Shown: in pieces, positions 1-64,000 of the stretch
Numbering within the stretch: the stretch's first letter is position 1
Layout of the letters: each line of letters opens with the position of its first letter
NCBI GenBank assembly: GCA_004431415.1
Contig: QPMI01000522.1
Span: forward strand, 1 to 64,000
Length of the DNA stretch: 64,000 nucleotides
Origin: Cyanophora paradoxa CCMP329
Lineage: Eukaryota > Plantae > Glaucophyta
Reading direction: 5' to 3'
Notes under the pieces: generated by a model
Seen by the model: only the letters and a program-made list of their open reading frames with translations
What the model was told of the DNA's origin: nothing
Databases searched by the model: none
Program-made: the position numbers and the translations under genes

Positions 1-188
1 ATGCAACAGAAGCCGCAATAAAAAAGCGTAGACAGGAACTGGTCTCGATCTGCAAAAAATGACAAGGGATTTAAGGGTAAGGTGTGTTTGATTGGTGAAC
101 CGGACAAATTATTTTCTCGTCCCATATCAAGGAACATATCAAATGGAAACTGAATCTGTGGTCGAATTCGAACTTGCAATGAGCGAAG

Positions 189-371
189 GTGGATCCCAAT
201 GAGAGGAAAAGGTTGTATGACCGCTTGTACTTCCAGAAACGCTATCAAGATGAGGAATTTCGTGAATTATATCGTTAAAAAGGCACTGAACGATATTATC
301 GCAGGAAAGCTGCTGAGATGGATCCCAATAATCCAGTAAAACGCCCAGTTGGTCGTCCCAGGAAATACTGA
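189..371 (+). pseudogene. Small basic protein with C-terminal AT-hook, interrupted
   Basis: Manual translation: VDPNERKRLYDRLYFQKRYQDEEFRELYR*KGTERYYRRKAAEMDPNNPVKRPVGRPRKY. In-frame TAA at 276-278; AT-hook core GRPRK. Confidence 0.55.
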
Positions 372-420
372 ACCGCCCCCAAAGTCCCAGATATCCGCTG
401 AATCCTTTTTGTTACCATGA

Positions 421-939
421 TCAATCGACTTTTCGATGGATCATTACCATATATCGAGCGCCAATCGGAAACCCAAAGGTATTAAAGGTTAGGCGCCAAA
501 AAATGACAAGGATCCGGAGAAATATAATTTCTCCATTAAGTATAAGAAGCCCCCGATTTTCGAAATGAACGCTGCCGCCAAGAAATCCCTGAAACGCCTT
601 GTTGACTGGCTTCGTAAGACGATGTCCTGTCTGAGAATCTGTCGTAATTCCTGTTGATCCTGATACCAAAACCCCTTTTCGCTCATAAAGACGGAGCCTG
701 GAATTGGATAAAATTCGATGAAGCCCTGAAATCCGGTAAGTATACTGCTTGGGGCATTCTCGCTCGTATATATCATGGTAATTGACTTCGACCAAGAGAG
801 GATTTCGCCAAATTCGAGGAGCAATTCCTGATGATTTCGGTGGTGTTAATCCACTTGCTAAAACAAAAAGGATATCATGCTTATTTCGCTCGACCTGCTG
901 AATTTCGACACCATTAAGATCTGGATAAAGCAGGTGCAT
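421..939 (-). CDS. Hypothetical viral protein, probably frameshifted
   Basis: Overlapping minus-strand ORFs 421-939 and 489-824; no motif recognised. Confidence 0.3.
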   Translation of the reverse strand: MHLLYPDLNGVEIQQVERNKHDILFVLASGLTPPKSSGIAPRIWRNPLLVEVNYHDIYERECPKQYTYRISGLHRILSNSRLRLYERKGVLVSGSTGITTDSQTGHRLTKPVNKAFQGFLGGSVHFENRGLLILNGEIIFLRILVIFWRLTFNTFGFPIGARYMVMIHRKVD

Positions 940-1001
940 TCAAAGGAAACCCCAAGATCGACTGCAAAACGATTGCATCCACTGGACTGCTGGGGTAATT
1001 A

Positions 1002-2923
1002 ATGTTTGTCCAGTCCCAAAACATGGATCAGAGAGCATGGGCATCTGAGTGTGAGTTAAATGAACCCACTGCTGAGTTGCAAAAGTGGATTGTTGAAAAC
1101 TACGAATTCCCAAAGGTGCACATTCTTATTATGCAAGGTGCGCTGAGGAGAATTTGCAGAAACATATTCTTTCTAAACTCGAAGAATTCGGTTTCATCTT
1201 GCCACAATCATCAATGAGACCAAGATGGGATACAATTTCACTGCTGAGAACAAAGGTCTGGTCTGTCCCTGCTGCAAGGGAAGCCATGACTCGAACAATT
1301 GGTATATTGTTCAAGGGAAGGAGAAGACAAATATATTGTTTCGAGTTACAGTGCAAACTGCAAGAAGCGACTTATCACAATTCGTGTGAAGGAAGAGACA
1401 GATGCGAATATCGAAAATCTGATTGATCGGTCTGCTGGATCTGATGGTGCCCATTATGATGTTGCACAGGTTGCCTATCTTGTTCTGCAAGACAAATACA
1501 AGTATTCCAACAAGACTGGTTCAGTTCATGATGTATGTGGGATTTGGAGATGGATGAACTGGGAAGCGAATCTTTCTCTGTTTGAGCTGCAAGGTCTGTC
1601 AGTTTATCTTCACGTTCTGTTCAACTTGCACAGAGAGCTCTTCGTGATGAAGAGAACCGCAATTCCTTGGAGGAAAGGTCAAGATTCTGCTGGGAATTGC
1701 TAAGAGCCTCAAACAGACTACATACAGAACTGCACTTATGTCTGATCTTTCAGTTCTGTTCAGTGACAAGACCTTTTTCGAGAGACTTGATACTGTTCCC
1801 AACATCATTGGGTTCACAAATGGTGTATTTGACTTGAACTCCATGACTTTTCGACAGGGACTCCATATGATATGGTGAGTAAGACTGTTGGCTACGATTA
1901 CACCACAGAAATTGACCAAGAGAAGGTTGCAAGATTAAATCCATCTATGCAGATATTATTGAATCGGATACAGACCGCGAATTCATGCTGGGATTAATCG
2001 CCTATGCCCTGAGTGGTTTGACAGAAATCAGAGATACACTTGCTGGACTGGAATTGGAGCAATGGGAAATCACTGTTCAAGAGGGTGAAAGACACTTTGG
2101 TGAGTATTATGGGTCACTGGACATGACATATTGGACTAACCCAAGAAGAGTTCGTCAGAGGCTCCCAGAACTCGCTTGCATTCTTGGTAAACGAATTGTT
2201 TTCAGTAATGAAGCAGAAGATGGTGATATGCTTCAACTGAACAAATCAAACAGGTTACTGGTGGGAATGAGATGAAGGTTCGAGCTCTTTTCAAGATCTT
2301 GTTACATTCATTCCCATGTTCCAGTTGTTCTTGTCCACAAATGACAACCTGGGAATCAGTAAACCAGATGCAGCAATCCAAAGGCGAATTATCTACTATC
2401 GATTCGAAATGTCTTCAAGGTCGATCCTCAGCCTGGTGAGAAGAAAGCAGACACCACTCTAATGCGCCTAATGAAGAATGATGACGATTATAAAATGGCG
2501 CATATGTCCATTCTCCTGGAAATGTGGAGAACCCATTCTCTCAATGAATTCGTCACCAAACCACCCCAGTCCATTGTTGATCAAGGTGTTGAATATTTCA
2601 ATGAGAATGACAAGATTGGAGAATGGATTCGTGAGAGTTATGAACTCACCAAGAGTCAAGGGGATTTCGCCACAAGTGAGTCCATTATCAGTCACTTTAA
2701 GATGGATCACATGGGCAAATCTGATGAGAAAATCACAGAATGCACTATCTTGAAGAGACTTCGCGAAGTCTTTAATGTGAAGGCTGAGAGAAAGCGAGTC
2801 AATGGTGTTTTTGCTCGTGGCTACTTTGGGATCAAAAAGAAGCATAGTCGCAAGTTGGTGGATGACAGTGATGTTGAAGGTGGGATGAGTAAACAAAACA
2901 GAATCGATTCTAATACTGATTGA
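1002..2923 (+). CDS. D5-like superfamily 3 helicase, multiply frameshifted as assembled
   Basis: Fragments across frames: CPCCKGSHDSNNWY Zn-like motif (~1260-1305), D5_N-type IGFTNGVFDLNSMTFRQG (~1805-1860), Walker A WTGIGA/NGKS (~2044-2075), LGKRIVFSNE (Walker B), VTGGNEMKVRALF, DAAIQRRI, and a C-terminal wHTH-like RGYFGIK. Confidence 0.88.
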
Positions 2924-2942
2924 ATTTCTTATTTTTTAAAAA

Positions 2943-3103
2943 CCTTACTGTAAATGGTTTGTGTGACAGCTGTGACACCTTTTTAATTGAGTGTGACGCC
3001 TGTGACGCCTGTGACGCCTACTTTCAAACTTTTTAAAATTTCAAAAATCTACAAACCTCTGAAAACAGGTGTCACAGGCGTCACAGGCGTCACACCCAAT
3101 TAA
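2943..3103. promoter_or_regulatory. Putative iteron-type replication origin, copy 1
   Basis: TGTGAC at 2962, 2971, 2992, 3001 and 3010, and inverted GTCACA at 3071, 3080 and 3089 (9-bp period), flanking an AT-rich core. Lies immediately after the helicase stop. Confidence 0.65.
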
Positions 3104-3246
3104 CCACAGACTCCCCCCTGTGGGTCGATCACTTTCGCGAATAATAATTGGACAATATAAAAACGTATCGAAAATCGGTGTGTTGTGACAAAAATTGACT
3201 GGCGATTTTAGGGATCGTTGCGTATTTCACTTGACTAAGACAGAAA

Positions 3247-6200
3247 ATGGATTATTTTGATGAAATTCGGCAGCAGCTTGTCGAAAAGAATGATATTGCA
3301 GAGGTGGCGGATTATATTGCAAAGATCAGAGCAGGTTATGGTAGAACCTATCAAAAGAAGCGTGTCTATGCAAGCAGACTCGACACAGTGAATGTATATG
3401 TCCCCAAAGGCACGAATGTGCGAATTATCAGAACCTGAAAAATGCGAAATGCGTTTAAAACGCCCAAAAATAATATGTTCCCTTAAAGTAAAAGATGCCC
3501 CGCAATCAAATAGAATCATCAAAGAAAAGAAAAACGAAATACTCGGTCTTTTAGGAACCTTTTAGTTACTGGTGATATTACAGAATTCGAATATGATCGC
3601 CAGGCAGCAATCCTGGATAGGAGACCAAGATTATCTCAACTCACAGAAATTACAAATCGCCTCTATGATCGTTTTGAGAAGATGGAGGAATTCAGGGATG
3701 AAGGTTAAGGTGGGAACAATTGAACCCGAGATTGAAGATGGGAAGCAATGAACAAAGCATACTCTTGGTTAACCTATCGAGCAAGAGGGGAGGTTATCCA
3801 AGATGGGATTGAATTCTTGGAGAGAATTGCACCCACTCTACCTCAGAGACTCAGACAGAAACTCCAAGACTGAGAGCAATTAAGACTCGGTTGACCTTCA
3901 TTTGTAAATTCACCAAAGTGAGTGATCCAAGGGTGTGGATCACCAAATTCATTTACAGTGATTACTTTGTCATCACAAGATCACGAAATATTGATGTTGA
4001 ACTGCGAAATGCCCTTCAATCTATGCAGGAACAGATGATGCAGGTTGACAGTTACAGACTGGATCGCATTGAGATGCTGAGAGTGGTAATTATGTCTTAT
4101 GCTCCTGTGGGTGGTTGCTTCTTCTCAACACCTGAGTGGATTGGATCAAGAGAGCAACTGTGAATGTCAAGAATATTGATGGTCAAGACTGCTTCAAGTA
4201 TGCAATCTTGGCTTACCTGCACCGAAATGATATTAATAAACACAAGAGCAATGAACCCAGCCAGTATAGAAGATGGTTAAACGAACTCAATTTCGAAGGC
4301 ATCCAGTTTCCAGTTGCCTGTGATGCAGAGGTGATTGATCGATTTGAGGAGCAGAACCCTGAACTCTCAATCAACATTTATGGTGCAGATAATCAAGCAC
4401 AGTGCTTCTATCCTCTTCACCAATCCAGCAACCCAGGAGAAGACCAAGATTAACCTTTTATTAATCGAAAACGAAGAGGATGATAGAGGGCATTATATCA
4501 CCATCATGTCTCTGAGTAGACTTCTGAAAACCACCTTTGATAAGCCCATGATGGTCGCATTTATTACTGTGAGACCTGTCTGTCTCGTTTCAGAACTCAG
4601 GAGAAGCTGGATGTACATATAGAAGCGAATCGCTGCATTGATTGGAGGGAGAGCAAAGGTAAATGCCCGAAATCTGGAAGTCACATTGCATTTGGGCTTC
4701 AACACCTTCGCAAAACTGTGTGGCTTCCCACTATCTGCTATGTGAAAATGGACAGTCACTCGGTTCCAATTGATGAGAACCGCAGTAAAAGAGAGGTCAA
4801 ATCGGTTTCTTTAACAGTTGTGATGGGGGATGAGGTGATCTCTCATTATTTCGAGGGATCAGATCCACTTGGTGCTCTGTTTACCACTCTCACAGAGATC
4901 AGACCCCAAGTAATTCGCACTCTATTCACCAACATACCCATGCACCCACTCACAGAAGAGCAGAAAGCACAATACAAGATCACTAAACACTGTTATATCT
5001 GTGCTGAACGATTTACCCATGAGAACTTCCCAGTGAGAGACCATTGTCATCAAACAGGCGCTTTTATTGGGAAAGCATGTCGAAACTGCAACCTCCACAG
5101 GAGAATCTCAAAGCAAACGAAAGTAGCAATTGTGGTGGATCACATGGATGAATGTGGACACGAAATATTCCGCAAATTGCACAGCAAGATGATAAACTTC
5201 GTGTTGAGATCCTGAGCAAGAATTTCGATCAATACCTGTCCCTGCAATGGGGCATGTGGAAATTCATAGATGCTTCGCATTTCATGGACTTCCAGGCAGT
5301 GGATTCTGGTGATCTTATGAGTAAATTCCAGACATTCCGAGAACTGGCGTTTACCCAATATGGATTGGATCCTGCCCATTATGTGAGCGCTCCTGGATTA
5401 TCCTGGGATGCAATGCTCATTTATACCAGAGCAAAGATCGAGCAGATCAGTGATGTAGGGCAATACGAATTCATTGAGAGAGCAATTCGAGGTGGGTTTG
5501 CTACAATGCCTACTCGATATGCAAAGGTGGAAAACCCAGATGACCATATAGTTCTCTTGGATGCAAATAATCTGTATGGTTTTGCTCTCAGTCAAGAACT
5601 GCCCATTGGCGATTTTCGGTGGAAGATGTCACAGAGGCACTTAAAGAGACCCCAGGGCGAAGTGCCTTTATTGAAGTAGACCTGGAATACCCACAAACTC
5701 TCACAGATCATTACGATTTTCCACTTGTAGTCAATAAAGAGCAAATCACCACCGAAATGCTGGGTGAGTATCAACGAAAACTACTGGATATCACAGGTGA
5801 GAAGTTAAGCAAAGACCCCAAACTCACAGCAACATTCTCACCCAAAGCAACTATGTGATCTCCCAACCTCTCTTGATCTATCTTGTGAGCAAAGGTATTA
5901 TAATTAAGAAGGTTCACAGGGTTCTCTCATTTGCAACCTCTGCATTCATGAAGAGTTATATTGATCTAAATACGAAACTGAGGCGCCAATCTATGTCCAG
6001 ATTCGAGAGTGACTTCTTTAAATTAATGAACAATGCAATCTATGGTAAATGCCTCGAATCATGCAGGGGTCGCTCTGTGGTAAAGATTGCTAACAGTGAG
6101 AAACTCTGCAAGAAATATGCTGCAAGTCCATTGATCAAGGCAACCAATGTATTAAACGAAAATGCTGTTGCCTTGAGATGTACTCAAAGCATGTTCACTT

Positions 6201-6761
6201 AGATAAACCTGTTGCAATTGGGGCTTTTGTGCTGGATTTCGCGAAACTCCATAACAGCAGGTTCTTTTATGATGTGGTGAGGAGAACTTGGGAAACAGCA
6301 GAGCTACTATTCCATGATACAGATTCTTTCTGTCTAATGCTTCATACCAATGATCTTAATAATGAGATGAAGCGAATTTCTGAGCACCTGGATTGCAGTA
6401 ATTATGATCCAGCCACCCTCTCTTTGATAGGAGCAATCGCTTGATTCCAGGTAAATATAAAAACGAGTTTCCCAATGCAAAGATTGTGGAGTATGTAGGT
6501 CTGAGATCGAAACTCTATGCTTTCAGAACTGAGACCTTTGATAAAATAAAGATGTCTGGGACTTCCTCCAAAGAGGTTCACTTTGATGATTTCAAGAGAT
6601 GCTTGTTTGAAGGCATCACCAAAACAGTAGCAGTAGTAAACAAGCGAAGACAAGACCACAACCTATATGATTTGGAGAGCAGAAGGGTGGCTCTAAACCA
6701 ACTCGATAGCAAAAGGAAGATATTAGACGATGGAATTCACAGCATTCCATTTGGGCTCTAA
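3247..6761 (+). CDS. polB: Protein-primed family B DNA polymerase (Polinton type, with endonuclease VII-like Zn domain), multiply frameshifted as assembled
   Basis: NVKNIDGQDCFKYAILA, LNFEGIQFPV, INLLLI...GHY, CYIC...VRDHCHQTGAFIGKACRNCNL, YGLDPAHYVSAPGLSWDAML, motif A DANNLYG, motif B KLMNNAIYGK, motif C HDTDS, GLRSKLYAF, DSKRKILDDGIHSIPFG. Confidence 0.93.
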
Positions 6762-6944
6762 TCTACTTCATTAATCTTTCTTTTTCTTTGGTTTCGCTCT
6801 CCAAGAAGTAATAAACCGCGAATTAAATGCAGCAGCCAAATACATCTTAATCCAGGGTCATTGGGCTCGATTGCAAAATAGTTTGGAATTGTGTTCTCTT
6901 TCCACACAGACTCTTGCATTTATTATATGAGAGATAAGGTAAAG

Positions 6945-8344
6945 ATGCCTTCTACACAAATAGGATTGAGACAACCACCAAGAATTGTGAGAAAAGAGGC
7001 AATTGAAGATCGAGGGAATATCCTACCTATCACAGTTCCAGTGGAGGAGAAGAGCAGTCGAATATTAAAAAGATCAGAGATGGTCAAGCAATTAATCCCA
7101 GAGACCCTCCCAGCTGAGACAGCACCAAAAGAGTCGAAGATTGCTAAGAAGTTCTATGATCCCAGGACAGGCTACAAGGGATTTACTGCAATGAGACAGG
7201 AACTACCAGAAGAGAACTACAAGAAGATGAGAGAATGGTATGATAAACAGGAGGTTGTCCAAATTAATGCACCCACTCTATCTCGAAAGAGAGATCCCAT
7301 GATTCCAATTAGGCAACCCCTTGATACATATGTGATTGATCTGCTCTTCTTTCCTGCATACAAAAGCAGAATGATGGTTATGATACATTTATGAGTGCAA
7401 TGGAATCAACCCTAAGAACTGGGTTCATAATTCCAATGAGAGACAAGAGTGCTCTAACTACACTTGCAGCATTCAAGCAACTTGAACAGAGAGTCCCCAG
7501 ACCGATTGTTCGCATTCAGAGTGACAGTGGAAGCGAATTTACCAATGTGTTGTTCACAGATTATTTGGGAACGAAATTCATTGAGCATCAACTAAGTGAT
7601 GTTGCAGATCACAGAACCCAAGGTCGGATTGAAGCCTTTAACAGACAGATCAAGAGATTAATCACAAATTACTGCATTGCAAATAATACTGCACGATTTT
7701 TTGATGTGTTGGGTGATATTGAGTATAATTATAATAATACCATTCACTCTGCAACCAAGAGGAAACCAGCAGAGACCACAGAAGCCCACTACAAAGAGAT
7801 TGTGAATATGGAGGATCAGAGATTCAAGAAATCAATTGAGTATCTTGATGCTCTGAAACCTGGTATGTTTGTGAGAGTGAAAGTTGAAAAGAATCCATTT
7901 GCAAAGCAGGGTGTTAATTGGTCTCGAATTGTTTATAGTGTGGAGGGCAGAGAGGGCTTCAAGTTCAGAATCAGAAGTCCAAGTGGTGAGATAGTTGATG
8001 GTAGATTCGCTTTTCATGAACTGCTGCCCATTAAAGGTGTTGAGTATCATGAAACTCCCACAGTGGATGCCCTTGAACAGGCAAAAGAAGAAGCCAGGGT
8101 TGATTCAGCAATCAGAAAGGAGGGCATAGAAAAAGCAAGTGAAGTACCAAAAGAGCCCCTCACAGAAGCAAGAGCACAAAAGAAGGGTAGAGTAGAGAAA
8201 GAATTAAAGAAGTTGACCATAGCAGGAACCCAGAAATTATCAGAAGTCAACAGTCAGAGGTGGTATAATGACTTTTCAACCACCAAGGAAACATATACTG
8301 CACCCCAAACTCGATTTAATTTACGAAGTGGTCAAAGGAAATAG
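6945..8344 (+). CDS. rve (DDE) integrase 1, one frameshift near 7365
   Basis: YDPRTGYKG, YVIDLLF (D), IQSDSGSEF (D), QGRIEAFNRQIK (E), YNNTIHSATKRKP, SH3-like GMFVRV...F.K...NWS, tail RFNLRS. Confidence 0.93.
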
Positions 8345-8345
8345 A

Positions 8346-8624
8346 TCAGCAGCGCTTCCTAAATCTCTTAGACCTCTGACGAATTTTCCTCATTTGTCTA
8401 TCTTTTTCAATAATTTCCAAGAAGAAAGTTTCAAGGTTTGAGACCAGTTGGTAATTATAAACAAAGAACAGTCTCACATGCTCTGGCTGTGACATGAAGA
8501 AATTGAAGTAGAAAGCAGTCTTGAAATCATGGATCCAGTCTGACTGGGCAGCATGGATGATTGCAGGGTCTTGGTAGATGGGATCCATAGCAGAAGTTGA
8601 GGGAATCCAGAAAATCCTTGTCAA
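8346..8624 (-). CDS. Hypothetical small viral protein with basic C-terminus
   Basis: ORF converging on the integrase stop; probable ATG at 8588 (MDPIYQDP...). Confidence 0.45.
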   Translation of the reverse strand: MTRIFWIPSTSAMDPIYQDPAIIHAAQSDWIHDFKTAFYFNFFMSQPEHVRLFFVYNYQLVSNLETFFLEIIEKDRQMRKIRQRSKRFRKRC

Positions 8625-8809
8625 TTTTTTATTTTGTAAGTGATTGATCTCGACGAAACCTGATTGGCGCTATCGTGACGATTCCGAATCTGTTTTCAGA
8701 TTTAAAAACGGAGCACTTGGTAATAAAATACAGTAGCTACTGTAAAAATCGCCATAATGTGGGCGAAGATACAGAAGCCACTGTATCATACATCAGGACT
8801 TCTGAAATA

Positions 8810-10351
8810 TTATACACTTCGAATAAATGCACCTGTCACATCAACTCTCATAGTTGGGGTGTTGATGTATACAAGTGGATAAATTCGAATATACCTTGTC
8901 CTCAGAGGGTAGCCAATATAGAAAACGTCTTTAATAGAGGTGGGATACCCAGAACTGTATGAGACATCACCACTGTTGTGGGCATTATTGATAGTTTCAC
9001 ACATGAACACTCTATTGACACCTTCATACTTGATAAATGACCAAGAAATCCCATCTTGTGATGTTGCAACATTGAAGGTCTTAATAAAAGCGTTTGTTAC
9101 ACCAGAACCATATGCTATAATAGATGCAACCTCAAATATGTATGGGAAGGTTACTTGGAGATACTCAGTGGGGACACTCCATATCCCATCAGGAGCAGAT
9201 GCATTTGCTTCCCAACCTGTCAAGGAAGGTCTTGATTTAAATGCCTCCCTTCCAATTTTTGATGATGAAGCAGTGAATGCACCATCTGATAGAAGATACC
9301 AGTTAGCATCAATTGGAGGTATGCTATTCAGAGTGGATGATATATAGAACCTTGCAGGGTTCTTGATTTCGTAATTTGCAACCAGTAAATCACAGAGTCT
9401 ATCAATCATCACAGTGTTTGCTGCTATGTACATTTCGGTTGCATCTATCATATCTGGGATCTTAGAGGTATCATCCAGAGAGTTTACTATGGTCTTTGGA
9501 AGTGGGACAGAGAGTCTATAATATCTTGCATATCCTTGATCATCATTGTATGGGAGAAACTCTTGCATCTTTTCCAGAGCAGAGAGTTCACTTGCAGCCA
9601 TCAACATATTGATTAATGGACTTCCAGAGGTGGAAGCAATCCATGAGAGAATACCCCAGCTGTTCACATCTTCATAAGAGTAACCCACATTTGGAGCATC
9701 TGTTTCATTGACTTCACCACAGGATATACTTATCACTATAATATCATCATCATCATCATAGATCTTCTTAGCATGACTGTAACCACAGACACTGGGATTG
9801 TTGTTACCTGAGATTGCACCATCAATTAGAGACATCCCATCATAGTTCACAGGTGAGAAATATGCTGGAGCAGCAGAGGTGGATCTTGCAGCAATCTTGC
9901 TGGGGATGGATTTGTAGGAGTTATCATTGGTGATAAAAATGGGCTTCATACTCACAGTGTCAAAACTTGTGATCACTACATCTTTGAGAGAGTCTTGAAT
10001 GAGAGACTCACCAGTAACAGTGAGAATGGCTGTCTCCAATGGGGTCACATCATACTTGGTGTTGAAGAGTGCATTATCAATAATATTTCGGGGATTTGCA
10101 AAGATTAAAGGCAGTTGATTGAGATAAGTGGAATGCAAATCGGTTGCTGTGAGTTTAGGTTCGTTTGGAAATTCGGGATTTTTCACATTGAGACCAATCG
10201 CAATTATCCCACCAGTGGATGTTCCACTCACCAGATCAACAAGGTCAATTACTCTTTTTCCTGTTCGAGTTTCGATTTCTTTAAGCAATCTCGTAATAAT
10301 TATACCACGAGCTCCCCCACCTGAAAGACTGAGAATTACACGAAGGGGCAT
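8810..10351 (-). CDS. Patatin-like phospholipase fused to a C-terminal F5/8 type C (discoidin) domain
   Basis: Intact 513-aa ORF with SGGGARG, GTSTG nucleophile elbow, SAAPAYF and IDGA. C-terminal FTASSS...W...EYLQVTF...FNVATSQDGISW...PLRTRYIRIYP...MRVDV is the discoidin pattern. Confidence 0.92.
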   Translation of the reverse strand: MPLRVILSLSGGGARGIIITRLLKEIETRTGKRVIDLVDLVSGTSTGGIIAIGLNVKNPEFPNEPKLTATDLHSTYLNQLPLIFANPRNIIDNALFNTKYDVTPLETAILTVTGESLIQDSLKDVVITSFDTVSMKPIFITNDNSYKSIPSKIAARSTSAAPAYFSPVNYDGMSLIDGAISGNNNPSVCGYSHAKKIYDDDDDIIVISISCGEVNETDAPNVGYSYEDVNSWGILSWIASTSGSPLINMLMAASELSALEKMQEFLPYNDDQGYARYYRLSVPLPKTIVNSLDDTSKIPDMIDATEMYIAANTVMIDRLCDLLVANYEIKNPARFYISSTLNSIPPIDANWYLLSDGAFTASSSKIGREAFKSRPSLTGWEANASAPDGIWSVPTEYLQVTFPYIFEVASIIAYGSGVTNAFIKTFNVATSQDGISWSFIKYEGVNRVFMCETINNAHNSGDVSYSSGYPTSIKDVFYIGYPLRTRYIRIYPLVYINTPTMRVDVTGAFIRSV

Positions 10352-10400
10352 CTTTACTTAACTCAAATTTAATAAATCTCTATAAGTAGAGTAAACAGGG

Positions 10401-13400
10401 ATGAGTTTCAATTACCCAGCAAACCTACAAACCATTCCCTCATCAGGAAGAGGGAGGGCAGATAACAAACATGTAAATTTCGATAACTTGACAGCCAGGG
10501 GGTCAATCTCAATTGATCACAGTGCAGATGAAACCTCAAAGACTCAACCAAGAGAGCATGCACTTTCAATAAACGAAATGGATCCCGAAAAGGAGGATGT
10601 GAGTGTTGCTTTCAGCATGGGAAATGTGAAATCGAATCAGGTAGCCCAGAGTAAAGCAACCAGGAGCAGACCAAGAAAACTGAAAACCAGTGGAACCCAC
10701 CCAGATATTCCAACTCGATTCGATAGTGGTAGGTTAATATTCAATGTTCAAAATGAGAAGGGTGGGCATCAGAGTGGTTTGAGAATCTTTAATGAAGGAT
10801 CAAATGCAATTGCACAAATTCCCGAAATATTACAGATAGCCCCCCATGGAGAAACCAACAAAATCGAGTTCACTAACAATGTTTATCCACGAGATATTGT
10901 GGCGAATTCGGCTTCTAATGCGCAATTCGGTTTCCAACTACCTGGTGATACAGCAAAGAATAAGGCGTCTATCACTGTCAACAGTAGCCCCACTCAACCA
11001 GTAACAATTCATTTACACCCAGACCTTGTTGAAATGGATAGGCACCTTTTACCTTTGGTGACAAACACCAAAGATCTTGGTATTAGAACCAGACAATGGC
11101 GAAATATCCATGGAAGCAATGTCTATGCAAATGGAGAGAAACTTGTTAGTGAGAAGACCATCAGAGAGATCTTTGAATATTATGGACCTGTCCCAGTTCC
11201 CTTCCCACTACCATGGGATCCACCAGATTTAACACCGAAAAAGCAACCAGGCAGAGAGTACACAGCAGATGAGACAGTTCCTTTTGGGCAACACATTGTG
11301 AGTTGGGAGCAGGTTCGAAATAAACCGATAATTGAACCAAGAAAGCAAATTGATGAGCAATATTTACCTCCCGAAATCGATATTTTGGAGCTTGACGAAT
11401 ACCAATTCGTTCCAGACGAGGAGGAATACCTACCTGATGGTTTCGACCCACAAGAGTATGAATATGATCAATATGATCCCAATGAGGAAGAGTATTTACC
11501 AGATGGTTTAGATCCACAAGAGTATGAATATGAGCAGAATTATGAACCCCATGAGGAATACTTAGCAGATGGTCACGAACCACCAGTTGTGGATTATGAG
11601 CAACCATATGAACCCCATGAAGAATTATTACCAGATGGATTTCGCCCAGAGATTTGGGAATTCTTCCCTGATTGGGAGCAGATCAACAATAAACCAGCCA
11701 GATATCCACCAGAGGATCACAACCATGACTGGGATGAGATCTTAGGTAAACCAGCGAAATTCCCACCAGAGGATCACAGGCATGATTGGGGTGACATTGA
11801 TGGAATACCAACTGAGTTTCCACCAAGCAAACATGAACACACCTGGGATGAGATCAATGACCAACCAGAATTCGCAAAAGTAGAGCCTCTTGCTACTCTG
11901 GGAGTTTCTCTTTACCAGACTTGCAATGTCCCTGAAAGGATCTTTTTGAATCACCACTATGTTCATGTGGAAGGGACACTTGCAAATTCAGCTATGATAG
12001 GACCATTGCATATTAGAACATTACCAGGCTCTTATAATCCACCACCAGAACCAGGAGCAACCATACCAAATATCTTTGTGTCAAGCTACATGGAGGTTGA
12101 CATACCCACAGATACTTTTAGAGTTCCAACAGACCCAGCAACCTACCAGAATTACAACTCAGCCATACAGGTTCATGTAACAGATGTGAGCAGTTTAGAT
12201 GGATCAAGACCAATGATAGTATTCAGTCGAGATAAATATTCCTACATTCCCATAGTGGGAACTGCAAATGATAATTATGGAAGGGCAGAACTTGCATGGA
12301 TAAAAACAGATTATGGTGGGGTTCTCGAAGCCAATCAAAGAATGGCTGCAAAAAACATTCACAACGAAAATATATCGAGAGTGGTAACAGAAGATTATTT
12401 AGAAGATCAAGGATATATTGACGAAGGAGAACTAACGAATATTCTTTCTTTATTCGTGATTAAAAATGATACAAACCTTACAGTCACAAGTAACATTTAC
12501 ACCAGTAACATTTCAGCAAGTAACATTTGGACAAGTAACCTATGGGCAAGTAATATATGGACAAGTAATATTTACGGAAGTAATTTAGAGGTTGACTACT
12601 TGACTGTGAATATTGAAGCAAACCTACCAAATCATCCTACTTCTAATGTTGTTTTGGATTGGATTGATAACCACACACACACAAAAGATGAGATCACAGA
12701 TTTTGCACATGATCATTTATGGAGCATATAACAAATCCCCCCTCAACCTTCCCGCCCAGTTCACACACTCATGACTACTCAGAGATCACAAACTCTAATC
12801 ACAGACACATTTGGAGTGAAATAGATGAACAGCCAGTATTCGCACAATTGAATGCAATCGGAAACGTTTTTAATGGAGTCACACTTTACCAATCGATTAA
12901 TACACCTGAAAGGCTATTTTTGAATGATCATTATGTTAGTCTCAATGGGACTTTTACAGGTCAAACAGGCACTCCAATGGAGGGAACTCTTGCAGTAAGA
13001 TTACCCAGGGATCCAATTGTAAATGGAGTTTATGATGGCGATTTCAATGTAGGAGTAAATGATACTTTCCCCAGTATCTATGTAACGAATTATCACCCAG
13101 GTGAAACAGGACAAGTAGAGAATTTCTCGGCAGCAATACAAGTAAATGTAACAGATCAAAGTGCATATGATGGAGCAAGACCTAAAATAGTTTTCACAAG
13201 GGAGAAAGTTGTTAACTATCTTCCCGTTGCAGGACAACCCACAGATGATCACGGTAAATGTGAGATGGCGTGGATAAAAACGACATCAGGTGGCGCCTTA
13301 GAAGTCAATCAAAGAATGGCGGCAAAAAACTTACACAATACCACCCTTTCGGGTGTGGTTACAGATGATTACCTTACCAATAAAGGATATCTTACGACCG

Positions 13401-15855
13401 CGGATTTAAGCAGTTATGCAACCGATGCAGAATTAGCGGCGGCACTTGCGAATTATCTACCTCTCACAGGTGGAACTGTAACAGGAACTGTGAATGCTAC
13501 CACTTTACAAATTGGTGGAACCACAATACCAAAATGTTACGATTTTGACCAATTAGATGTGGTTTCGACAGATAGAAGCGCAAATAATTGGAATTTAGGG
13601 TGGACACCAAGAACAGGTCAAGCAGGATGTTACACAACACCACAAAATGATGAAGATTGCAGTGCTTGTTGGATGAGGTGGAATGTCCCCACAGGAATGA
13701 AAACGTTTTATATTCAAACCATGTGTTGGTCTAATTGTAGATATTTTGACATCTATGGTCAAACAGCCAATGGTAATCAACATTTCCTTCGGCGTTTAAA
13801 TGTTTATCAAGGTATTCAAGCATCAGTACATGATGGAACACAATCCAGTATACTTTTCATCTCTATAAATTGTGAGTTTTACACAAAAATATATGTTCAA
13901 GGTCGAAAAGGTAGAATCCATCTTACAGGTGTTTTTGGGTGGAGTAGACAGAGGGCAACAGATAATGAGATTGGGATGATCTCTTGGGATAATATATTTA
14001 GTAAACCATCATTGTACTCAGCCGCAGACCTTCCAGCAACAGCAAAATGGACAACTAACACATGGTTAAAATCAACAGACAATATAGAAAGATTTTGGTT
14101 TGGTAATAATGATTGTACATATATACGAGGGAGAACAAATGGAGATAATGCGTGTGTTGTATTCAGAAACTCAGCAGATGCTACAATTTTACAATCATAT
14201 GAAAACGGCAACCTTGCGATTACTAATACTGTGTCAGCTCCAACCATAAGTGGAACGATTATTAATGGGGGTTCAATTAATGCGACTACAAATTATAAAT
14301 TTGGCGACAAAACAATGCCCCGATGTGTAGAATATGACGCAATTGTTGCAGGAAATTCGCCACATGGTTATGCAGGAGGTTGGGGTTTTGAAGGTGGAAC
14401 AGCATGGGAACCCTACTATAATTACGGTGGGTATGCTTCCAATAATGAGAGTGGCGACACTGTTGTTAACGGCTCATGGATTGATTACACAATACCCACT
14501 GATTTATATACGGGAACAGCCCACTTAACATATCTCCCTTGGGTAAATTGTCGTTACTTTGAGATTTGGGGAATCAATAGACAAGGTAATGCGGTTTTCA
14601 TTGCAAGAGTGAATAGTTATCATCAATATGAAAGCGCACCAGATGGAAACCACAATGGTTTACAAAATGTCCCTATTATGTTGGGAAATCGCTTTACTCG
14701 CCTTCGTATTATTCCAAAGGTAGGAAGAGTTCACATTATGGGCATTGGATTTACTCGCACTTGGACAGGAAGTAGTTATGGTGGTCACACAGGTTATGTT
14801 TCTTGGGATAACATTTATAGTAAACCAAATCTACTAACTCCAAGTTTAGTGGGAAACATTATAGGTTTTGATACTTGGAGTGGAACAGGTAGTGGTGGTC
14901 TATCATTCAGTGGTTCTTGGGAACAGGTTGGACAGCTTCTGTTTCTAATCCTGTGGATGGATTTTATAGTATTGTTGAAGGTGATTCAACAAGTGGAGAT
15001 TGGGCGCAAATTGAAGTCCCCGCAAATATGCAAACATGTCACGTTCAATATTTGTGTTGGACGAATTGTAGATATTTTGATATTGGAGGTTATCGATCGG
15101 GTAGATGGTTCCACATTATGCGTGTAAATACTTACCAGGCTATCTCAAATTATGCATCCGCAGATTATCACGATGGATTGGCGTGGGCTTCTTTTGCTTG
15201 TGATTATTTCACACATGTTAGATTTGTTGCAAGGAAAGGGCGATGTTATATTGGAATGGTTGGATGGACGAAAGAAAAAGGGAGAACCTCACCAGCAAAT
15301 GGTATGATCAGTTGGGATAATGTTTATAGTAAAGATGCTCGCACAACTTGGGCAACCGGAACTTGGATAACATCAGATGATAATTATGGGAGAGTTTATT
15401 TTGGTTCATCATCAACTACATACATTAAAGGTTATGGTTACGAAATGATCCATTTTAGAAATGGAAACGATATAACAATGCAAGCTTTTTATAATGATGG
15501 TAACGCTTACTTTTGGGGATGGCTTACACAAGGAAGCGATAGAAGATACAAAACCGACATTAAAAATATAACCGGCGCCCTTTCAGCGATCGAAAAATTA
15601 CAGGGTGTGAGTTATAAAAAGATTGGTGATGAAAACCAGAAAGTAAACTTAGGTTTGATTGCGCAAGATGTCCAAAAAGTCATACCAGAAGTAGTAGGTA
15701 AGAATCACGAAAATTATTTAACCCTTGCTTACACCGGTTTAATTCCTGTTCTCATAGAAGCCGTTAAAGAATTATCCCAGAAATGCAAAGATTTAACACA
15801 AACCTGTGAGAATCTCCAAAGTCAAATCGACCAAATAAAAAATGTCACAGTATAA
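10401..15855 (+). CDS. Large phage-type fiber protein with C-terminal intramolecular chaperone (peptidase S74); two -1 frameshifts (~12722, ~14920) split it into three ORFs
   Basis: HxHxWxEIxxKP fiber repeats, TSNIW pentapeptide repeats, duplicated and triplicated modules, and terminal GSDRRYKTDI...LQGVSY...GLIAQDVQKVIPEVV...LAYTGLIPVLIEAVKEL plus coiled coil. Confidence 0.88.
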
Positions 15856-15858
15856 TAA

Positions 15859-16167
15859 ATGGCGACGTATCCACTCGGTGGAACTCCTTCCACTACTTCT
15901 GAGCCTGTCGCTCTTGCTTTTGATACTATCAAACTTGTAGCCGCGCTACAAACTGTCGAAAAAACAATTCAGCAAACTAACAAACTGTCACCGGTTGTTC
16001 ATGAATATAAAAACCTCTTGGTCAATGTACTTGCGCAATCGGCTTATGGTGACCCTGTTGCTAAATACACTGAATGTGATTCTAACCTCAAAGCGATGAC
16101 ATCCAACATCCAATGTCTAACAACCGCTTACCAATCTCTTGGATCCAATCTAATTGCTTTGGCTTGA
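15859..16167 (+). CDS. Hypothetical helical viral protein
   Basis: 102-aa ORF starting 3 nt after the fiber stop, in a TAAATG context. Confidence 0.7.
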   Translation: MATYPLGGTPSTTSEPVALAFDTIKLVAALQTVEKTIQQTNKLSPVVHEYKNLLVNVLAQSAYGDPVAKYTECDSNLKAMTSNIQCLTTAYQSLGSNLIALA

Positions 16168-16206
16168 ATGGTGTTTATTTTTCTTTCCTTCTTAGTAAAA
16201 GAAGCA

Positions 16207-17052
16207 ATGGGTGAATATAATCGAGTCCAACTTCCAATATATTCCCTTGGATCCCCAGCAATGCACTTTCGCCAGCATGAAGTGAATGATGAGGTTCGTG
16301 GTTTAGAATCAACAGAGAGACCCAATTCCAATGGTAACTCCTTTGATAAGAATTCGATTATTCGAGTTAAAGAACTGAGAGCAGACAAGAATTCTGGTGT
16401 GGTTAAAACAACTCGACTCCTTGTCTCAAATGCGAATTTCTTTCAACCTACTAATGGAGGTCCTGATGCTTACAGTGTTGATCTGAAAGCCCTTGATTTC
16501 GATAAGAATTCTGCTGCTGTCACTGTGAGATCAGGAGGAGCATTTATTGGTGGTGGTTGCAGAGTTTCAGGTCAACTCTCCTCATCAATTGCATACAATG
16601 ATGTCCCAGATACTCTTGAACAGAATGTTGAAGACCCACAACGAATTCGATTATATATACCAGTTGCACAACAGCCAATTATTCAATTTTACCAAGGTTA
16701 TACTGTCACACTTGAAAACTCTGAATTGATTGAAGGAACCAAAAGAGTAATGAGAGGGCTGGTCATTCCTTCTGCAATGCTTTCTTTATGTAGAGCCAAC
16801 AATAACCAGCCAGGTCACAGATACAATTTCAGTGTTCAAGGATATGATCATTTCGGCACAGGGTTCTGTGTTTATAATAACAATTTCACCTATGATCTGT
16901 TTGTTACAGATATTGGAAAATATACAATTACAGTTATGGGTATCAGAACAGATATAGCTGCTGTCTCAGCTCTAAGAGGTGTTACTCCTGATACTCTTTC
17001 TCAAACAGGGTTTTATTCGGAACCAGATGTGATTGATGACCCCACCCCATAA
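16207..17052 (+). CDS. Fiber-like structural protein, paralog 1
   Basis: Shares ELRxDKNxGxVKTTxLLVxNANF and GGAxIGxGxRVxG with the next ORF. ATG 16207 is preferred over 16168. Confidence 0.75.
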   Translation: MGEYNRVQLPIYSLGSPAMHFRQHEVNDEVRGLESTERPNSNGNSFDKNSIIRVKELRADKNSGVVKTTRLLVSNANFFQPTNGGPDAYSVDLKALDFDKNSAAVTVRSGGAFIGGGCRVSGQLSSSIAYNDVPDTLEQNVEDPQRIRLYIPVAQQPIIQFYQGYTVTLENSELIEGTKRVMRGLVIPSAMLSLCRANNNQPGHRYNFSVQGYDHFGTGFCVYNNNFTYDLFVTDIGKYTITVMGIRTDIAAVSALRGVTPDTLSQTGFYSEPDVIDDPTP

Positions 17053-17075
17053 AAGATATATCTGTTTAATGTAAA

Positions 17076-17909
17076 ATGGCTGAGCAACCCCCACTTGAAC
17101 GAATTATTACACCCCAACTATCATTAGCAGCACCTGCGAATCACGTTTTGCAGCATGCTACCTTTGATGATGTAGAAGGTCTCCAATCGACAGAAGTACA
17201 ACCTACAATGAATACCTTTGGTTGCACCCATAAACTGAGATTGCAGGAACTCAGATGTGATAAAAATAATGGTATAGTTAAGACAACGAAACTCCTTGTC
17301 ACAAATGCGAACTTTTCTGCCCATTATGGAGACCCAGACAGTTATGGTGATCCTCTTTCTACTTATTCTTTTGAATCTCGGTCGGGAGCTATTAACTGCA
17401 AAACGGGGGGAGCATATATTGGTGATGGTCTTCGGGTTGGTGGAGCTGTTGGTGCGCCTCTTTTCGTAAATGATCAACCCAATCCCATTGATCCCAACAC
17501 CAGAATTCGCACCTATGTCCCCAGTATGAATGCACCATACATTATAAAGATCTTCCCAATTGTTGTGCATGAGCAGACATCAGTAGTTGATTCTCTTGTT
17601 GAAATTGGTGACCACTACAAGGTGGTTGTTGATATTCCACCAGATGTTTATGCTGTCTGTCAAGTGGAAGGTGGAACCCCAAATATTGCAGTTGTGATCA
17701 CCCCATATGACAATTTCGGAATTGCTTATCATGGAGTGAATTTCGGTCTTGAAGATTACCAGTTCTTGGTGAGAGCCACCAGGTTTGGTATCTACAAATG
17801 CATTCTCTATGCTGAGAGAACCGATGCTATTGCAAAACAGAATACATATGCAGAATATTACGGCACAAATCGCTACTTCCCCATTTTCGGACAGGATACT
17901 GCTCCATAG
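17076..17909 (+). CDS. Fiber-like structural protein, paralog 2
   Basis: Collinear similarity to 16207-17052 over the full length, including YDxFG and RTDxxA near the C-terminus. Confidence 0.75.
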   Translation: MAEQPPLERIITPQLSLAAPANHVLQHATFDDVEGLQSTEVQPTMNTFGCTHKLRLQELRCDKNNGIVKTTKLLVTNANFSAHYGDPDSYGDPLSTYSFESRSGAINCKTGGAYIGDGLRVGGAVGAPLFVNDQPNPIDPNTRIRTYVPSMNAPYIIKIFPIVVHEQTSVVDSLVEIGDHYKVVVDIPPDVYAVCQVEGGTPNIAVVITPYDNFGIAYHGVNFGLEDYQFLVRATRFGIYKCILYAERTDAIAKQNTYAEYYGTNRYFPIFGQDTAP

Positions 17910-17936
17910 AAATCTCAGGTATATATAGAGAGAGGG

Positions 17937-18209
17937 ATGGATGATAAAACAAAGAAATTCATAGAATCTGCAATGATGGTTCATGGTGATGCTAAATTCG
18001 ATTATAGTGAGACAGTCTATAAGAAAGCACAAGAGAAGGTCTCTGTTAGATGCCTTAAATGCAACAAGATCCTGCAAACCTACCCATTTAATCATGTAAG
18101 GGGCAGTGGATGCAGAGAATGCAACAAGAAATCCTCTCATGCATATAGAAAAAAGACGACATCAGGAATTGTGATAGATGATAAACCAGTGGTACTGTAC
18201 TTTGATTAG
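17937..18209 (+). CDS. Small Zn-finger protein (DUF723-like repeat unit of viral homing endonucleases)
   Basis: FIESAMMVHGDAKFDYSETVY...KVSVRCLKC...PFNHVRGSGCREC; no nuclease domain attached. Confidence 0.7.
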   Translation: MDDKTKKFIESAMMVHGDAKFDYSETVYKKAQEKVSVRCLKCNKILQTYPFNHVRGSGCRECNKKSSHAYRKKTTSGIVIDDKPVVLYFD

Positions 18210-18395
18210 ATCTTTGAGAGAGAGATGAGGATCTTGCCCCATTTTCCCTTTGTGATTATGCATGTATCAAAACAGTTTGGACAGGTCTTATGGTAATGCA
18301 GCAGGTTGATATCCACCAACTCATAAGGTAGCACTCTTGCTAAGATGGTTCGCATTCTACCAATCGCGTTTTTAATTTTTCTAAATTATTCATAA

Positions 18396-18797
18396 ATGAA
18401 TACTCATCGAGGTTTCCATGTGATGCTGGATTACAAATTCAGAACCCAATTAGCAGTAGGAGTGGAAAACTTGGAGACAACAACCCGGTGGTTAATGCAG
18501 TTCTTACAAACTATTGTTCAAGAGCAAGGTATTCGAGTAGTTCACAAGCATTGCGAGATTTTCGATGGTGGTATTTCTCCTCCTGGTTTTGCAATGGTTC
18601 TTCTGCTGGATGAGAGTCATTGCACTGCTCATTGTTACTCAAATGAAGGTATGTTGGCGATTGATATATTCAGTTGTGGATTAGAAGCAGAAAGAAAAAC
18701 CACGAGAGTATCTCATGAGATAGATGAGAGAATAACAGGTGTGTTTTCAGGGTTGGAGAAATCGGAGAAACATAGAGTATTGCGATTTCCGAGTTAG
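18396..18797 (+). CDS. speD: Pyruvoyl-dependent S-adenosylmethionine decarboxylase proenzyme family (short prokaryotic type)
   Basis: GFHVMLD...PPGFAMVLLLDESHCTAHCYSNEGMLAIDIFSCG contains the E/SH autocleavage site and DxFxCG motif; 133 aa. Confidence 0.88.
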   Translation: MNTHRGFHVMLDYKFRTQLAVGVENLETTTRWLMQFLQTIVQEQGIRVVHKHCEIFDGGISPPGFAMVLLLDESHCTAHCYSNEGMLAIDIFSCGLEAERKTTRVSHEIDERITGVFSGLEKSEKHRVLRFPS

Positions 18798-18828
18798 TTG
18801 ACACTGAGAAATTCAGAATTTCAGATGG

Positions 18829-19011
18829 TCTTACTGAAAATGGTCAGATAATCGGGTGTGACACCTATTTAATTGACTGTGACGCCTCTTTAATTGACTG
18901 TGACGCCTGTGACGCCTGTGACGCCTATTTTCAAACTTTCTAAAATTTTCAAAAATCTACATACTTCTGAAAACAGCCGTCACAGCCGTCACAGGCGTCA
19001 CACCTAATTAA
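18829..19011. promoter_or_regulatory. Iteron/inverted-repeat element, copy 2
   Basis: CTTACTG box, TGTGACRCC repeats, AT core and inverted GTCACA x3; same orientation as 2943-3103. Confidence 0.7.
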
Positions 19012-19139
19012 AAATGGAATCTATCTCTCTTACTGAGATATTCAAAATATATTCTTGTCTTACTGAAATCCGACTTGTGACACCTCTGACACCTCCAAAA
19101 CACTATCCATTAATCAACCTTTTTGAAAATGCGAAGTTG

Positions 19140-19293
19140 TCTTACTGGAAATGGTCTGCAATTTCGCTGTGACACCTATTTTAATTGAGTGTGACGCCTG
19201 TGACGGCTGTGACGCCTACTTTCAAACTTTTTAAATTTTTCAAAAATGACAGACTTCTGAAAACAGGTGTCACAGCCGTCACAGGCGTCACAG
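19140..19293. promoter_or_regulatory. Iteron/inverted-repeat element, copy 3
   Basis: Near-identical architecture to copies 1 and 2. Confidence 0.7.
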
Positions 19294-19405
19294 ACATTCT
19301 GCCCCCCTTACTACTCTTCTCAAAAACAGAAATATATCTTACTGAATATCATTTGAATACTATCTGTCACACTTGAATTCATTTATTTTGTTTTATAGAA
19401 CATCT

Positions 19406-19665
19406 GCAATCTAATCGATTGATCAATTGGACATAATGCAACTCAGTGACAGTTTTTCGATGCAAAAATGTTCATCAGCAATCTCATCGATTGTTTAATT
19501 GGACATGATGCAGTTCCGATATATTCCAATAGAAAATCGCGCAATCTTCTCAATTGTTTAATTGGACATAATGCAACTCTGTGACACTTTTTCGGTGCAA
19601 AAATGTAAATCCGCAATCCCATCGATTGTTTAATTGGACATAATGCAACTCTGTGACAGTTTTTG
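19406..19665. repeat. Subterminal degenerate tandem repeat, 4 units (periods 72, 63, 72 bp)
   Basis: Core ATCGATTGTTTAATTGGACATAATGCA at about 19414, 19486, 19549 and 19621. Confidence 0.85.
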
Positions 19666-19981
19666 CGTTTTCCGATACAAAATGGGCGGTGGTCTACTTC
19701 AATACCGATGAGATATATCGAGTTTATGCGAATTTATGCGAATTTATGCGAATTAATCGCGATTATATCGTTCTTTAAGTAGTTTAATGTTAATCAATCG
19801 AAGTTATATATATCGACAAAGAACATAATCTATCGATATAATATCGATTGCATCAATCGTGAATATGCATTAAATTAAACGCGTTTATCATTTTTAATAC
19901 AAAGTTTGCATTAATTTATACAAAGTTTGCATAAAAAGTTAAAGAAATTAATCGATAAATATGTATTTTAGTATTAAATTA

Positions 19982-20076
19982 ACACATATTGAAAAACGAA
20001 TTTAAATCCAGAGTGAATCGAGATCGCGAAGCGATCGAGATGAACGAGGGATTTAAATTCGTTTTTCAATATGTGT
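19982..20076 (+). other. 95-nt DNA hairpin: perfect 28-bp outer stem, three tandem G.A mismatches, GCGAAGC cap
   Basis: 19982-20009 is the exact reverse complement of 20049-20076; the inner pairing was checked base by base around centre 20029. Confidence 0.9.
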
Positions 20077-20677
20077 AACAAAAGGAAAGACCAAAGACGG
20101 TGAAAGCGTTGTTATCCATAATGGATTTTCGTATATTATCGAAAAGATCGATGAAACCACACTTACGATTTCTGACTATGCAGATGAGAGCATTATCATA
20201 GAGCTTCCTTATGATTCCATCAAATATTTCACGCTTCCCTACTCTACTGCGGGTCATGTTGCCCAAGGGGACACGATAAAAAATAAGCGGGTGGTTGTTT
20301 TCGAAGCGAATTCGACCCGTGTCAATAAGTATTGGTTGTGGGTCGCACTCACCCGCACGCCGTATTTGAAGGACACAGTGCTTTGCATTGATGAAAGTGA
20401 AAGCTATGATTTGAGCGCGTTCAAAAGCCGAATGCATCGATTAATTCCGGGATACAAGCAACAAGACCAGGAGGCAGAGCGACCTTATAACGAATTACTA
20501 TATGTTACTTACGAATGGATTAAGGATAGGTTTGGCATTCAAAATGGGCTATGTTGGAGATGTTACCTAATCATGGATTACGACGAAGTTTCGGTAGATC
20601 GTATTAATAATGCGGTCGCTCATGTGATCGGGAATATTTCCCTCTCTCATAATAACTGTAACTGTGCCGCGCAGTAA
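20057..20677 (+). pseudogene. C-terminal fragment of an SF1 (RecD/Pif1-like) helicase fused to an HNH-like domain
   Basis: The open frame extends upstream of 20291 to the stop at 20054, with no ATG start for the helicase part. It reads FTLPYSTAGHVAQGDTI (motif V), WLWVALTR (motif VI), then CWRC...SVDRINNAVAHVIGNISLSHNNCN (HNH). No Walker A/B. Confidence 0.75.
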
Positions 20678-21726
20678 TGGAAACCATCCTTTCATACAAG
20701 AAATACCGGCAGAAGTTGATAAATGATGGCGTGACCTTTGATGAATCAAAATTAAAACAACAGTTTGCAAACTCGGAACTACAACAAATTTTTAAGAAAC
20801 CAAAGAAACCTAAAACCTTTTTACGTATTGTAGCTAAGCCCCGTTCATTCCAAGTAGATATTATGTTTTTTAGAGGATTCCAAACAGCCAATAGAGGCAT
20901 AGGTAAGGCTCTTAGTTTTATTGAGATTCTGAGCCGAAAAGCATTCATTTACCCATTTAAAGAGTCTTCCGAAATTCCAGGCATTTTAGATAGGTTCAAG
21001 CGTGACGCAGGAAGAGTAATAGGATTAGCAGGCGATAATGAGTTTAGCAGTGCGGTTTATCGTGAATGGTGTAATGTAAATGGTGTAAGACTTTACACAG
21101 ATGTAGCAAAAGACGACCATGTAACAGTTGGTAATAAGTTGGGAATCATAGACAGATTCACACGAACATATAAGCAGCTTTTGAAAAAGGCGATGGTTGC
21201 AAAAGGGACAAGTAAATGGATAGAATTAATAGGAGAGGTTGTTTTAAACACTTATAATACATCTCCTCATTCTTCTTTGAAGAACGACACACCAAATAAC
21301 GTATATAGTAATGACCAAAAGCAATTATATATTTATTTACGTGACAAAGTGCATAATGACAGAGTAGAAGAGAAGGGTGATGTGAAACCGGGCGATACAG
21401 TTAGAGTGTTGGAACCAAAAGGAATATTTGATAAAGAAGGTGCAAGATTTAGTAAGAAGGTTTACACAATTGGTATGAAAGACTATAACAGATTCAAAGT
21501 ATTAGAAGATATAGACGGAGATGTAAAAGAAGTAAAGAGACGTTTTAAGAAGCAAGAATTACAGAAAGTGAAGAAAAATGAGATTATAAAAATTCCCGAT
21601 CAGAAACGAATAGAGAGGGTGAAGAAAACGAATAAAGTGAATGCGAAGTTAAAGAAAGAAGGAATAAAACCGAATCGAAAAGTGGTAGTGAGAAAGAAGT
21701 ATAATCTAAGAAGTAAAACGAAGTAA
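20677..21726 (+). CDS. rve integrase 2 (intact ORF)
   Basis: FQVDIMF, IEILSRKAFIYP, LAGDNEF, GIIDRFTRTYK, YNTSPHSSLKNDTP, GDTVRVL...FDKEGARFS, tail KYNLRS. Confidence 0.93.
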   Translation: METILSYKKYRQKLINDGVTFDESKLKQQFANSELQQIFKKPKKPKTFLRIVAKPRSFQVDIMFFRGFQTANRGIGKALSFIEILSRKAFIYPFKESSEIPGILDRFKRDAGRVIGLAGDNEFSSAVYREWCNVNGVRLYTDVAKDDHVTVGNKLGIIDRFTRTYKQLLKKAMVAKGTSKWIELIGEVVLNTYNTSPHSSLKNDTPNNVYSNDQKQLYIYLRDKVHNDRVEEKGDVKPGDTVRVLEPKGIFDKEGARFSKKVYTIGMKDYNRFKVLEDIDGDVKEVKRRFKKQELQKVKKNEIIKIPDQKRIERVKKTNKVNAKLKKEGIKPNRKVVVRKKYNLRSKTK

Positions 21727-22241
21727 AATGTAGCCATGGCGTGAATTATTTGTTTTTGTTACTGAATATCGTCGGAATGATAGGCGCGAATTGTTTTCAG
21801 TGGGCGATATGGATGAAATGTGTATGAAATGTGTCGGAATATCGTAAGGTGGTTTGATGAGTGAATTGTGTATTTCAGTGTGCGATATGGAGTGGTTGCT
21901 TACATGGTGGTTTGATGAGTGAATTGTGTATTTCAGTGGGAATTTCTCGATTAGAAATATGTATTTCAGTGGTTGCTTACAGAATATCGTAAGGTGATTT
22001 GATGTTTTTGTAGTGAATTGTGTATTTCAGTGTGCGATATGGATGAGAAATATGTATTTCAGTGGTTGCTTACAGAATATCGTAAGGTGATTTGATGTTT
22101 TTGTAGTGAATTGTGTATTTCAGTGGGAATTTCTCGATTAGAAATATGTATTTCAGTGGTTGCTTACAGAATATCGTAAGGAATCCCGATGTTTTTGTAG
22201 TATTCCGGGTTTTTTCGCCAATGTAGCCATGGCGTAATACT
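21727..22241. repeat. Terminal repeat mosaic, probable right TIR of element B
   Basis: Shuffled blocks (GTGAATTGTGTATTTCAGTG, GAAATATGTATTTCAGTGGTTGCTTACA, GAATATCGTAAGG) bracketed by a 16-bp direct repeat AATGTAGCCATGGCGT (21727-21742, 22220-22235); ends in TACT. Confidence 0.75.
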
Positions 22242-22286
22242 CGACTCTAGATCATACGTCTAGGCGCCCGGGCGCCGTCGGACTAG

Positions 22287-24163
22287 TTACTGCGGTGTCC
22301 CCTCCAGGCTAGCAGCCCCCTCCAGGGGAGGGGCGGCGGGGGGTACGCGTGCGTGCGGACCAGCGGTCGCAGATCCATATGAGGTAGGTGCAGGCGAGGA
22401 CGGTGAGCGTGAAGAGGACCATGAGGACGCGCCAGGGGTCCGCCACCATCGCGATCTTGAAGGCTGCCGGGGCGAGTTCGCGAGAGAGAAGAGGAAGAGA
22501 CGATAAGGGAGGGCGCGCCGACGAGGCTGTTGAGGCGGCAGTTGTGGCACCGCGCGACGTGCCGCGCCCGCGGCGTGAAGAGGTCCGACCGCAGGTACAG
22601 CAGCCTGCCCTCCGGCGTGCGAGTGAGGAGGGCGGGCGGGGGTACGGCGAGCTCGAAAGGGGGGTACACCGCGCGCGTGCCTGAGGAAGAGGTACGACTT
22701 GACGACGGTGAAGGAGCTGAGGGCCCCCTCGATGTAGAAGTACGCGTCTACCCCCACGCGCTGCTCGGGGGGGTACTGGGGGCGGGGCGCAGGGAGGGTA
22801 CGGACCGCCAAGGAAGGACACGGTGAAGGGGGGGCAGAAGACACAAAGGACGATGCTCTCCAGGGCGAGCTGCGGGGTACGGGATTCGGGCGGGCGGGGA
22901 TGTAGGCTGGGGAGGGGGGGGGAGGGGGGTACGATGCGCTTGCCTGGCGCAGGAGCCCGCTGGAGAGGAGAGTCGCGTCCTGAGGGGCGGAGAGTGGGGG
23001 GGGAGGAGACGTCAGGGAAGGGAAGAAGAAGGAGCGGGGGGTACGCAAGAATCTCGCCTGGGGTAGCAGGTTCAGGTTCCTGCTGAAGGCGACCCGCGCG
23101 CGAAAGTAGTTCCACGTTGCGACCACTGGGGACCGAGAGAGGCCGGGGGGTACGGGCTAAGCGGCGGGGGTACATGTGCAGGGGTTGCGATCGCGAGAGG
23201 CGCTCGCAGGCCGCCGATCACGAGGCCGTTTGCAAGCATGATGAGCTCCGCGGTAATGCTGCCGCCGGACTGGTCGAACCGGGTAGCGTAGCGGTACTCC
23301 GTCTGCGGGGAGGGGGTACCCAATTCAATCGGCGGGAGGGGGGGGCGAAGTTCTGGGAGGTACACGCACGAGGGTGATGGAGAGGACGAGGTCGCAGACG
23401 GCGAGAAAGCACTGCACGGCGCAGAGGCGCTGCATCCTGCGGGGCCGCGCGGCAGCGTGGCGCTCGGATGATTGACCGGGGGACAAGGGGCGGAAGGACG
23501 GTCTAGATCCAGAACCGCAGGGCCTAGGGCCGCAGGCGCACCGGTGCATAGTGGTCCGGAGAGCAATCGCCCCCGCCGCCCGGCGCGCGCTCAGCGAGGG
23601 CGCCGCCGGCCTCAGCGGGCTTCCGGCGGCGGCCCCGGCCGCGGAGGCGCCGCCGGGGCGCTTGTCGGGCGAGAGCCCCGCGCTTGAAGCCGAGGTCGCC
23701 GGGGCGAACATGTGGAACTCGTCCTCGAGGTGCATCCCGATGCGGTCCACCTGCGCTCGGGCGTCGGCCGCCGGCCGCTCGAGCGCTATAGCTCGCTCGA
23801 GCTCGGCAGGGAGAACTTGGGGCGGCCCGAGGCTCGGGCACCTTTAGGCGCGTCCAAGAGTCGAGATAGCTGGTTAGCGAGATCCATCCTTCCAAGAGGT
23901 TCGTGCTCACGCTCGAGCCTGCGCCCGCGCGAGCACCCGCGTCCGCTCAATTTACAACGACGCCGCTAAGGGCGCAGGACGGGCGCGGGCTCGAGCTCAC
24001 GGTCGCGGTACATGAACTGCTGGATCTCGTGCTCCCGTCGCGAAGGGCGCGGGGTCGCAGCTGCAGGGGTCTCGAGCTCCGAAGCCGATGCAGCGGCACC
24101 GGCACCATTGCGGGCTGCGCTCGTCGAGCCGCGTTCGAGGAGGGCCTCGCTGAGGCAGTCCAT
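22287..24163 (-). CDS. SK/KCNN-like potassium channel, S1-S5 part only (multi-exon; 5' end uncertain)
   Basis: Exon pieces TLLSSGLLRQ/LALESIVLCVFCPPF, VKSYLFLR/LLYLRSDLFTPRARHVARCHN and AFKIAMVADPWRVLMVLFTLTVLACTYLIWICDR resemble SK S3-S5. No TxGYG pore found. Confidence 0.6.
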
Positions 24164-24647
24164 CGCTTCGTCCGGTGCGTTGCGATGGCGATCGCTCGTC
24201 GCTGATCGCTGCAGCGGGGCGCGGCGAGCGCGCCGGTCTCCGGAGCTTCAAGGCTAGTTCAAGCTCGAGCTTGCGATTCGGTTACTTCAGCAGCCCTTCG
24301 GCAGATCTACTGGCGTACGTATACCGTGGTCCTGTCGAAACACACCCCGGCGGCCAGGCTGCTTTCTGTGCTGCTGCTTTCCAGCCCGAGACCAGTCCGG
24401 TAGGGCCGGGGTGCGTCAAAGCTCAAGCCTCGATCAAGCCGCCGCAGCTAGGCTTCAAAAAAAAGTAACTGAGTCCCCTTGCGCACGAAGTTGCCACGAA
24501 TCGTGGATCCTTCAAGTCTTCGACTTCGGCTTCGCCTGATCATGAACCCATGATTTACGCGTACGTGAAATTTCAAAGCTAACATTAACTCGCTGCCAAT
24601 TATAACCGAATACTGCGACGGCCCGGCCCGCCCGGGCCGCCCCCCCG

Positions 24648-26688
24648 CTACTGCTTCAGGGCGGCGATGATGGCGGCCGCTTGCTGCTGGAGGGCCCCCG
24701 CGAGCTGCGCCGCGAACGCCGCCTTCTCCTCCGCCACCGTCTGCGAAGCACTGGTTCGGATTCCGTTCCGGTCCGGCGCCGGTGTCGGACGATTCGGAAG
24801 CAGAGGCGGGCGGGCACCTTTTCGAACTCGGCGCCGGCCTTGATGCGCGCCCCCAGCGCCGCGTAGTCCGCCTGCAGCTGCCCGATCGTTTCCCGAAGGC
24901 CCGCCATCTCCGTCTGCCAGGAGGGTACGGGAAGGAAAGCGAGTCGGCCGGCTGTACCCCGGCCGGGCTCGAAGGGGGGTACGCGGCCGGCAGGCACCTT
25001 CTCCTCGGCGGAGCGAATGCGGGCGATCTGGAGCTCCCCCAGCGTCGCCTTCAGCTCCTCGCTCTTCGCCTGCGCACCGCGTGAGGGGAGGGGGGGATGG
25101 AGCCGGCGGGCGGTCCGTCGCGCACGGCCTCGCTCTGGCGGGCGGCGTCGAGCTCGGCCTGGAGCCGGTCGGTGCGGGCCTTCTCCTCCCGCAGCTCGAC
25201 GTCCAGCACGCCCCGCGCCGCCTCCGCCGCCGCCGCCCGCTCCCGCAGCTGCGCCGACTCCTCCCCCACTACTCCTGAAGCCGGCGCCCCCGCCGCCGCC
25301 TCGCGCAGCCGCCCGCACTCGGCCTCCGCCTTCGCGAGGCTCTTCTCGGCGGCGGCCGCCCGCGCCTCGGCCTCCGCCCTCCCCCGGATCTCCCCCTCGA
25401 GCTTCGCCTGGAGGCTCGCCGCCTGCTCCCGCAGCCTCCGCAGCTCGCCCTCGGAGGCGGCGCTCTCCGCGAGGCGCGCCCGCGCCGTGTCCAGCTCCGT
25501 GCGGAGCCTCCGGGCCTCCCCCGCGTCCTCCCCGGGCGCCCGGTGCACGCTCTGCGCGCTCGACGGCCGGCTCGTCGTGATCACCTGCGCGCCCCTTTGA
25601 GGACCGGGCGAGCGCGCGTACCCCCCGCCGAACGGACCGTCGCGGCGTGCTTGGCCATCTCGGACCGCAGCGACGAGAGCTCCTCCTTCATCCGCTGCGC
25701 GTCCGCCGCGCCCAGCTCGCTGCGCGCCGGCCGCTCAGCGGGGGGGTACGCCCGATTTCGCGGGAAGGGGGGTACGGCGCGCTTCTCGGTGGCGCGGGCG
25801 ATGGCGCGGGAGGCCTCCGCGCGGGCGGCGTCGACGTCGGCCCGCAGCTGCCGGTTCTCCCCTGCGCCGCCTCAGCGCCCGGGGCGGGAAAAGCCGGGGC
25901 GGGGCGGGGGGGCGGGCGGACCCTCGAGGGCGCCGCGGCGGGCGGCCTCCTTCGCGACGGCCTCCTGGGCCTGTGTGAGGAGGGCCTGGAGCTCCCAGGC
26001 CCGCCGCTCCGCCGCCTGCAGCTCCTCCTGCTTCGCGCCGCCGCCCCGCGAGTCGGTGCGGACGATGAGGAGCTCGTCCTGGAGGCGGTCGTTCAGCTGG
26101 AACGCCTTCTGCAGCTGCAGCTCGTAGCGCGTGCGCATGCTCGAGGCGTCCTCGATGCGGTCCATCATGTCCTCCAGCCGCTCCAGCATGATTTCCATCT
26201 CCCGCGCCAGCTCGCTCACCGTCCCGCCCCGCCTCGCCGCCGCCGTCCTCCGGCTGCGCGGGGCGCGTGCTTGTGTGAGTGGAAGAGGAGAGAAGGGAGA
26301 GGCGTGGCCGCGCGGTCGCGCACGCGGACCTTTTGACGAAGGTCATGTTTGCGGAGCTGCCGGCGTAGTCCGCGGCACTCAGAATGGCCGAGTAGAGTCG
26401 CGAGGGCTGCCGCGGGTCCGGCCCCGTCGCTGCTCGGGGCGGTGGGTGGGGGGGGCGCTCCCGGCGGCGGCGGACCAGGGGCGCCTCACCTGGTGCGCTC
26501 GGAGGCACTGGCACGTATCCGCCACCGTTCGCCGGTGCCGCTGTTGCTGCGGGGCTCTTCGCGCGCCCGTGGTTCTGCACGTCGGCGCTGTGCGGCCTCA
26601 GCTTCGACCTGGAGTCGTTGGCGGCGTCCCGGGGGCTCAGCGGCCCTCTGGGCAGAGGCGGGCCCTCGTAGTTTCGAGACTGATTCAT
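24648..26688 (-). CDS. Coiled-coil protein, multi-exon
   Basis: Heptad-rich exons (ELAREMEIMLERLEDMMDRIE..., EARRLRTELDTARARL...) ending QQQAAAIIAALKQ*. Confidence 0.6.
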
Positions 26689-27026
26689 TGGCCGTCGAGA
26701 AATCAGCGCTGCCGCTTTCAGGCCGCCAGAACTTGAAGTCTCAAATCGGCCAGCTTGGCTTAGCCAAACCGCCAGCGAAGGCTTAGCTATGGCAGCTGGC
26801 ACAGTTGGGATGCCAGGCCTGACTCCTCCTGCTACTACAAAGCGGCCAGCTGCAAACTGCAAGAGCCTGATCTACAACTTTGTGCGGCCACACGGCAGGC
26901 CGGCTTGGAGTGTAACTGTGGTCTCAAAGCGGGTGACAGTGTTGCTTTCGCTCGCTGTGAGGAGCTGAGAGGGCTCGCTTCGGCGATAAGCTTGGTTTGC
27001 TTATTGTACCCCTAGAGAGACAAAAA

Positions 27027-28666
27027 ATGCCGGCCGAAGCGCTTCCTCCTTCGGCGCCGGAAGCGGAGAAGCCTGAGAAGCCGACCAGCGATGCTAGCGA
27101 GGAGGAAGGCACGAGCTCCGTGAGCGAGGACGAGACGGGACCGATCTGTGACGTCTGCGGGGACAACGAGGCGAAGTACCGGTGCCCCGGCTGTGACATG
27201 AGGACCTGCAGCCTGCCTTGCGTGAAGCAGCACAAGGCGGACACGCAGTGCGACGGGAAGCGCAAGCGTACGGCCTTCATCCGCGGCGGCGACTTCGACG
27301 ACAACGCCTTGTACAGCGGTGAGCGTCCCGATGCCGCCAGCGCACGTTGCGTACGCCCCCGCTCACCAGGCTCCCCGCCCGCCGCCCCGCCGTCCGCGAT
27401 CGCCGCAGACTACGCCCTGCTGGAGGAGCTCAACCGCGCCCAGGAGACCGCGCACAGGACGCTGCGAGATCCGACGTTCCACGAACACCGCGCGGGCGCC
27501 CGGGCGGGACCGTCGCGGGGCCGCGGGGGGGGCCGCGGGGGCCGCCAGCAGCACGGGCCGGACCAGAACATGCAGAACCTCCCCATGCACCTACACCAGC
27601 TCGAGATCCAGGCGAGGAAACGCGGCGTACGGCTGCTATTCATGCCGCCTGGCATGCACCGCCGCAAGACCAACACAACCGCCTACAACAGCAAGCGCGC
27701 CCGGTCCCGCCAGCTGCAGGCGCCGCCGGCCGCCGCTGACCGCCGCGCAGGCGCCGCCTGATCCAGTGGCGCGTGGAGTGGGTCTTCGCAGCCGCCGGCT
27801 CCTCGCAGTACACGGACCGGTCCGCCGGCGCCGCCGCCCACGAAGCCCCGCCCCGCGCCGCGCCGCGCGCGGCCGAGCGGGCGGCCGCAGGATGGACGAG
27901 AACGTGACGCTGAAGGACGGCGTGGCTGCGTTCATCGCGGAGCGCGAGACGAACGCGCCGGTGCGGCAGCTCCTGCACGCGTACACCAAGGCCGGCCTGG
28001 ACTCCCTCCAGTTCTTCATCCTCCGCGACCGCTGCCCCGTGCGCGCGCCCCTCGCGCCCGGCCTTGTTTGAGGCTTCTGACGTCGAACAGGCGAGCCACC
28101 CGTCGTACGAGCGCCTGGAGGCCCATTACCCGATCGGCGGCGCGCTCGCGCGGCACACGATCATCGAGTACCCCACCCTCTACGTCGCGCACCCCGGCGA
28201 GCTGGAGCGGTACCCCACCGACCCGCCGCCGCCGCTGCCGCCGCGGGAGCCGCGCCGGCCGGCGGCCGCCGCCGGCGAGGAGGGCGAGGAGGGCGAGATC
28301 GAGGGGGAGGAGGAGGGCGAGCAGGAGGAGGAGGACGAGGACGAGGGTGTCGAGGACGTGGGCGATCTACCGGAGGCTGTCCTTGCGGAGCTGGGGCTCC
28401 TCCCGGACCCGAAGCGGCCCCGGACCGAGCCGGCGGCGGCGACCGCGGCGGCTGCCTCTGCATCGGCTTCCGCCGAGGCGGCGCCGCGGGGCCCGCTGGG
28501 CTTCTTCAGCAGCCCGGACGTCGAGGATGGGGAGGCGGCGCCCGCGGCCCCGGCGGCGGCGGCGGCGGCGGCTCAAAAGGAGGCCCTGCCGCCGCCGCAC
28601 CCGGCGTTCGCCCCCGCGCGGCGGGACGAGATGCCGCCCCCGCACCCCGCCTTCGGCCCGAGCCGC

Positions 28667-28697
<31 letters not shown>

Positions 28698-29628
28698 ACT
28701 GGAGGGGCGGCGGCCGAGGACGAGGACGAGGCCGAGGCGGCTGGGAGGACCGCGGCGGGCGCGGCGGGCGCGGCGGCTACGGCGACCGCGGCGGCGGCGG
28801 CGGCGGCTTCCGTGGCCGCGGGGGTACGGCGACCGCGGTGGGCGCGGGGGTACGGCGATCGTGGAGGGCGCGGCGGGCGCGGCGGCGGCGACAGGGGCGG
28901 TCGGGGCGGGTACCGCGGGGCCGCGGCGGGCGGGGCGGGTACGACGGCCCCGGCGAACGGTGGCACCACGGGGACGGTGAGGGTACGAGGACCGCGGGGA
29001 CCGCGGGGACCACGGGCCGCACCACCAGGAGGCGCCCCGGCCCCGCCGGCCCCGGCCCCGGCCCGGCCCCTGCGCCGGCGCAGCACCGGCCGCAGCAGGC
29101 GGCGCCCTCCTCCGCCCCGGGCTCCCTTCTGGGCCCTGGCCCTCCGGCCCCGGCTCCTCCGCGTCGCTCCTGGGGCCAGGCCCGTCGGCGCCCCGCCCGG
29201 CCCCGCCGCCCGCCCCGTCGGGCTCCCTGCTCGGCGAGGCGCCGGCGCCGGCCCCGCCGCCCTCGTCGTCTCGGGGCCTCCCGCCGCCCTTCGCCGGCTG
29301 GTCGCAGCCGGCGGCGCCGGCCTACTCGCCGTACGCGTCGCCCGTGCAGCAGCAGGCGCAGGCGATGCTCCACGCGCAGCCCCAGCACCACCACCAGCAC
29401 CACCACCACCAACACCACCACCAGCAGCAGCAGTACACGCAGCAGCAGCAGCAGCCGGCCTACTCGCCCTACGGCCCGCCCCCGCCCTCGCCGTACGGGC
29501 AGCACGGGCAGGCGTACCTGCCGCAGTCGCCGTACGGGCAGCCGCCGCCGCCGGGGCCGGGCATCGGGTACGGCGGGGCCTCGGCGGCCACGGCGGCCCT
29601 CCTGCAGGCTCGCTACGGCGGCTCCTAG
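27027..29628 (+). CDS. BCD1: Box C/D snoRNP assembly factor BCD1/ZNHIT6 (zf-HIT) with long low-complexity tail
   Basis: CDVCGDNEAKYRCPGCDMRTCSLPCVKQHK...CDGKR, DYALLEE, LFMPPGMHRRKTNTT, WRVEWVF, IIEYPTLYV. Confidence 0.9.
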
Positions 29629-29959
29629 CCCCGCCCCGCCCCGCCCACAGCCTATCGTGTACGCAGAGATGGCAGATTGTTAACGTCGACCATGTTGAAA
29701 GCATCGCTGATCAACTTCAACGCGTCACGGCGTACATGTGCATGCACACGAACACACGCTACCCAACCAATCTGTTGCGCGCGGGTTCTATCATGAGAGG
29801 TTCATGAGAGGTGTTCCCGTACAAGAAGCCGCCGCCGAGAACAAGTGCTTCGAGGGGAGAACTGCTGTTCGTGGACCCTGCGATGGGCAGGTGTCGAAGA
29901 AGAATGCGAGAGCGGTGTGCACGTATGGAAGAGTTGGGAGGTGGCGAACCGGTTGCCCT

Positions 29960-31020
29960 TCACGACAGATGCCCGCCAGCGCGTTGCCGTAGACGTCGTT
30001 GCCCTCGACCACGCCCCGCCCGTTCTCGTGCACATGGATGCCGTACTTCTTGCCGTCGTGTACCTTGTTGCCCCGCACGATGGGGTCCGCGCCGGTGTCG
30101 ATCGCAATGCCCGCCAGCGCGTTGCCGTAGACGTCGTTGCCCTCCACCGTGCCACGCCCGTTCTCAAACACGAGGATGCCGCACTGCTTGCCGTCGTGGA
30201 CCATGTTGCTCCGCACGATTGGGTCCGCACCGATGCCGATTTCGATGCCCCCCAGCGCGTTGCCGTAGACGTCGTTGCCCTCCACCGTGCCCCGCCCGTT
30301 CTTAAACACGAGGATGCCGCAGAGCTTGCCGTCGTGGACCGTGTTGCCCCGCACGATGGGGTCCGCGCCGGTGCAGATTTTGATGCCCGCCAGCGCGTTG
30401 CCGTAGACGTCGTTGCCCTCTGCGACGCCCTTGGCCGACCTTTGAAAAGCGACGCCACACCTACCACAGCCGTGCAGCACGTTTCCTATGCAGCACAGAA
30501 TTATCGTATTGGGGCGGGAGGCGGAAGTCGGGGGCGGAGGGCGCGGCGCCCACCGCGCAGCGTCGGGGCCGTCTCTGCGCCGTTGACTAAGATGCCGCTG
30601 TAGCGAGAGCTGGACACGTCGCAGCCCTCCAGAAGCACCCGGCTTCCATCCGTGATTTGCACCGCAGGAATACCGGTAATGGTTTCAGGGAAGTCCCTGA
30701 GACCGGCGCCCCGTATCGTAATGCCCTTCACGCTCGGCGCAGCGGGCCCCGCGCAGTGCAGCGCGACGCCTTGGTTGCACTCGAGGACGGCCTCCCGCGG
30801 CCCGACGATGTTCACGTCCTTCTCGAGCACCAGCTCCTCCTTGTACCTACGAGGAGGGATGTATTCGAGCTTTAGCGGGAGGCCCACCGGAGGCAGCGGA
30901 AGGACTTCGCATCTGCACCATCCAGGGTAAAGGCGAATTGTCTGACCAGGCGCGGCTCGCACGACTGCAGCCGCGATGCTCTCCCCTGGCCGCACGTGGA
31001 TTTCCCCCGTAACGGCCTGC
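29960..31020 (-). CDS. Right-handed parallel beta-helix (CASH/FBXO11-like) repeat exons; probably the 3' part of the TIR gene
   Basis: 46-aa (138-bp) repeats EGNDVYGNALAGIxIxxGADPIVRGNxVHDGKxxGIxVxxNGRGxV and a VRPGESIAAAV...PGxYKE cap; the first exon begins at a splice acceptor. Confidence 0.8.
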
Positions 31021-31069
31021 GCGCCACGAGAATCAGCCCATCACGAGAAATGCCCAGGGTAAAGAGAGA

Positions 31070-31763
31070 GGCGGGGGCGGGGGGGCGGCGGGGGGTGGGT
31101 GAGAGGGGGGGGGAGGGGGGGAGGGGGGGGAGGGAGGGGGTGTGTGTGGCGGTGTCCGCGTACCGCAGCAGCGGGGCGGCGGGGCCGCGGGGGTGGCGAA
31201 GCCCGGCGGGGTGGCGGGGCGGCGTGCGCAGCGACGGGCGCTCCCACTGCGGTAGGGGGGAGAGGGGGTTGGGGATGGGGGGGGGGAGGGGAGGGGGGAG
31301 GGGGGGTGCGGCGGTGTCCGCGTACCGCAGCAGCGGGGCGGCGGGGCCCGGCGGGGGTGGCGGGGCCCGGCGGGGGTGGCGGGGGCGGCGTGCGCTGCGA
31401 GGGGCGCTCCCACTGCGGTAGGGGGGAGAGGGGGTTGGGGATGGGGGTGGGGAGGGGAGGGGGGGAGGGGAGAGGGGGTGTGTGGCGGTGTCCGCGTACC
31501 GCAGCAGCGGGGCGGCGGGCCCGGCGGGGGTGGCGAAGCCCGGCGGGGGTGGCGGGGGCGGCGTGCACAGCGAGGGGCGCTCCCACTGCGGTAGGGAGGA
31601 GAGGGGGTTGGGGATGGGGGGGGGGGGGGGAGGGGAGGGGGGGGGGTGCGGCAGTGTCCGCGTACCGCAGCAAGGGCGGGGCGGCGGGGCCCGGCGGGGG
31701 TGGCGGGGCCCGGCGGGGGTGGCGGGGGCGGCGTGCGCTGCGAGGGGCGCTCCCACTGCGGTA
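31070..31763. repeat. G-rich tandem array of four ~95-bp units with 8-bp terminal inverted repeats, separated by G-tract spacers
   Basis: TACCGCAG...CTGCGGTA at 31161-31254, 31323-31420, 31497-31593 and 31663-31763. Confidence 0.85.
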
Positions 31764-32099
31764 TACCCCGTGTTAGTTCTACGGCCCAGGCCAGGGCCCT
31801 CGCCTACGTGTCAGATGCTCGCGGCGCCGGCTTGCCTGGGTCTGGCCTGTCTCCTCGTGCCAAAAATACTGCGGAAAACGGTCTCGACGCGTACGGGGGC
31901 GTAAAGGTGAAGAGAAGGAAGCGGACCGTTTGCCCGTCGGGGTTCTGGGCCGTGCTCCATCCCGGCGGCAGCTGTGGTGGCGGAGGGGGGCGCGTCGCCC
32001 CGGCCCCCGCCGGCCCCAGGCCCGTTCCGGAGCCCCTTCCTTCGCCCTGCAGCGGCGCTCAACAAGGAGTTTGTGAAGCGGTGCGGCGGGTGTGGCGCA

Positions 32100-33047
32100 G
32101 GCTCGTGATCACCTGCGACGAGTTTGTGGACCGGCTGGCGCCGGCACTGTGATTGACTGGGCTTGGGGCGGTCGTCGCGGCGGCAGCCGCTGCCGGCGCC
32201 GCCGCCGCGGGAGGCTCGCCCTCTATGCGGAATGGCTGCGCCGAGTCGAAGCGCTCGAGAAGTTCCCGCATCGCCGCGTCGCGGTGCAGCCTCTCCCGCA
32301 TGTACTGCACCGCCTGCGTGCGAGGAGGCGTGAAGCGAGGCGAGTGCGGTGCGGCGCGGCGTGGGCGCGGGCCTTGATCATGAGGACGTGCTGCAGGGTC
32401 CAGCGCAGCTCCGCGTCGTGCATCTCGTCGATCCGCGGCAGCGGCGTCTGCGAGTCGACTGCGGCCGCTTCACGATCAGCGGTCGACAAAAGAGCTTAAG
32501 CGGCCGGGGAGCGAGGAGAGGGCACCCTGGGGGAAGTTGGGGACGCGCTCGCGGTCCCATACGATGAGGATGCGGCGCTGGGAGCGGACGGCGGCGGCGA
32601 GCTCCCGCAGAACGAACAGGCTCTCAAAGACATCTGCGGCGCGAGGAGGGCCGGGGCGTCAGATGGCGGACGCCGCGGGATGCAGATGCAGAGGCGCACC
32701 GGGGGTTATGAGGAGGACGAAGCAGCGCGTTTTTCGGATGTTCACATCGAGGTCGTGGATGTCGTCAAGCGTATCTGCGTCGAGGAAGATGCGAATCCCC
32801 GGGCGCATCACCTCAAGCTGCGCGGGCCATGATATATATAATGAGATCGAGCCGGTAATATAATGGACATAATAACCTCGACTTTGATGCGACCGGCGAG
32901 GTCGCTGGCGGTCGTCTGCTTGTGGGAGAGGAAGAGATCGTACTGGTACCGCGGCCGCCTGATACGTCGTTCCTGCAGCGGAGCATTGCAGTACGCGTCG
33001 ATCGGTCGGACTCGATCGCGAGCTTGCGGCCGTTCTAGATCTAGCAT
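32100..33047 (-). CDS. TIR-domain protein, multi-exon
   Basis: YDLFLSHKQTTASDLAGRIK / IRIFLDADTLDDIHDLDVNIRKTRCFVLLITP / DVFESLFVLRELAAA...ILIVWD. Confidence 0.82.
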
Positions 33048-33558
33048 GCAGCTGGCCGCACCTGATCATGAGCTGAGCTCGCTTTGGCGCTGTCGCTGCT
33101 GGAGAAGAAGTCGCCGATCGCCTTGATTAAGACGTCCATCGCAGAGCCGCAGCTGCAGCCAACCGGTTCCGGTCGACTAGTACTTTAGTGCTGCAGCTGC
33201 GGTTCGAGCTCGAGTCAGCGCGCGAGTGCTTACTTGTCAAACCTCGGAAGACGAGAGTCAGCGCGCGAGTGCTTACTTATGCGGGAGACGAGATCAAACC
33301 TCGGAAGAAAGGCTAGCAGCTGCCAGAAGCGGATGAGTTCGGCCCTCGTCAGCACGCGTACGCGTAAACGTCTACGTACGATCGGATCGACGCGTCTTCG
33401 TCACAGAGGCGCAGTGGTTCGCGGTTTGCTCCGATACAGGTGCTGGCTTGCCCGAATGAGCCGTCCCGCGTGTCTGCGTGGCTTGGGAGGACCTGCTCCG
33501 ACCTGGAGGCGAAAAAGGCGGATCGATCTGGGGTACGCAGTTCGGAAAGCGCGGCAAG

Positions 33559-36500
33559 ATGGCCCGCTGGTTCCCAGCAGCAGCGCTGCTGCTGTTGGCC
33601 GCGTTGGCATCGCTAGCACAGGCACATGGCAGCGGCGATGTCGTCGGATGCGGCGGTTTCGTCGAGGCATCCAGCCGGCTCGCGCAGTTGAAAAGCTCTA
33701 CCGACGGCGCTGCGATCGATTTCTCGTCCGTGAAGGTGCGCGTAGCGATCGCGAGGCGCACGCGGGGCGTTCCCTCCGGGGGCGCGCCAAACACGCGCCA
33801 TCGCGCCGGCACCCAGCGGAGGGGCGCTGAACGGCGGCTGTGGCTGTGCGCAGGTGAAGATCGTTACCAATGATGGAGTAGTGAAGTCGAGCACCGAGTG
33901 CTCGCCGTGTGAGCCCCCGCCCGCCCAAGCCGTTGCAGCGCGCCGCGCGCGCGTCCAGCGGCAGACATTGGGCCGCGCTAATCGCGCGACCCGCAGCCGG
34001 ATACTACTTCCTGCCGGTCTACGACAAGGGCCAGTACCTCGTGAAGGTCGAGGGCCCCGATGGCTGGGCATTTGAGGTTCGCGCCACTCGCCCGGCCCGC
34101 CCGCCCGCGCAGCGCGGGGCTGACGCGGCCGGGTCGCCTTGCAGCCCGGCCAGGTCTCGGTCACGATCGGCGACGACAACATGTGCAACGACGGCAAGGA
34201 CATCAACTTCCTTTTCACTGGCTTCACCCTCTCCGGCCGCGTGCGCGCCTCTCTATGTTCCGTGCGGTCTTCGTGCTCTAAACCGCGCGCTACCGTCCAG
34301 GTCACCGGCGTCGGCGAGTGCGCGGCCGGCGCGGGCCCCGCGGGCGTCTCCGTGTCCCTCCACCGTGGCGACCAGCCGCAGGCGCTGGCGACCGCTCAGA
34401 CCGGCGCTGACGGCACCTTCTCGTGCGCTTCCGTCCCGCGACTGTTGCGGCTCGCTCCGCCTTCCTTCTCGCTGATCGATCAATTTCCCGCGGCAGCTTC
34501 TTCAACCTCTTCCCGGACACGTACAAGCTCGCCGCCTCGCACGCGTCCTGGAAGCTCCTGAAGGCTCGCGCCTCTCCCTTCTCTGCGCACCCGCCGCCCG
34601 CACGCGGCGAGCGCGACGCGCAGGACAAGGCGACCGTGACCATGACCTTCGGCAACGCCGAGATCAAGGAGCCTTTCCTCGTCTCCGGCTTCGATGTTTC
34701 GGGCAAGGTCGTCTCCAACAACGAGCCGATGACGGGCGTCGAGGTCTTCCTCTACTCGGACAAGGGCGCCGCCATCGAGGGCTGCGCCGCCCCCTCCTCC
34801 CCCGGCCCCAGTGAGCCCTCGCCTTCCTTCCACGAGCCGCGCTCTTTCTCTGTTCCTGACCGGCCGCGCGCAGTCGCCGGCAAGAAGGCCGTCTGCGTCG
34901 CCAAGTCGGACGCCTCGGGCAAGTACGCGTTCTCCAGGTGCGGCCCCGCGCCCCGCGCCCCGCGTCTCCTTTTGCTTCCCCTCCGACGCCGCCGTTCATC
35001 CGCGCAGCGTCCCCTGCGGCCAGTACTCGGTCGCGGCCCGGTGCGCCCCGCATTCTTCTCCTGTCCCTTCTTTCTTCTTCTCCTGATCCGGCTCGCAGCT
35101 ACTCCTCCGCATACACCAACTTCGAGATCGAGCCTGCGTCGCTCCCGGTCTCCGTCCGCGCAGGCGAGTCCGCTCTCAAGCGTGTTCTCTAGATCTCGTT
35201 CGTTCGCGGGCTGACGGCGCCGGCTCGATCTCGCCGCAGGGAGCGTGCAGGTCGCCAAGCCCTTCTCCGTCGTCGGCTTCTCGATCGGCGGGCGCGTCGT
35301 GCTCAAGGCCGGCGGCGCCGGCGTTGCCGGTGCCTCCGTCCTCGTCGACGGCCAGCAGCGTGCCACGACCGACGCCAACGGGTGCGGCTCGTAGAGTAGA
35401 GGAGCACAAAAGAAATGCGACTGTCGCGGCCTGGCGGCCGGCCCGGCGCGGCGCTGACACGCCCCGCCGCGCAGCGCGTTCATGCTGGAGAAGCTGCAGG
35501 CCGGCTCCTACACCATCGACGCGAAGAAGGAGAACATCGTATTCGCGCCCCTGACCAAGACCCGCGTCGTCCCCAGGTGCCACCAAACCCAAGCTCCGCC
35601 AAATCTAATCCGATCTAATCTAAGCTCCGTTCCTCCGCAGCATGGCGTCGCTCCCCGACGTCGTGGCCTCGGGCTTCTCCGTCTGCGGCCGCCTCGCCAT
35701 CGACAAGGCCCCCTCCGACCTCGGCAGGTGCGCCCGCCCGCGCCGAGCCGAGCAGAGGCCGCCTTAGCTCTAGCTCAGCTTAAGAAGCAAGCTCAAACTA
35801 ACAGAGACGACCGCACAAGCATTCTTATCCGCCGCTGACGCGCCGCGTCGCCCCGCAGCAAGGCGCTGCAGCGGGAGGTCGTCCTCCGCAAGCCCGACGG
35901 CGGCCTCGTCCAGCGGTCCGACCCCGCCCGCCCCGCCCCGCCCCGCCCCCCGCCCGGCCCCGTGCTTCTAGGAGAGGGTTGAGATCTGCACCGCGGGCGA
36001 GTTCTAGCTCCGTCCCGTGATCCTGGGAGAGGGTTTGGAGTCTCGTCGATGGTGGATATTATTAATCTCTGCGCATGGCCGTTCGCTCGCCCGGTCAAAA
36101 TCTGACGATCGCCCCGCCCCGCCCCCCGCCCCGCAGGATGTCGGACGACAAGGGACGCTTCTGCTTCGAGGGCGTCGCCCCCGGCGCCTACGCCGTGTAC
36201 CCCACCATCTCCGCCGCCGAGCGGCAGGCCGGCCTGGCGCTGTACCCCGCCGAGCGCGAGGTCACCGTCGCCGACGCCCCCGTCCTCAACGCCGACTTCT
36301 CCCAGGTCCGAAACCGATTGAACATATTAGAAACGTGTTTTGGGAACCCTTGTTTTCAGTTAGAGTTCACTCATGTTCTCTAGTAGCTTGCGGCCCGTTA
36401 GAGACGGCTCCATTCGCTACGCTCCTAGTTCCCGGCCGCGACTCACTCACTCCGGCCTCGCGCGCAGAGCCGGGTGACGGTCAGCGGCAAGGTCTCCTGC

Positions 36501-39500
36501 ATCGAGAAGCCCTGCGCCGGCGTCTCCGTCACCCTCACCCGCGCCGGCGGCTCCGCCCGCCCCGTCACCGCCCGCCTCGAGGGTCCGCCTCCCTTCCATC
36601 CGCGCGTCCAAACCCCTTCTCCTCGCCTCACCGTTCCCGGCAGGCGACGACTCGTTCAAGTTCGCGGAGGTGCTGCCGGGCACGTACCAGCTCTCGGCCT
36701 CGCAGGACGCGTGGTGCTGGGACAAGCAGGCCCTCACCGTCGAGGTCAGTGCGAACGAATCAGCGGGCAAACACTGGGCGCTTAGTCTTCAGATTAGCGC
36801 GCCGCGCCCGTCCCGGCCCCCTCCCACCAGCTCGCGAGCGAGGGAGCCCTCCCAAGCGAGCCCGGCCGGACCTGATCTACTCTCCCGCGTGCTCCCCGCA
36901 GGTGGGGAACAAGGACGTGGCGGACGTCGCCCTCTCCCAGAAGGGCTACGCCATGTCCCTCTCCATCAGGCGAGCCCGCCCCGCTCCGATTATAATGTTT
37001 GGGAGGCCAGAAGGCGGCTAGAGGGATGGATGGCTGCTTCGATCTAGCCGTCGCCAGCTCCCGATCCTATCTTTCGGTCTAGCAGTCGATCTAGCATCGA
37101 TAACTGCGTCGATCTGTTCCTATCCTGTTTTTGCTGACGGGCGCCCCCATCCCCCGGCAGCCATGACGCCTCGGTGGCGCTCTCGCGGGAGGGCGCCTCG
37201 GACGCCCCGCAGACCCTCCAGCTCAAGCGCGGCCAGAGCCAGCACTGCGTCCCCAGGGCCGGCGCGCCCGCCCCGCCCTCTGCTAGGCTGAGCCGGCCTC
37301 GCTGAGCTGCGCCTCTTCTTCTTTTGCTTTGCAGGCGCGTACAAGCTGGAGCCGCGCGGGTGCTACAAGTTCGACAAGGAGTCGTACCGCTTCGACACGG
37401 CGCGGCCCCGCCTCGTCGAGATGGAGGCGTGTCCCCTTCTCCTTCTCTCCCTACTACTACTACGCATCCGCTGACTGCTCCCCGCTCTTTCTAGGTGTCC
37501 CAGTACCTGCTGACGGGCTCGCTGGTCCCCGCCGGCGGCGCAACGGCCGAGGCCGGCGCCGTGCAGCTCACCTTCAAGTCCTCCCGCGCCCAGTCCGACG
37601 GCAGTGCGCTCGCCCCGCCCTCGCCCCGCCCGTCTAGAGGACTCGGTTAACTATGGCCATCAATCTGCATATCTATCTATCTATCTATCTATCCTATTTG
37701 TGGTTAGCTTTCTATCTATCTATCCATATCTCCGCCCGCGCTCTTGCTTCTTTCGGACACGGCTGACCGCCCCCGCCCTCCGCCCTTCTTCCTTCTGGCT
37801 TTCGGCCGCGGCTGATCGCCCCGCCCCGCAGCCTCGGTGAACGCTGAGGTGGCGGACGGCAAGTACACTTACACCTACTGGGCCTCCCTCGGCGAGACCG
37901 TAGAGGTTCGCCCGCCTTCGTGTACCCCCCGCGCCCCGCGCCCTGCACCCCCTGACGTGCGCACGCGCCCCGCCTCCGCCCTTCGCAGGTCGTGCCCAAG
38001 TCGAAGTCGCTGCTCTTCTACCCCAAGACCCGCACCGCCTCGGTCACCAAGGCGCGCCGCCCTCCGCCCCTCCCATCCGAGCCGCCGAGAGGGCCGCCCC
38101 GCTGATCCACAGGGGCGCAGGCGGAGTGCCAGAAGCCGGTGGAGGCGATCGAGTGCCGCCCCGGCGTCTTCCTCAAGGGCAAGGTCGCCGCCGTCGGTGC
38201 GCCCCGCCGCCCCGCCCCGCCCCGCCCCGCCCCGCTCCGCTGTCCCTCGCCGTGCCGTCTTTCTCCAACGCAATGCACGGCGGCTCTTAAGATGTCACAC
38301 ACATGTCTCTACCTACCTCCCGACGCATCATCTGTCTGACTCCGCCCTTCCCTCGCGGCAGCCGGCGTGGAGATCACGGTGACGAGCGAGACGACTGGCG
38401 ACGTGGTGGCGCGCACGACGACCGACGCGAGCGGCGCCTACGCGGCCGGACCCCTCTACGACGACCAGAAGTACAAGGTGGTGCGTTGCGGGCGGGCGGG
38501 CGGCGGGAGGCTAGGCCCTGGCGGCTGGCTGTTTCCCTTGCTCCTTCCCCCCCCCGCTTTCCCTCTTTCTTGCGCCGCGCGCCGCCGGGGGTGACGATAT
38601 TCTATTTTTGGTCTGTGTTTTTGATGGACCCTGATATCAAACTCCTGTCCTACCCAAGCCCTACTACCCCACCTGCTTTTCCTCTTTCTTGCGCCGCGCC
38701 GCGCCGCGCCGGGGGTGACGATATTCTATTTTTGGTCTGTGTTTTTGATGGACCCTGATATCAAACTCCTGTCCGACCCAAAATTCGCGCGCGTCCCTCA
38801 AGCTTCCCCGCCGGTTCCAACGGACCTTTCCCCCCCGTTCGTTCCTCACGCGTCGGTACCCCCCTCCCCGCAGAGCGCCTTCAAGGACGGGTACGCGATC
38901 GAGGAGGACCCGTCGGCCCCCGGCCGCAACTTCGTCGCCTCCCGCCTCGGCTCCGTCCAGGTGCGAACGAAGTGGGGGGGGTAGAGGCTGGGCCGGGCGC
39001 GGCCGGGGCCTGCATGGGACTTCAGATCGGCCCGGCGCCTGCCTCTCCGTCCCGTGACTCACGGGCGGGGCGGGGCGGCAGGCGACCGTGACGGAGGGCG
39101 GCGAGGGCGTCTCCGGCGTGCTTCTCTCCCTCTCCAGGTCCGCTCAGATCAGATCTGATCTGATCTGATCTGATCTGTGATTCGATCTGACCCGGGCGCT
39201 CAGCCGCGGCTTCCGCTCGAACAACGTGACCCTCGCGGGCGGCCAGCTGACGTTCCTCAACCTCGCCCCGGGGGAGTACTACCTCAAGCCCGCCCTCAAG
39301 GAGTACGTCTTCACGCCCGCCGCCGCCGTGCGTACCCCCGCATCCGCCCCTCCTCCTGCCCGTACCCCTCTGCTCGCCCTTGCTGAACACGCCGCGGAAC
39401 GGAACGAACGCAGACGATCACCGTGGGCCAGGGCGAGGCCAAGACCGCCTCCTTCGCCGCCTCCCGTACCCAGTACAGGTGCCCCCTCCCCCTCGTTTTC

Positions 39501-42500
39501 CCATAGGGTCGGGGGGCGAGGGTACCGCTTTTCCAATTTCCTCTTCCCGCGCGGGGGTGACGATATTTTTATTTTTGGTCTGTGTTTTTGATGGACCCTG
39601 ATATCAAACTCCTGTCCGACCCAAGCCCTACTACCCTCCCGCTTATCTCTCTTTCTTGCGCCGCGCCGCGCCGGGGGTGACGATATTCTATTTTTGGTCT
39701 GTGTTTTTGATGGACCCTGATATCAAACTCCTGTCCGACCCAAGCCCTACTACCCTCCCGCTTATCTCTCTTTCTTGCGCCGCGCCGCGCCGGGGGTGAC
39801 GATATTCTATTTTTGGTCTGTGTTTTTGATGGACCCTGATATTAAACTCCTGTCCGACCCAAGCCCTACTACCCTCCCGCTTATCTCTCTTTCTTGCGCC
39901 GCGCCGCGCCGGGGATGACGATATTCTATTTTTGGTCTGTGTTTTTGATGGACCCTGATATCAAACTCCTGTCCGACCCAAGCCGCACGCCCTTCCCACT
40001 TCGACCCTTTCTCCCCCCCTCTGCTCCCCCTCTTTCCCCTCCGTTTCTGACGCCGGGCGACGCGGCGCAGCGTCTTCGGTGTTGTCCGCTCTCTGAACGG
40101 CGACGCGGAGAAGGCCGTCGCCGTGGAGGCCGTCGGCCCTAAGGTCCGTGTTCCCCCTTAAGGCATAGCGTAGCGTTGCGTTCTGCTTTCGTTTTCCGGT
40201 CGAGAGCCCTCCCTTACGGTCTGGCGGCCGCTGTGCATCGGCCTGCCAAACAACCCAGGGCGGGCATACGGAATCTAGACCCGTTTTCTAAAGGGCTGGG
40301 CGTGTTACCACCGCGCCCCGCTCTTCGCTTGATGGGCACAGCACCTAGCTCCCTCCTCTCGCTATTTAGCCCTCCCTTACGGTCTGGCGGCCGCTGTGCA
40401 TCGGCCTGCCAAACAACCCAGGGCGGGCATACGGAATCTAGACCCGTTTTCTAAAGGGCTGGGCGTGTTACCACCGCGCCCCGCTCTTCGCTTGATGGGC
40501 ACAGCACCTAGCTCCCTCCTCTCGCTATTTAGCCCTCCCTTACGGTCTGGCGGCCGCTGTGCATCGGCCTGCCAAACAACCCAGGGCGGGCATACGGAAT
40601 CTAGACCCGTTTTCTAAAGGGCTGGGCGTGTTACCACCGCGCCCCGCTCTTCGCTTGATGGGCACAGCACCTAGCTCCCTCCTCTCGCTATTTAGCCCTC
40701 CCTTACGGTCTGGCGGCCGCTGTGCATCGGCCTGCCAAACAACCCAGGGCGGGCATACGGAATCTAGACCCGTTTTCTAAAGGGCTGGGCGTGTTACCAC
40801 CGCGCCCCGCTCTTCGCTTGATGGGCACAGCACCTAGCTCCCTCCTCTCGCTATTTAGCCCTCCCTTACGGTCTGGCGGCCGCTGTGCATCGGCCTGCCA
40901 AACAACCCAGGGCGGGCATACGGAATCTAGACCCGTTTTCTAAAGGGCTGGGCGTGTTACCACCGCGCCCCGCTCTTCGCTTGATGGGCACAGCACCTAG
41001 CTCCCTCCTCTCGCTATTTAGCCCTCCCTTACGGTCTGGCGGCCGCTGTGCATCGGCCTGCCAAACAACCCAGGGCGGGCATACGGAATCTAGACCCGTT
41101 TTCTAAAGGGCGGGGCGCGCAGCCTCCGCGCCCCGCTCTTCGCTTGATGGGCACAGCACCACCCCACCTCTCTTTCTCGGCGCTTTCCTCCCCCCATCCC
41201 CACCCAGCGCCCCTGCATGTACCCCCGCCCCATCTCAACCGCCCGCCTCGCCTCACGCAGGGCGAGATCGAGGAGGCGCTGACGGACGCGGAGGGGGCGT
41301 TCCGCGTGCGCGGCCTCGACCCCGGCAAGACCGTGCGCGCCCCCTCCCTTCCGGGGGCTAGCCGGCCGGCCGGCTACGATCCTAAATTACATAGAGAGAT
41401 GCCATAGAGTCCGGCAAGCCTCGGGGCGGCTCTTCGGTCGGGCTTGTCTGTTATCCGGGATTCCATTCCGTTTTCCGCGTTCCGTCCTGGCGCCGGGGGT
41501 GACGATATTCTATTTTTTGGTCTGTGTTTTTGATGGACCCTGATATCAAACTCCTGTCCGACCCAAGCCCTACTACCCCACCTGCTTTTCCTCTTTCTTG
41601 CGCCGCGCCGCGCCGCGCCGGGGGTGACGATATTCTATTTTTGGTCTGTGTTTTTGATGGACCCTGATATTAAACTCCTGTCCGACCCAAGCCCTTCCTT
41701 CCTTCCCCCTTCTCTCTCTTTCTTGGTCTCGTTTCGCGCTGGGGATTATCGGGCGCCCGGACGGCCGCGCTCGCGCGGCCCGTGAGGCGGCGCCTTTCGC
41801 CCCCCAGCAGAGCGGCGCCGGCCGCGGGGATAGTGCGCGCTGGGCTCGCCCCCGCGGGGCCCTCCACCCCGCGGGACCGCGCCCCGGCCCCCCGCCCGCA
41901 CATTCCGATCCTTCCTAACCTAACCCAACCTAACCTTATCTACTCTTCCCCTCCCTTGGAGCCTCACCCTCCCTCCCGCGCAGTACACGGTGCGGGTGCG
42001 GGCGGGGGACGCGAACGCGCGGCTGGAGCGGGCCTCGCCCTCGGGCACCACCGTCACCGTCCCCAAGGTCCGCGGAACCTAATCTCAGTGGCCAGCTTCT
42101 GTACCCGGATCTAGATTTTGGGTCGATTTTAGTCGGGATTCTTTCCCTCTCCCGCGCCGCCGCCTCCCCCCGCGCCCGGCTGACCTGCTGTCTCTTCCCC
42201 GCAGGAGGGCGGTGACTCGCGGGGCCTCGAGTTCGTCGCCTTCCGCCGCATCAACAAGGCGCGCCCCCTCCCCCCCTCCCCCCCCCCCCCCTCCCCCCCC
42301 CCCTCTCTTTCGCTGAGGCCCGCCCCGCGCCCGCGCAGTTCGACCTGACGGGGGTGGTGGAGGCGGATCCCGCGCTCCTCCCCACCCTCACCGCCGAGGT
42401 CCGCGATACGCGTACCCCCGCCCCTCCCCTCTCTTCTCTCTCTAGACGCTCCACAGCTAGACGCCAGAGCGCCTGACCACAGCTAGACGCCAGAGCGCCT

Positions 42501-43509
42501 GACCTATAGCGCGTACCGTGCTCGCTCCACAGCTAGACGCCAGAGCGCTCTCTTTCTCGAGGCCGCTGTCGACTTGTTAGATGCCAGAGCGCCCGCCCGC
42601 CCTGCCGGCGCCCTCCTCGCCCCCGCCTGACCTCGCCTCCTCGCTCAGGTGGCGTCGGAGTCGTCGCCCGAGGTGGCGCTGAAGCAGCACCCGATGGGCC
42701 TCTCCTCCTTCTTCGAGTTCTCCTCCCTCCCCAAGGTCAGGCAGAGCCGGCCGGGGCGGGGCAGGGCGAGCCGGGCGGGAAAGGGCGGGGCAGCGCAGGG
42801 TGGGCGGCGGGCCAGAGATCTAGATGACGCGCCCCTCGCTCGCTTTCATGTGACCGCCTCACGTCGGCCCCCCGCAGGACCGGTTCGTGGTGCGGGTGCG
42901 CTCGACGCTCTCGACGCGCCAGTTCGACGTGCGCTCGACCGAGGCCCTCGCCACGCTCGGCGGCGAGCACGGCAGGTGAGGGAGGCGGAGGAAGATAGGC
43001 GAAGATGGGGGGCCGGGCTGACGACGGGCCGGCGCAGCGCGCACGTGCGGGTGCAGTTCGAGGCCAAGCCCAAGGCCGTCTCCCAGGTGCGAGCCGGCCA
43101 GCCGGCCAGCTTGTCGCTAGCCTGCCAGCTAGCTTGTTGCTGGCTTGCTAGCTTGCCCATCTCGCCCCCTCGCTCGCGCTCGGTCTGAGGCGGGGGCGCG
43201 CGCAGGACGTGGCGAACGCCTCCTTCCTCTCCCTCTTCTTCTTCGCCGCCGTCGCCGCCGCCGCCTTCTACCGCGAGCAGGTGACGATTTGATTTGGTGA
43301 CGATTTGATCTGATCTGATCTGAGCTGATCGTGCCCCCCAGTCGGAGCGGCTGGCGAAGACGGTGCTCTCGGCGGTGGGCGTGGGCCCGGCGGAGCGGGC
43401 GGGGGCTGCGGGGCGGCGGACGCCCATCCCGGGCTCCAAGCTGCAGCTGCAGGCGATGGGCCACAGCTTCGAGTCGAAGAACGACTCGAAGAAGGGCAAG
43501 GCGTCCTAG
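33559..43509 (+). CDS. NOMO1: Nodal modulator (NOMO) homolog, ER type I membrane protein, many short introns
   Basis: Signal peptide, VVGCGGFVE, GYYFLPVYDKGQYLVKVEGPDGWAFE, DINFLFTGF, GPLYDD, FLNLAPGEYYLKPALKEYVFTP and a C-terminal TM segment. Confidence 0.92.
38587..41693 (+). repeat. Dispersed ~120-bp intronic repeat, 8 copies in three NOMO introns
   Basis: GGGGTGACGATATTCTATTTTTGGTCTGTGTTTTTGATGGACCCTGATATCAAACTCCTGTCCGACCCAA at about 38587, 38711, 39553, 39673, 39792, 39911, 41495 and 41620. Confidence 0.9.
40205..41160. repeat. 163-bp tandem repeat, ~5.9 near-identical copies, intronic
   Basis: Identical spurious ORFs recur at 40396, 40559, 40722, 40885 and 41048 (step 163). Confidence 0.95.
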
Positions 43510-44082
43510 CCGTACCCCCGTAGTCGCTCCCTACCCCCTCCCCCGCCCCCTTTTTTCACTAGGCTAGGCCCTCTCCCCCTTCCCCCATCGGTGTTGTACT
43601 GTAGGCCCCGTGTTCGCTAGTGCAGCGGGCGGGTCCGGCGCTCCGGCTGGCGACGGCGGGGGCGAGGGGGTGGCGAGGGGGCCTGCGGGGCGCCGGGCGT
43701 GCTACGCGGCTCTCTGGAGTGCTCTGCCGATGTCGACGGAAGGAGGCTGGAGGCTGCCTAGATTCGATGATCGTGACCAGGTCTCACTGTCAGGGCCTAG
43801 CTATCATGATCAGCTGCAGCTAAGCTGTTAGAAATTGCAAGTTGACTCACTGAGTCAATGGCGCAGGCTGGCGCGCCGGCTTCGACTCGGCGGCGGCGGC
43901 GATCTGAGGGCGGGTCCAGTGGGGGATCCGGAGCTCGAGGAGAGGCCTACTAGGCTAGGCCTAGGGGGGAAACGCGATCCGGAGAGGGGCCCGGGGACTC
44001 CGAGAGAGTCAGCGGGGAATTTCCGAAATCGGGGGGGAAATCGATATCGAGATCTAGGAGAGCGCGATTCGACGAATCAAGG

Positions 44083-44751
44083 ATGAGCCGGAAGCGGGAC
44101 GATTCGGACCGGCTCGTCGCCAACGCGAAGCAGGTCAGTGCGCGCTGGCCACGGCCACGGCGGAGCTCGCCGAGTCGAGCCACTCAGCGGCTGAACCCCG
44201 ATCGCAAATGCGCCGCAAAAAGCGCCGCGGCGTACGGCTGCTTTGCTGCTTGCGGCTCAGTTCGCCCGCACAGGAAATATTCGACGCGGTCCACGACGCT
44301 TTCAAGGAGAAATCAGGCGGCTCGGCATCGCAAGAGGCCGAGCGCCGCATTGCCGACCTGCAGGACCAGAGCGAGGCGCGCCATTAGCTGTGCAGCAAAC
44401 TCAACTTCCGCTGAAATATGTTTCCGGGCAGAAATTCCGTCTGAAGCTGCGCAAGGTGGCCGCAGCCTCGAAGGGCTCGGCGGAGGCGCTCATCGCGAAG
44501 GCGGAGGCGGCCCTCGCGAGCGCCGAGCCCGAGGGGGAGACGCTCGCCAGCGACCGCTTCGAGGCCGATGTCGCGCACGTACAGCGCGCTTTCCAGGTGC
44601 GCATGCACTCAATTCGAAGGCGGGGCGCCAGAAATTTCGAGTTCTGACCCCTCCCCCGCGTGCGCAGAAGAGGATCAACGAGCTGGTGCAGCAGTCGGGC
44701 AAACGCCTGAAGAAGACGAGCAAGGTCCTCTCGAGCGAGCAGTTCGACTAG
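44083..44751 (+). CDS. Small hypothetical helical protein, multi-exon
   Basis: MSRKRDDSDRLVANAKQ / KFRLKLRKVAAASK...VQRAFQ / KRINELVQQSGKRLKKTSKVLSSEQFD*, with GT-AG boundaries. Confidence 0.5.
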   Translation: MSRKRDDSDRLVANAKQVSARWPRPRRSSPSRATQRLNPDRKCAAKSAAAYGCFAACGSVRPHRKYSTRSTTLSRRNQAARHRKRPSAALPTCRTRARRAISCAANSTSAEICFRAEIPSEAAQGGRSLEGLGGGAHREGGGGPRERRARGGDARQRPLRGRCRARTARFPGAHALNSKAGRQKFRVLTPPPRAQKRINELVQQSGKRLKKTSKVLSSEQFD

Positions 44752-44854
44752 CCGGCGCCCTCGCGCGCGCGCGCGGCTCACGCGGAATGCGCTCAATCTC
44801 GAATTGAACCAGGGAGGCGGGGCTCGGCTACTGCGCGTACGGCCGCCGCGCTGC

Positions 44855-47665
44855 CTAGAAGGAGATGACGAGGGAGGATTCGGCCTCCTCGAACTTGGCG
44901 CCCTTCACCTGCAGGCTCTTCAACCTGCGAGCCGGGCCGGGGGGAGGGATAGCTATAGGTCAGCGCCGCGGCGAGGGCGAGGCGGAGGAGGAAGAGCGCG
45001 GGGCGCACGCGGGGGGCAGGAAGAGGTTGCGGCGCTGGTCCCCCGCCTCGATGGTCAGCTCCGGGCCCGACTGCGAGAGCCGCACCTGCCCGCGCGCTTG
45101 GCTCTCAGCCACGTACAGCAGCGCGGGGCGGGGCGGGGCGGGCCGGGGCGGGGTGGGGCGGGCCTGGCCCTTGGAGAACCCGGGGAGGAAGAGGGTGACC
45201 TTCTTGGCCGCCGTGTCGATCGCCACGGGCTGCGGCGCCCCCTGCGCGACGGGCGTCAGCGCCCCAAGTCATCGGAGGCAGGGCCCCCCGGCTTGGCCGG
45301 GCCCCGGCATTCATCCCGGGAGCAGGCGCGGGAAGCTTCATTTCAAGGCTAGGAAGCCCGAGGAGGCTGGACTCCGGCTCGGCCCGGGTCTCCGGCTCCG
45401 GCCCGGGTCCCGTGATTTCAAGCTAGGAAAGCCGAGGAGGGCGGACCCTGGCGGCGGCGACGGGGTCCGGGAGGGCGGCGAGGGCGGCCTCCCAGCCGGC
45501 GCCCTCCGACGACGCCGACGCGGGGAGGGCGCCCAGCGAGGCCACCGGCAGCGGCGCCCACGCCTGCGCGCGGCGGGGCCGGCCCCAGTGAGGCGGGGCA
45601 GAAGGGAGGCGTCCTCGTGATGTGCGGCAGAACTTATGGCAGCCTAGGGCCTGCATGACGGCGGTGGAGGAGGAGGCGGCGTGACGTGCAACAGAGTCTA
45701 ATTGTCTAAGTGCCCGAGTGAGACGGGGCAGAAGGGAGGCCTCCTCGTGATGCGTGCGAAGCCTAGGGCCTGGCGGCGTTGAGGGGGCGACGTGACGTGC
45801 AACACGACCGGCCTCGGGTCTCCCGGGTACAGGGAAGGCGCGGGGGCGCACCGCGGCGTCGGGGGCGGAGGCGCCCGGGGCGAGCACGCCCCCGATCACG
45901 AGGCCAGCCTGCGAGCAGCCGGGTACGAGTTTGTTTGTTTGTTTGTTTGAAGGGGGGGGGGGGGAAGGGGGGGGGATGGAGGCGCCCACCTGCATGGCGG
46001 CGCCCCAGAGGGGCCGCAGGTCGGCCGCCGGCCCGGCGACCGCGGCCCCGCCGGGTACAAGGAAACCAGCCATCTTCCCGGGGCTCTGCGAGGAGCCTTA
46101 GGTATGGGGGGGGGTAGAGGGAAGGCGGGGAGGGGTACGGTGTAGGCAGCGGTGACGCGCTTGAGAAGGTCCTCCCCGTAGTCCAGCGGGCTGCCCCGGG
46201 CCCCTCGTCAGGTCGGGCCGTTTCCGAAGTATAGCTCGGACGAGGAAGGGGTGAGGAAGCTTGGGGCGGCAGAGAGATAGGGGTAGAAAAAGGAGGCTCT
46301 AGGGCCGAGCGGAGAGGGGGAGGGTACGGCGCGCCTGGAGGAGGATACCCCCGCCGAGGGGCTGACGACCGCCGCCGTTGCCGCCTGCCGCGCGGGCCCT
46401 CGGCTGGGGTACGGCATCGCGAGGAGGGGAGGGGGGTACGGGGCGCGCCTGGAAGAAGGGGAGCAGGGTACGGAAGATGTCCGAGTCCTCTACGATTCTC
46501 CGGAAGCGCCGGACGTACCAGCCGCTCACCTGAGGCCGCGATTCAGACCGCGTACACGTACCCCGCTCCACTCTTTTGTCCGCTGGGGCGCACCTCCGCC
46601 GCGCCGAAAATGCGGAGGGTGGTGAGGTCACCCGTGCCTGTGGTTGGCCGGCCCCTCGGGTCGTCAGTAAGACGGGCGGGCGGGGCCGGGTTCGAATGCG
46701 CGCACCGTCGTAGATGATCGCGTCGTACTTGTTCGAGCGGTCGATCTGCGGGGGGTGGGGGGTACGTCAGGGATCCGAGGGGGTACCGGTGCACACGATC
46801 CGCGGGCGGGCCTGCCAGAGAGCCGCGAGGCCGAGGGCGGGGTCCATTCCGGGGAGGACCGGCAGCTCGACGCCTGGCGGGTACGTGAATCTCGGGGGCG
46901 AGGGCGGGGTACGGGCCAATCGCACCGAAGACCTCCGAGTTCATCCCGGGGCGCTGGAAGGGTACCGCGAGGTACTTCTGCTCGAGCTCTGTACCCCGCA
47001 CGTGAGCCGCGGGCCGCGGCGCGGGGGCGCGTGGGCAGGGGGCAGGCGCGCCCTTCGTCAGCTCCCAGCCCTTCTCGAGGATCTGGGTGGACTGCGCGGC
47101 GGCGTGCGTGCGTGAGGGCCGACCCGCTGTCGCCGCGGCGCTTGGAAACGCGCGCGCGCACCCTCAGGTGCACGACTGAGACGTTCGGGGCGACCTCCAC
47201 GGGGTCCAGGGAGAGCGCCAGGCCCTCGTAGAACTTGGGGAGGGGGTTCTGCTGGACGGCGACGATGGCGCGCTTGCCCTCCGACGCGAACTTGCGGGCC
47301 AGCGCCATGGCGGCCTGCGCGCGGGCCTCCGGGCAGGGGCCCAGCGTGGTGCAGATGTACGCCTTGCCGGAAGTGAACTCCTTGGCCAGCTCCGCGCTCG
47401 GGCTAGCGGCGACGTGCGGCGGCACGCCACGTACGGGGCCGATGGGCCGTGCCGGCGCCGCCTGGAAGCTCCGCGTGCGCCGGCCGAGGAACGCGGACCG
47501 GCTGGCGGAGAAGTCGCTCGACGCCGCGCGCGGCCGACCGAGCGCACCGCCGCCACTCGGCGAAGCGCGGCAGCTCGCGTGGCACCGCGTCGCGGCCGCG
47601 GCGGGCTGGACTGCCGTACGCGTCGCTCTGGCCGTCGCCGAAGGGAGCAGCGGCTGCGCGAACAT
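44855..47665 (-). CDS. Plastid-targeted Get3d/ArsA-like protein with C-terminal alpha-crystallin-like domain
   Basis: Transit peptide MFAQPLL..., [60 protein letters not shown], GAKFE. Confidence 0.85.
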
Positions 47666-47863
47666 TGTGGCCGGGTTGAAGCTGCTGATGCAGCGCAGAC
47701 GTGCAGGAACGGCCTGACCGGTCTGGTTTCTCCCCCCCTCACCTGGGTACGAGAGAAAGTAGCGCGGCATCGGCTCGCGCTGTTCGCAGAGCTGGCGTTC
47801 CGTGGAGGCAACAGCGGCAAAGGCGGTTCTGTGTTGAATGAGTTGGTAGCATTCGGCCAAGCC

Positions 47864-49128
47864 ATGAAAGCTCACGAGAAAGTTGGGGATGTGCGTATTC
47901 GAATCCCGCGACCCCGCCCCGGCCCCTGCGACCGAGCGGCGATAGCGCTAACCCATGCACTTCTTCTTGAGCGTTTCTAACCCGCGCCGCGCCCTCCCTC
48001 CGCCCGCGCGCAGATCGAGGATGGGCTGGATAAGAAGGGCGATGATTTCGAGAAGGGCGCGGACTTTCCCTCGAAGCTGCAGGCCACCGTCGCGGTGAGC
48101 GCGGGGATGAAGCCCGAGACGCAGCGCATCGCGATGGCGGTCGCATTCTACTTCAGCACGTCCCTCTGCGTCGTATTCCTGAACAAGTACGTTATGAACT
48201 ACGCTGATGTGAAGGTGCGGTGCCTCGCCGCTGCCCTGCGCGCCCGCGCGCTGCCCCCAGCTGACCTCCGCCGCGCTCCCGCGCTCCGCTCCAGTTCCCG
48301 CATCCGCTGTTCATTACCTGGTTCCAGCTGCTGGTGGCGCTCTTTATGATCGTCGTGCTCGGCGAGATGTCCCGCTCCGTGCAGGCCCTTTCTTTCATGC
48401 CTCGCTTCGAGTTCAGCCTCGACAAGGCGAAGGCGGTCACCCCGCTGACCATCATCTACGTCGCGATGCTCGCCATGAACAACCTGTGCCTGCAGTACGT
48501 GGAGGTGTCCTTCTACCAGGTCGTGCGGTCGCTCAACATCTGCTTCAACATCGCCCTCTCGTACTACATGCTCAACCAGTCGATTAGCCAGCGCGTGCTC
48601 ACCTCGTGCGGTGTTGTGTTCCTTGGCTACGTCGTCGCGTCGTACGGCGAGGTCAACTTCTCGTGGATGGGCATCATCTACGGGATCCTTTCTTCCCTCT
48701 TCGTCTCCCTCAACTCGATCTACGTGAAGAAGGTGCTGCCGGCCGTCAACGGCGACACGTGGAAGCTCGCCATCTACAACACCGTCATCTCGATCTTCCT
48801 CCTCTTCCCTATCGTCCTCATGGCCGGCGACTTCACCGCGCTCCGCGAGTCCGGCCTCATCCGCAACCGCCACTTCTGGGCACTCAACACCATCACGGGC
48901 GTCTTCGGCTACCTCATCAACATCGCCACCTTCCTGCAGATCAAATTCACGAGCCCGCTCACGCACACCATCTCGGGCACGGCCAAGGCCATCGTGCAGA
49001 CCGTCCTCGGCGCCCTCCTCTTCCGCAACACCGTCTCGACCCTCAACGCCATCGGCAACGCAGTCTGCATCGGCGGATCGGCGTGGTATGCGCTCATCCG
49101 CCACCAGGAGATGCAGGCGGGCCGGTAA
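47864..49128 (+). CDS. Nucleotide-sugar transporter, GDP-fucose transporter (SLC35C1)-like
   Basis: VFLNKY, PLFITWFQ, NNLCLQYVEVSFYQVVRSL, QIKFTSPLTHTISGTAKA. Confidence 0.9.
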
Positions 49129-49641
49129 TCCCCTCCGTCGGGTGCGCCCCCCTCCTTCGCGCCCCCGCCTCCTCGCGCCGCCCGCTGACTTGCATCGCTC
49201 GCATAGTTAACAAGTTATGGCAATCGTCCAGCCAGGGACGCGCCCTGTATCCAATCGCAGTGTATTCGCTTTTCCTTTTGAATTCAAACCGCTTTCTTTT
49301 TTGAGTCCCCTGGCCTGCCCTTCTTAGCCTGCGTTCGCTTTAGACGTCGTTGGCGGGAACATGTGGACCTGCATCTGCATCTAGATGGGCAGCGGCAGAT
49401 CTCTAGATCCCGCTACTAGGCAACTGGGCGTGAGGCGGGCAAATGATCGGATCAAAGCTTCACTGCGACGCTCCCGGGCTTGCCGCGATGCGCCTCGAGC
49501 GCCTTCGAGCAGAATGTTAAAGATCTATATGAGAAGATGCATGAAGCTCGCTAGCTTACCAATGTTGGCCGCCGACGGGTAGGCGATCAATTTGCGCGTT
49601 CGCCTCGCGGGTTGAGCGGAGCGGCTGAGCGGCTGATACAA

Positions 49642-51517
49642 ATGCGACTAGAAGAGCTTCCCGATGACATTCTGCTATTCATCTTGCAGGCGGCGTACTC
49701 GTTCCCATCCGTCTTGCTCTGTCGAAGGGTCCGATGCGCCGGCGCGTGGCAGGAGTCGCACGCGTTCACGTCTTGCGTGCAGGTCTGCCGGAGGTTCAGG
49801 ATTTCCATCGACGGCAACGTCGCGGTGCTTGCGTCCGGCGTGGTCGAGGAGCCGCGGAGCTCGAGTCGCCAGCGCTCTGCCGAGCTTGCATCGGCGCTGC
49901 GCACGGCGAATCCGAGGAGCATCGACGCTCTTATCCTTCATCAGCGGTCCAACGCCGACGCGCTCCTCGGGGGCCTGCCGGACGGCTTGAGCTTGCGCTC
50001 TTACACCGGCCCGCTTTCGACGCCGGCTGCGGCGCGCCTCGCGGCGCGCTGCGGATCGCTGCAAGAGTGCGCGCTGAGATCGTTCTGGTATCGCCGAGCG
50101 CTCAGCTGCAGCTGACGGGGCGCAGGGTCCGCGTCCTTCGGGCCGATGTCGTAGGGCGCGTCGACGACCTGCTGCGGGCGCTGGCCGGAGCCGCGCAGCT
50201 GCGATCACTCGTGCTGGAAGCGGCCGAGCTGAGCGTCGGCGCCGCGGGCGTCGAGGCGCTCGCATCCATCCTTTCCCGCCCCGGCCTCGGCACCCTCCGC
50301 GTCGGCACCGCCGCGGGCCCGTCATCCAGCAGCGGCCCCGCGGATCCCTACCGGCTCTTCCTCCCGCTCCTGCGCGCCGTCCCCGGTGCGCCTGTTTGAA
50401 TCTCTGCGCGCCGCCCGCGGAGCCGAGCCGCTGAGCTCGCGCTCGCGATCGCCCAGGGGCGGCCGCCTCTCTCGGCGTCCTGGAGCTGCCCCTCAGCGGC
50501 GAGGACTGGCCGGCGGCCGTCGAGGCGGCCTCCCGGCTGCCCCTCCTCCGCTCCGCCCACTTCGTGCTCCTGAACAGGCGCCTTCCTCCCGGGGCCGGGG
50601 CGGCCGCGGCTGGCGGCCCGGCCCCCGCCGCCTCCGCCGCCGCCCCTTTGGCCTCCCTGCGGGAGCTCTCCATCACGTCCGTGGCGCCGCCGCTCCCGCT
50701 GGGCTCCGCGTGCCGCGCCTCGGCCGCGGGGCCCCTCTGCGCCGCCCTCCTGCCCCTGGCCCCCGCCCTCTCCTCCCTCTCCCTCAGGGGACCCCTCCCC
50801 GGCCTCGCGGACCTACGGGACTGCCTCTCGGCCGCTGCTGCCTCCGCCCCCGCGCTTGCGTCCCTCCGCGTCGCCGGCGTACCCCCCTCCGACCTCTGCT
50901 CCCCCGAGTGCCTCGCCCCCCTCTTCCGCCTCCGCCCCCTCGCCTCCCTCGACCTGGAGCTGGAGTTCGGCCCCCCCTGCCCCGTCGACGTACCCCCAGA
51001 GCAAGGCTGCCTCCCCCACCTGCGCTCCCTCTCGCTCTCCGCCCCCCCGTCCTCGGCCAACACGCCCGCCCTGAAACGGCCCCGCGTGGCGGCGGCCTCC
51101 GACCCCCTCGGACTGCTCTCTGCCCTCCTGCGCGCCTCGGGCGGGGCCCTTCGCGACCTTTCCCTCCTGGGAGCCTTCGCCCAGTTCGACGGCGCCCGCG
51201 TCGCCTCCCTCCTCTCGGCCCCGGGCTGCCCGCCCCTGCGGGCCTTCCGGGCGCCCCTCTGGTGGCACGACCAGCTTGCCCGCGCCCTCGCCGCCCTCCC
51301 GGCCTCGGTCGAGGAAGTCTCCCTTCTCGTCCCGCCCCTCGTAAAGGCCGGCGCCGGCCCCGCTGCCGCCGCCCTCGCCTCCGCCGGTGGTCTCCGGACC
51401 CTCCGGGTCGTCCTCACGGGCCCGGCCGCCGGCCCCGATGACTTCGACCTCGCCCCGTTCAGTCCACTGGCCACCCGCGGCGTCAGAGTCACCCTTGAGC
51501 GCGCCCCGCCCAGCTAG
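49642..51517 (+). CDS. F-box / leucine-rich repeat protein
   Basis: LEELPDDILLFIL...VCRRFR followed by LRxLxL repeats. Confidence 0.6.
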
Positions 51518-51908
51518 CTCGATCGAGCCAGCCCGTCCCTTCCGAAAATATTATTCCAAGTGACTTTGTCGCGTGCTCCTCATGCCCCTTCCAGCGCGCG
51601 GATAGATGCGCGCGCGGCGATCGTAAAGTGCATGCGCAAGGCGTGCGCGGAACTGAGCGGCTGAAAGAACAGGGCCGGATGTTGCACTAACCTCCAAGGC
51701 CCCATACATAACCCTATCTCCAAACTGCATCCTGTCTAAACGCAAAGCGGAAAAGAAAAGTTCCGGCCGGCATGTGACGCGGCGGCGGTCGCTCGATGTC
51801 CCGTCAAAAACGCCGCGGCTGCTGGCATGCCCTGGTGGAGGCCAGCTGATCGGCGCCGCCGAGAGTCCACGCACGCTCCAGAGAGGCTGACCGGCTGTTC
51901 TAATCCAT

Positions 51909-52795
51909 TTACTCGTCCTTCTTCTCCTCGCCCTCGAACGAGATCCCCATCTTGTCGAGGAGCGCGCGCGCGGGGGTGTCCGCGGACAGAGTGACGTACG
52001 CCTTCTTGCCAGACTTCAGGAACTTCTGGTCCGCGTGCCGGGTGCCCTTGCCGCGGGACTTCTTCGCCTCGTGGCTGCGCGCGCACAAGAGCTCGTCAGC
52101 GCTGCTCCGCGATACCGCGCACGAGATCCCCAGATATGCCCAAGGCCGCGATCCCGCGGCGGCGGACGAGCCCGGGGACAAAGAATCCGGCTAGAGAACA
52201 GAATCTAGGTGCGCAAAGAGCGCGGTGGAAATGTGACTCACACGTTGAGGGTGTTAACGCGGGCCACGCCGACGCCGTACACCTTCTCCAGCACTTCCCG
52301 GATCTGGGGCTTGGTCGCGCGGCGGTCGACCATGAAAGTGAGGGTCTTCTCCTCCTCCGAGAGCTTGAAGGTCTTCTCAGAGATCACGAGCTTCTTCAGG
52401 ATGGTGTTGAGATCCACACCAGTGCCGACCTCGCTCGCTGCGCGAGCGGAACAAGCGCGTCCACGGTGTCAGACGCATGCCTGAAGAGCCGGCGCGTGCG
52501 GGCGGCGAGCTCCGCCGCCGGCCAGCCGCGGCGGCCAGGCCTATCAAAAAATCTTGACGAACCGGGCACGCCCTTGCACTCGATCACGGCCGGCGCGGCC
52601 ACCGCACGCTCAGGCTTGCGGGAAACCAGCGACTTCGACGAGAAGAGGCTCTGCGCGGCCGGGCAGCTGGTGAGCAAATATCTCAATACCGCCGCGCGGC
52701 CCCGCTGCGGCGCTGCCGGGCGCCAGGCCTCTGCTATCTAGAGCATGACGCACGGAGCCGGAGAACGAGAAGATCGGGGCCTGAGCGAACGCCAT
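51909..52795 (-). CDS. rpl23: Plastid-targeted ribosomal protein uL23
   Basis: MAFAQAP transit peptide; [48 protein letters not shown]; KKAYVTL. Confidence 0.87.
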
Positions 52796-52941
52796 CTTTC
52801 GGCTGTGAACTGCCGCGAACTGGTACCCCTGCGCGGCTTCGTCCGGGGGTGTACAGCTTTTCAGTCTTGAAGCACCGGACCTCCTCAGTAGCTCCACTGT
52901 TCCAGCCATCAGCACAGCTAGTTGCTCCGGTAGCTCCTTGT

Positions 52942-53816
52942 ATGGCGCAGATGGCGCCCGCGCACCTCCCTGTCGTAGCGACCGACGAAGAGGGCGAGCG
53001 CCGGGAACGCTTCCCGTTCTGCGTTATCTGGACCTCGATCCCGCTTATCTCGTGGCTCGTCCCCGTCATCGGCCACATCGGCATCTGCCGGAGCGACGGG
53101 GTTCGCCAACCTGCCGCGCCCGCCTGCCTCGTGGCCAACCTGCCGCGCCCGCCTCAGGTGTCGCACGACTTTGCAGGTCCCTACTTTATTAGCGTGGACC
53201 AGCTCGCCTTCGGCCACGCGATGAAGTGCGCGATGCGCCCTCGCATCGCGGCGTCGCCGCTCCCGCCGACGCTCCGGTGCGCAGGTACTGGCGGCTGGAC
53301 CTCTCGCTCGTGCGGTCGAGGCCGAACATGTCGGCGGAGCAGACGTTCGACGCGTGCATAGAGGAGGGCATGGCCTGCTACGAGAAGATGATGTGTACGC
53401 GCCGCCCACCTCCCTCCACCCACCGCTCCGCCCTCACGCTTATATCGCCGCAGACAACTTCTTCTGCAACAACGTGCGCCTGCGCCGGCGAGCTGCGCTC
53501 GGCCCCTGCGCCCCCGCCTGACCGCCGCCCGCCGGCAGTGCCACTCGTACGTGGCGCGGTGCCTCAATTTGATGGAGTACGGGGGCCGCAAAGACTGGAC
53601 CATGTTCAGAGTGTGGCTCCATCTTACTATGCACTCCCGCTTCGTTAGGTGCGGCCGCCGCCGTCCCCGCCCCGGCCCGGGCCCCGGCCCCGGCCCCCGG
53701 GCGCGCCTCATGTGCCGCCTCTGCCCAGCGGGCGGCGGTTCCTAGAGTCGTACGGGGTATTCCTGGTGCTAGTGACCCTGGCCGCCCTAATCGCCGTCCT
53801 AGTCAAGACGTTGTGA
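52942..53816 (+). CDS. TMEM222 / RTE1-like (DUF778) membrane protein
   Basis: [64 protein letters not shown]. Confidence 0.9.
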
Positions 53817-54082
53817 GGGGCCCGGCCCGCCCCCCGGTGCGACCGGGCGCCTTACGCCTCCCAACGGCCCGATCCCTGACCATCTTTTCGCCGCAGCGGG
53901 CGATTCTGGGAGGCCTACCGCGTCTTCGCCGCAGGCGTCGTCCTCTTCCTGGTCTGGAAGCTCTTCCTGTGACCTGTACCTCACCACTCCTCCTCCGGAT
54001 CCGCACCTCCGATCCCCGCCCCTGCCCTCCCCCCTCCTTGCACAGTGCAATCTTTGAACCCGCCTCTGATCTGCGTGCCTGT

Positions 54083-56120
54083 CTACGGCTCCGGCTCCGG
54101 CGGGTCCTCGTCCGCTCCGACGTAGATGCGGGGTACGCGGGACGAAATCCCGGTGAGGACCTGCGCGGGTGGGCGGTCGGGAGGAGGCGAGGGGCGGGGG
54201 TACGCGCGCGCGGCCGGCCGGGCGGGGGTGCAGGGGGGCGCGCGGACCTCGTAGGGTATGGAGCCGAGCCACCCTGCGACGTCCTCGGCGCCGATGCGGC
54301 CGCTGCCGGCAGGGCCCGTCTGCTCCCCTATCACGACCACCTCGTCCCCGTTGTACGCCTGCGCCGAAAAAGCTGAGCGGCGGGAACGATAGGAGGGTGG
54401 GTAGGGGCGCGCGCCTCGCCCCAGCCGATGTTGACCATAGCCTGGTCCATGCAGACGCGCCCCACGACCTCGTAGCGCCCGCCCCGGATCAGCACTTGGC
54501 CCCTGTTCGAGAGGCCCCGCGGGAAGCCGTCCGCGTAGCCTATGGGGACCTGCGCGGAATCAGCGCGGGAAAAGGGGGGGGTACAGGGCGTGCCGTGACG
54601 ACCCGGATGCGGCTCGGTGCCCGCCACGTGTGCCCGTAGCTGACGGCCGCCCCTTCTTCGACCACCTTGGGTACGCCGCCCCTCAGCCGGGGAAGGGGGT
54701 ACAGAACGGAAGGGGATGGTGGTACCTTAAAGTACACGACCTTGGAGAGGAGGGAGAGGCAGGGGCGGAGCGGGAGGGGCCGGGAGCACTCCGAGGATGG
54801 GAGTACGCCATAGAGCGCGATGCCCGCACGGACCTGGGGAAAATCTTCAGAACGGGGGGTACTGGAGCAACGAGAAGGGGGGATACCATGTCAAAGTGGC
54901 AGTCGGGGAGCTGGAGGAGCCCCCCCGAGTTGGCGAGGTGCCGGATGGGGGGCGGCGGGGCCTGCCCAGCGATCAGAGAGGTGGCGCGGCGAGGATCACT
55001 TCAGAGCACGAGAACGACGGGGACCAGAAGGGGGAGGGGGGTACACGCACGCCGAGCTCGTCGTAGAGGGCGAGGGCCTCCCGGAAGCGCCCGAGCTGCT
55101 CGCGGGCCGAGGAGAGGTCCGCGGCGTCCGCCGCCGCGAAGTGGCTGTAGAAGCCCTCCACCTGTAGATAAAAATAGATTAGATAGGAGGGGGGCGGGGC
55201 TGGGGGCGGGGGCGGCCGGGCCTCGCAGTGGGTGGCGCGCTCGAGCGAGTGCTGGATGAAGGGCCGCGCCTTGTACCAGTGCACGCCCACGCGCTCCATC
55301 CCCGTGTCCACCTGCGCCCGCCCGTCGGATCGCGCGGGGGCGGCCGCGGCGCGGGGGGCCGGCCGGCCTACCTCCAAGTGGACGCGAGCTCGGACGCCGA
55401 GCGAGGCGGCGGCGGCGTCGATGAGCGAGAGCTTGTCGATGGAGTGCGCGGTGAGGGTCAGGCCGTGCTGCAGCGCCAGCTCCGCCTGCTCCCGCACGAT
55501 GCCGCCCAGAACCAGGATCGGCCGCTTGATGCCGGCCTGTCCGCGGCGGGCGTTTCATGATCAGCCGCGGCGCGCGGGCGGCGCGCGGAAGACGCGCGCG
55601 CCTTGCGGAGCTCCACGCCCTCGTCGACGATGGCGACGGCGAAGTAGGGCATGTCCGTGTGCTCCTCCAGGTACTTCGCGACGGGGACGAGCCCGTGTCC
55701 GTACGCGTTGGCCTTCACGACCGCCATGACCTTCGTGCTCCCGCCCACGTGCGCCTGGATCGCCTCGTAGTTGTCCCGCAGTGCGTCGAGGTCCACGACC
55801 GCGCGCGTTGGCCGCACGCCCCGCTCGTCCGCCTCCTTCAGGTCCAGCTCGCTCGCTCGGGACGTGCGCGCCCGAGGCGGCGGAGGCGGCTGCGGCTGCG
55901 ATCCCACATCTGCCGGCGCCGCGCTTGGCTCCGCCGAAGCTTCGAAGGCCACGGACGGCAGGCGCCGGTCAGCGGCCCTTCGAGGCCGATGCCGGAGCGG
56001 CGGGGCTGCAGGCGGGGTGCCGCATACGCGGCGCAGCAGAGGCACGCGATATGCACCAGCGGAACCGCCGATGCGGCTCGGCGGTGCGGGCCAGCCCAGA
56101 AAGGCCGAGGCCGCGCTCAT
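54083..56120 (-). CDS. alr: Alanine racemase with plastid transit peptide
   Basis: [25 protein letters not shown] (PLP lysine), [56 protein letters not shown]. Confidence 0.95.
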
Positions 56121-56862
56121 GGAGCTCACAGATGGCTGGATCGGCCCTGATCCACTCTGATCGATGTGCTCGGATGGTGCTAAGGATCCTCCTACTCATA
56201 TAACAACGATGCGCTTTGGCGCCGACGGAATCGCGCTGTACCCAAGATCAGCGATCGGTCCGGCTGAGCGTGCCCTATGAGGCCCTGCCCGCACGGGCAA
56301 GCGGCGTTGTTTGCCGCTGCGGCGCTGCCCGGCGCTCTGCTCCTGCTGCGGGCGTGGACCTACCCGCCGTCCCTCCCGTTTGCAGTGGCTTTCGTAGCCT
56401 TCCTCTCTATCTCCCTCGTGCTGAACGAATTGGCGATGGCGTCCTCGTACGACGGATCGCGTGCCCCGCTCTTGGATGCAGCGAGAGCTTCAGCGCCAGC
56501 TGCAGGCCCCCGGGGCCAGATCATGGCGTGTTTGGGGCGACTCTCTTCTCCAAGGCTCATGGCGGTCATCTTCACTTGGGGCGCGTTGTGCCTTGCGGCG
56601 TCGTTCGTTCCCGGTCTTGCAGCCGCCCCTCTCCCCGTCGTGCTCGGCGGCGCGGCGTCCCTTGCATACATCGCCGGCGGGGAGGGACTGGCGATATTTC
56701 GGCGGCTGCTGCGCTCGCCGCACGCGTACGCATCGCCGCTCCAACGGCGCGACCAGGGTCCGCCTCCCGCCCACCAGCTGCAGAGCGCGCTCGTTTTCAA
56801 GTTGCAATTTATACGCCCGCAGAGGAAGAGATCTCGCGCCTGAGGGACGCGGAGGAGGGTCG

Positions 56863-59100
56863 GATGCGCATGCCCCGCAGAGCGCCTGTATCCCGCGCAC
56901 CGCCGGCGCGCTCGCGGGCCGAGCAGCCCCGCCCGCAGCCGCCGCCGGCGCCGCCCCCCCGCCACGAGGCGCGATTAGATGCGGAGCCGGCGGGGGTTGC
57001 CGCCGGTATCGCCGGGCTGGACGACGCGCTGTTAGAGTCCGTTTTCGAGCGGCTCGCCCCGCGGGAACGGTGCTCGGCGGCCTGCGCCTGCCGAGAGTGG
57101 TCCAGGGTCCTCGCGCACCCCCGCTTCTGGACGTGCGCGTACCCTCCGGGCGCCGGGGTACGCGGATTCCGATCCCAAGCGCAGGTTCGAGGCCCCCGGC
57201 CTGCGGCTGAGCCCCGAGGAGCTCGTCCTGGGCGACCGCTTCGAGCCCCGCTCGTTCCCGTGCGCCCCGCCCTTTACCCTACGCCCTCGGGGTACCGAAC
57301 GAAATAACCCGTACCTTATCTTGTACCCCAGGGACCTCCTTCCCGTTCTGAGGCTGGGGAGGTACTCGAATCTCCGCTCCGTCCGCCTCGGCGCCTCGAG
57401 CCGCGCCTTCAACGCCCGTGTCCTATCTTCCGTGCGTCCCCCCCCTCCTCCATCCCCCCCCCATCTCCCTTCTCCTGCCCAGGCTGACCGCGCAGACAGG
57501 TCTGCTACGCGGCGCAGCGATACCCCACGCGCCCCGCCGTGCGCCCCGCGGCCGCGGAGGTCTCGCGGCCCCTTCGCCTTCTCTGATCGGGCGCCGGCGC
57601 AGCTGCGGGAGCTGCGGGCGCGGCTGCGCCCGCACGGGGCGCCCCTGGCGGAGGCTGTACCCCTCGCCGGCGGCCTCCGGGTACTGGCGCTGAAGGTCCC
57701 GGCCCGGGAGTGGCGGGACGGGGAGGCGGAGGCGGTGGAGGCTGGGGGCGGCAGCAGCAGCAGCGACTCGGAGCTCGCGTTAGAGACGTCCGACGAGTCC
57801 AGCGGCGGCGAGGGCGCCCCGCCGCCGCCCTCCGCCGGCGCCGTCGCCGGCCGCGCACCGCAACTCCCGGCCGCCCGCGGGTGCGAACGAACGAACGAGC
57901 GCGAGCGCAGCGCCCCTGCCCGATCCGACCCAGAGCCGAGCTCGCGTACCCCCGCAGGCTCGAGGCCCTCCTCCGGGCGGCCTCCGGGGGCGCCCTGGAG
58001 ACGCTGGACCTGAAGGGGTTCCACATCGCCCCCGCCGCCGTTGCCGACCTCGCGGGGTACGCGCGCGCACGCGCCGGCCTGCCCGCGTGGGAGGGGGACG
58101 GGAGGGGGGAGGGAGAGGGGGGGGGGTGGAACCGGGGGATGCGGGGGCAACCGTGACCTTTGCGGCAGGCTGCGCGCGCTGCGGCTGCGCTGCTGCGCCC
58201 TGCAGGAAGAGGCGCTGGCGGGCCTCGTGGCGCGGAGCCCGGGCCTCGAGCGGCTCGCCATCGACCGGCCCCGGGGCCGCCCGCCCCCCCGCCACGCCTG
58301 GGCCGCACGCCTCCCGTGCCCCGCCCCCTCACATCCCTCTGGATCGACCTGCCCCCCGCCCCGAGGACCAGGTGGCACTCTGCGCCGCCCTCGCCTCCCA
58401 CTGCCCCCGCCTCTCCTCCCTCCGGCTCTGCGTACCCCGGAATCGGCCCGCCTTCTGGGCGGCGCGCCTCCCGTCCTCCGGCCAGGGCCAGCCCCCGTAC
58501 CCCGGCCTCCCGCGGCGGCCCTCGCGGCCCTGGCGGGGGCGCCACACGCGCGCCTCGCGGCCCTGGCCCTCGACTGCGCCCCGGGCGCCGGCGAGGCCGC
58601 CCTGTCCGCCCTCCTCTCCTCGCCCCGCCCCGCCCTGCGGGCCCTCGCCCTCAGCTCGGACTCCCTTACCCCCGGCCTCCTCGCCCGCCTCCCGGCCCTG
58701 TACCCCTCCCTCACCGCCCTCGCCATCGAGGACGCCCCCAACGCGTACCCCCCGCTCCCTTGCCTGGCCGGCCTTGGCTCGCTGCGCCTGCTGTCGCTGG
58801 CGCGCTGCCCCGTGGGCCCCGCGCGGCCCCTGCCGGCCCTCCCCTCCCTCACCGAGGCCTCCTTCCTGCGCTGCTCGGGCGTGGGGCGCGCGGACGCCCC
58901 CGCCTTCGGGGCCGCCTGGCCCCGCCTCCGGACCCTCGCCCTCGACGATGTCCAGGTGCGCTCGAGCTCGCCGCCAGAGGTGTGCAGTGACCCTGAGCGC
59001 TCTCAACCCCTGTATCGATTTCCATTTCTGAAGCTGATCATGAATCCTCGGCCCCTCGCCGGCCGGGCCTCGTTCGCGCGCAGCCGCACGAGTACCTGGA
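56863..59100 (+). CDS. F-box / leucine-rich repeat protein (ends uncertain)
   Basis: LDDALLESVFERLAPRERCSAACACREWSRVLAHPRFW; downstream LRALALS, LTALAIE and LRTLALD repeats. Confidence 0.65.
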
Positions 59101-59215
59101 GGCCCTCGCGAGTGGGGCCCGGCCGCTCCCCGTCTCCTCCCTCTTCCTCCACTGCAGGTGCGCTTAAAAGCTTGTGCACATCATGGCATCGCGCGCGCGG
59201 CGCCGTCGTGTGTGT

Positions 59216-59254
<39 letters not shown>

Positions 59255-60378
59255 CGGGGGGGGAGGGGGGGGCGGGGCGGGGGGGAGTCCCTCCGGATCC
59301 CTGGCCGCGGCGCGCGCGCACGTGGACGGCGCCGGCGCGGCTAGCGCTAGCGCGCGCTATACATGAGCAACTTTATATTAAGAGCTCCGCCCGAGCTCGC
59401 GATCGAGTGGGCCCGGCGCCGGGTCATCTGATCATGAGTGCATGGCCCCGGCCCTGCGTGCGCAGTGTGCATCGGGCGATCAAGGAGGCGAGCTCAAGCG
59501 AGCCCGAAGAGGCCTTGGCCATGCATTTGGCCATGGGGTAGGGGCGATCGCGACTGGAACCCCCCTCGCCGCCACCTACCGTATACCCCTGTGTGATCAA
59601 CGGTCATCCGTACCCGCCGGTCTGTATTCGTACCCGGCCCGCCGATTGAATTTTTTAAATCAACGTTTTTCCTAGGCGAAACGACACACTTAAAATTGAC
59701 GTTACGTACGTAAAATGTCAATTAGATTAAGCCGGTTTAAATTACAGCATATATATAATCTACATGTACGTATATATACGTATATACTAGATAGCTACTA
59801 TATACGTATAGTTTATACGCGAATTAATATTCGGGGGTTCGAAAAGACATCAATTTTGGAAGCGGGGTACAATAAACCATGAACGCCCAATCGCCATTGG
59901 CTGTCTTGAACCGTCAGTTCTCGATTGCGAGGAGTTGACGTACGTTAGATCTCGACCAGCGACGACCACTGCCATTTAGGGTTATCTGGGGTACCGAATA
60001 CCATGTGGGACTGAAAGCTATAGGCTATAGTTTATTAGCTGCTGCTAAGCTGCAGCCTGCAGCGCTAGCAGTGTGCAGCTGCATGATCCTGCATCGTGAG
60101 CAGCGCCGCAGCGGCTCGTCGGACATCAGCAGCCCGCAGCAGGCTTTATCATAGTACCTTTGCGCATGCGCGTGCTGCAGCTGCGTGCAACCTCGCGAGC
60201 GCGCTCTTCCGAGGCTCCCTAGACAGCGCGCGGCCGGGCCGGGTGACAGTCCCTGCCGACCGCCGAAGGCAATCCCTGCCGAGCAGCGGTCGCTGGCTGA
60301 ACTGCAGCTGGCCGAACGAGTAGGATCAGTTTCCGTCGGGTTCTCCAGCTTCCAGCGCCAGCCCAGCCACCGCTGGGG

Positions 60379-63237
60379 ATGGCGAAGTCTGTAGAGGAGC
60401 CCGTTCTTGCCTCGGGCTCGACAGTGGTGGATATGGACACAGAAACAAGCGCGAATCCCTCTACAAGGAGCGCTTCAAAGAGGGCCACCAGCCGTGTGCA
60501 GCTCAACCTGGAGCGAGGAAACGAGGTTGCAACGCGGGGCGAGCTCATTGGGTTCGTCGCTTGAAGGGAATGGATGCTAGAAGCCGTGCCCTGCTTGTCT
60601 TAAAAGCGTTTCGTCCACCCAATTCAACCGGCCGCCTCGCGACGCACCTCGCGACGAGCCTGTTTAGATGTCCCGCCCTCATCAGGCATCTGATGTGCAC
60701 ATGCGCACCCGCATCCGTTGCTCGACCGGCGATGCCGCCCGACCCGCGTCTGGCTGCCGGATAGGCAAATGCGCTAACACCCCACCTGCAGTTGGGCGCT
60801 CTACGAGGGATCCTATCGGCCGTTCTACAACATGACGCATGCATTCGTTCCTGTTTTGTTGAGGAAGCTCGCGGCCGGGGTGGTGGACGAGAACGGGTTC
60901 GTCTACCTTGGGCGGATCCCACTCCGGCCCTCGGCTTGGTGCGTTCATCTATCTCGCATGCGAATGAGAGTCTGCAGCGCCTCCGTGCCCTCCGAACCCA
61001 GCAACAGGTCCACAACTGTCCAGACTGGCATCTCCATCATACAGGTGTTCCACCCTCGCGGCCCGCGGCAGCCCGCGGGCTCTGACATTGGGCCAGATCT
61101 TTTTGTTCCTTTTTATTTCTCCTCTGGCGGACTTTGACAAGTACCGGAAGAGGATATGGGTCGTCTGCACCGTGATGGGTGCCATCATGTGCATCGCGAT
61201 GGTCTCCCTCGCCGACTCGCACCTTTGGCTCGCGGGCGGCCTCATGTACATATTCGCGTGCTGTAATTGGGGCCTCGCGAACGTCATGTACGCGCCCGCG
61301 CCGAGTTCCTCCTCCCACTTCCTCCTCCCCCTCACGCCCCCGGGCGGCGGCAGGTACAACTCGTACCTGACGGTGCTCTCCTCGGTGCACCCGGGCGTGG
61401 CGACCGAGGCGGACCCGGAGCTGCGCAAGGCGAAGCTCGCCTTCGTGAACACGGCGATGTCGTCGCACGCCTTCGCCGCCGGCTTCGGCAACACCGTCTG
61501 GCTCCTCCTCATCGCCCTCGGCCTCCTCGCCCTCCACTCCGAGACCGACGTCACGGGGTACCGCGCCATCCAGGGCACCGTGGGCGTCTGGGTGCGCGTC
61601 TCCCCGACCCGCCCGCCCCGCCCCGCCCTGCCCGGCTTAGGCGGCCTCCCCCTCGCAGTGGCTTGTCGGAGCGATCCCGGCCTTCCTGCTCGTGAAGGCG
61701 CGGCCGGGGCCCCCGACGCCCAAAATCCACGGGCTCCTAACCGACATCTCCAAGCGCGGTCCGCGCGCCCCAGCCGGCGCCGGCGTCGGCGCTGCTGTAT
61801 CGTATCTGAGAGGGGGCGGGCGCAGCGCGGCGCGTCGCGTACCTCTCGCGCCGCATGCCGACCTTCTCCGTCGGAATGATCGTCGCCTTCCTCGCCGGCG
61901 CCGTGCGCCCGCCCCGCCCCGCCCCGCCCCGCCCCGCCCCGCCCCGCCCCGCCCCGCCCCGCCCCGCCCCACCCCGTTCCGACGCCGCCTCTCCGGTCCC
62001 CCGCAGGGCGCCGCCTCGATGACGCAGATTTCGAACCTCTTCGCGGACGAGGTCCTCAAGATGACCAGTGCGCCCGCCCGCCCCGAGGCCCCCCGTACCC
62101 CTCTCTCCCTTCCCTCACATGCACCCCCGCCAGACCTGGAGATCGGGCTGCTTGCGCTGGAGGCTGTGATCTGCCTCCTGTCGGGCGCCGCCGCCGTCGT
62201 CATCATGATCCGGTGCGGCACGGCGGGCCCGGGCCAGGGCGTAGGGCGGGGCCGGGCCTGTTCTGACCGCCGCGCGCCGCGGCCGCGTGCAGGGCCTTCA
62301 ACCTGTCCATCCGGGCGACGATGATTATCTCGCTCTTCTCGTTCGGCGTCTTCTGCGCGTACTTCGTCGTGGGCATGGCGCCCGACATCTCCTGGGGCGT
62401 CAAGTCGCGCATGGAGATGTACGTCCTCGTCGGCCTCGCCTCGCTCTCGGGCGGCGCCGTCCTCGCGCTCGGGCGCGGCATCCTCTCCTCCATGCTCCCC
62501 GCCTCTCTCGAGTGCGAGTTCTTCGGGTACATCGGCGTCATCTACAACCTGGCTGGCCTCATCCTCCCCGGCATCAACACGGCGATCATCAACGCGACGA
62601 ACAACCTCCGCCTCTGCTTCCTCGCCACCTCTGTCGCATTCACCTTCTCCGGCGTCGCCATGATGTTCGTCCACATCGAGGCCGGCGTGCAGGACGCCGC
62701 CGAGGCGCGTGCCCGCCCTTTCTAACTAAACTCAACTAAAGAACTAACTAACCAACTACCGGCTAACAGGTTACCAACGACCTCGCCGACCACGGCTCGC
62801 TGGAGGAGGTCATGGACGCCGTGCCGATGACCAAGTGGCTCCGCCGCCGCCGCTCGGTGCTGGTCCAGCCCCCCGGGCGCGCCGCCGCCGCCGGCGAGGA
62901 GGAGGTGCCCATCCTCGCCGAGACGCCCACCACCGAGAAGTCGGCGCGGCTCAAGCCGGCGGCCGAGCCCGTCGTCGTCTACTCAGAGGCGCCGACCCTG
63001 GCCATCGACTCGCGCTCCTCCTTCGCCGCCGCCGCCGGCGGGGGCGCCCGCCGCCTCTCGGGCGCCGTCGCCTCCTCCTCCGGGGCCAGCTCGGCCGGCG
63101 TCTCCTCGCCCATGCAGCCGGCCGCCCTCGAGGCGGCCGACCGGTCCTCCCCGCCCGGCGACGGGATCGTCGCGATGGGTCCCGACGCCGACGCCCCGGC
63201 GACCCTCCTCTCCGATCCGGAGGGCACCGCCGCGTAG
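60379..63237 (+). CDS. MFS transporter, Atg22/UMF1-like
   Basis: ISPLADFDKYRKR, NVMYNSYL, GRGILSSMLPASLECEFFG, TNNLRLCF and multiple hydrophobic helices. Confidence 0.75.
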
Positions 63238-64000
63238 GACCTCTTCAGTGGTGCGTTCTCCGAGATTGCAGTTGCGCCACATACCTTTTCTTGAGTTTGC
63301 AATGTATATCATTTTACACGCGCGTCCGGATCCTAGTTTCATTTGCCTGCTGCTATACTATACATGATAGGTCGTAGAGTACGTTTATATGCACATGTAA
63401 ACCTTACGCGTAGCTTAGTGTCGGGGTTCCGCCCCCTTAAGACTTCTCACGAATCCTGAATCATGACCCCCCTCGGAGGCGTGTACTCCTGTTGCGTCCG
63501 TTCTCCCGCAGTTCATTCCAGCAGACTCTTATTCGAGCACAGCTTCACGTATGTGCGTTAGAATTAGTTTTCTTCCGCCAGCGTATACGTAGCTGGTGCG
63601 CTTCCATTTGGTGTCAGGATCGACACACATCTTGTATGCCGTATGGCGATTTAATGAACTTCGAAAGATCCGTTCTTTTACGGTTCGGATTCCGAAGCTC
63701 CCGATATCGATCGCGATCATCGGATCAAGATACACGAGAGTCAAGACCCACCGTGGCACTGGACTAGGCCGCGATCGCGAGCGCTAGCCGGCGCCGCTGA
63801 GCGTATACGTAACTGGTTGCCCCGGCCGCGGGCCCGGCCGCCGCGGCGCGGCGCCGGCACCGGCGCGCGAGCAACCGGCCGGGCCGGGTTTGGACTTCGA
63901 ATTCATTTGCAAGTTCAATATTAAGATTAATGGTTTCGAATTCGAATTCAATGCTAGCGCTCGAATTCGAAGCTTAAGATTTGCCCAGTCCTAGCGGAGG

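Follow-up and report, generated by a model that had tools for sequence, protein, structure and literature searches.

The AT-rich island at the left of the window, a 64,000-nucleotide stretch of contig QPMI01000522.1 from Cyanophora paradoxa CCMP329, is viral DNA built into a glaucophyte chromosome. We consider it likely that the island holds 20 kb from the right-hand side of a Polinton-like virus (PLV) with many copies, element A, inserted in the helicase gene of a rarer PLV, element B, whose right end is the junction with the host. Most of the island is ordinary, and the remaining interest lies in the nesting, the hairpin end, three origin-like stem-loops and a lineage-level loss of CpG. The features are collected in Table 1.

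Table 1. Features of elements A and B (window positions)
Feature	Position	Strand	Remarks
Element A	1..20076		High depth, CpG-poor, Polinton-like; left end beyond window
Primase-SF3 (D5-like) helicase	417..2923	+	Frameshifted pieces, start uncertain
Stem-loop, three TGTGAC repeats per arm	2983..3103		z -13.4; predicted replication origin
Protein-primed DNA polymerase B (pPolB) with endonuclease VII insert	3247..6761	+	Start codon inferred; aligned part 3736-6755
rve integrase A	6891..8344	+	One frameshift near 7369; Pfam rve E 0.003, below cut-off
ORF without family	8346..8624	-	92 aa
Patatin-like lipase fused to discoidin (F5/8C)	8810..10351	-	Intact, 513 aa
Long fiber gene	10401..15855	+	About 1800 aa; internal duplication, C-terminal S74 chaperone, two breaks in window sequence
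ORF without family	15859..16167	+	102 aa
Short fiber-like protein 1	16168..17052	+	N-terminal domain common to proteins ending in C1q heads
Short fiber-like protein 2	17076..17909	+	Low-confidence model suggests a small beta-sandwich head
Small zinc-finger ORF	17937..18209	+	DUF4379; PHROG endonuclease E 7e-11; kin to endonuclease-associated domains
AdoMetDC-like decarboxylase, bacterial type	18396..18797	+	ESH self-cleavage motif; predicted decarboxylase
TGTGAC stem-loops, two further copies	18889..19012 and 19181..19292		z -11.3 and -10.8
Hairpin, inferred right end of element A	19982..20076		95 nt, 28 perfectly paired bases, z -11.6
SF1 helicase 3' part with C-terminal endonuclease VII-like finger (element B)	20077..20677	+	5' part missing; PHROG endonuclease VII E 7e-7
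Second rve-type integrase (element B)	20677..21726	+	Intact, 349 aa
Element B subterminal region	21727..22241		Repeats of 93-94 bases, flanked by two direct repeats of 16 bases, up to host junction

The island is integrated in a glaucophyte chromosome

The initial annotation described an AT-rich island in a GC-rich chromosome, and GC content is indeed about 0.40 over 1-22000 and 0.59-0.80 beyond 23000. The GC change point at the island edge falls at 22256-22263, and the island ends at 22241 or within about the next 20 bases. The junction placed at 22241 is real, as contigs from three of three DNA-type runs bridge it with 0 differences (X1, 22203-24500; X7, 22152-23600; X14, 22152-22911). The glaucophyte host was also correctly named: the host transporter is 100% identical to a EukProt entry styled like the C. 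paradoxa entries, with the next match in Cyanoptyche (74%) and everything below the third match at 57% or less. This naming style and the terminal peptide of element A make C. paradoxa very likely as the species.

That the island contains an integrated Polinton-like element is borne out by its integrase and pPolB genes, the GC shift and the bridged host junction. PLVs are typically 15-30 kb in size, and element A, integrated and marked by the GC shift, spans at least 20 kb. PLV integrases are of the rve or the tyrosine recombinase type, and the island has two rve-type genes; the pPolB or primase-helicase expected of a PLV is present as well.

Two elements differ in depth and CpG content

The island had been read as one element. 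We found two instead, A at 1-20076 and B at 20077-22241, which differ in depth and in CpG content, with the split in both observed near 20077. Over 12000-20050, single contigs of element A have depths of 466-2526 versus 19-75 for the host flank in the same runs (the contig check of depth and breaks covered 12000 rightwards); element B has low depth and matches contigs exactly. The listed runs that carry the sequence include none labelled as RNA; one run, guessed to be RNA but possibly DNA, has contigs of related copies on 16543-19451 and was left out of the evidence. The observed/expected ratio of CpG is 0.48 over 900-18800 of element A. CpGs spanning codon boundaries number 60 versus 164 expected in seven ORFs of A, and 24 versus 27 expected in B. 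Since 1-900 and 3100-3700 retain CpG, element A could itself be composite. The window contains the right ends only of both elements, and among the contigs listed none spans the A/B boundary or the whole stretch.

The right end of A is placed at a hairpin. Low-depth exact contigs start at 20048 in three runs, and mean depth is high up to the bin containing the hairpin. In the ORF at 19983-20078, 29 of 29 residues are identical to the first residues of a published capsid prediction of C. paradoxa that seems to be interrupted (PMC10120064). Compared by eye, these 29 residues replace about 25 N-terminal residues of a paralog at the published locus, and the peptide match ends at the last base of the hairpin (PMC10120064). 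We found no target duplication flanking the hairpin and no helicase sequence to its left, and its arms had 0 matches in viral contigs and 0 in metagenomes.

The integrase and SF1 helicase tail of element B were missing from the gene list of the initial annotation. The helicase tail matches clusters partly carrying UvrD_C_2 (Atlas, 0.97) and is without a Pfam or a PDB match. The integrase is 27% identical to that of element A (E 3e-20) and, taken alone, is without a Pfam rve match. By convention, Polintons end in AG...CT.

Replication genes and stem-loops of element A

The genes for SF3 helicase, pPolB and rve integrase are present, as first reported, but not as intact genes: they are frameshifted pieces with weak or sub-cut-off profile matches. 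Our Pfam scan covered 26 ORFs. The helicase gives two weak fragment matches (D5_N, E 2.3e-4; PHROG DNA primase, E 2.9e-4), and its Walker A motif is split across frames. None of the profiles used confirmed its primase domain, and a helicase fragment had zero matches in the phage collection. DNA_pol_B_2 matches two pieces of pPolB with sub-cut-off E values of 1e-4 to 2e-4, and Endonuclease_7 matches inside the polymerase, an insert also present in its nearest named relatives, which are mostly from animal genomes. A search of viral contigs for relatives of integrase A gave, from five candidates, one locus of an unrelated phage.

The breaks in the helicase, polymerase, integrase and fiber genes are mostly one-base losses without stops, a pattern suggesting that they are probably assembly errors in a repeat. 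With each of six homologs, pPolB shows 8-9 frameshifts and 0 in-frame stops in the aligned part; 7-9 of the breaks are one-base losses, and one is a one-base gain in five of six alignments. At both fiber breaks, high-depth family contigs carry one extra base (at 12720 and 14918). Frameshift artefacts of a like kind are described for endogenous viral elements of protists. Rare variants are lost from Logan contigs, so that the window copy could truly carry the breaks.

The stem-loop at 2983-3103 begins 60 bases 3' of the helicase stop at 2923, and the TGTGAC motif also occurs 3' of primase-helicase genes in phage contigs. Replicons like those of pRN1 and phage BIP-1 likewise have a stem-loop, about 100 nt long, directly 3' of a primase-SF3 helicase gene, and that of pRN1 is needed for replication (PMC4234260). 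By analogy, the TGTGAC stem-loop after the helicase is a candidate replication origin. Unlike those replicons, element A is an integrated eukaryotic virus that also has pPolB, and its predicted origin comes in three stem-loop copies with repeats in the arms. Such a candidate makes it testable how replication starts in those PLVs that combine pPolB and a primase-helicase.

Lipase, fibers and decarboxylase

The cargo named in the initial annotation was recovered in the Pfam scan: Patatin (9e-22) with F5/8C (1e-6) for the patatin-discoidin lipase, Peptidase_S74 (1.5e-17) for the S74 fiber and AdoMet_dc (4.5e-11) for the decarboxylase. Among viral homologs of the decarboxylase, some have switched substrate. 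ORFs 10401-12731, 12719-15127 and 14917-15855 form a single long fiber in high-depth family contigs. The two further fiber-like paralogs, of 280-290 aa and 34% identical to each other, look like short fibers. Two of the five distant relatives of protein 2 are C. paradoxa proteins. Structure modelling of the short fibers gave pLDDT 31 (single-sequence) and 44 (nine-sequence), and the fold search was weak (best Z 5.4, rmsd 3.7, 88 aligned). A penton identity for these paralogs was set aside as less probable, the shared N-terminal domain leading into C1q heads in three of five distant relatives. Relatives of the short fibers were found among 0 of 30, 0 of 93 and 0 of 86 candidates, and 0 of 394 in metagenomes. 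Eight proteins of the element had no exact-sequence match in the protein collection.

Capsid and packaging genes

As first noted, no capsid or packaging ATPase gene lies within the window. In 1-22241, gaps of more than 420 bases free for a capsid gene exist only at 18798-20076, which is filled with repeats, and at the terminus, 21727-22241, and three specific motifs of published C. paradoxa capsids had no match. No intact Walker A occurs in six frames, and no penton, virophage capsid, cysteine protease, Adenain-type protease or Maverick-type capsid was seen in the window. Because capsid, penton, ATPase, left end, inverted repeat and target duplication are all absent from view in the window, the particle genes of A are assumed; the capsid gene probably lies left of the window.

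Relation to published viruses

The cargo had been proposed to mark an undescribed virus group. This proposal is not supported, as a published table on 156 endogenous viruses of glaucophytes already lists the gene set (Table S6 of PMC12220804): pPolB 49, rve 85, S74 37, lipase 89, AdoMetDC 66, A32 ATPase 139, penton 97, and 0 each for virophage capsid and protease. These counts are per host group and not per element, so that they do not give the co-occurrence of cargo and capsid in one element. The standard PLV/Polinton capsid profile is found in two of the 156, and the patatin-discoidin fusion of glaucophyte PLVs appears in the main text of that paper. The repertoire of our island (pPolB, SF3 and SF1 helicase, rve, lipase, S74, AdoMet_dc) is listed in full in the glaucophyte row of the table. 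For C. paradoxa, the supplement of PMC10120064 catalogues 366 capsid genes in two clusters of 272 and 94, with HHpred matches to capsids of ascovirus, iridovirus and other large viruses; the PLV share is put there at about 7%.

Elements A and B resemble the C. paradoxa/Glaucocystophyceae PLVs of these sources in host lineage, gene set, the terminal peptide of A and the short-fiber domain (PMC10120064, Tables S1, S2 and S4; PMC12220804, Table S6 and section 13). Unlike the counts and capsid sequences given there, our analysis provides an element map, the nesting, a hairpin end, stem-loops and the CpG loss, with no visible capsid. For a family of glaucophyte viruses that we otherwise met as entries in supplementary tables, it supplies a map of the genes and one of the two ends. 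In the literature consulted we found no description of element A's family in its own right. The main text of two 2026 PLV preprints does not mention glaucophytes, and their supplements may bear on this point.

Related animal elements of the Maverick/Polinton (alpha-adintovirus) type share with element A the rve integrase and a pPolB with endonuclease VII insert, at 37-53% identity over the query fragment, and related PolB and integrase variants were noted in C. paradoxa (PMC8502044). Unlike them, element A has no protease or Maverick-type capsid in the window, and carries in addition an SF3 helicase, a lipase, fibers and a decarboxylase.

Discussion

The missing particle genes and the hairpin allow other readings of the island. 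Element A could be a hairpin-ended, capsid-less satellite with its own replication and integration genes and phage-type stem-loop origins, which prefers to insert in genes of other PLVs, borrows divergent capsids and adds its own fibers and an entry lipase. If true, a capsid-less, virus-targeting A would mean that parasitism among PLVs has a further, new level. The 20 kb without capsid or ATPase agree with such a satellite, as does the position of A's end, inside a helicase gene here and apparently inside a capsid gene at the published locus (PMC10120064). However, this second insertion site is biased, as its source table holds capsid genes only; with the typical PLV size, further genes could fit on the left, beyond the window; and the published set with lipase, AdoMetDC and S74 also carries A32 and penton in the numbers given above (PMC12220804). 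We regard the satellite as improbable. It is similarly unlikely that a deletion or recombination, and not nested insertion, brought A and B together at a small hairpin that is a 95-base mobile element in itself. Its perfect 28-base arms are MITE-like and it is present in two different viral genes (PMC10120064 for one of them). Against such an element, it has neither a flanking target duplication nor helicase sequence on its left, and mean depth stays high as far as its bin.

That element A is a Mavirus-type virophage dependent on a giant virus seems very improbable to us. Mavirus-type virophages (EMALEs) form AT-rich islands in a GC-rich host and carry pPolB, rve, SF3 helicase and lipase, the toolkit seen here, and giant-virus insertions have been reported in C. 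paradoxa. In contrast to these virophages, neither a virophage capsid nor a protease is found in the window or in any of the 156 tabulated glaucophyte elements (PMC12220804), the C. paradoxa capsids match those of ascovirus, iridovirus and other large viruses (PMC10120064), and most of the relatives named for pPolB come from animal genomes. Of the initial placement as Polinton-like or virophage-like, the Polinton-like part stands and the leaning towards Mavirus is weak. We give scarcely any credence to a chimeric assembly or contamination. The many frameshifts do point to an error-prone part of the assembly, and the A/B boundary and the whole stretch are without a spanning contig among those listed; yet the host junction is bridged exactly in three runs, and one species label is shared by 24 of 24 listed runs.

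With element A nested in element B as the preferred reading, A would integrate by its own rve integrase, and would replicate by pPolB together with the primase-SF3 helicase, for which the TGTGAC stem-loop would be the loading site. Divergent genes for capsid, penton and A32 ATPase, located left of the window, would provide its particle, and one long fiber and two short ones would be attached to it. The patatin-discoidin protein could aid membrane entry, and the decarboxylase could supply polyamine synthesis. CpG methylation falls on repeats and viral genes in C. paradoxa; it has likely silenced the copies and eroded CpG in A's lineage. Because the host methylates CpG, the contrast of the two elements in CpG could then serve as a gauge of the time that a viral lineage has spent cycling through the chromosome.

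For the endogenous PLVs and virophages of Halocafeteria seosinensis, nesting of PLVs, terminal palindromes and a combination of pPolB and D5 helicase within one element have been reported (bioRxiv 10.64898/2026.07.28.741278). Nested elements that end in palindromes would thereby extend, with C. paradoxa, to a second lineage of hosts. Halocafeteria belongs to another host supergroup, and its palindromes, 52 nt in the figured subtype, occur mostly with non-pPolB elements; the hairpin of element A has 95 nt and accompanies both replicases.

Structure of the viral island

GC content is about 40% in the first 22 kb and 59–80% in the remainder of the window. A scan of 26 ORFs bore out the genes that the initial annotation had read in the island, namely pPolB (in fragments), rve, patatin plus discoidin, S74 and AdoMetDC. 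The SF3 primase-helicase it had also named is present, on the basis of two weak fragment matches. The stretch 17000–25000 occurs wholly or partly in 20 of the 24 listed sequencing runs, all under a single species label, and at least half of it in 15. That the host junction at 22241 might be an assembly chimera is ruled out, since contigs from three DNA-type runs (X1, X7 and X14) cross it with 0 differences and a viral-side overlap of 38–89 bases.

The island is two elements, A (1–20076) and B (20077–22241). Over 12000–20050, single contigs reach depths of 967–2526 (X1), 620 (X7) and 466 (X14), compared with 75, 21–26 and 19–28 on the host flank, and diverge from the window at many positions. 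From 20048 rightward the contigs are identical to the window, at depths of 66–87, 46–55 and 29–36, respectively. The CpG observed/expected ratio is 0.48 at 900–18800, 1.18 at 20077–22241 and 1.08 in the host. Element B comprises a 3' fragment of an SF1 helicase gene, an intact second integrase and a repeat-rich end.

A hairpin marks the boundary. The peptide across it (window ORF 19983–20078) is identical to residues 1–29 of a predicted C. paradoxa capsid protein, where it takes the place of the ∼25 N-terminal residues of a paralog, and the identity stops at the last base of the hairpin (PMC10120064 Table S2). We infer that the hairpin is the end of A, inserted in the helicase gene of B here and in a capsid gene at the published locus; alternatively, the sequence shared by the two loci would be a small independent hairpin element.

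Joints in high-depth contigs omit most or part of integrase B (20681–21618 and 21062–21529). Their short sides are 25 and 43 bases, and they are possibly internally deleted relatives, possibly chance.

Hairpin and palindromes of element A
Feature	Position	Length	Remark
TGTGAC-repeat palindrome 1	2983–3103		60 bases downstream of helicase stop
TGTGAC-repeat palindrome 2	18889–19012		
TGTGAC-repeat palindrome 3	19181–19292		
A/B boundary hairpin	19982–20076	95 nt	z −11.6

Frameshifts and CpG loss in element A

Against each of 6 full-length homologs picked among 120, pPolB has 8–9 frameshifts and no stop codon (aligned over at most 3736–6755 by a purpose-written approximate aligner, positions ± ∼20 bases); 7–9 of these 8–9 breaks are one-base losses. 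Integrase A has one break of this type. The end of a frameshifted small gene lies at 200–372, with a GRPRK tail that we take to be AT-hook-like. In the high-depth contigs, which omit rare variants and were compared for A from 12000 rightward, the three fiber ORFs are continuous through one extra base at 12720 and at 14918; near-unique B has zero differences between window and contigs. One-base losses without stops in A, with B exact, fit uncorrected long-read errors within a repeat, an artefact documented for protist EVEs (PMC10120064).

CpG across codon boundaries was observed 60 times vs 164 expected in seven open ORFs of A, 24 vs 27 in two ORFs of B, and 47 vs 47 in a host exon. That CpG is missing at silent sites of open frames points to long-term loss, under selection, in the lineage of A. 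CpG methylation in C. paradoxa is 32%, with enrichment in repeats and viral genes (PMC12344493), and would be linked to this loss.

Within A, CpG is retained at 1–900 (observed/expected 1.08) and 3100–3700 (1.13), both at 5' ends of replication genes; these may be promoters left unmethylated, or segments swapped in recently. A single copy of the word AATTGGACA lies upstream of pPolB (3146) and another four are found within A's subterminal repeats (19425–19640); the word could be a promoter or binding site.

A candidate replication origin

The three TGTGAC palindromes of A are each 110–125 nt. A 17-base pattern matched 32 viral loci, with the TGTGAC repeat on both strands in 14. Ten of the 14 lie directly 3' of a primase-helicase gene, although several are related phages and not independent counts; nine were confirmed by Pfam VapE or DUF5906, and the tenth shares its protein end with one of them. 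The other four comprise one overlapping an AAA_25 helicase gene end, two in coding repeats and one unassigned. The inverted TGTGAC repeats directly 3' of VapE/DUF5906 primase-helicase genes on phage contigs (loci L004, L007, L008, L009, L018, L019, L021, L028, L029 and L032) are candidate origins sharing one repeat word.

In plasmid pRN1, a 100-nt stem-loop 3' of the primase-SF3 helicase gene is needed for replication, and phage BIP-1 has a similar stem-loop downstream of the gene (PMC4234260). Palindrome 1 resembles both in its position directly after a primase-SF3 helicase gene, and in SaPIs, too, the origin follows the helicase gene (PMC7581432). We give the TGTGAC stem-loop an even chance of functioning as a replication origin.

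Relation to published glaucophyte viruses

The initial annotation suggested that the cargo set in this host lineage may mark an undescribed group. It is not novel for the C. paradoxa host: among 156 glaucophyte elements, S74 is counted 37 times, lipase 89 and AdoMet_dc 66, alongside pPolB 49, D5_N 40, SF1 helicase 34 and rve 85, all tallied per host group rather than per element (PMC12220804 Table S6). Discoidin, by itself or patatin-fused, is named in PLVs of Rhizaria and glaucophyte (11) (PMC12220804), and adintovirus-related PolB and integrase variants are noted in C. paradoxa (PMC8502044). Certain viral homologs of AdoMetDC have arginine or ornithine as their decarboxylation substrate instead (PMC9992855). 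Nesting, terminal palindromes and dual replicases appear in a Halocafeteria preprint. Literature searches, with subscription journals and preprint supplements outside their scope, found no paper devoted to the virus family of A. The island works, by predicted function, like an integrating Polinton-like virus, and is very likely a member of the catalogued C. paradoxa viral set.

As the initial annotation had noted, neither capsid nor packaging ATPase is visible: neither Walker A patterns nor three specific motifs from published C. paradoxa capsids matched anywhere in 1–22241, and six matches to a fourth, loose capsid motif were judged chance. Gaps in the gene map of the island leave no room for a capsid gene, save repeat-filled 18798–20076. 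Element A, whose left end lies outside the window, could be read as a capsid-less satellite of other Polinton-like viruses, which we consider improbable. Particle genes of the 156 elements comprise A32 139, penton 97, virophage capsid 0 and protease 0, and the standard PLV/Polinton capsid profile matches only 2 (PMC12220804 Table S6). C. paradoxa has 366 capsid genes in two clusters, ∼7.3% of the genome reckoning 20 kb each, that match large-virus capsids by HHpred (PMC10120064). The placement of glaucophyte and C. paradoxa capsids may hold more interest than the present locus.

The two 280–290 aa paralogs of A (16168–17052 and 17076–17909) have 6 relatives in 1.84 billion representative sequences. 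C1q heads terminate three of five distant relatives, and two of the five are C. paradoxa proteins. Structure prediction gave low confidence; the paralogs are best read as putative short fibers.

The host

The host genome is that of a glaucophyte, with C. paradoxa very likely the species. Among the best 120 of 739 matches to the transporter at 48316–49125, a 100% identical EukProt entry, named in the style of C. paradoxa entries, is followed by Cyanoptyche (glaucophyte, 74%), one entry at 67% and the remainder at ≤57%. An alanine racemase exon (55461–56195, minus strand; Pfam E 3e-20) is in keeping with a peptidoglycan-walled plastid. A beta-helix repeat protein (29794–30684, minus strand) contains three 138-base repeats, and 119-base repeats at 38481–40001 adjoin a tandem array at 40042–41156 with a 163-base unit in five near-perfect copies and one diverged.
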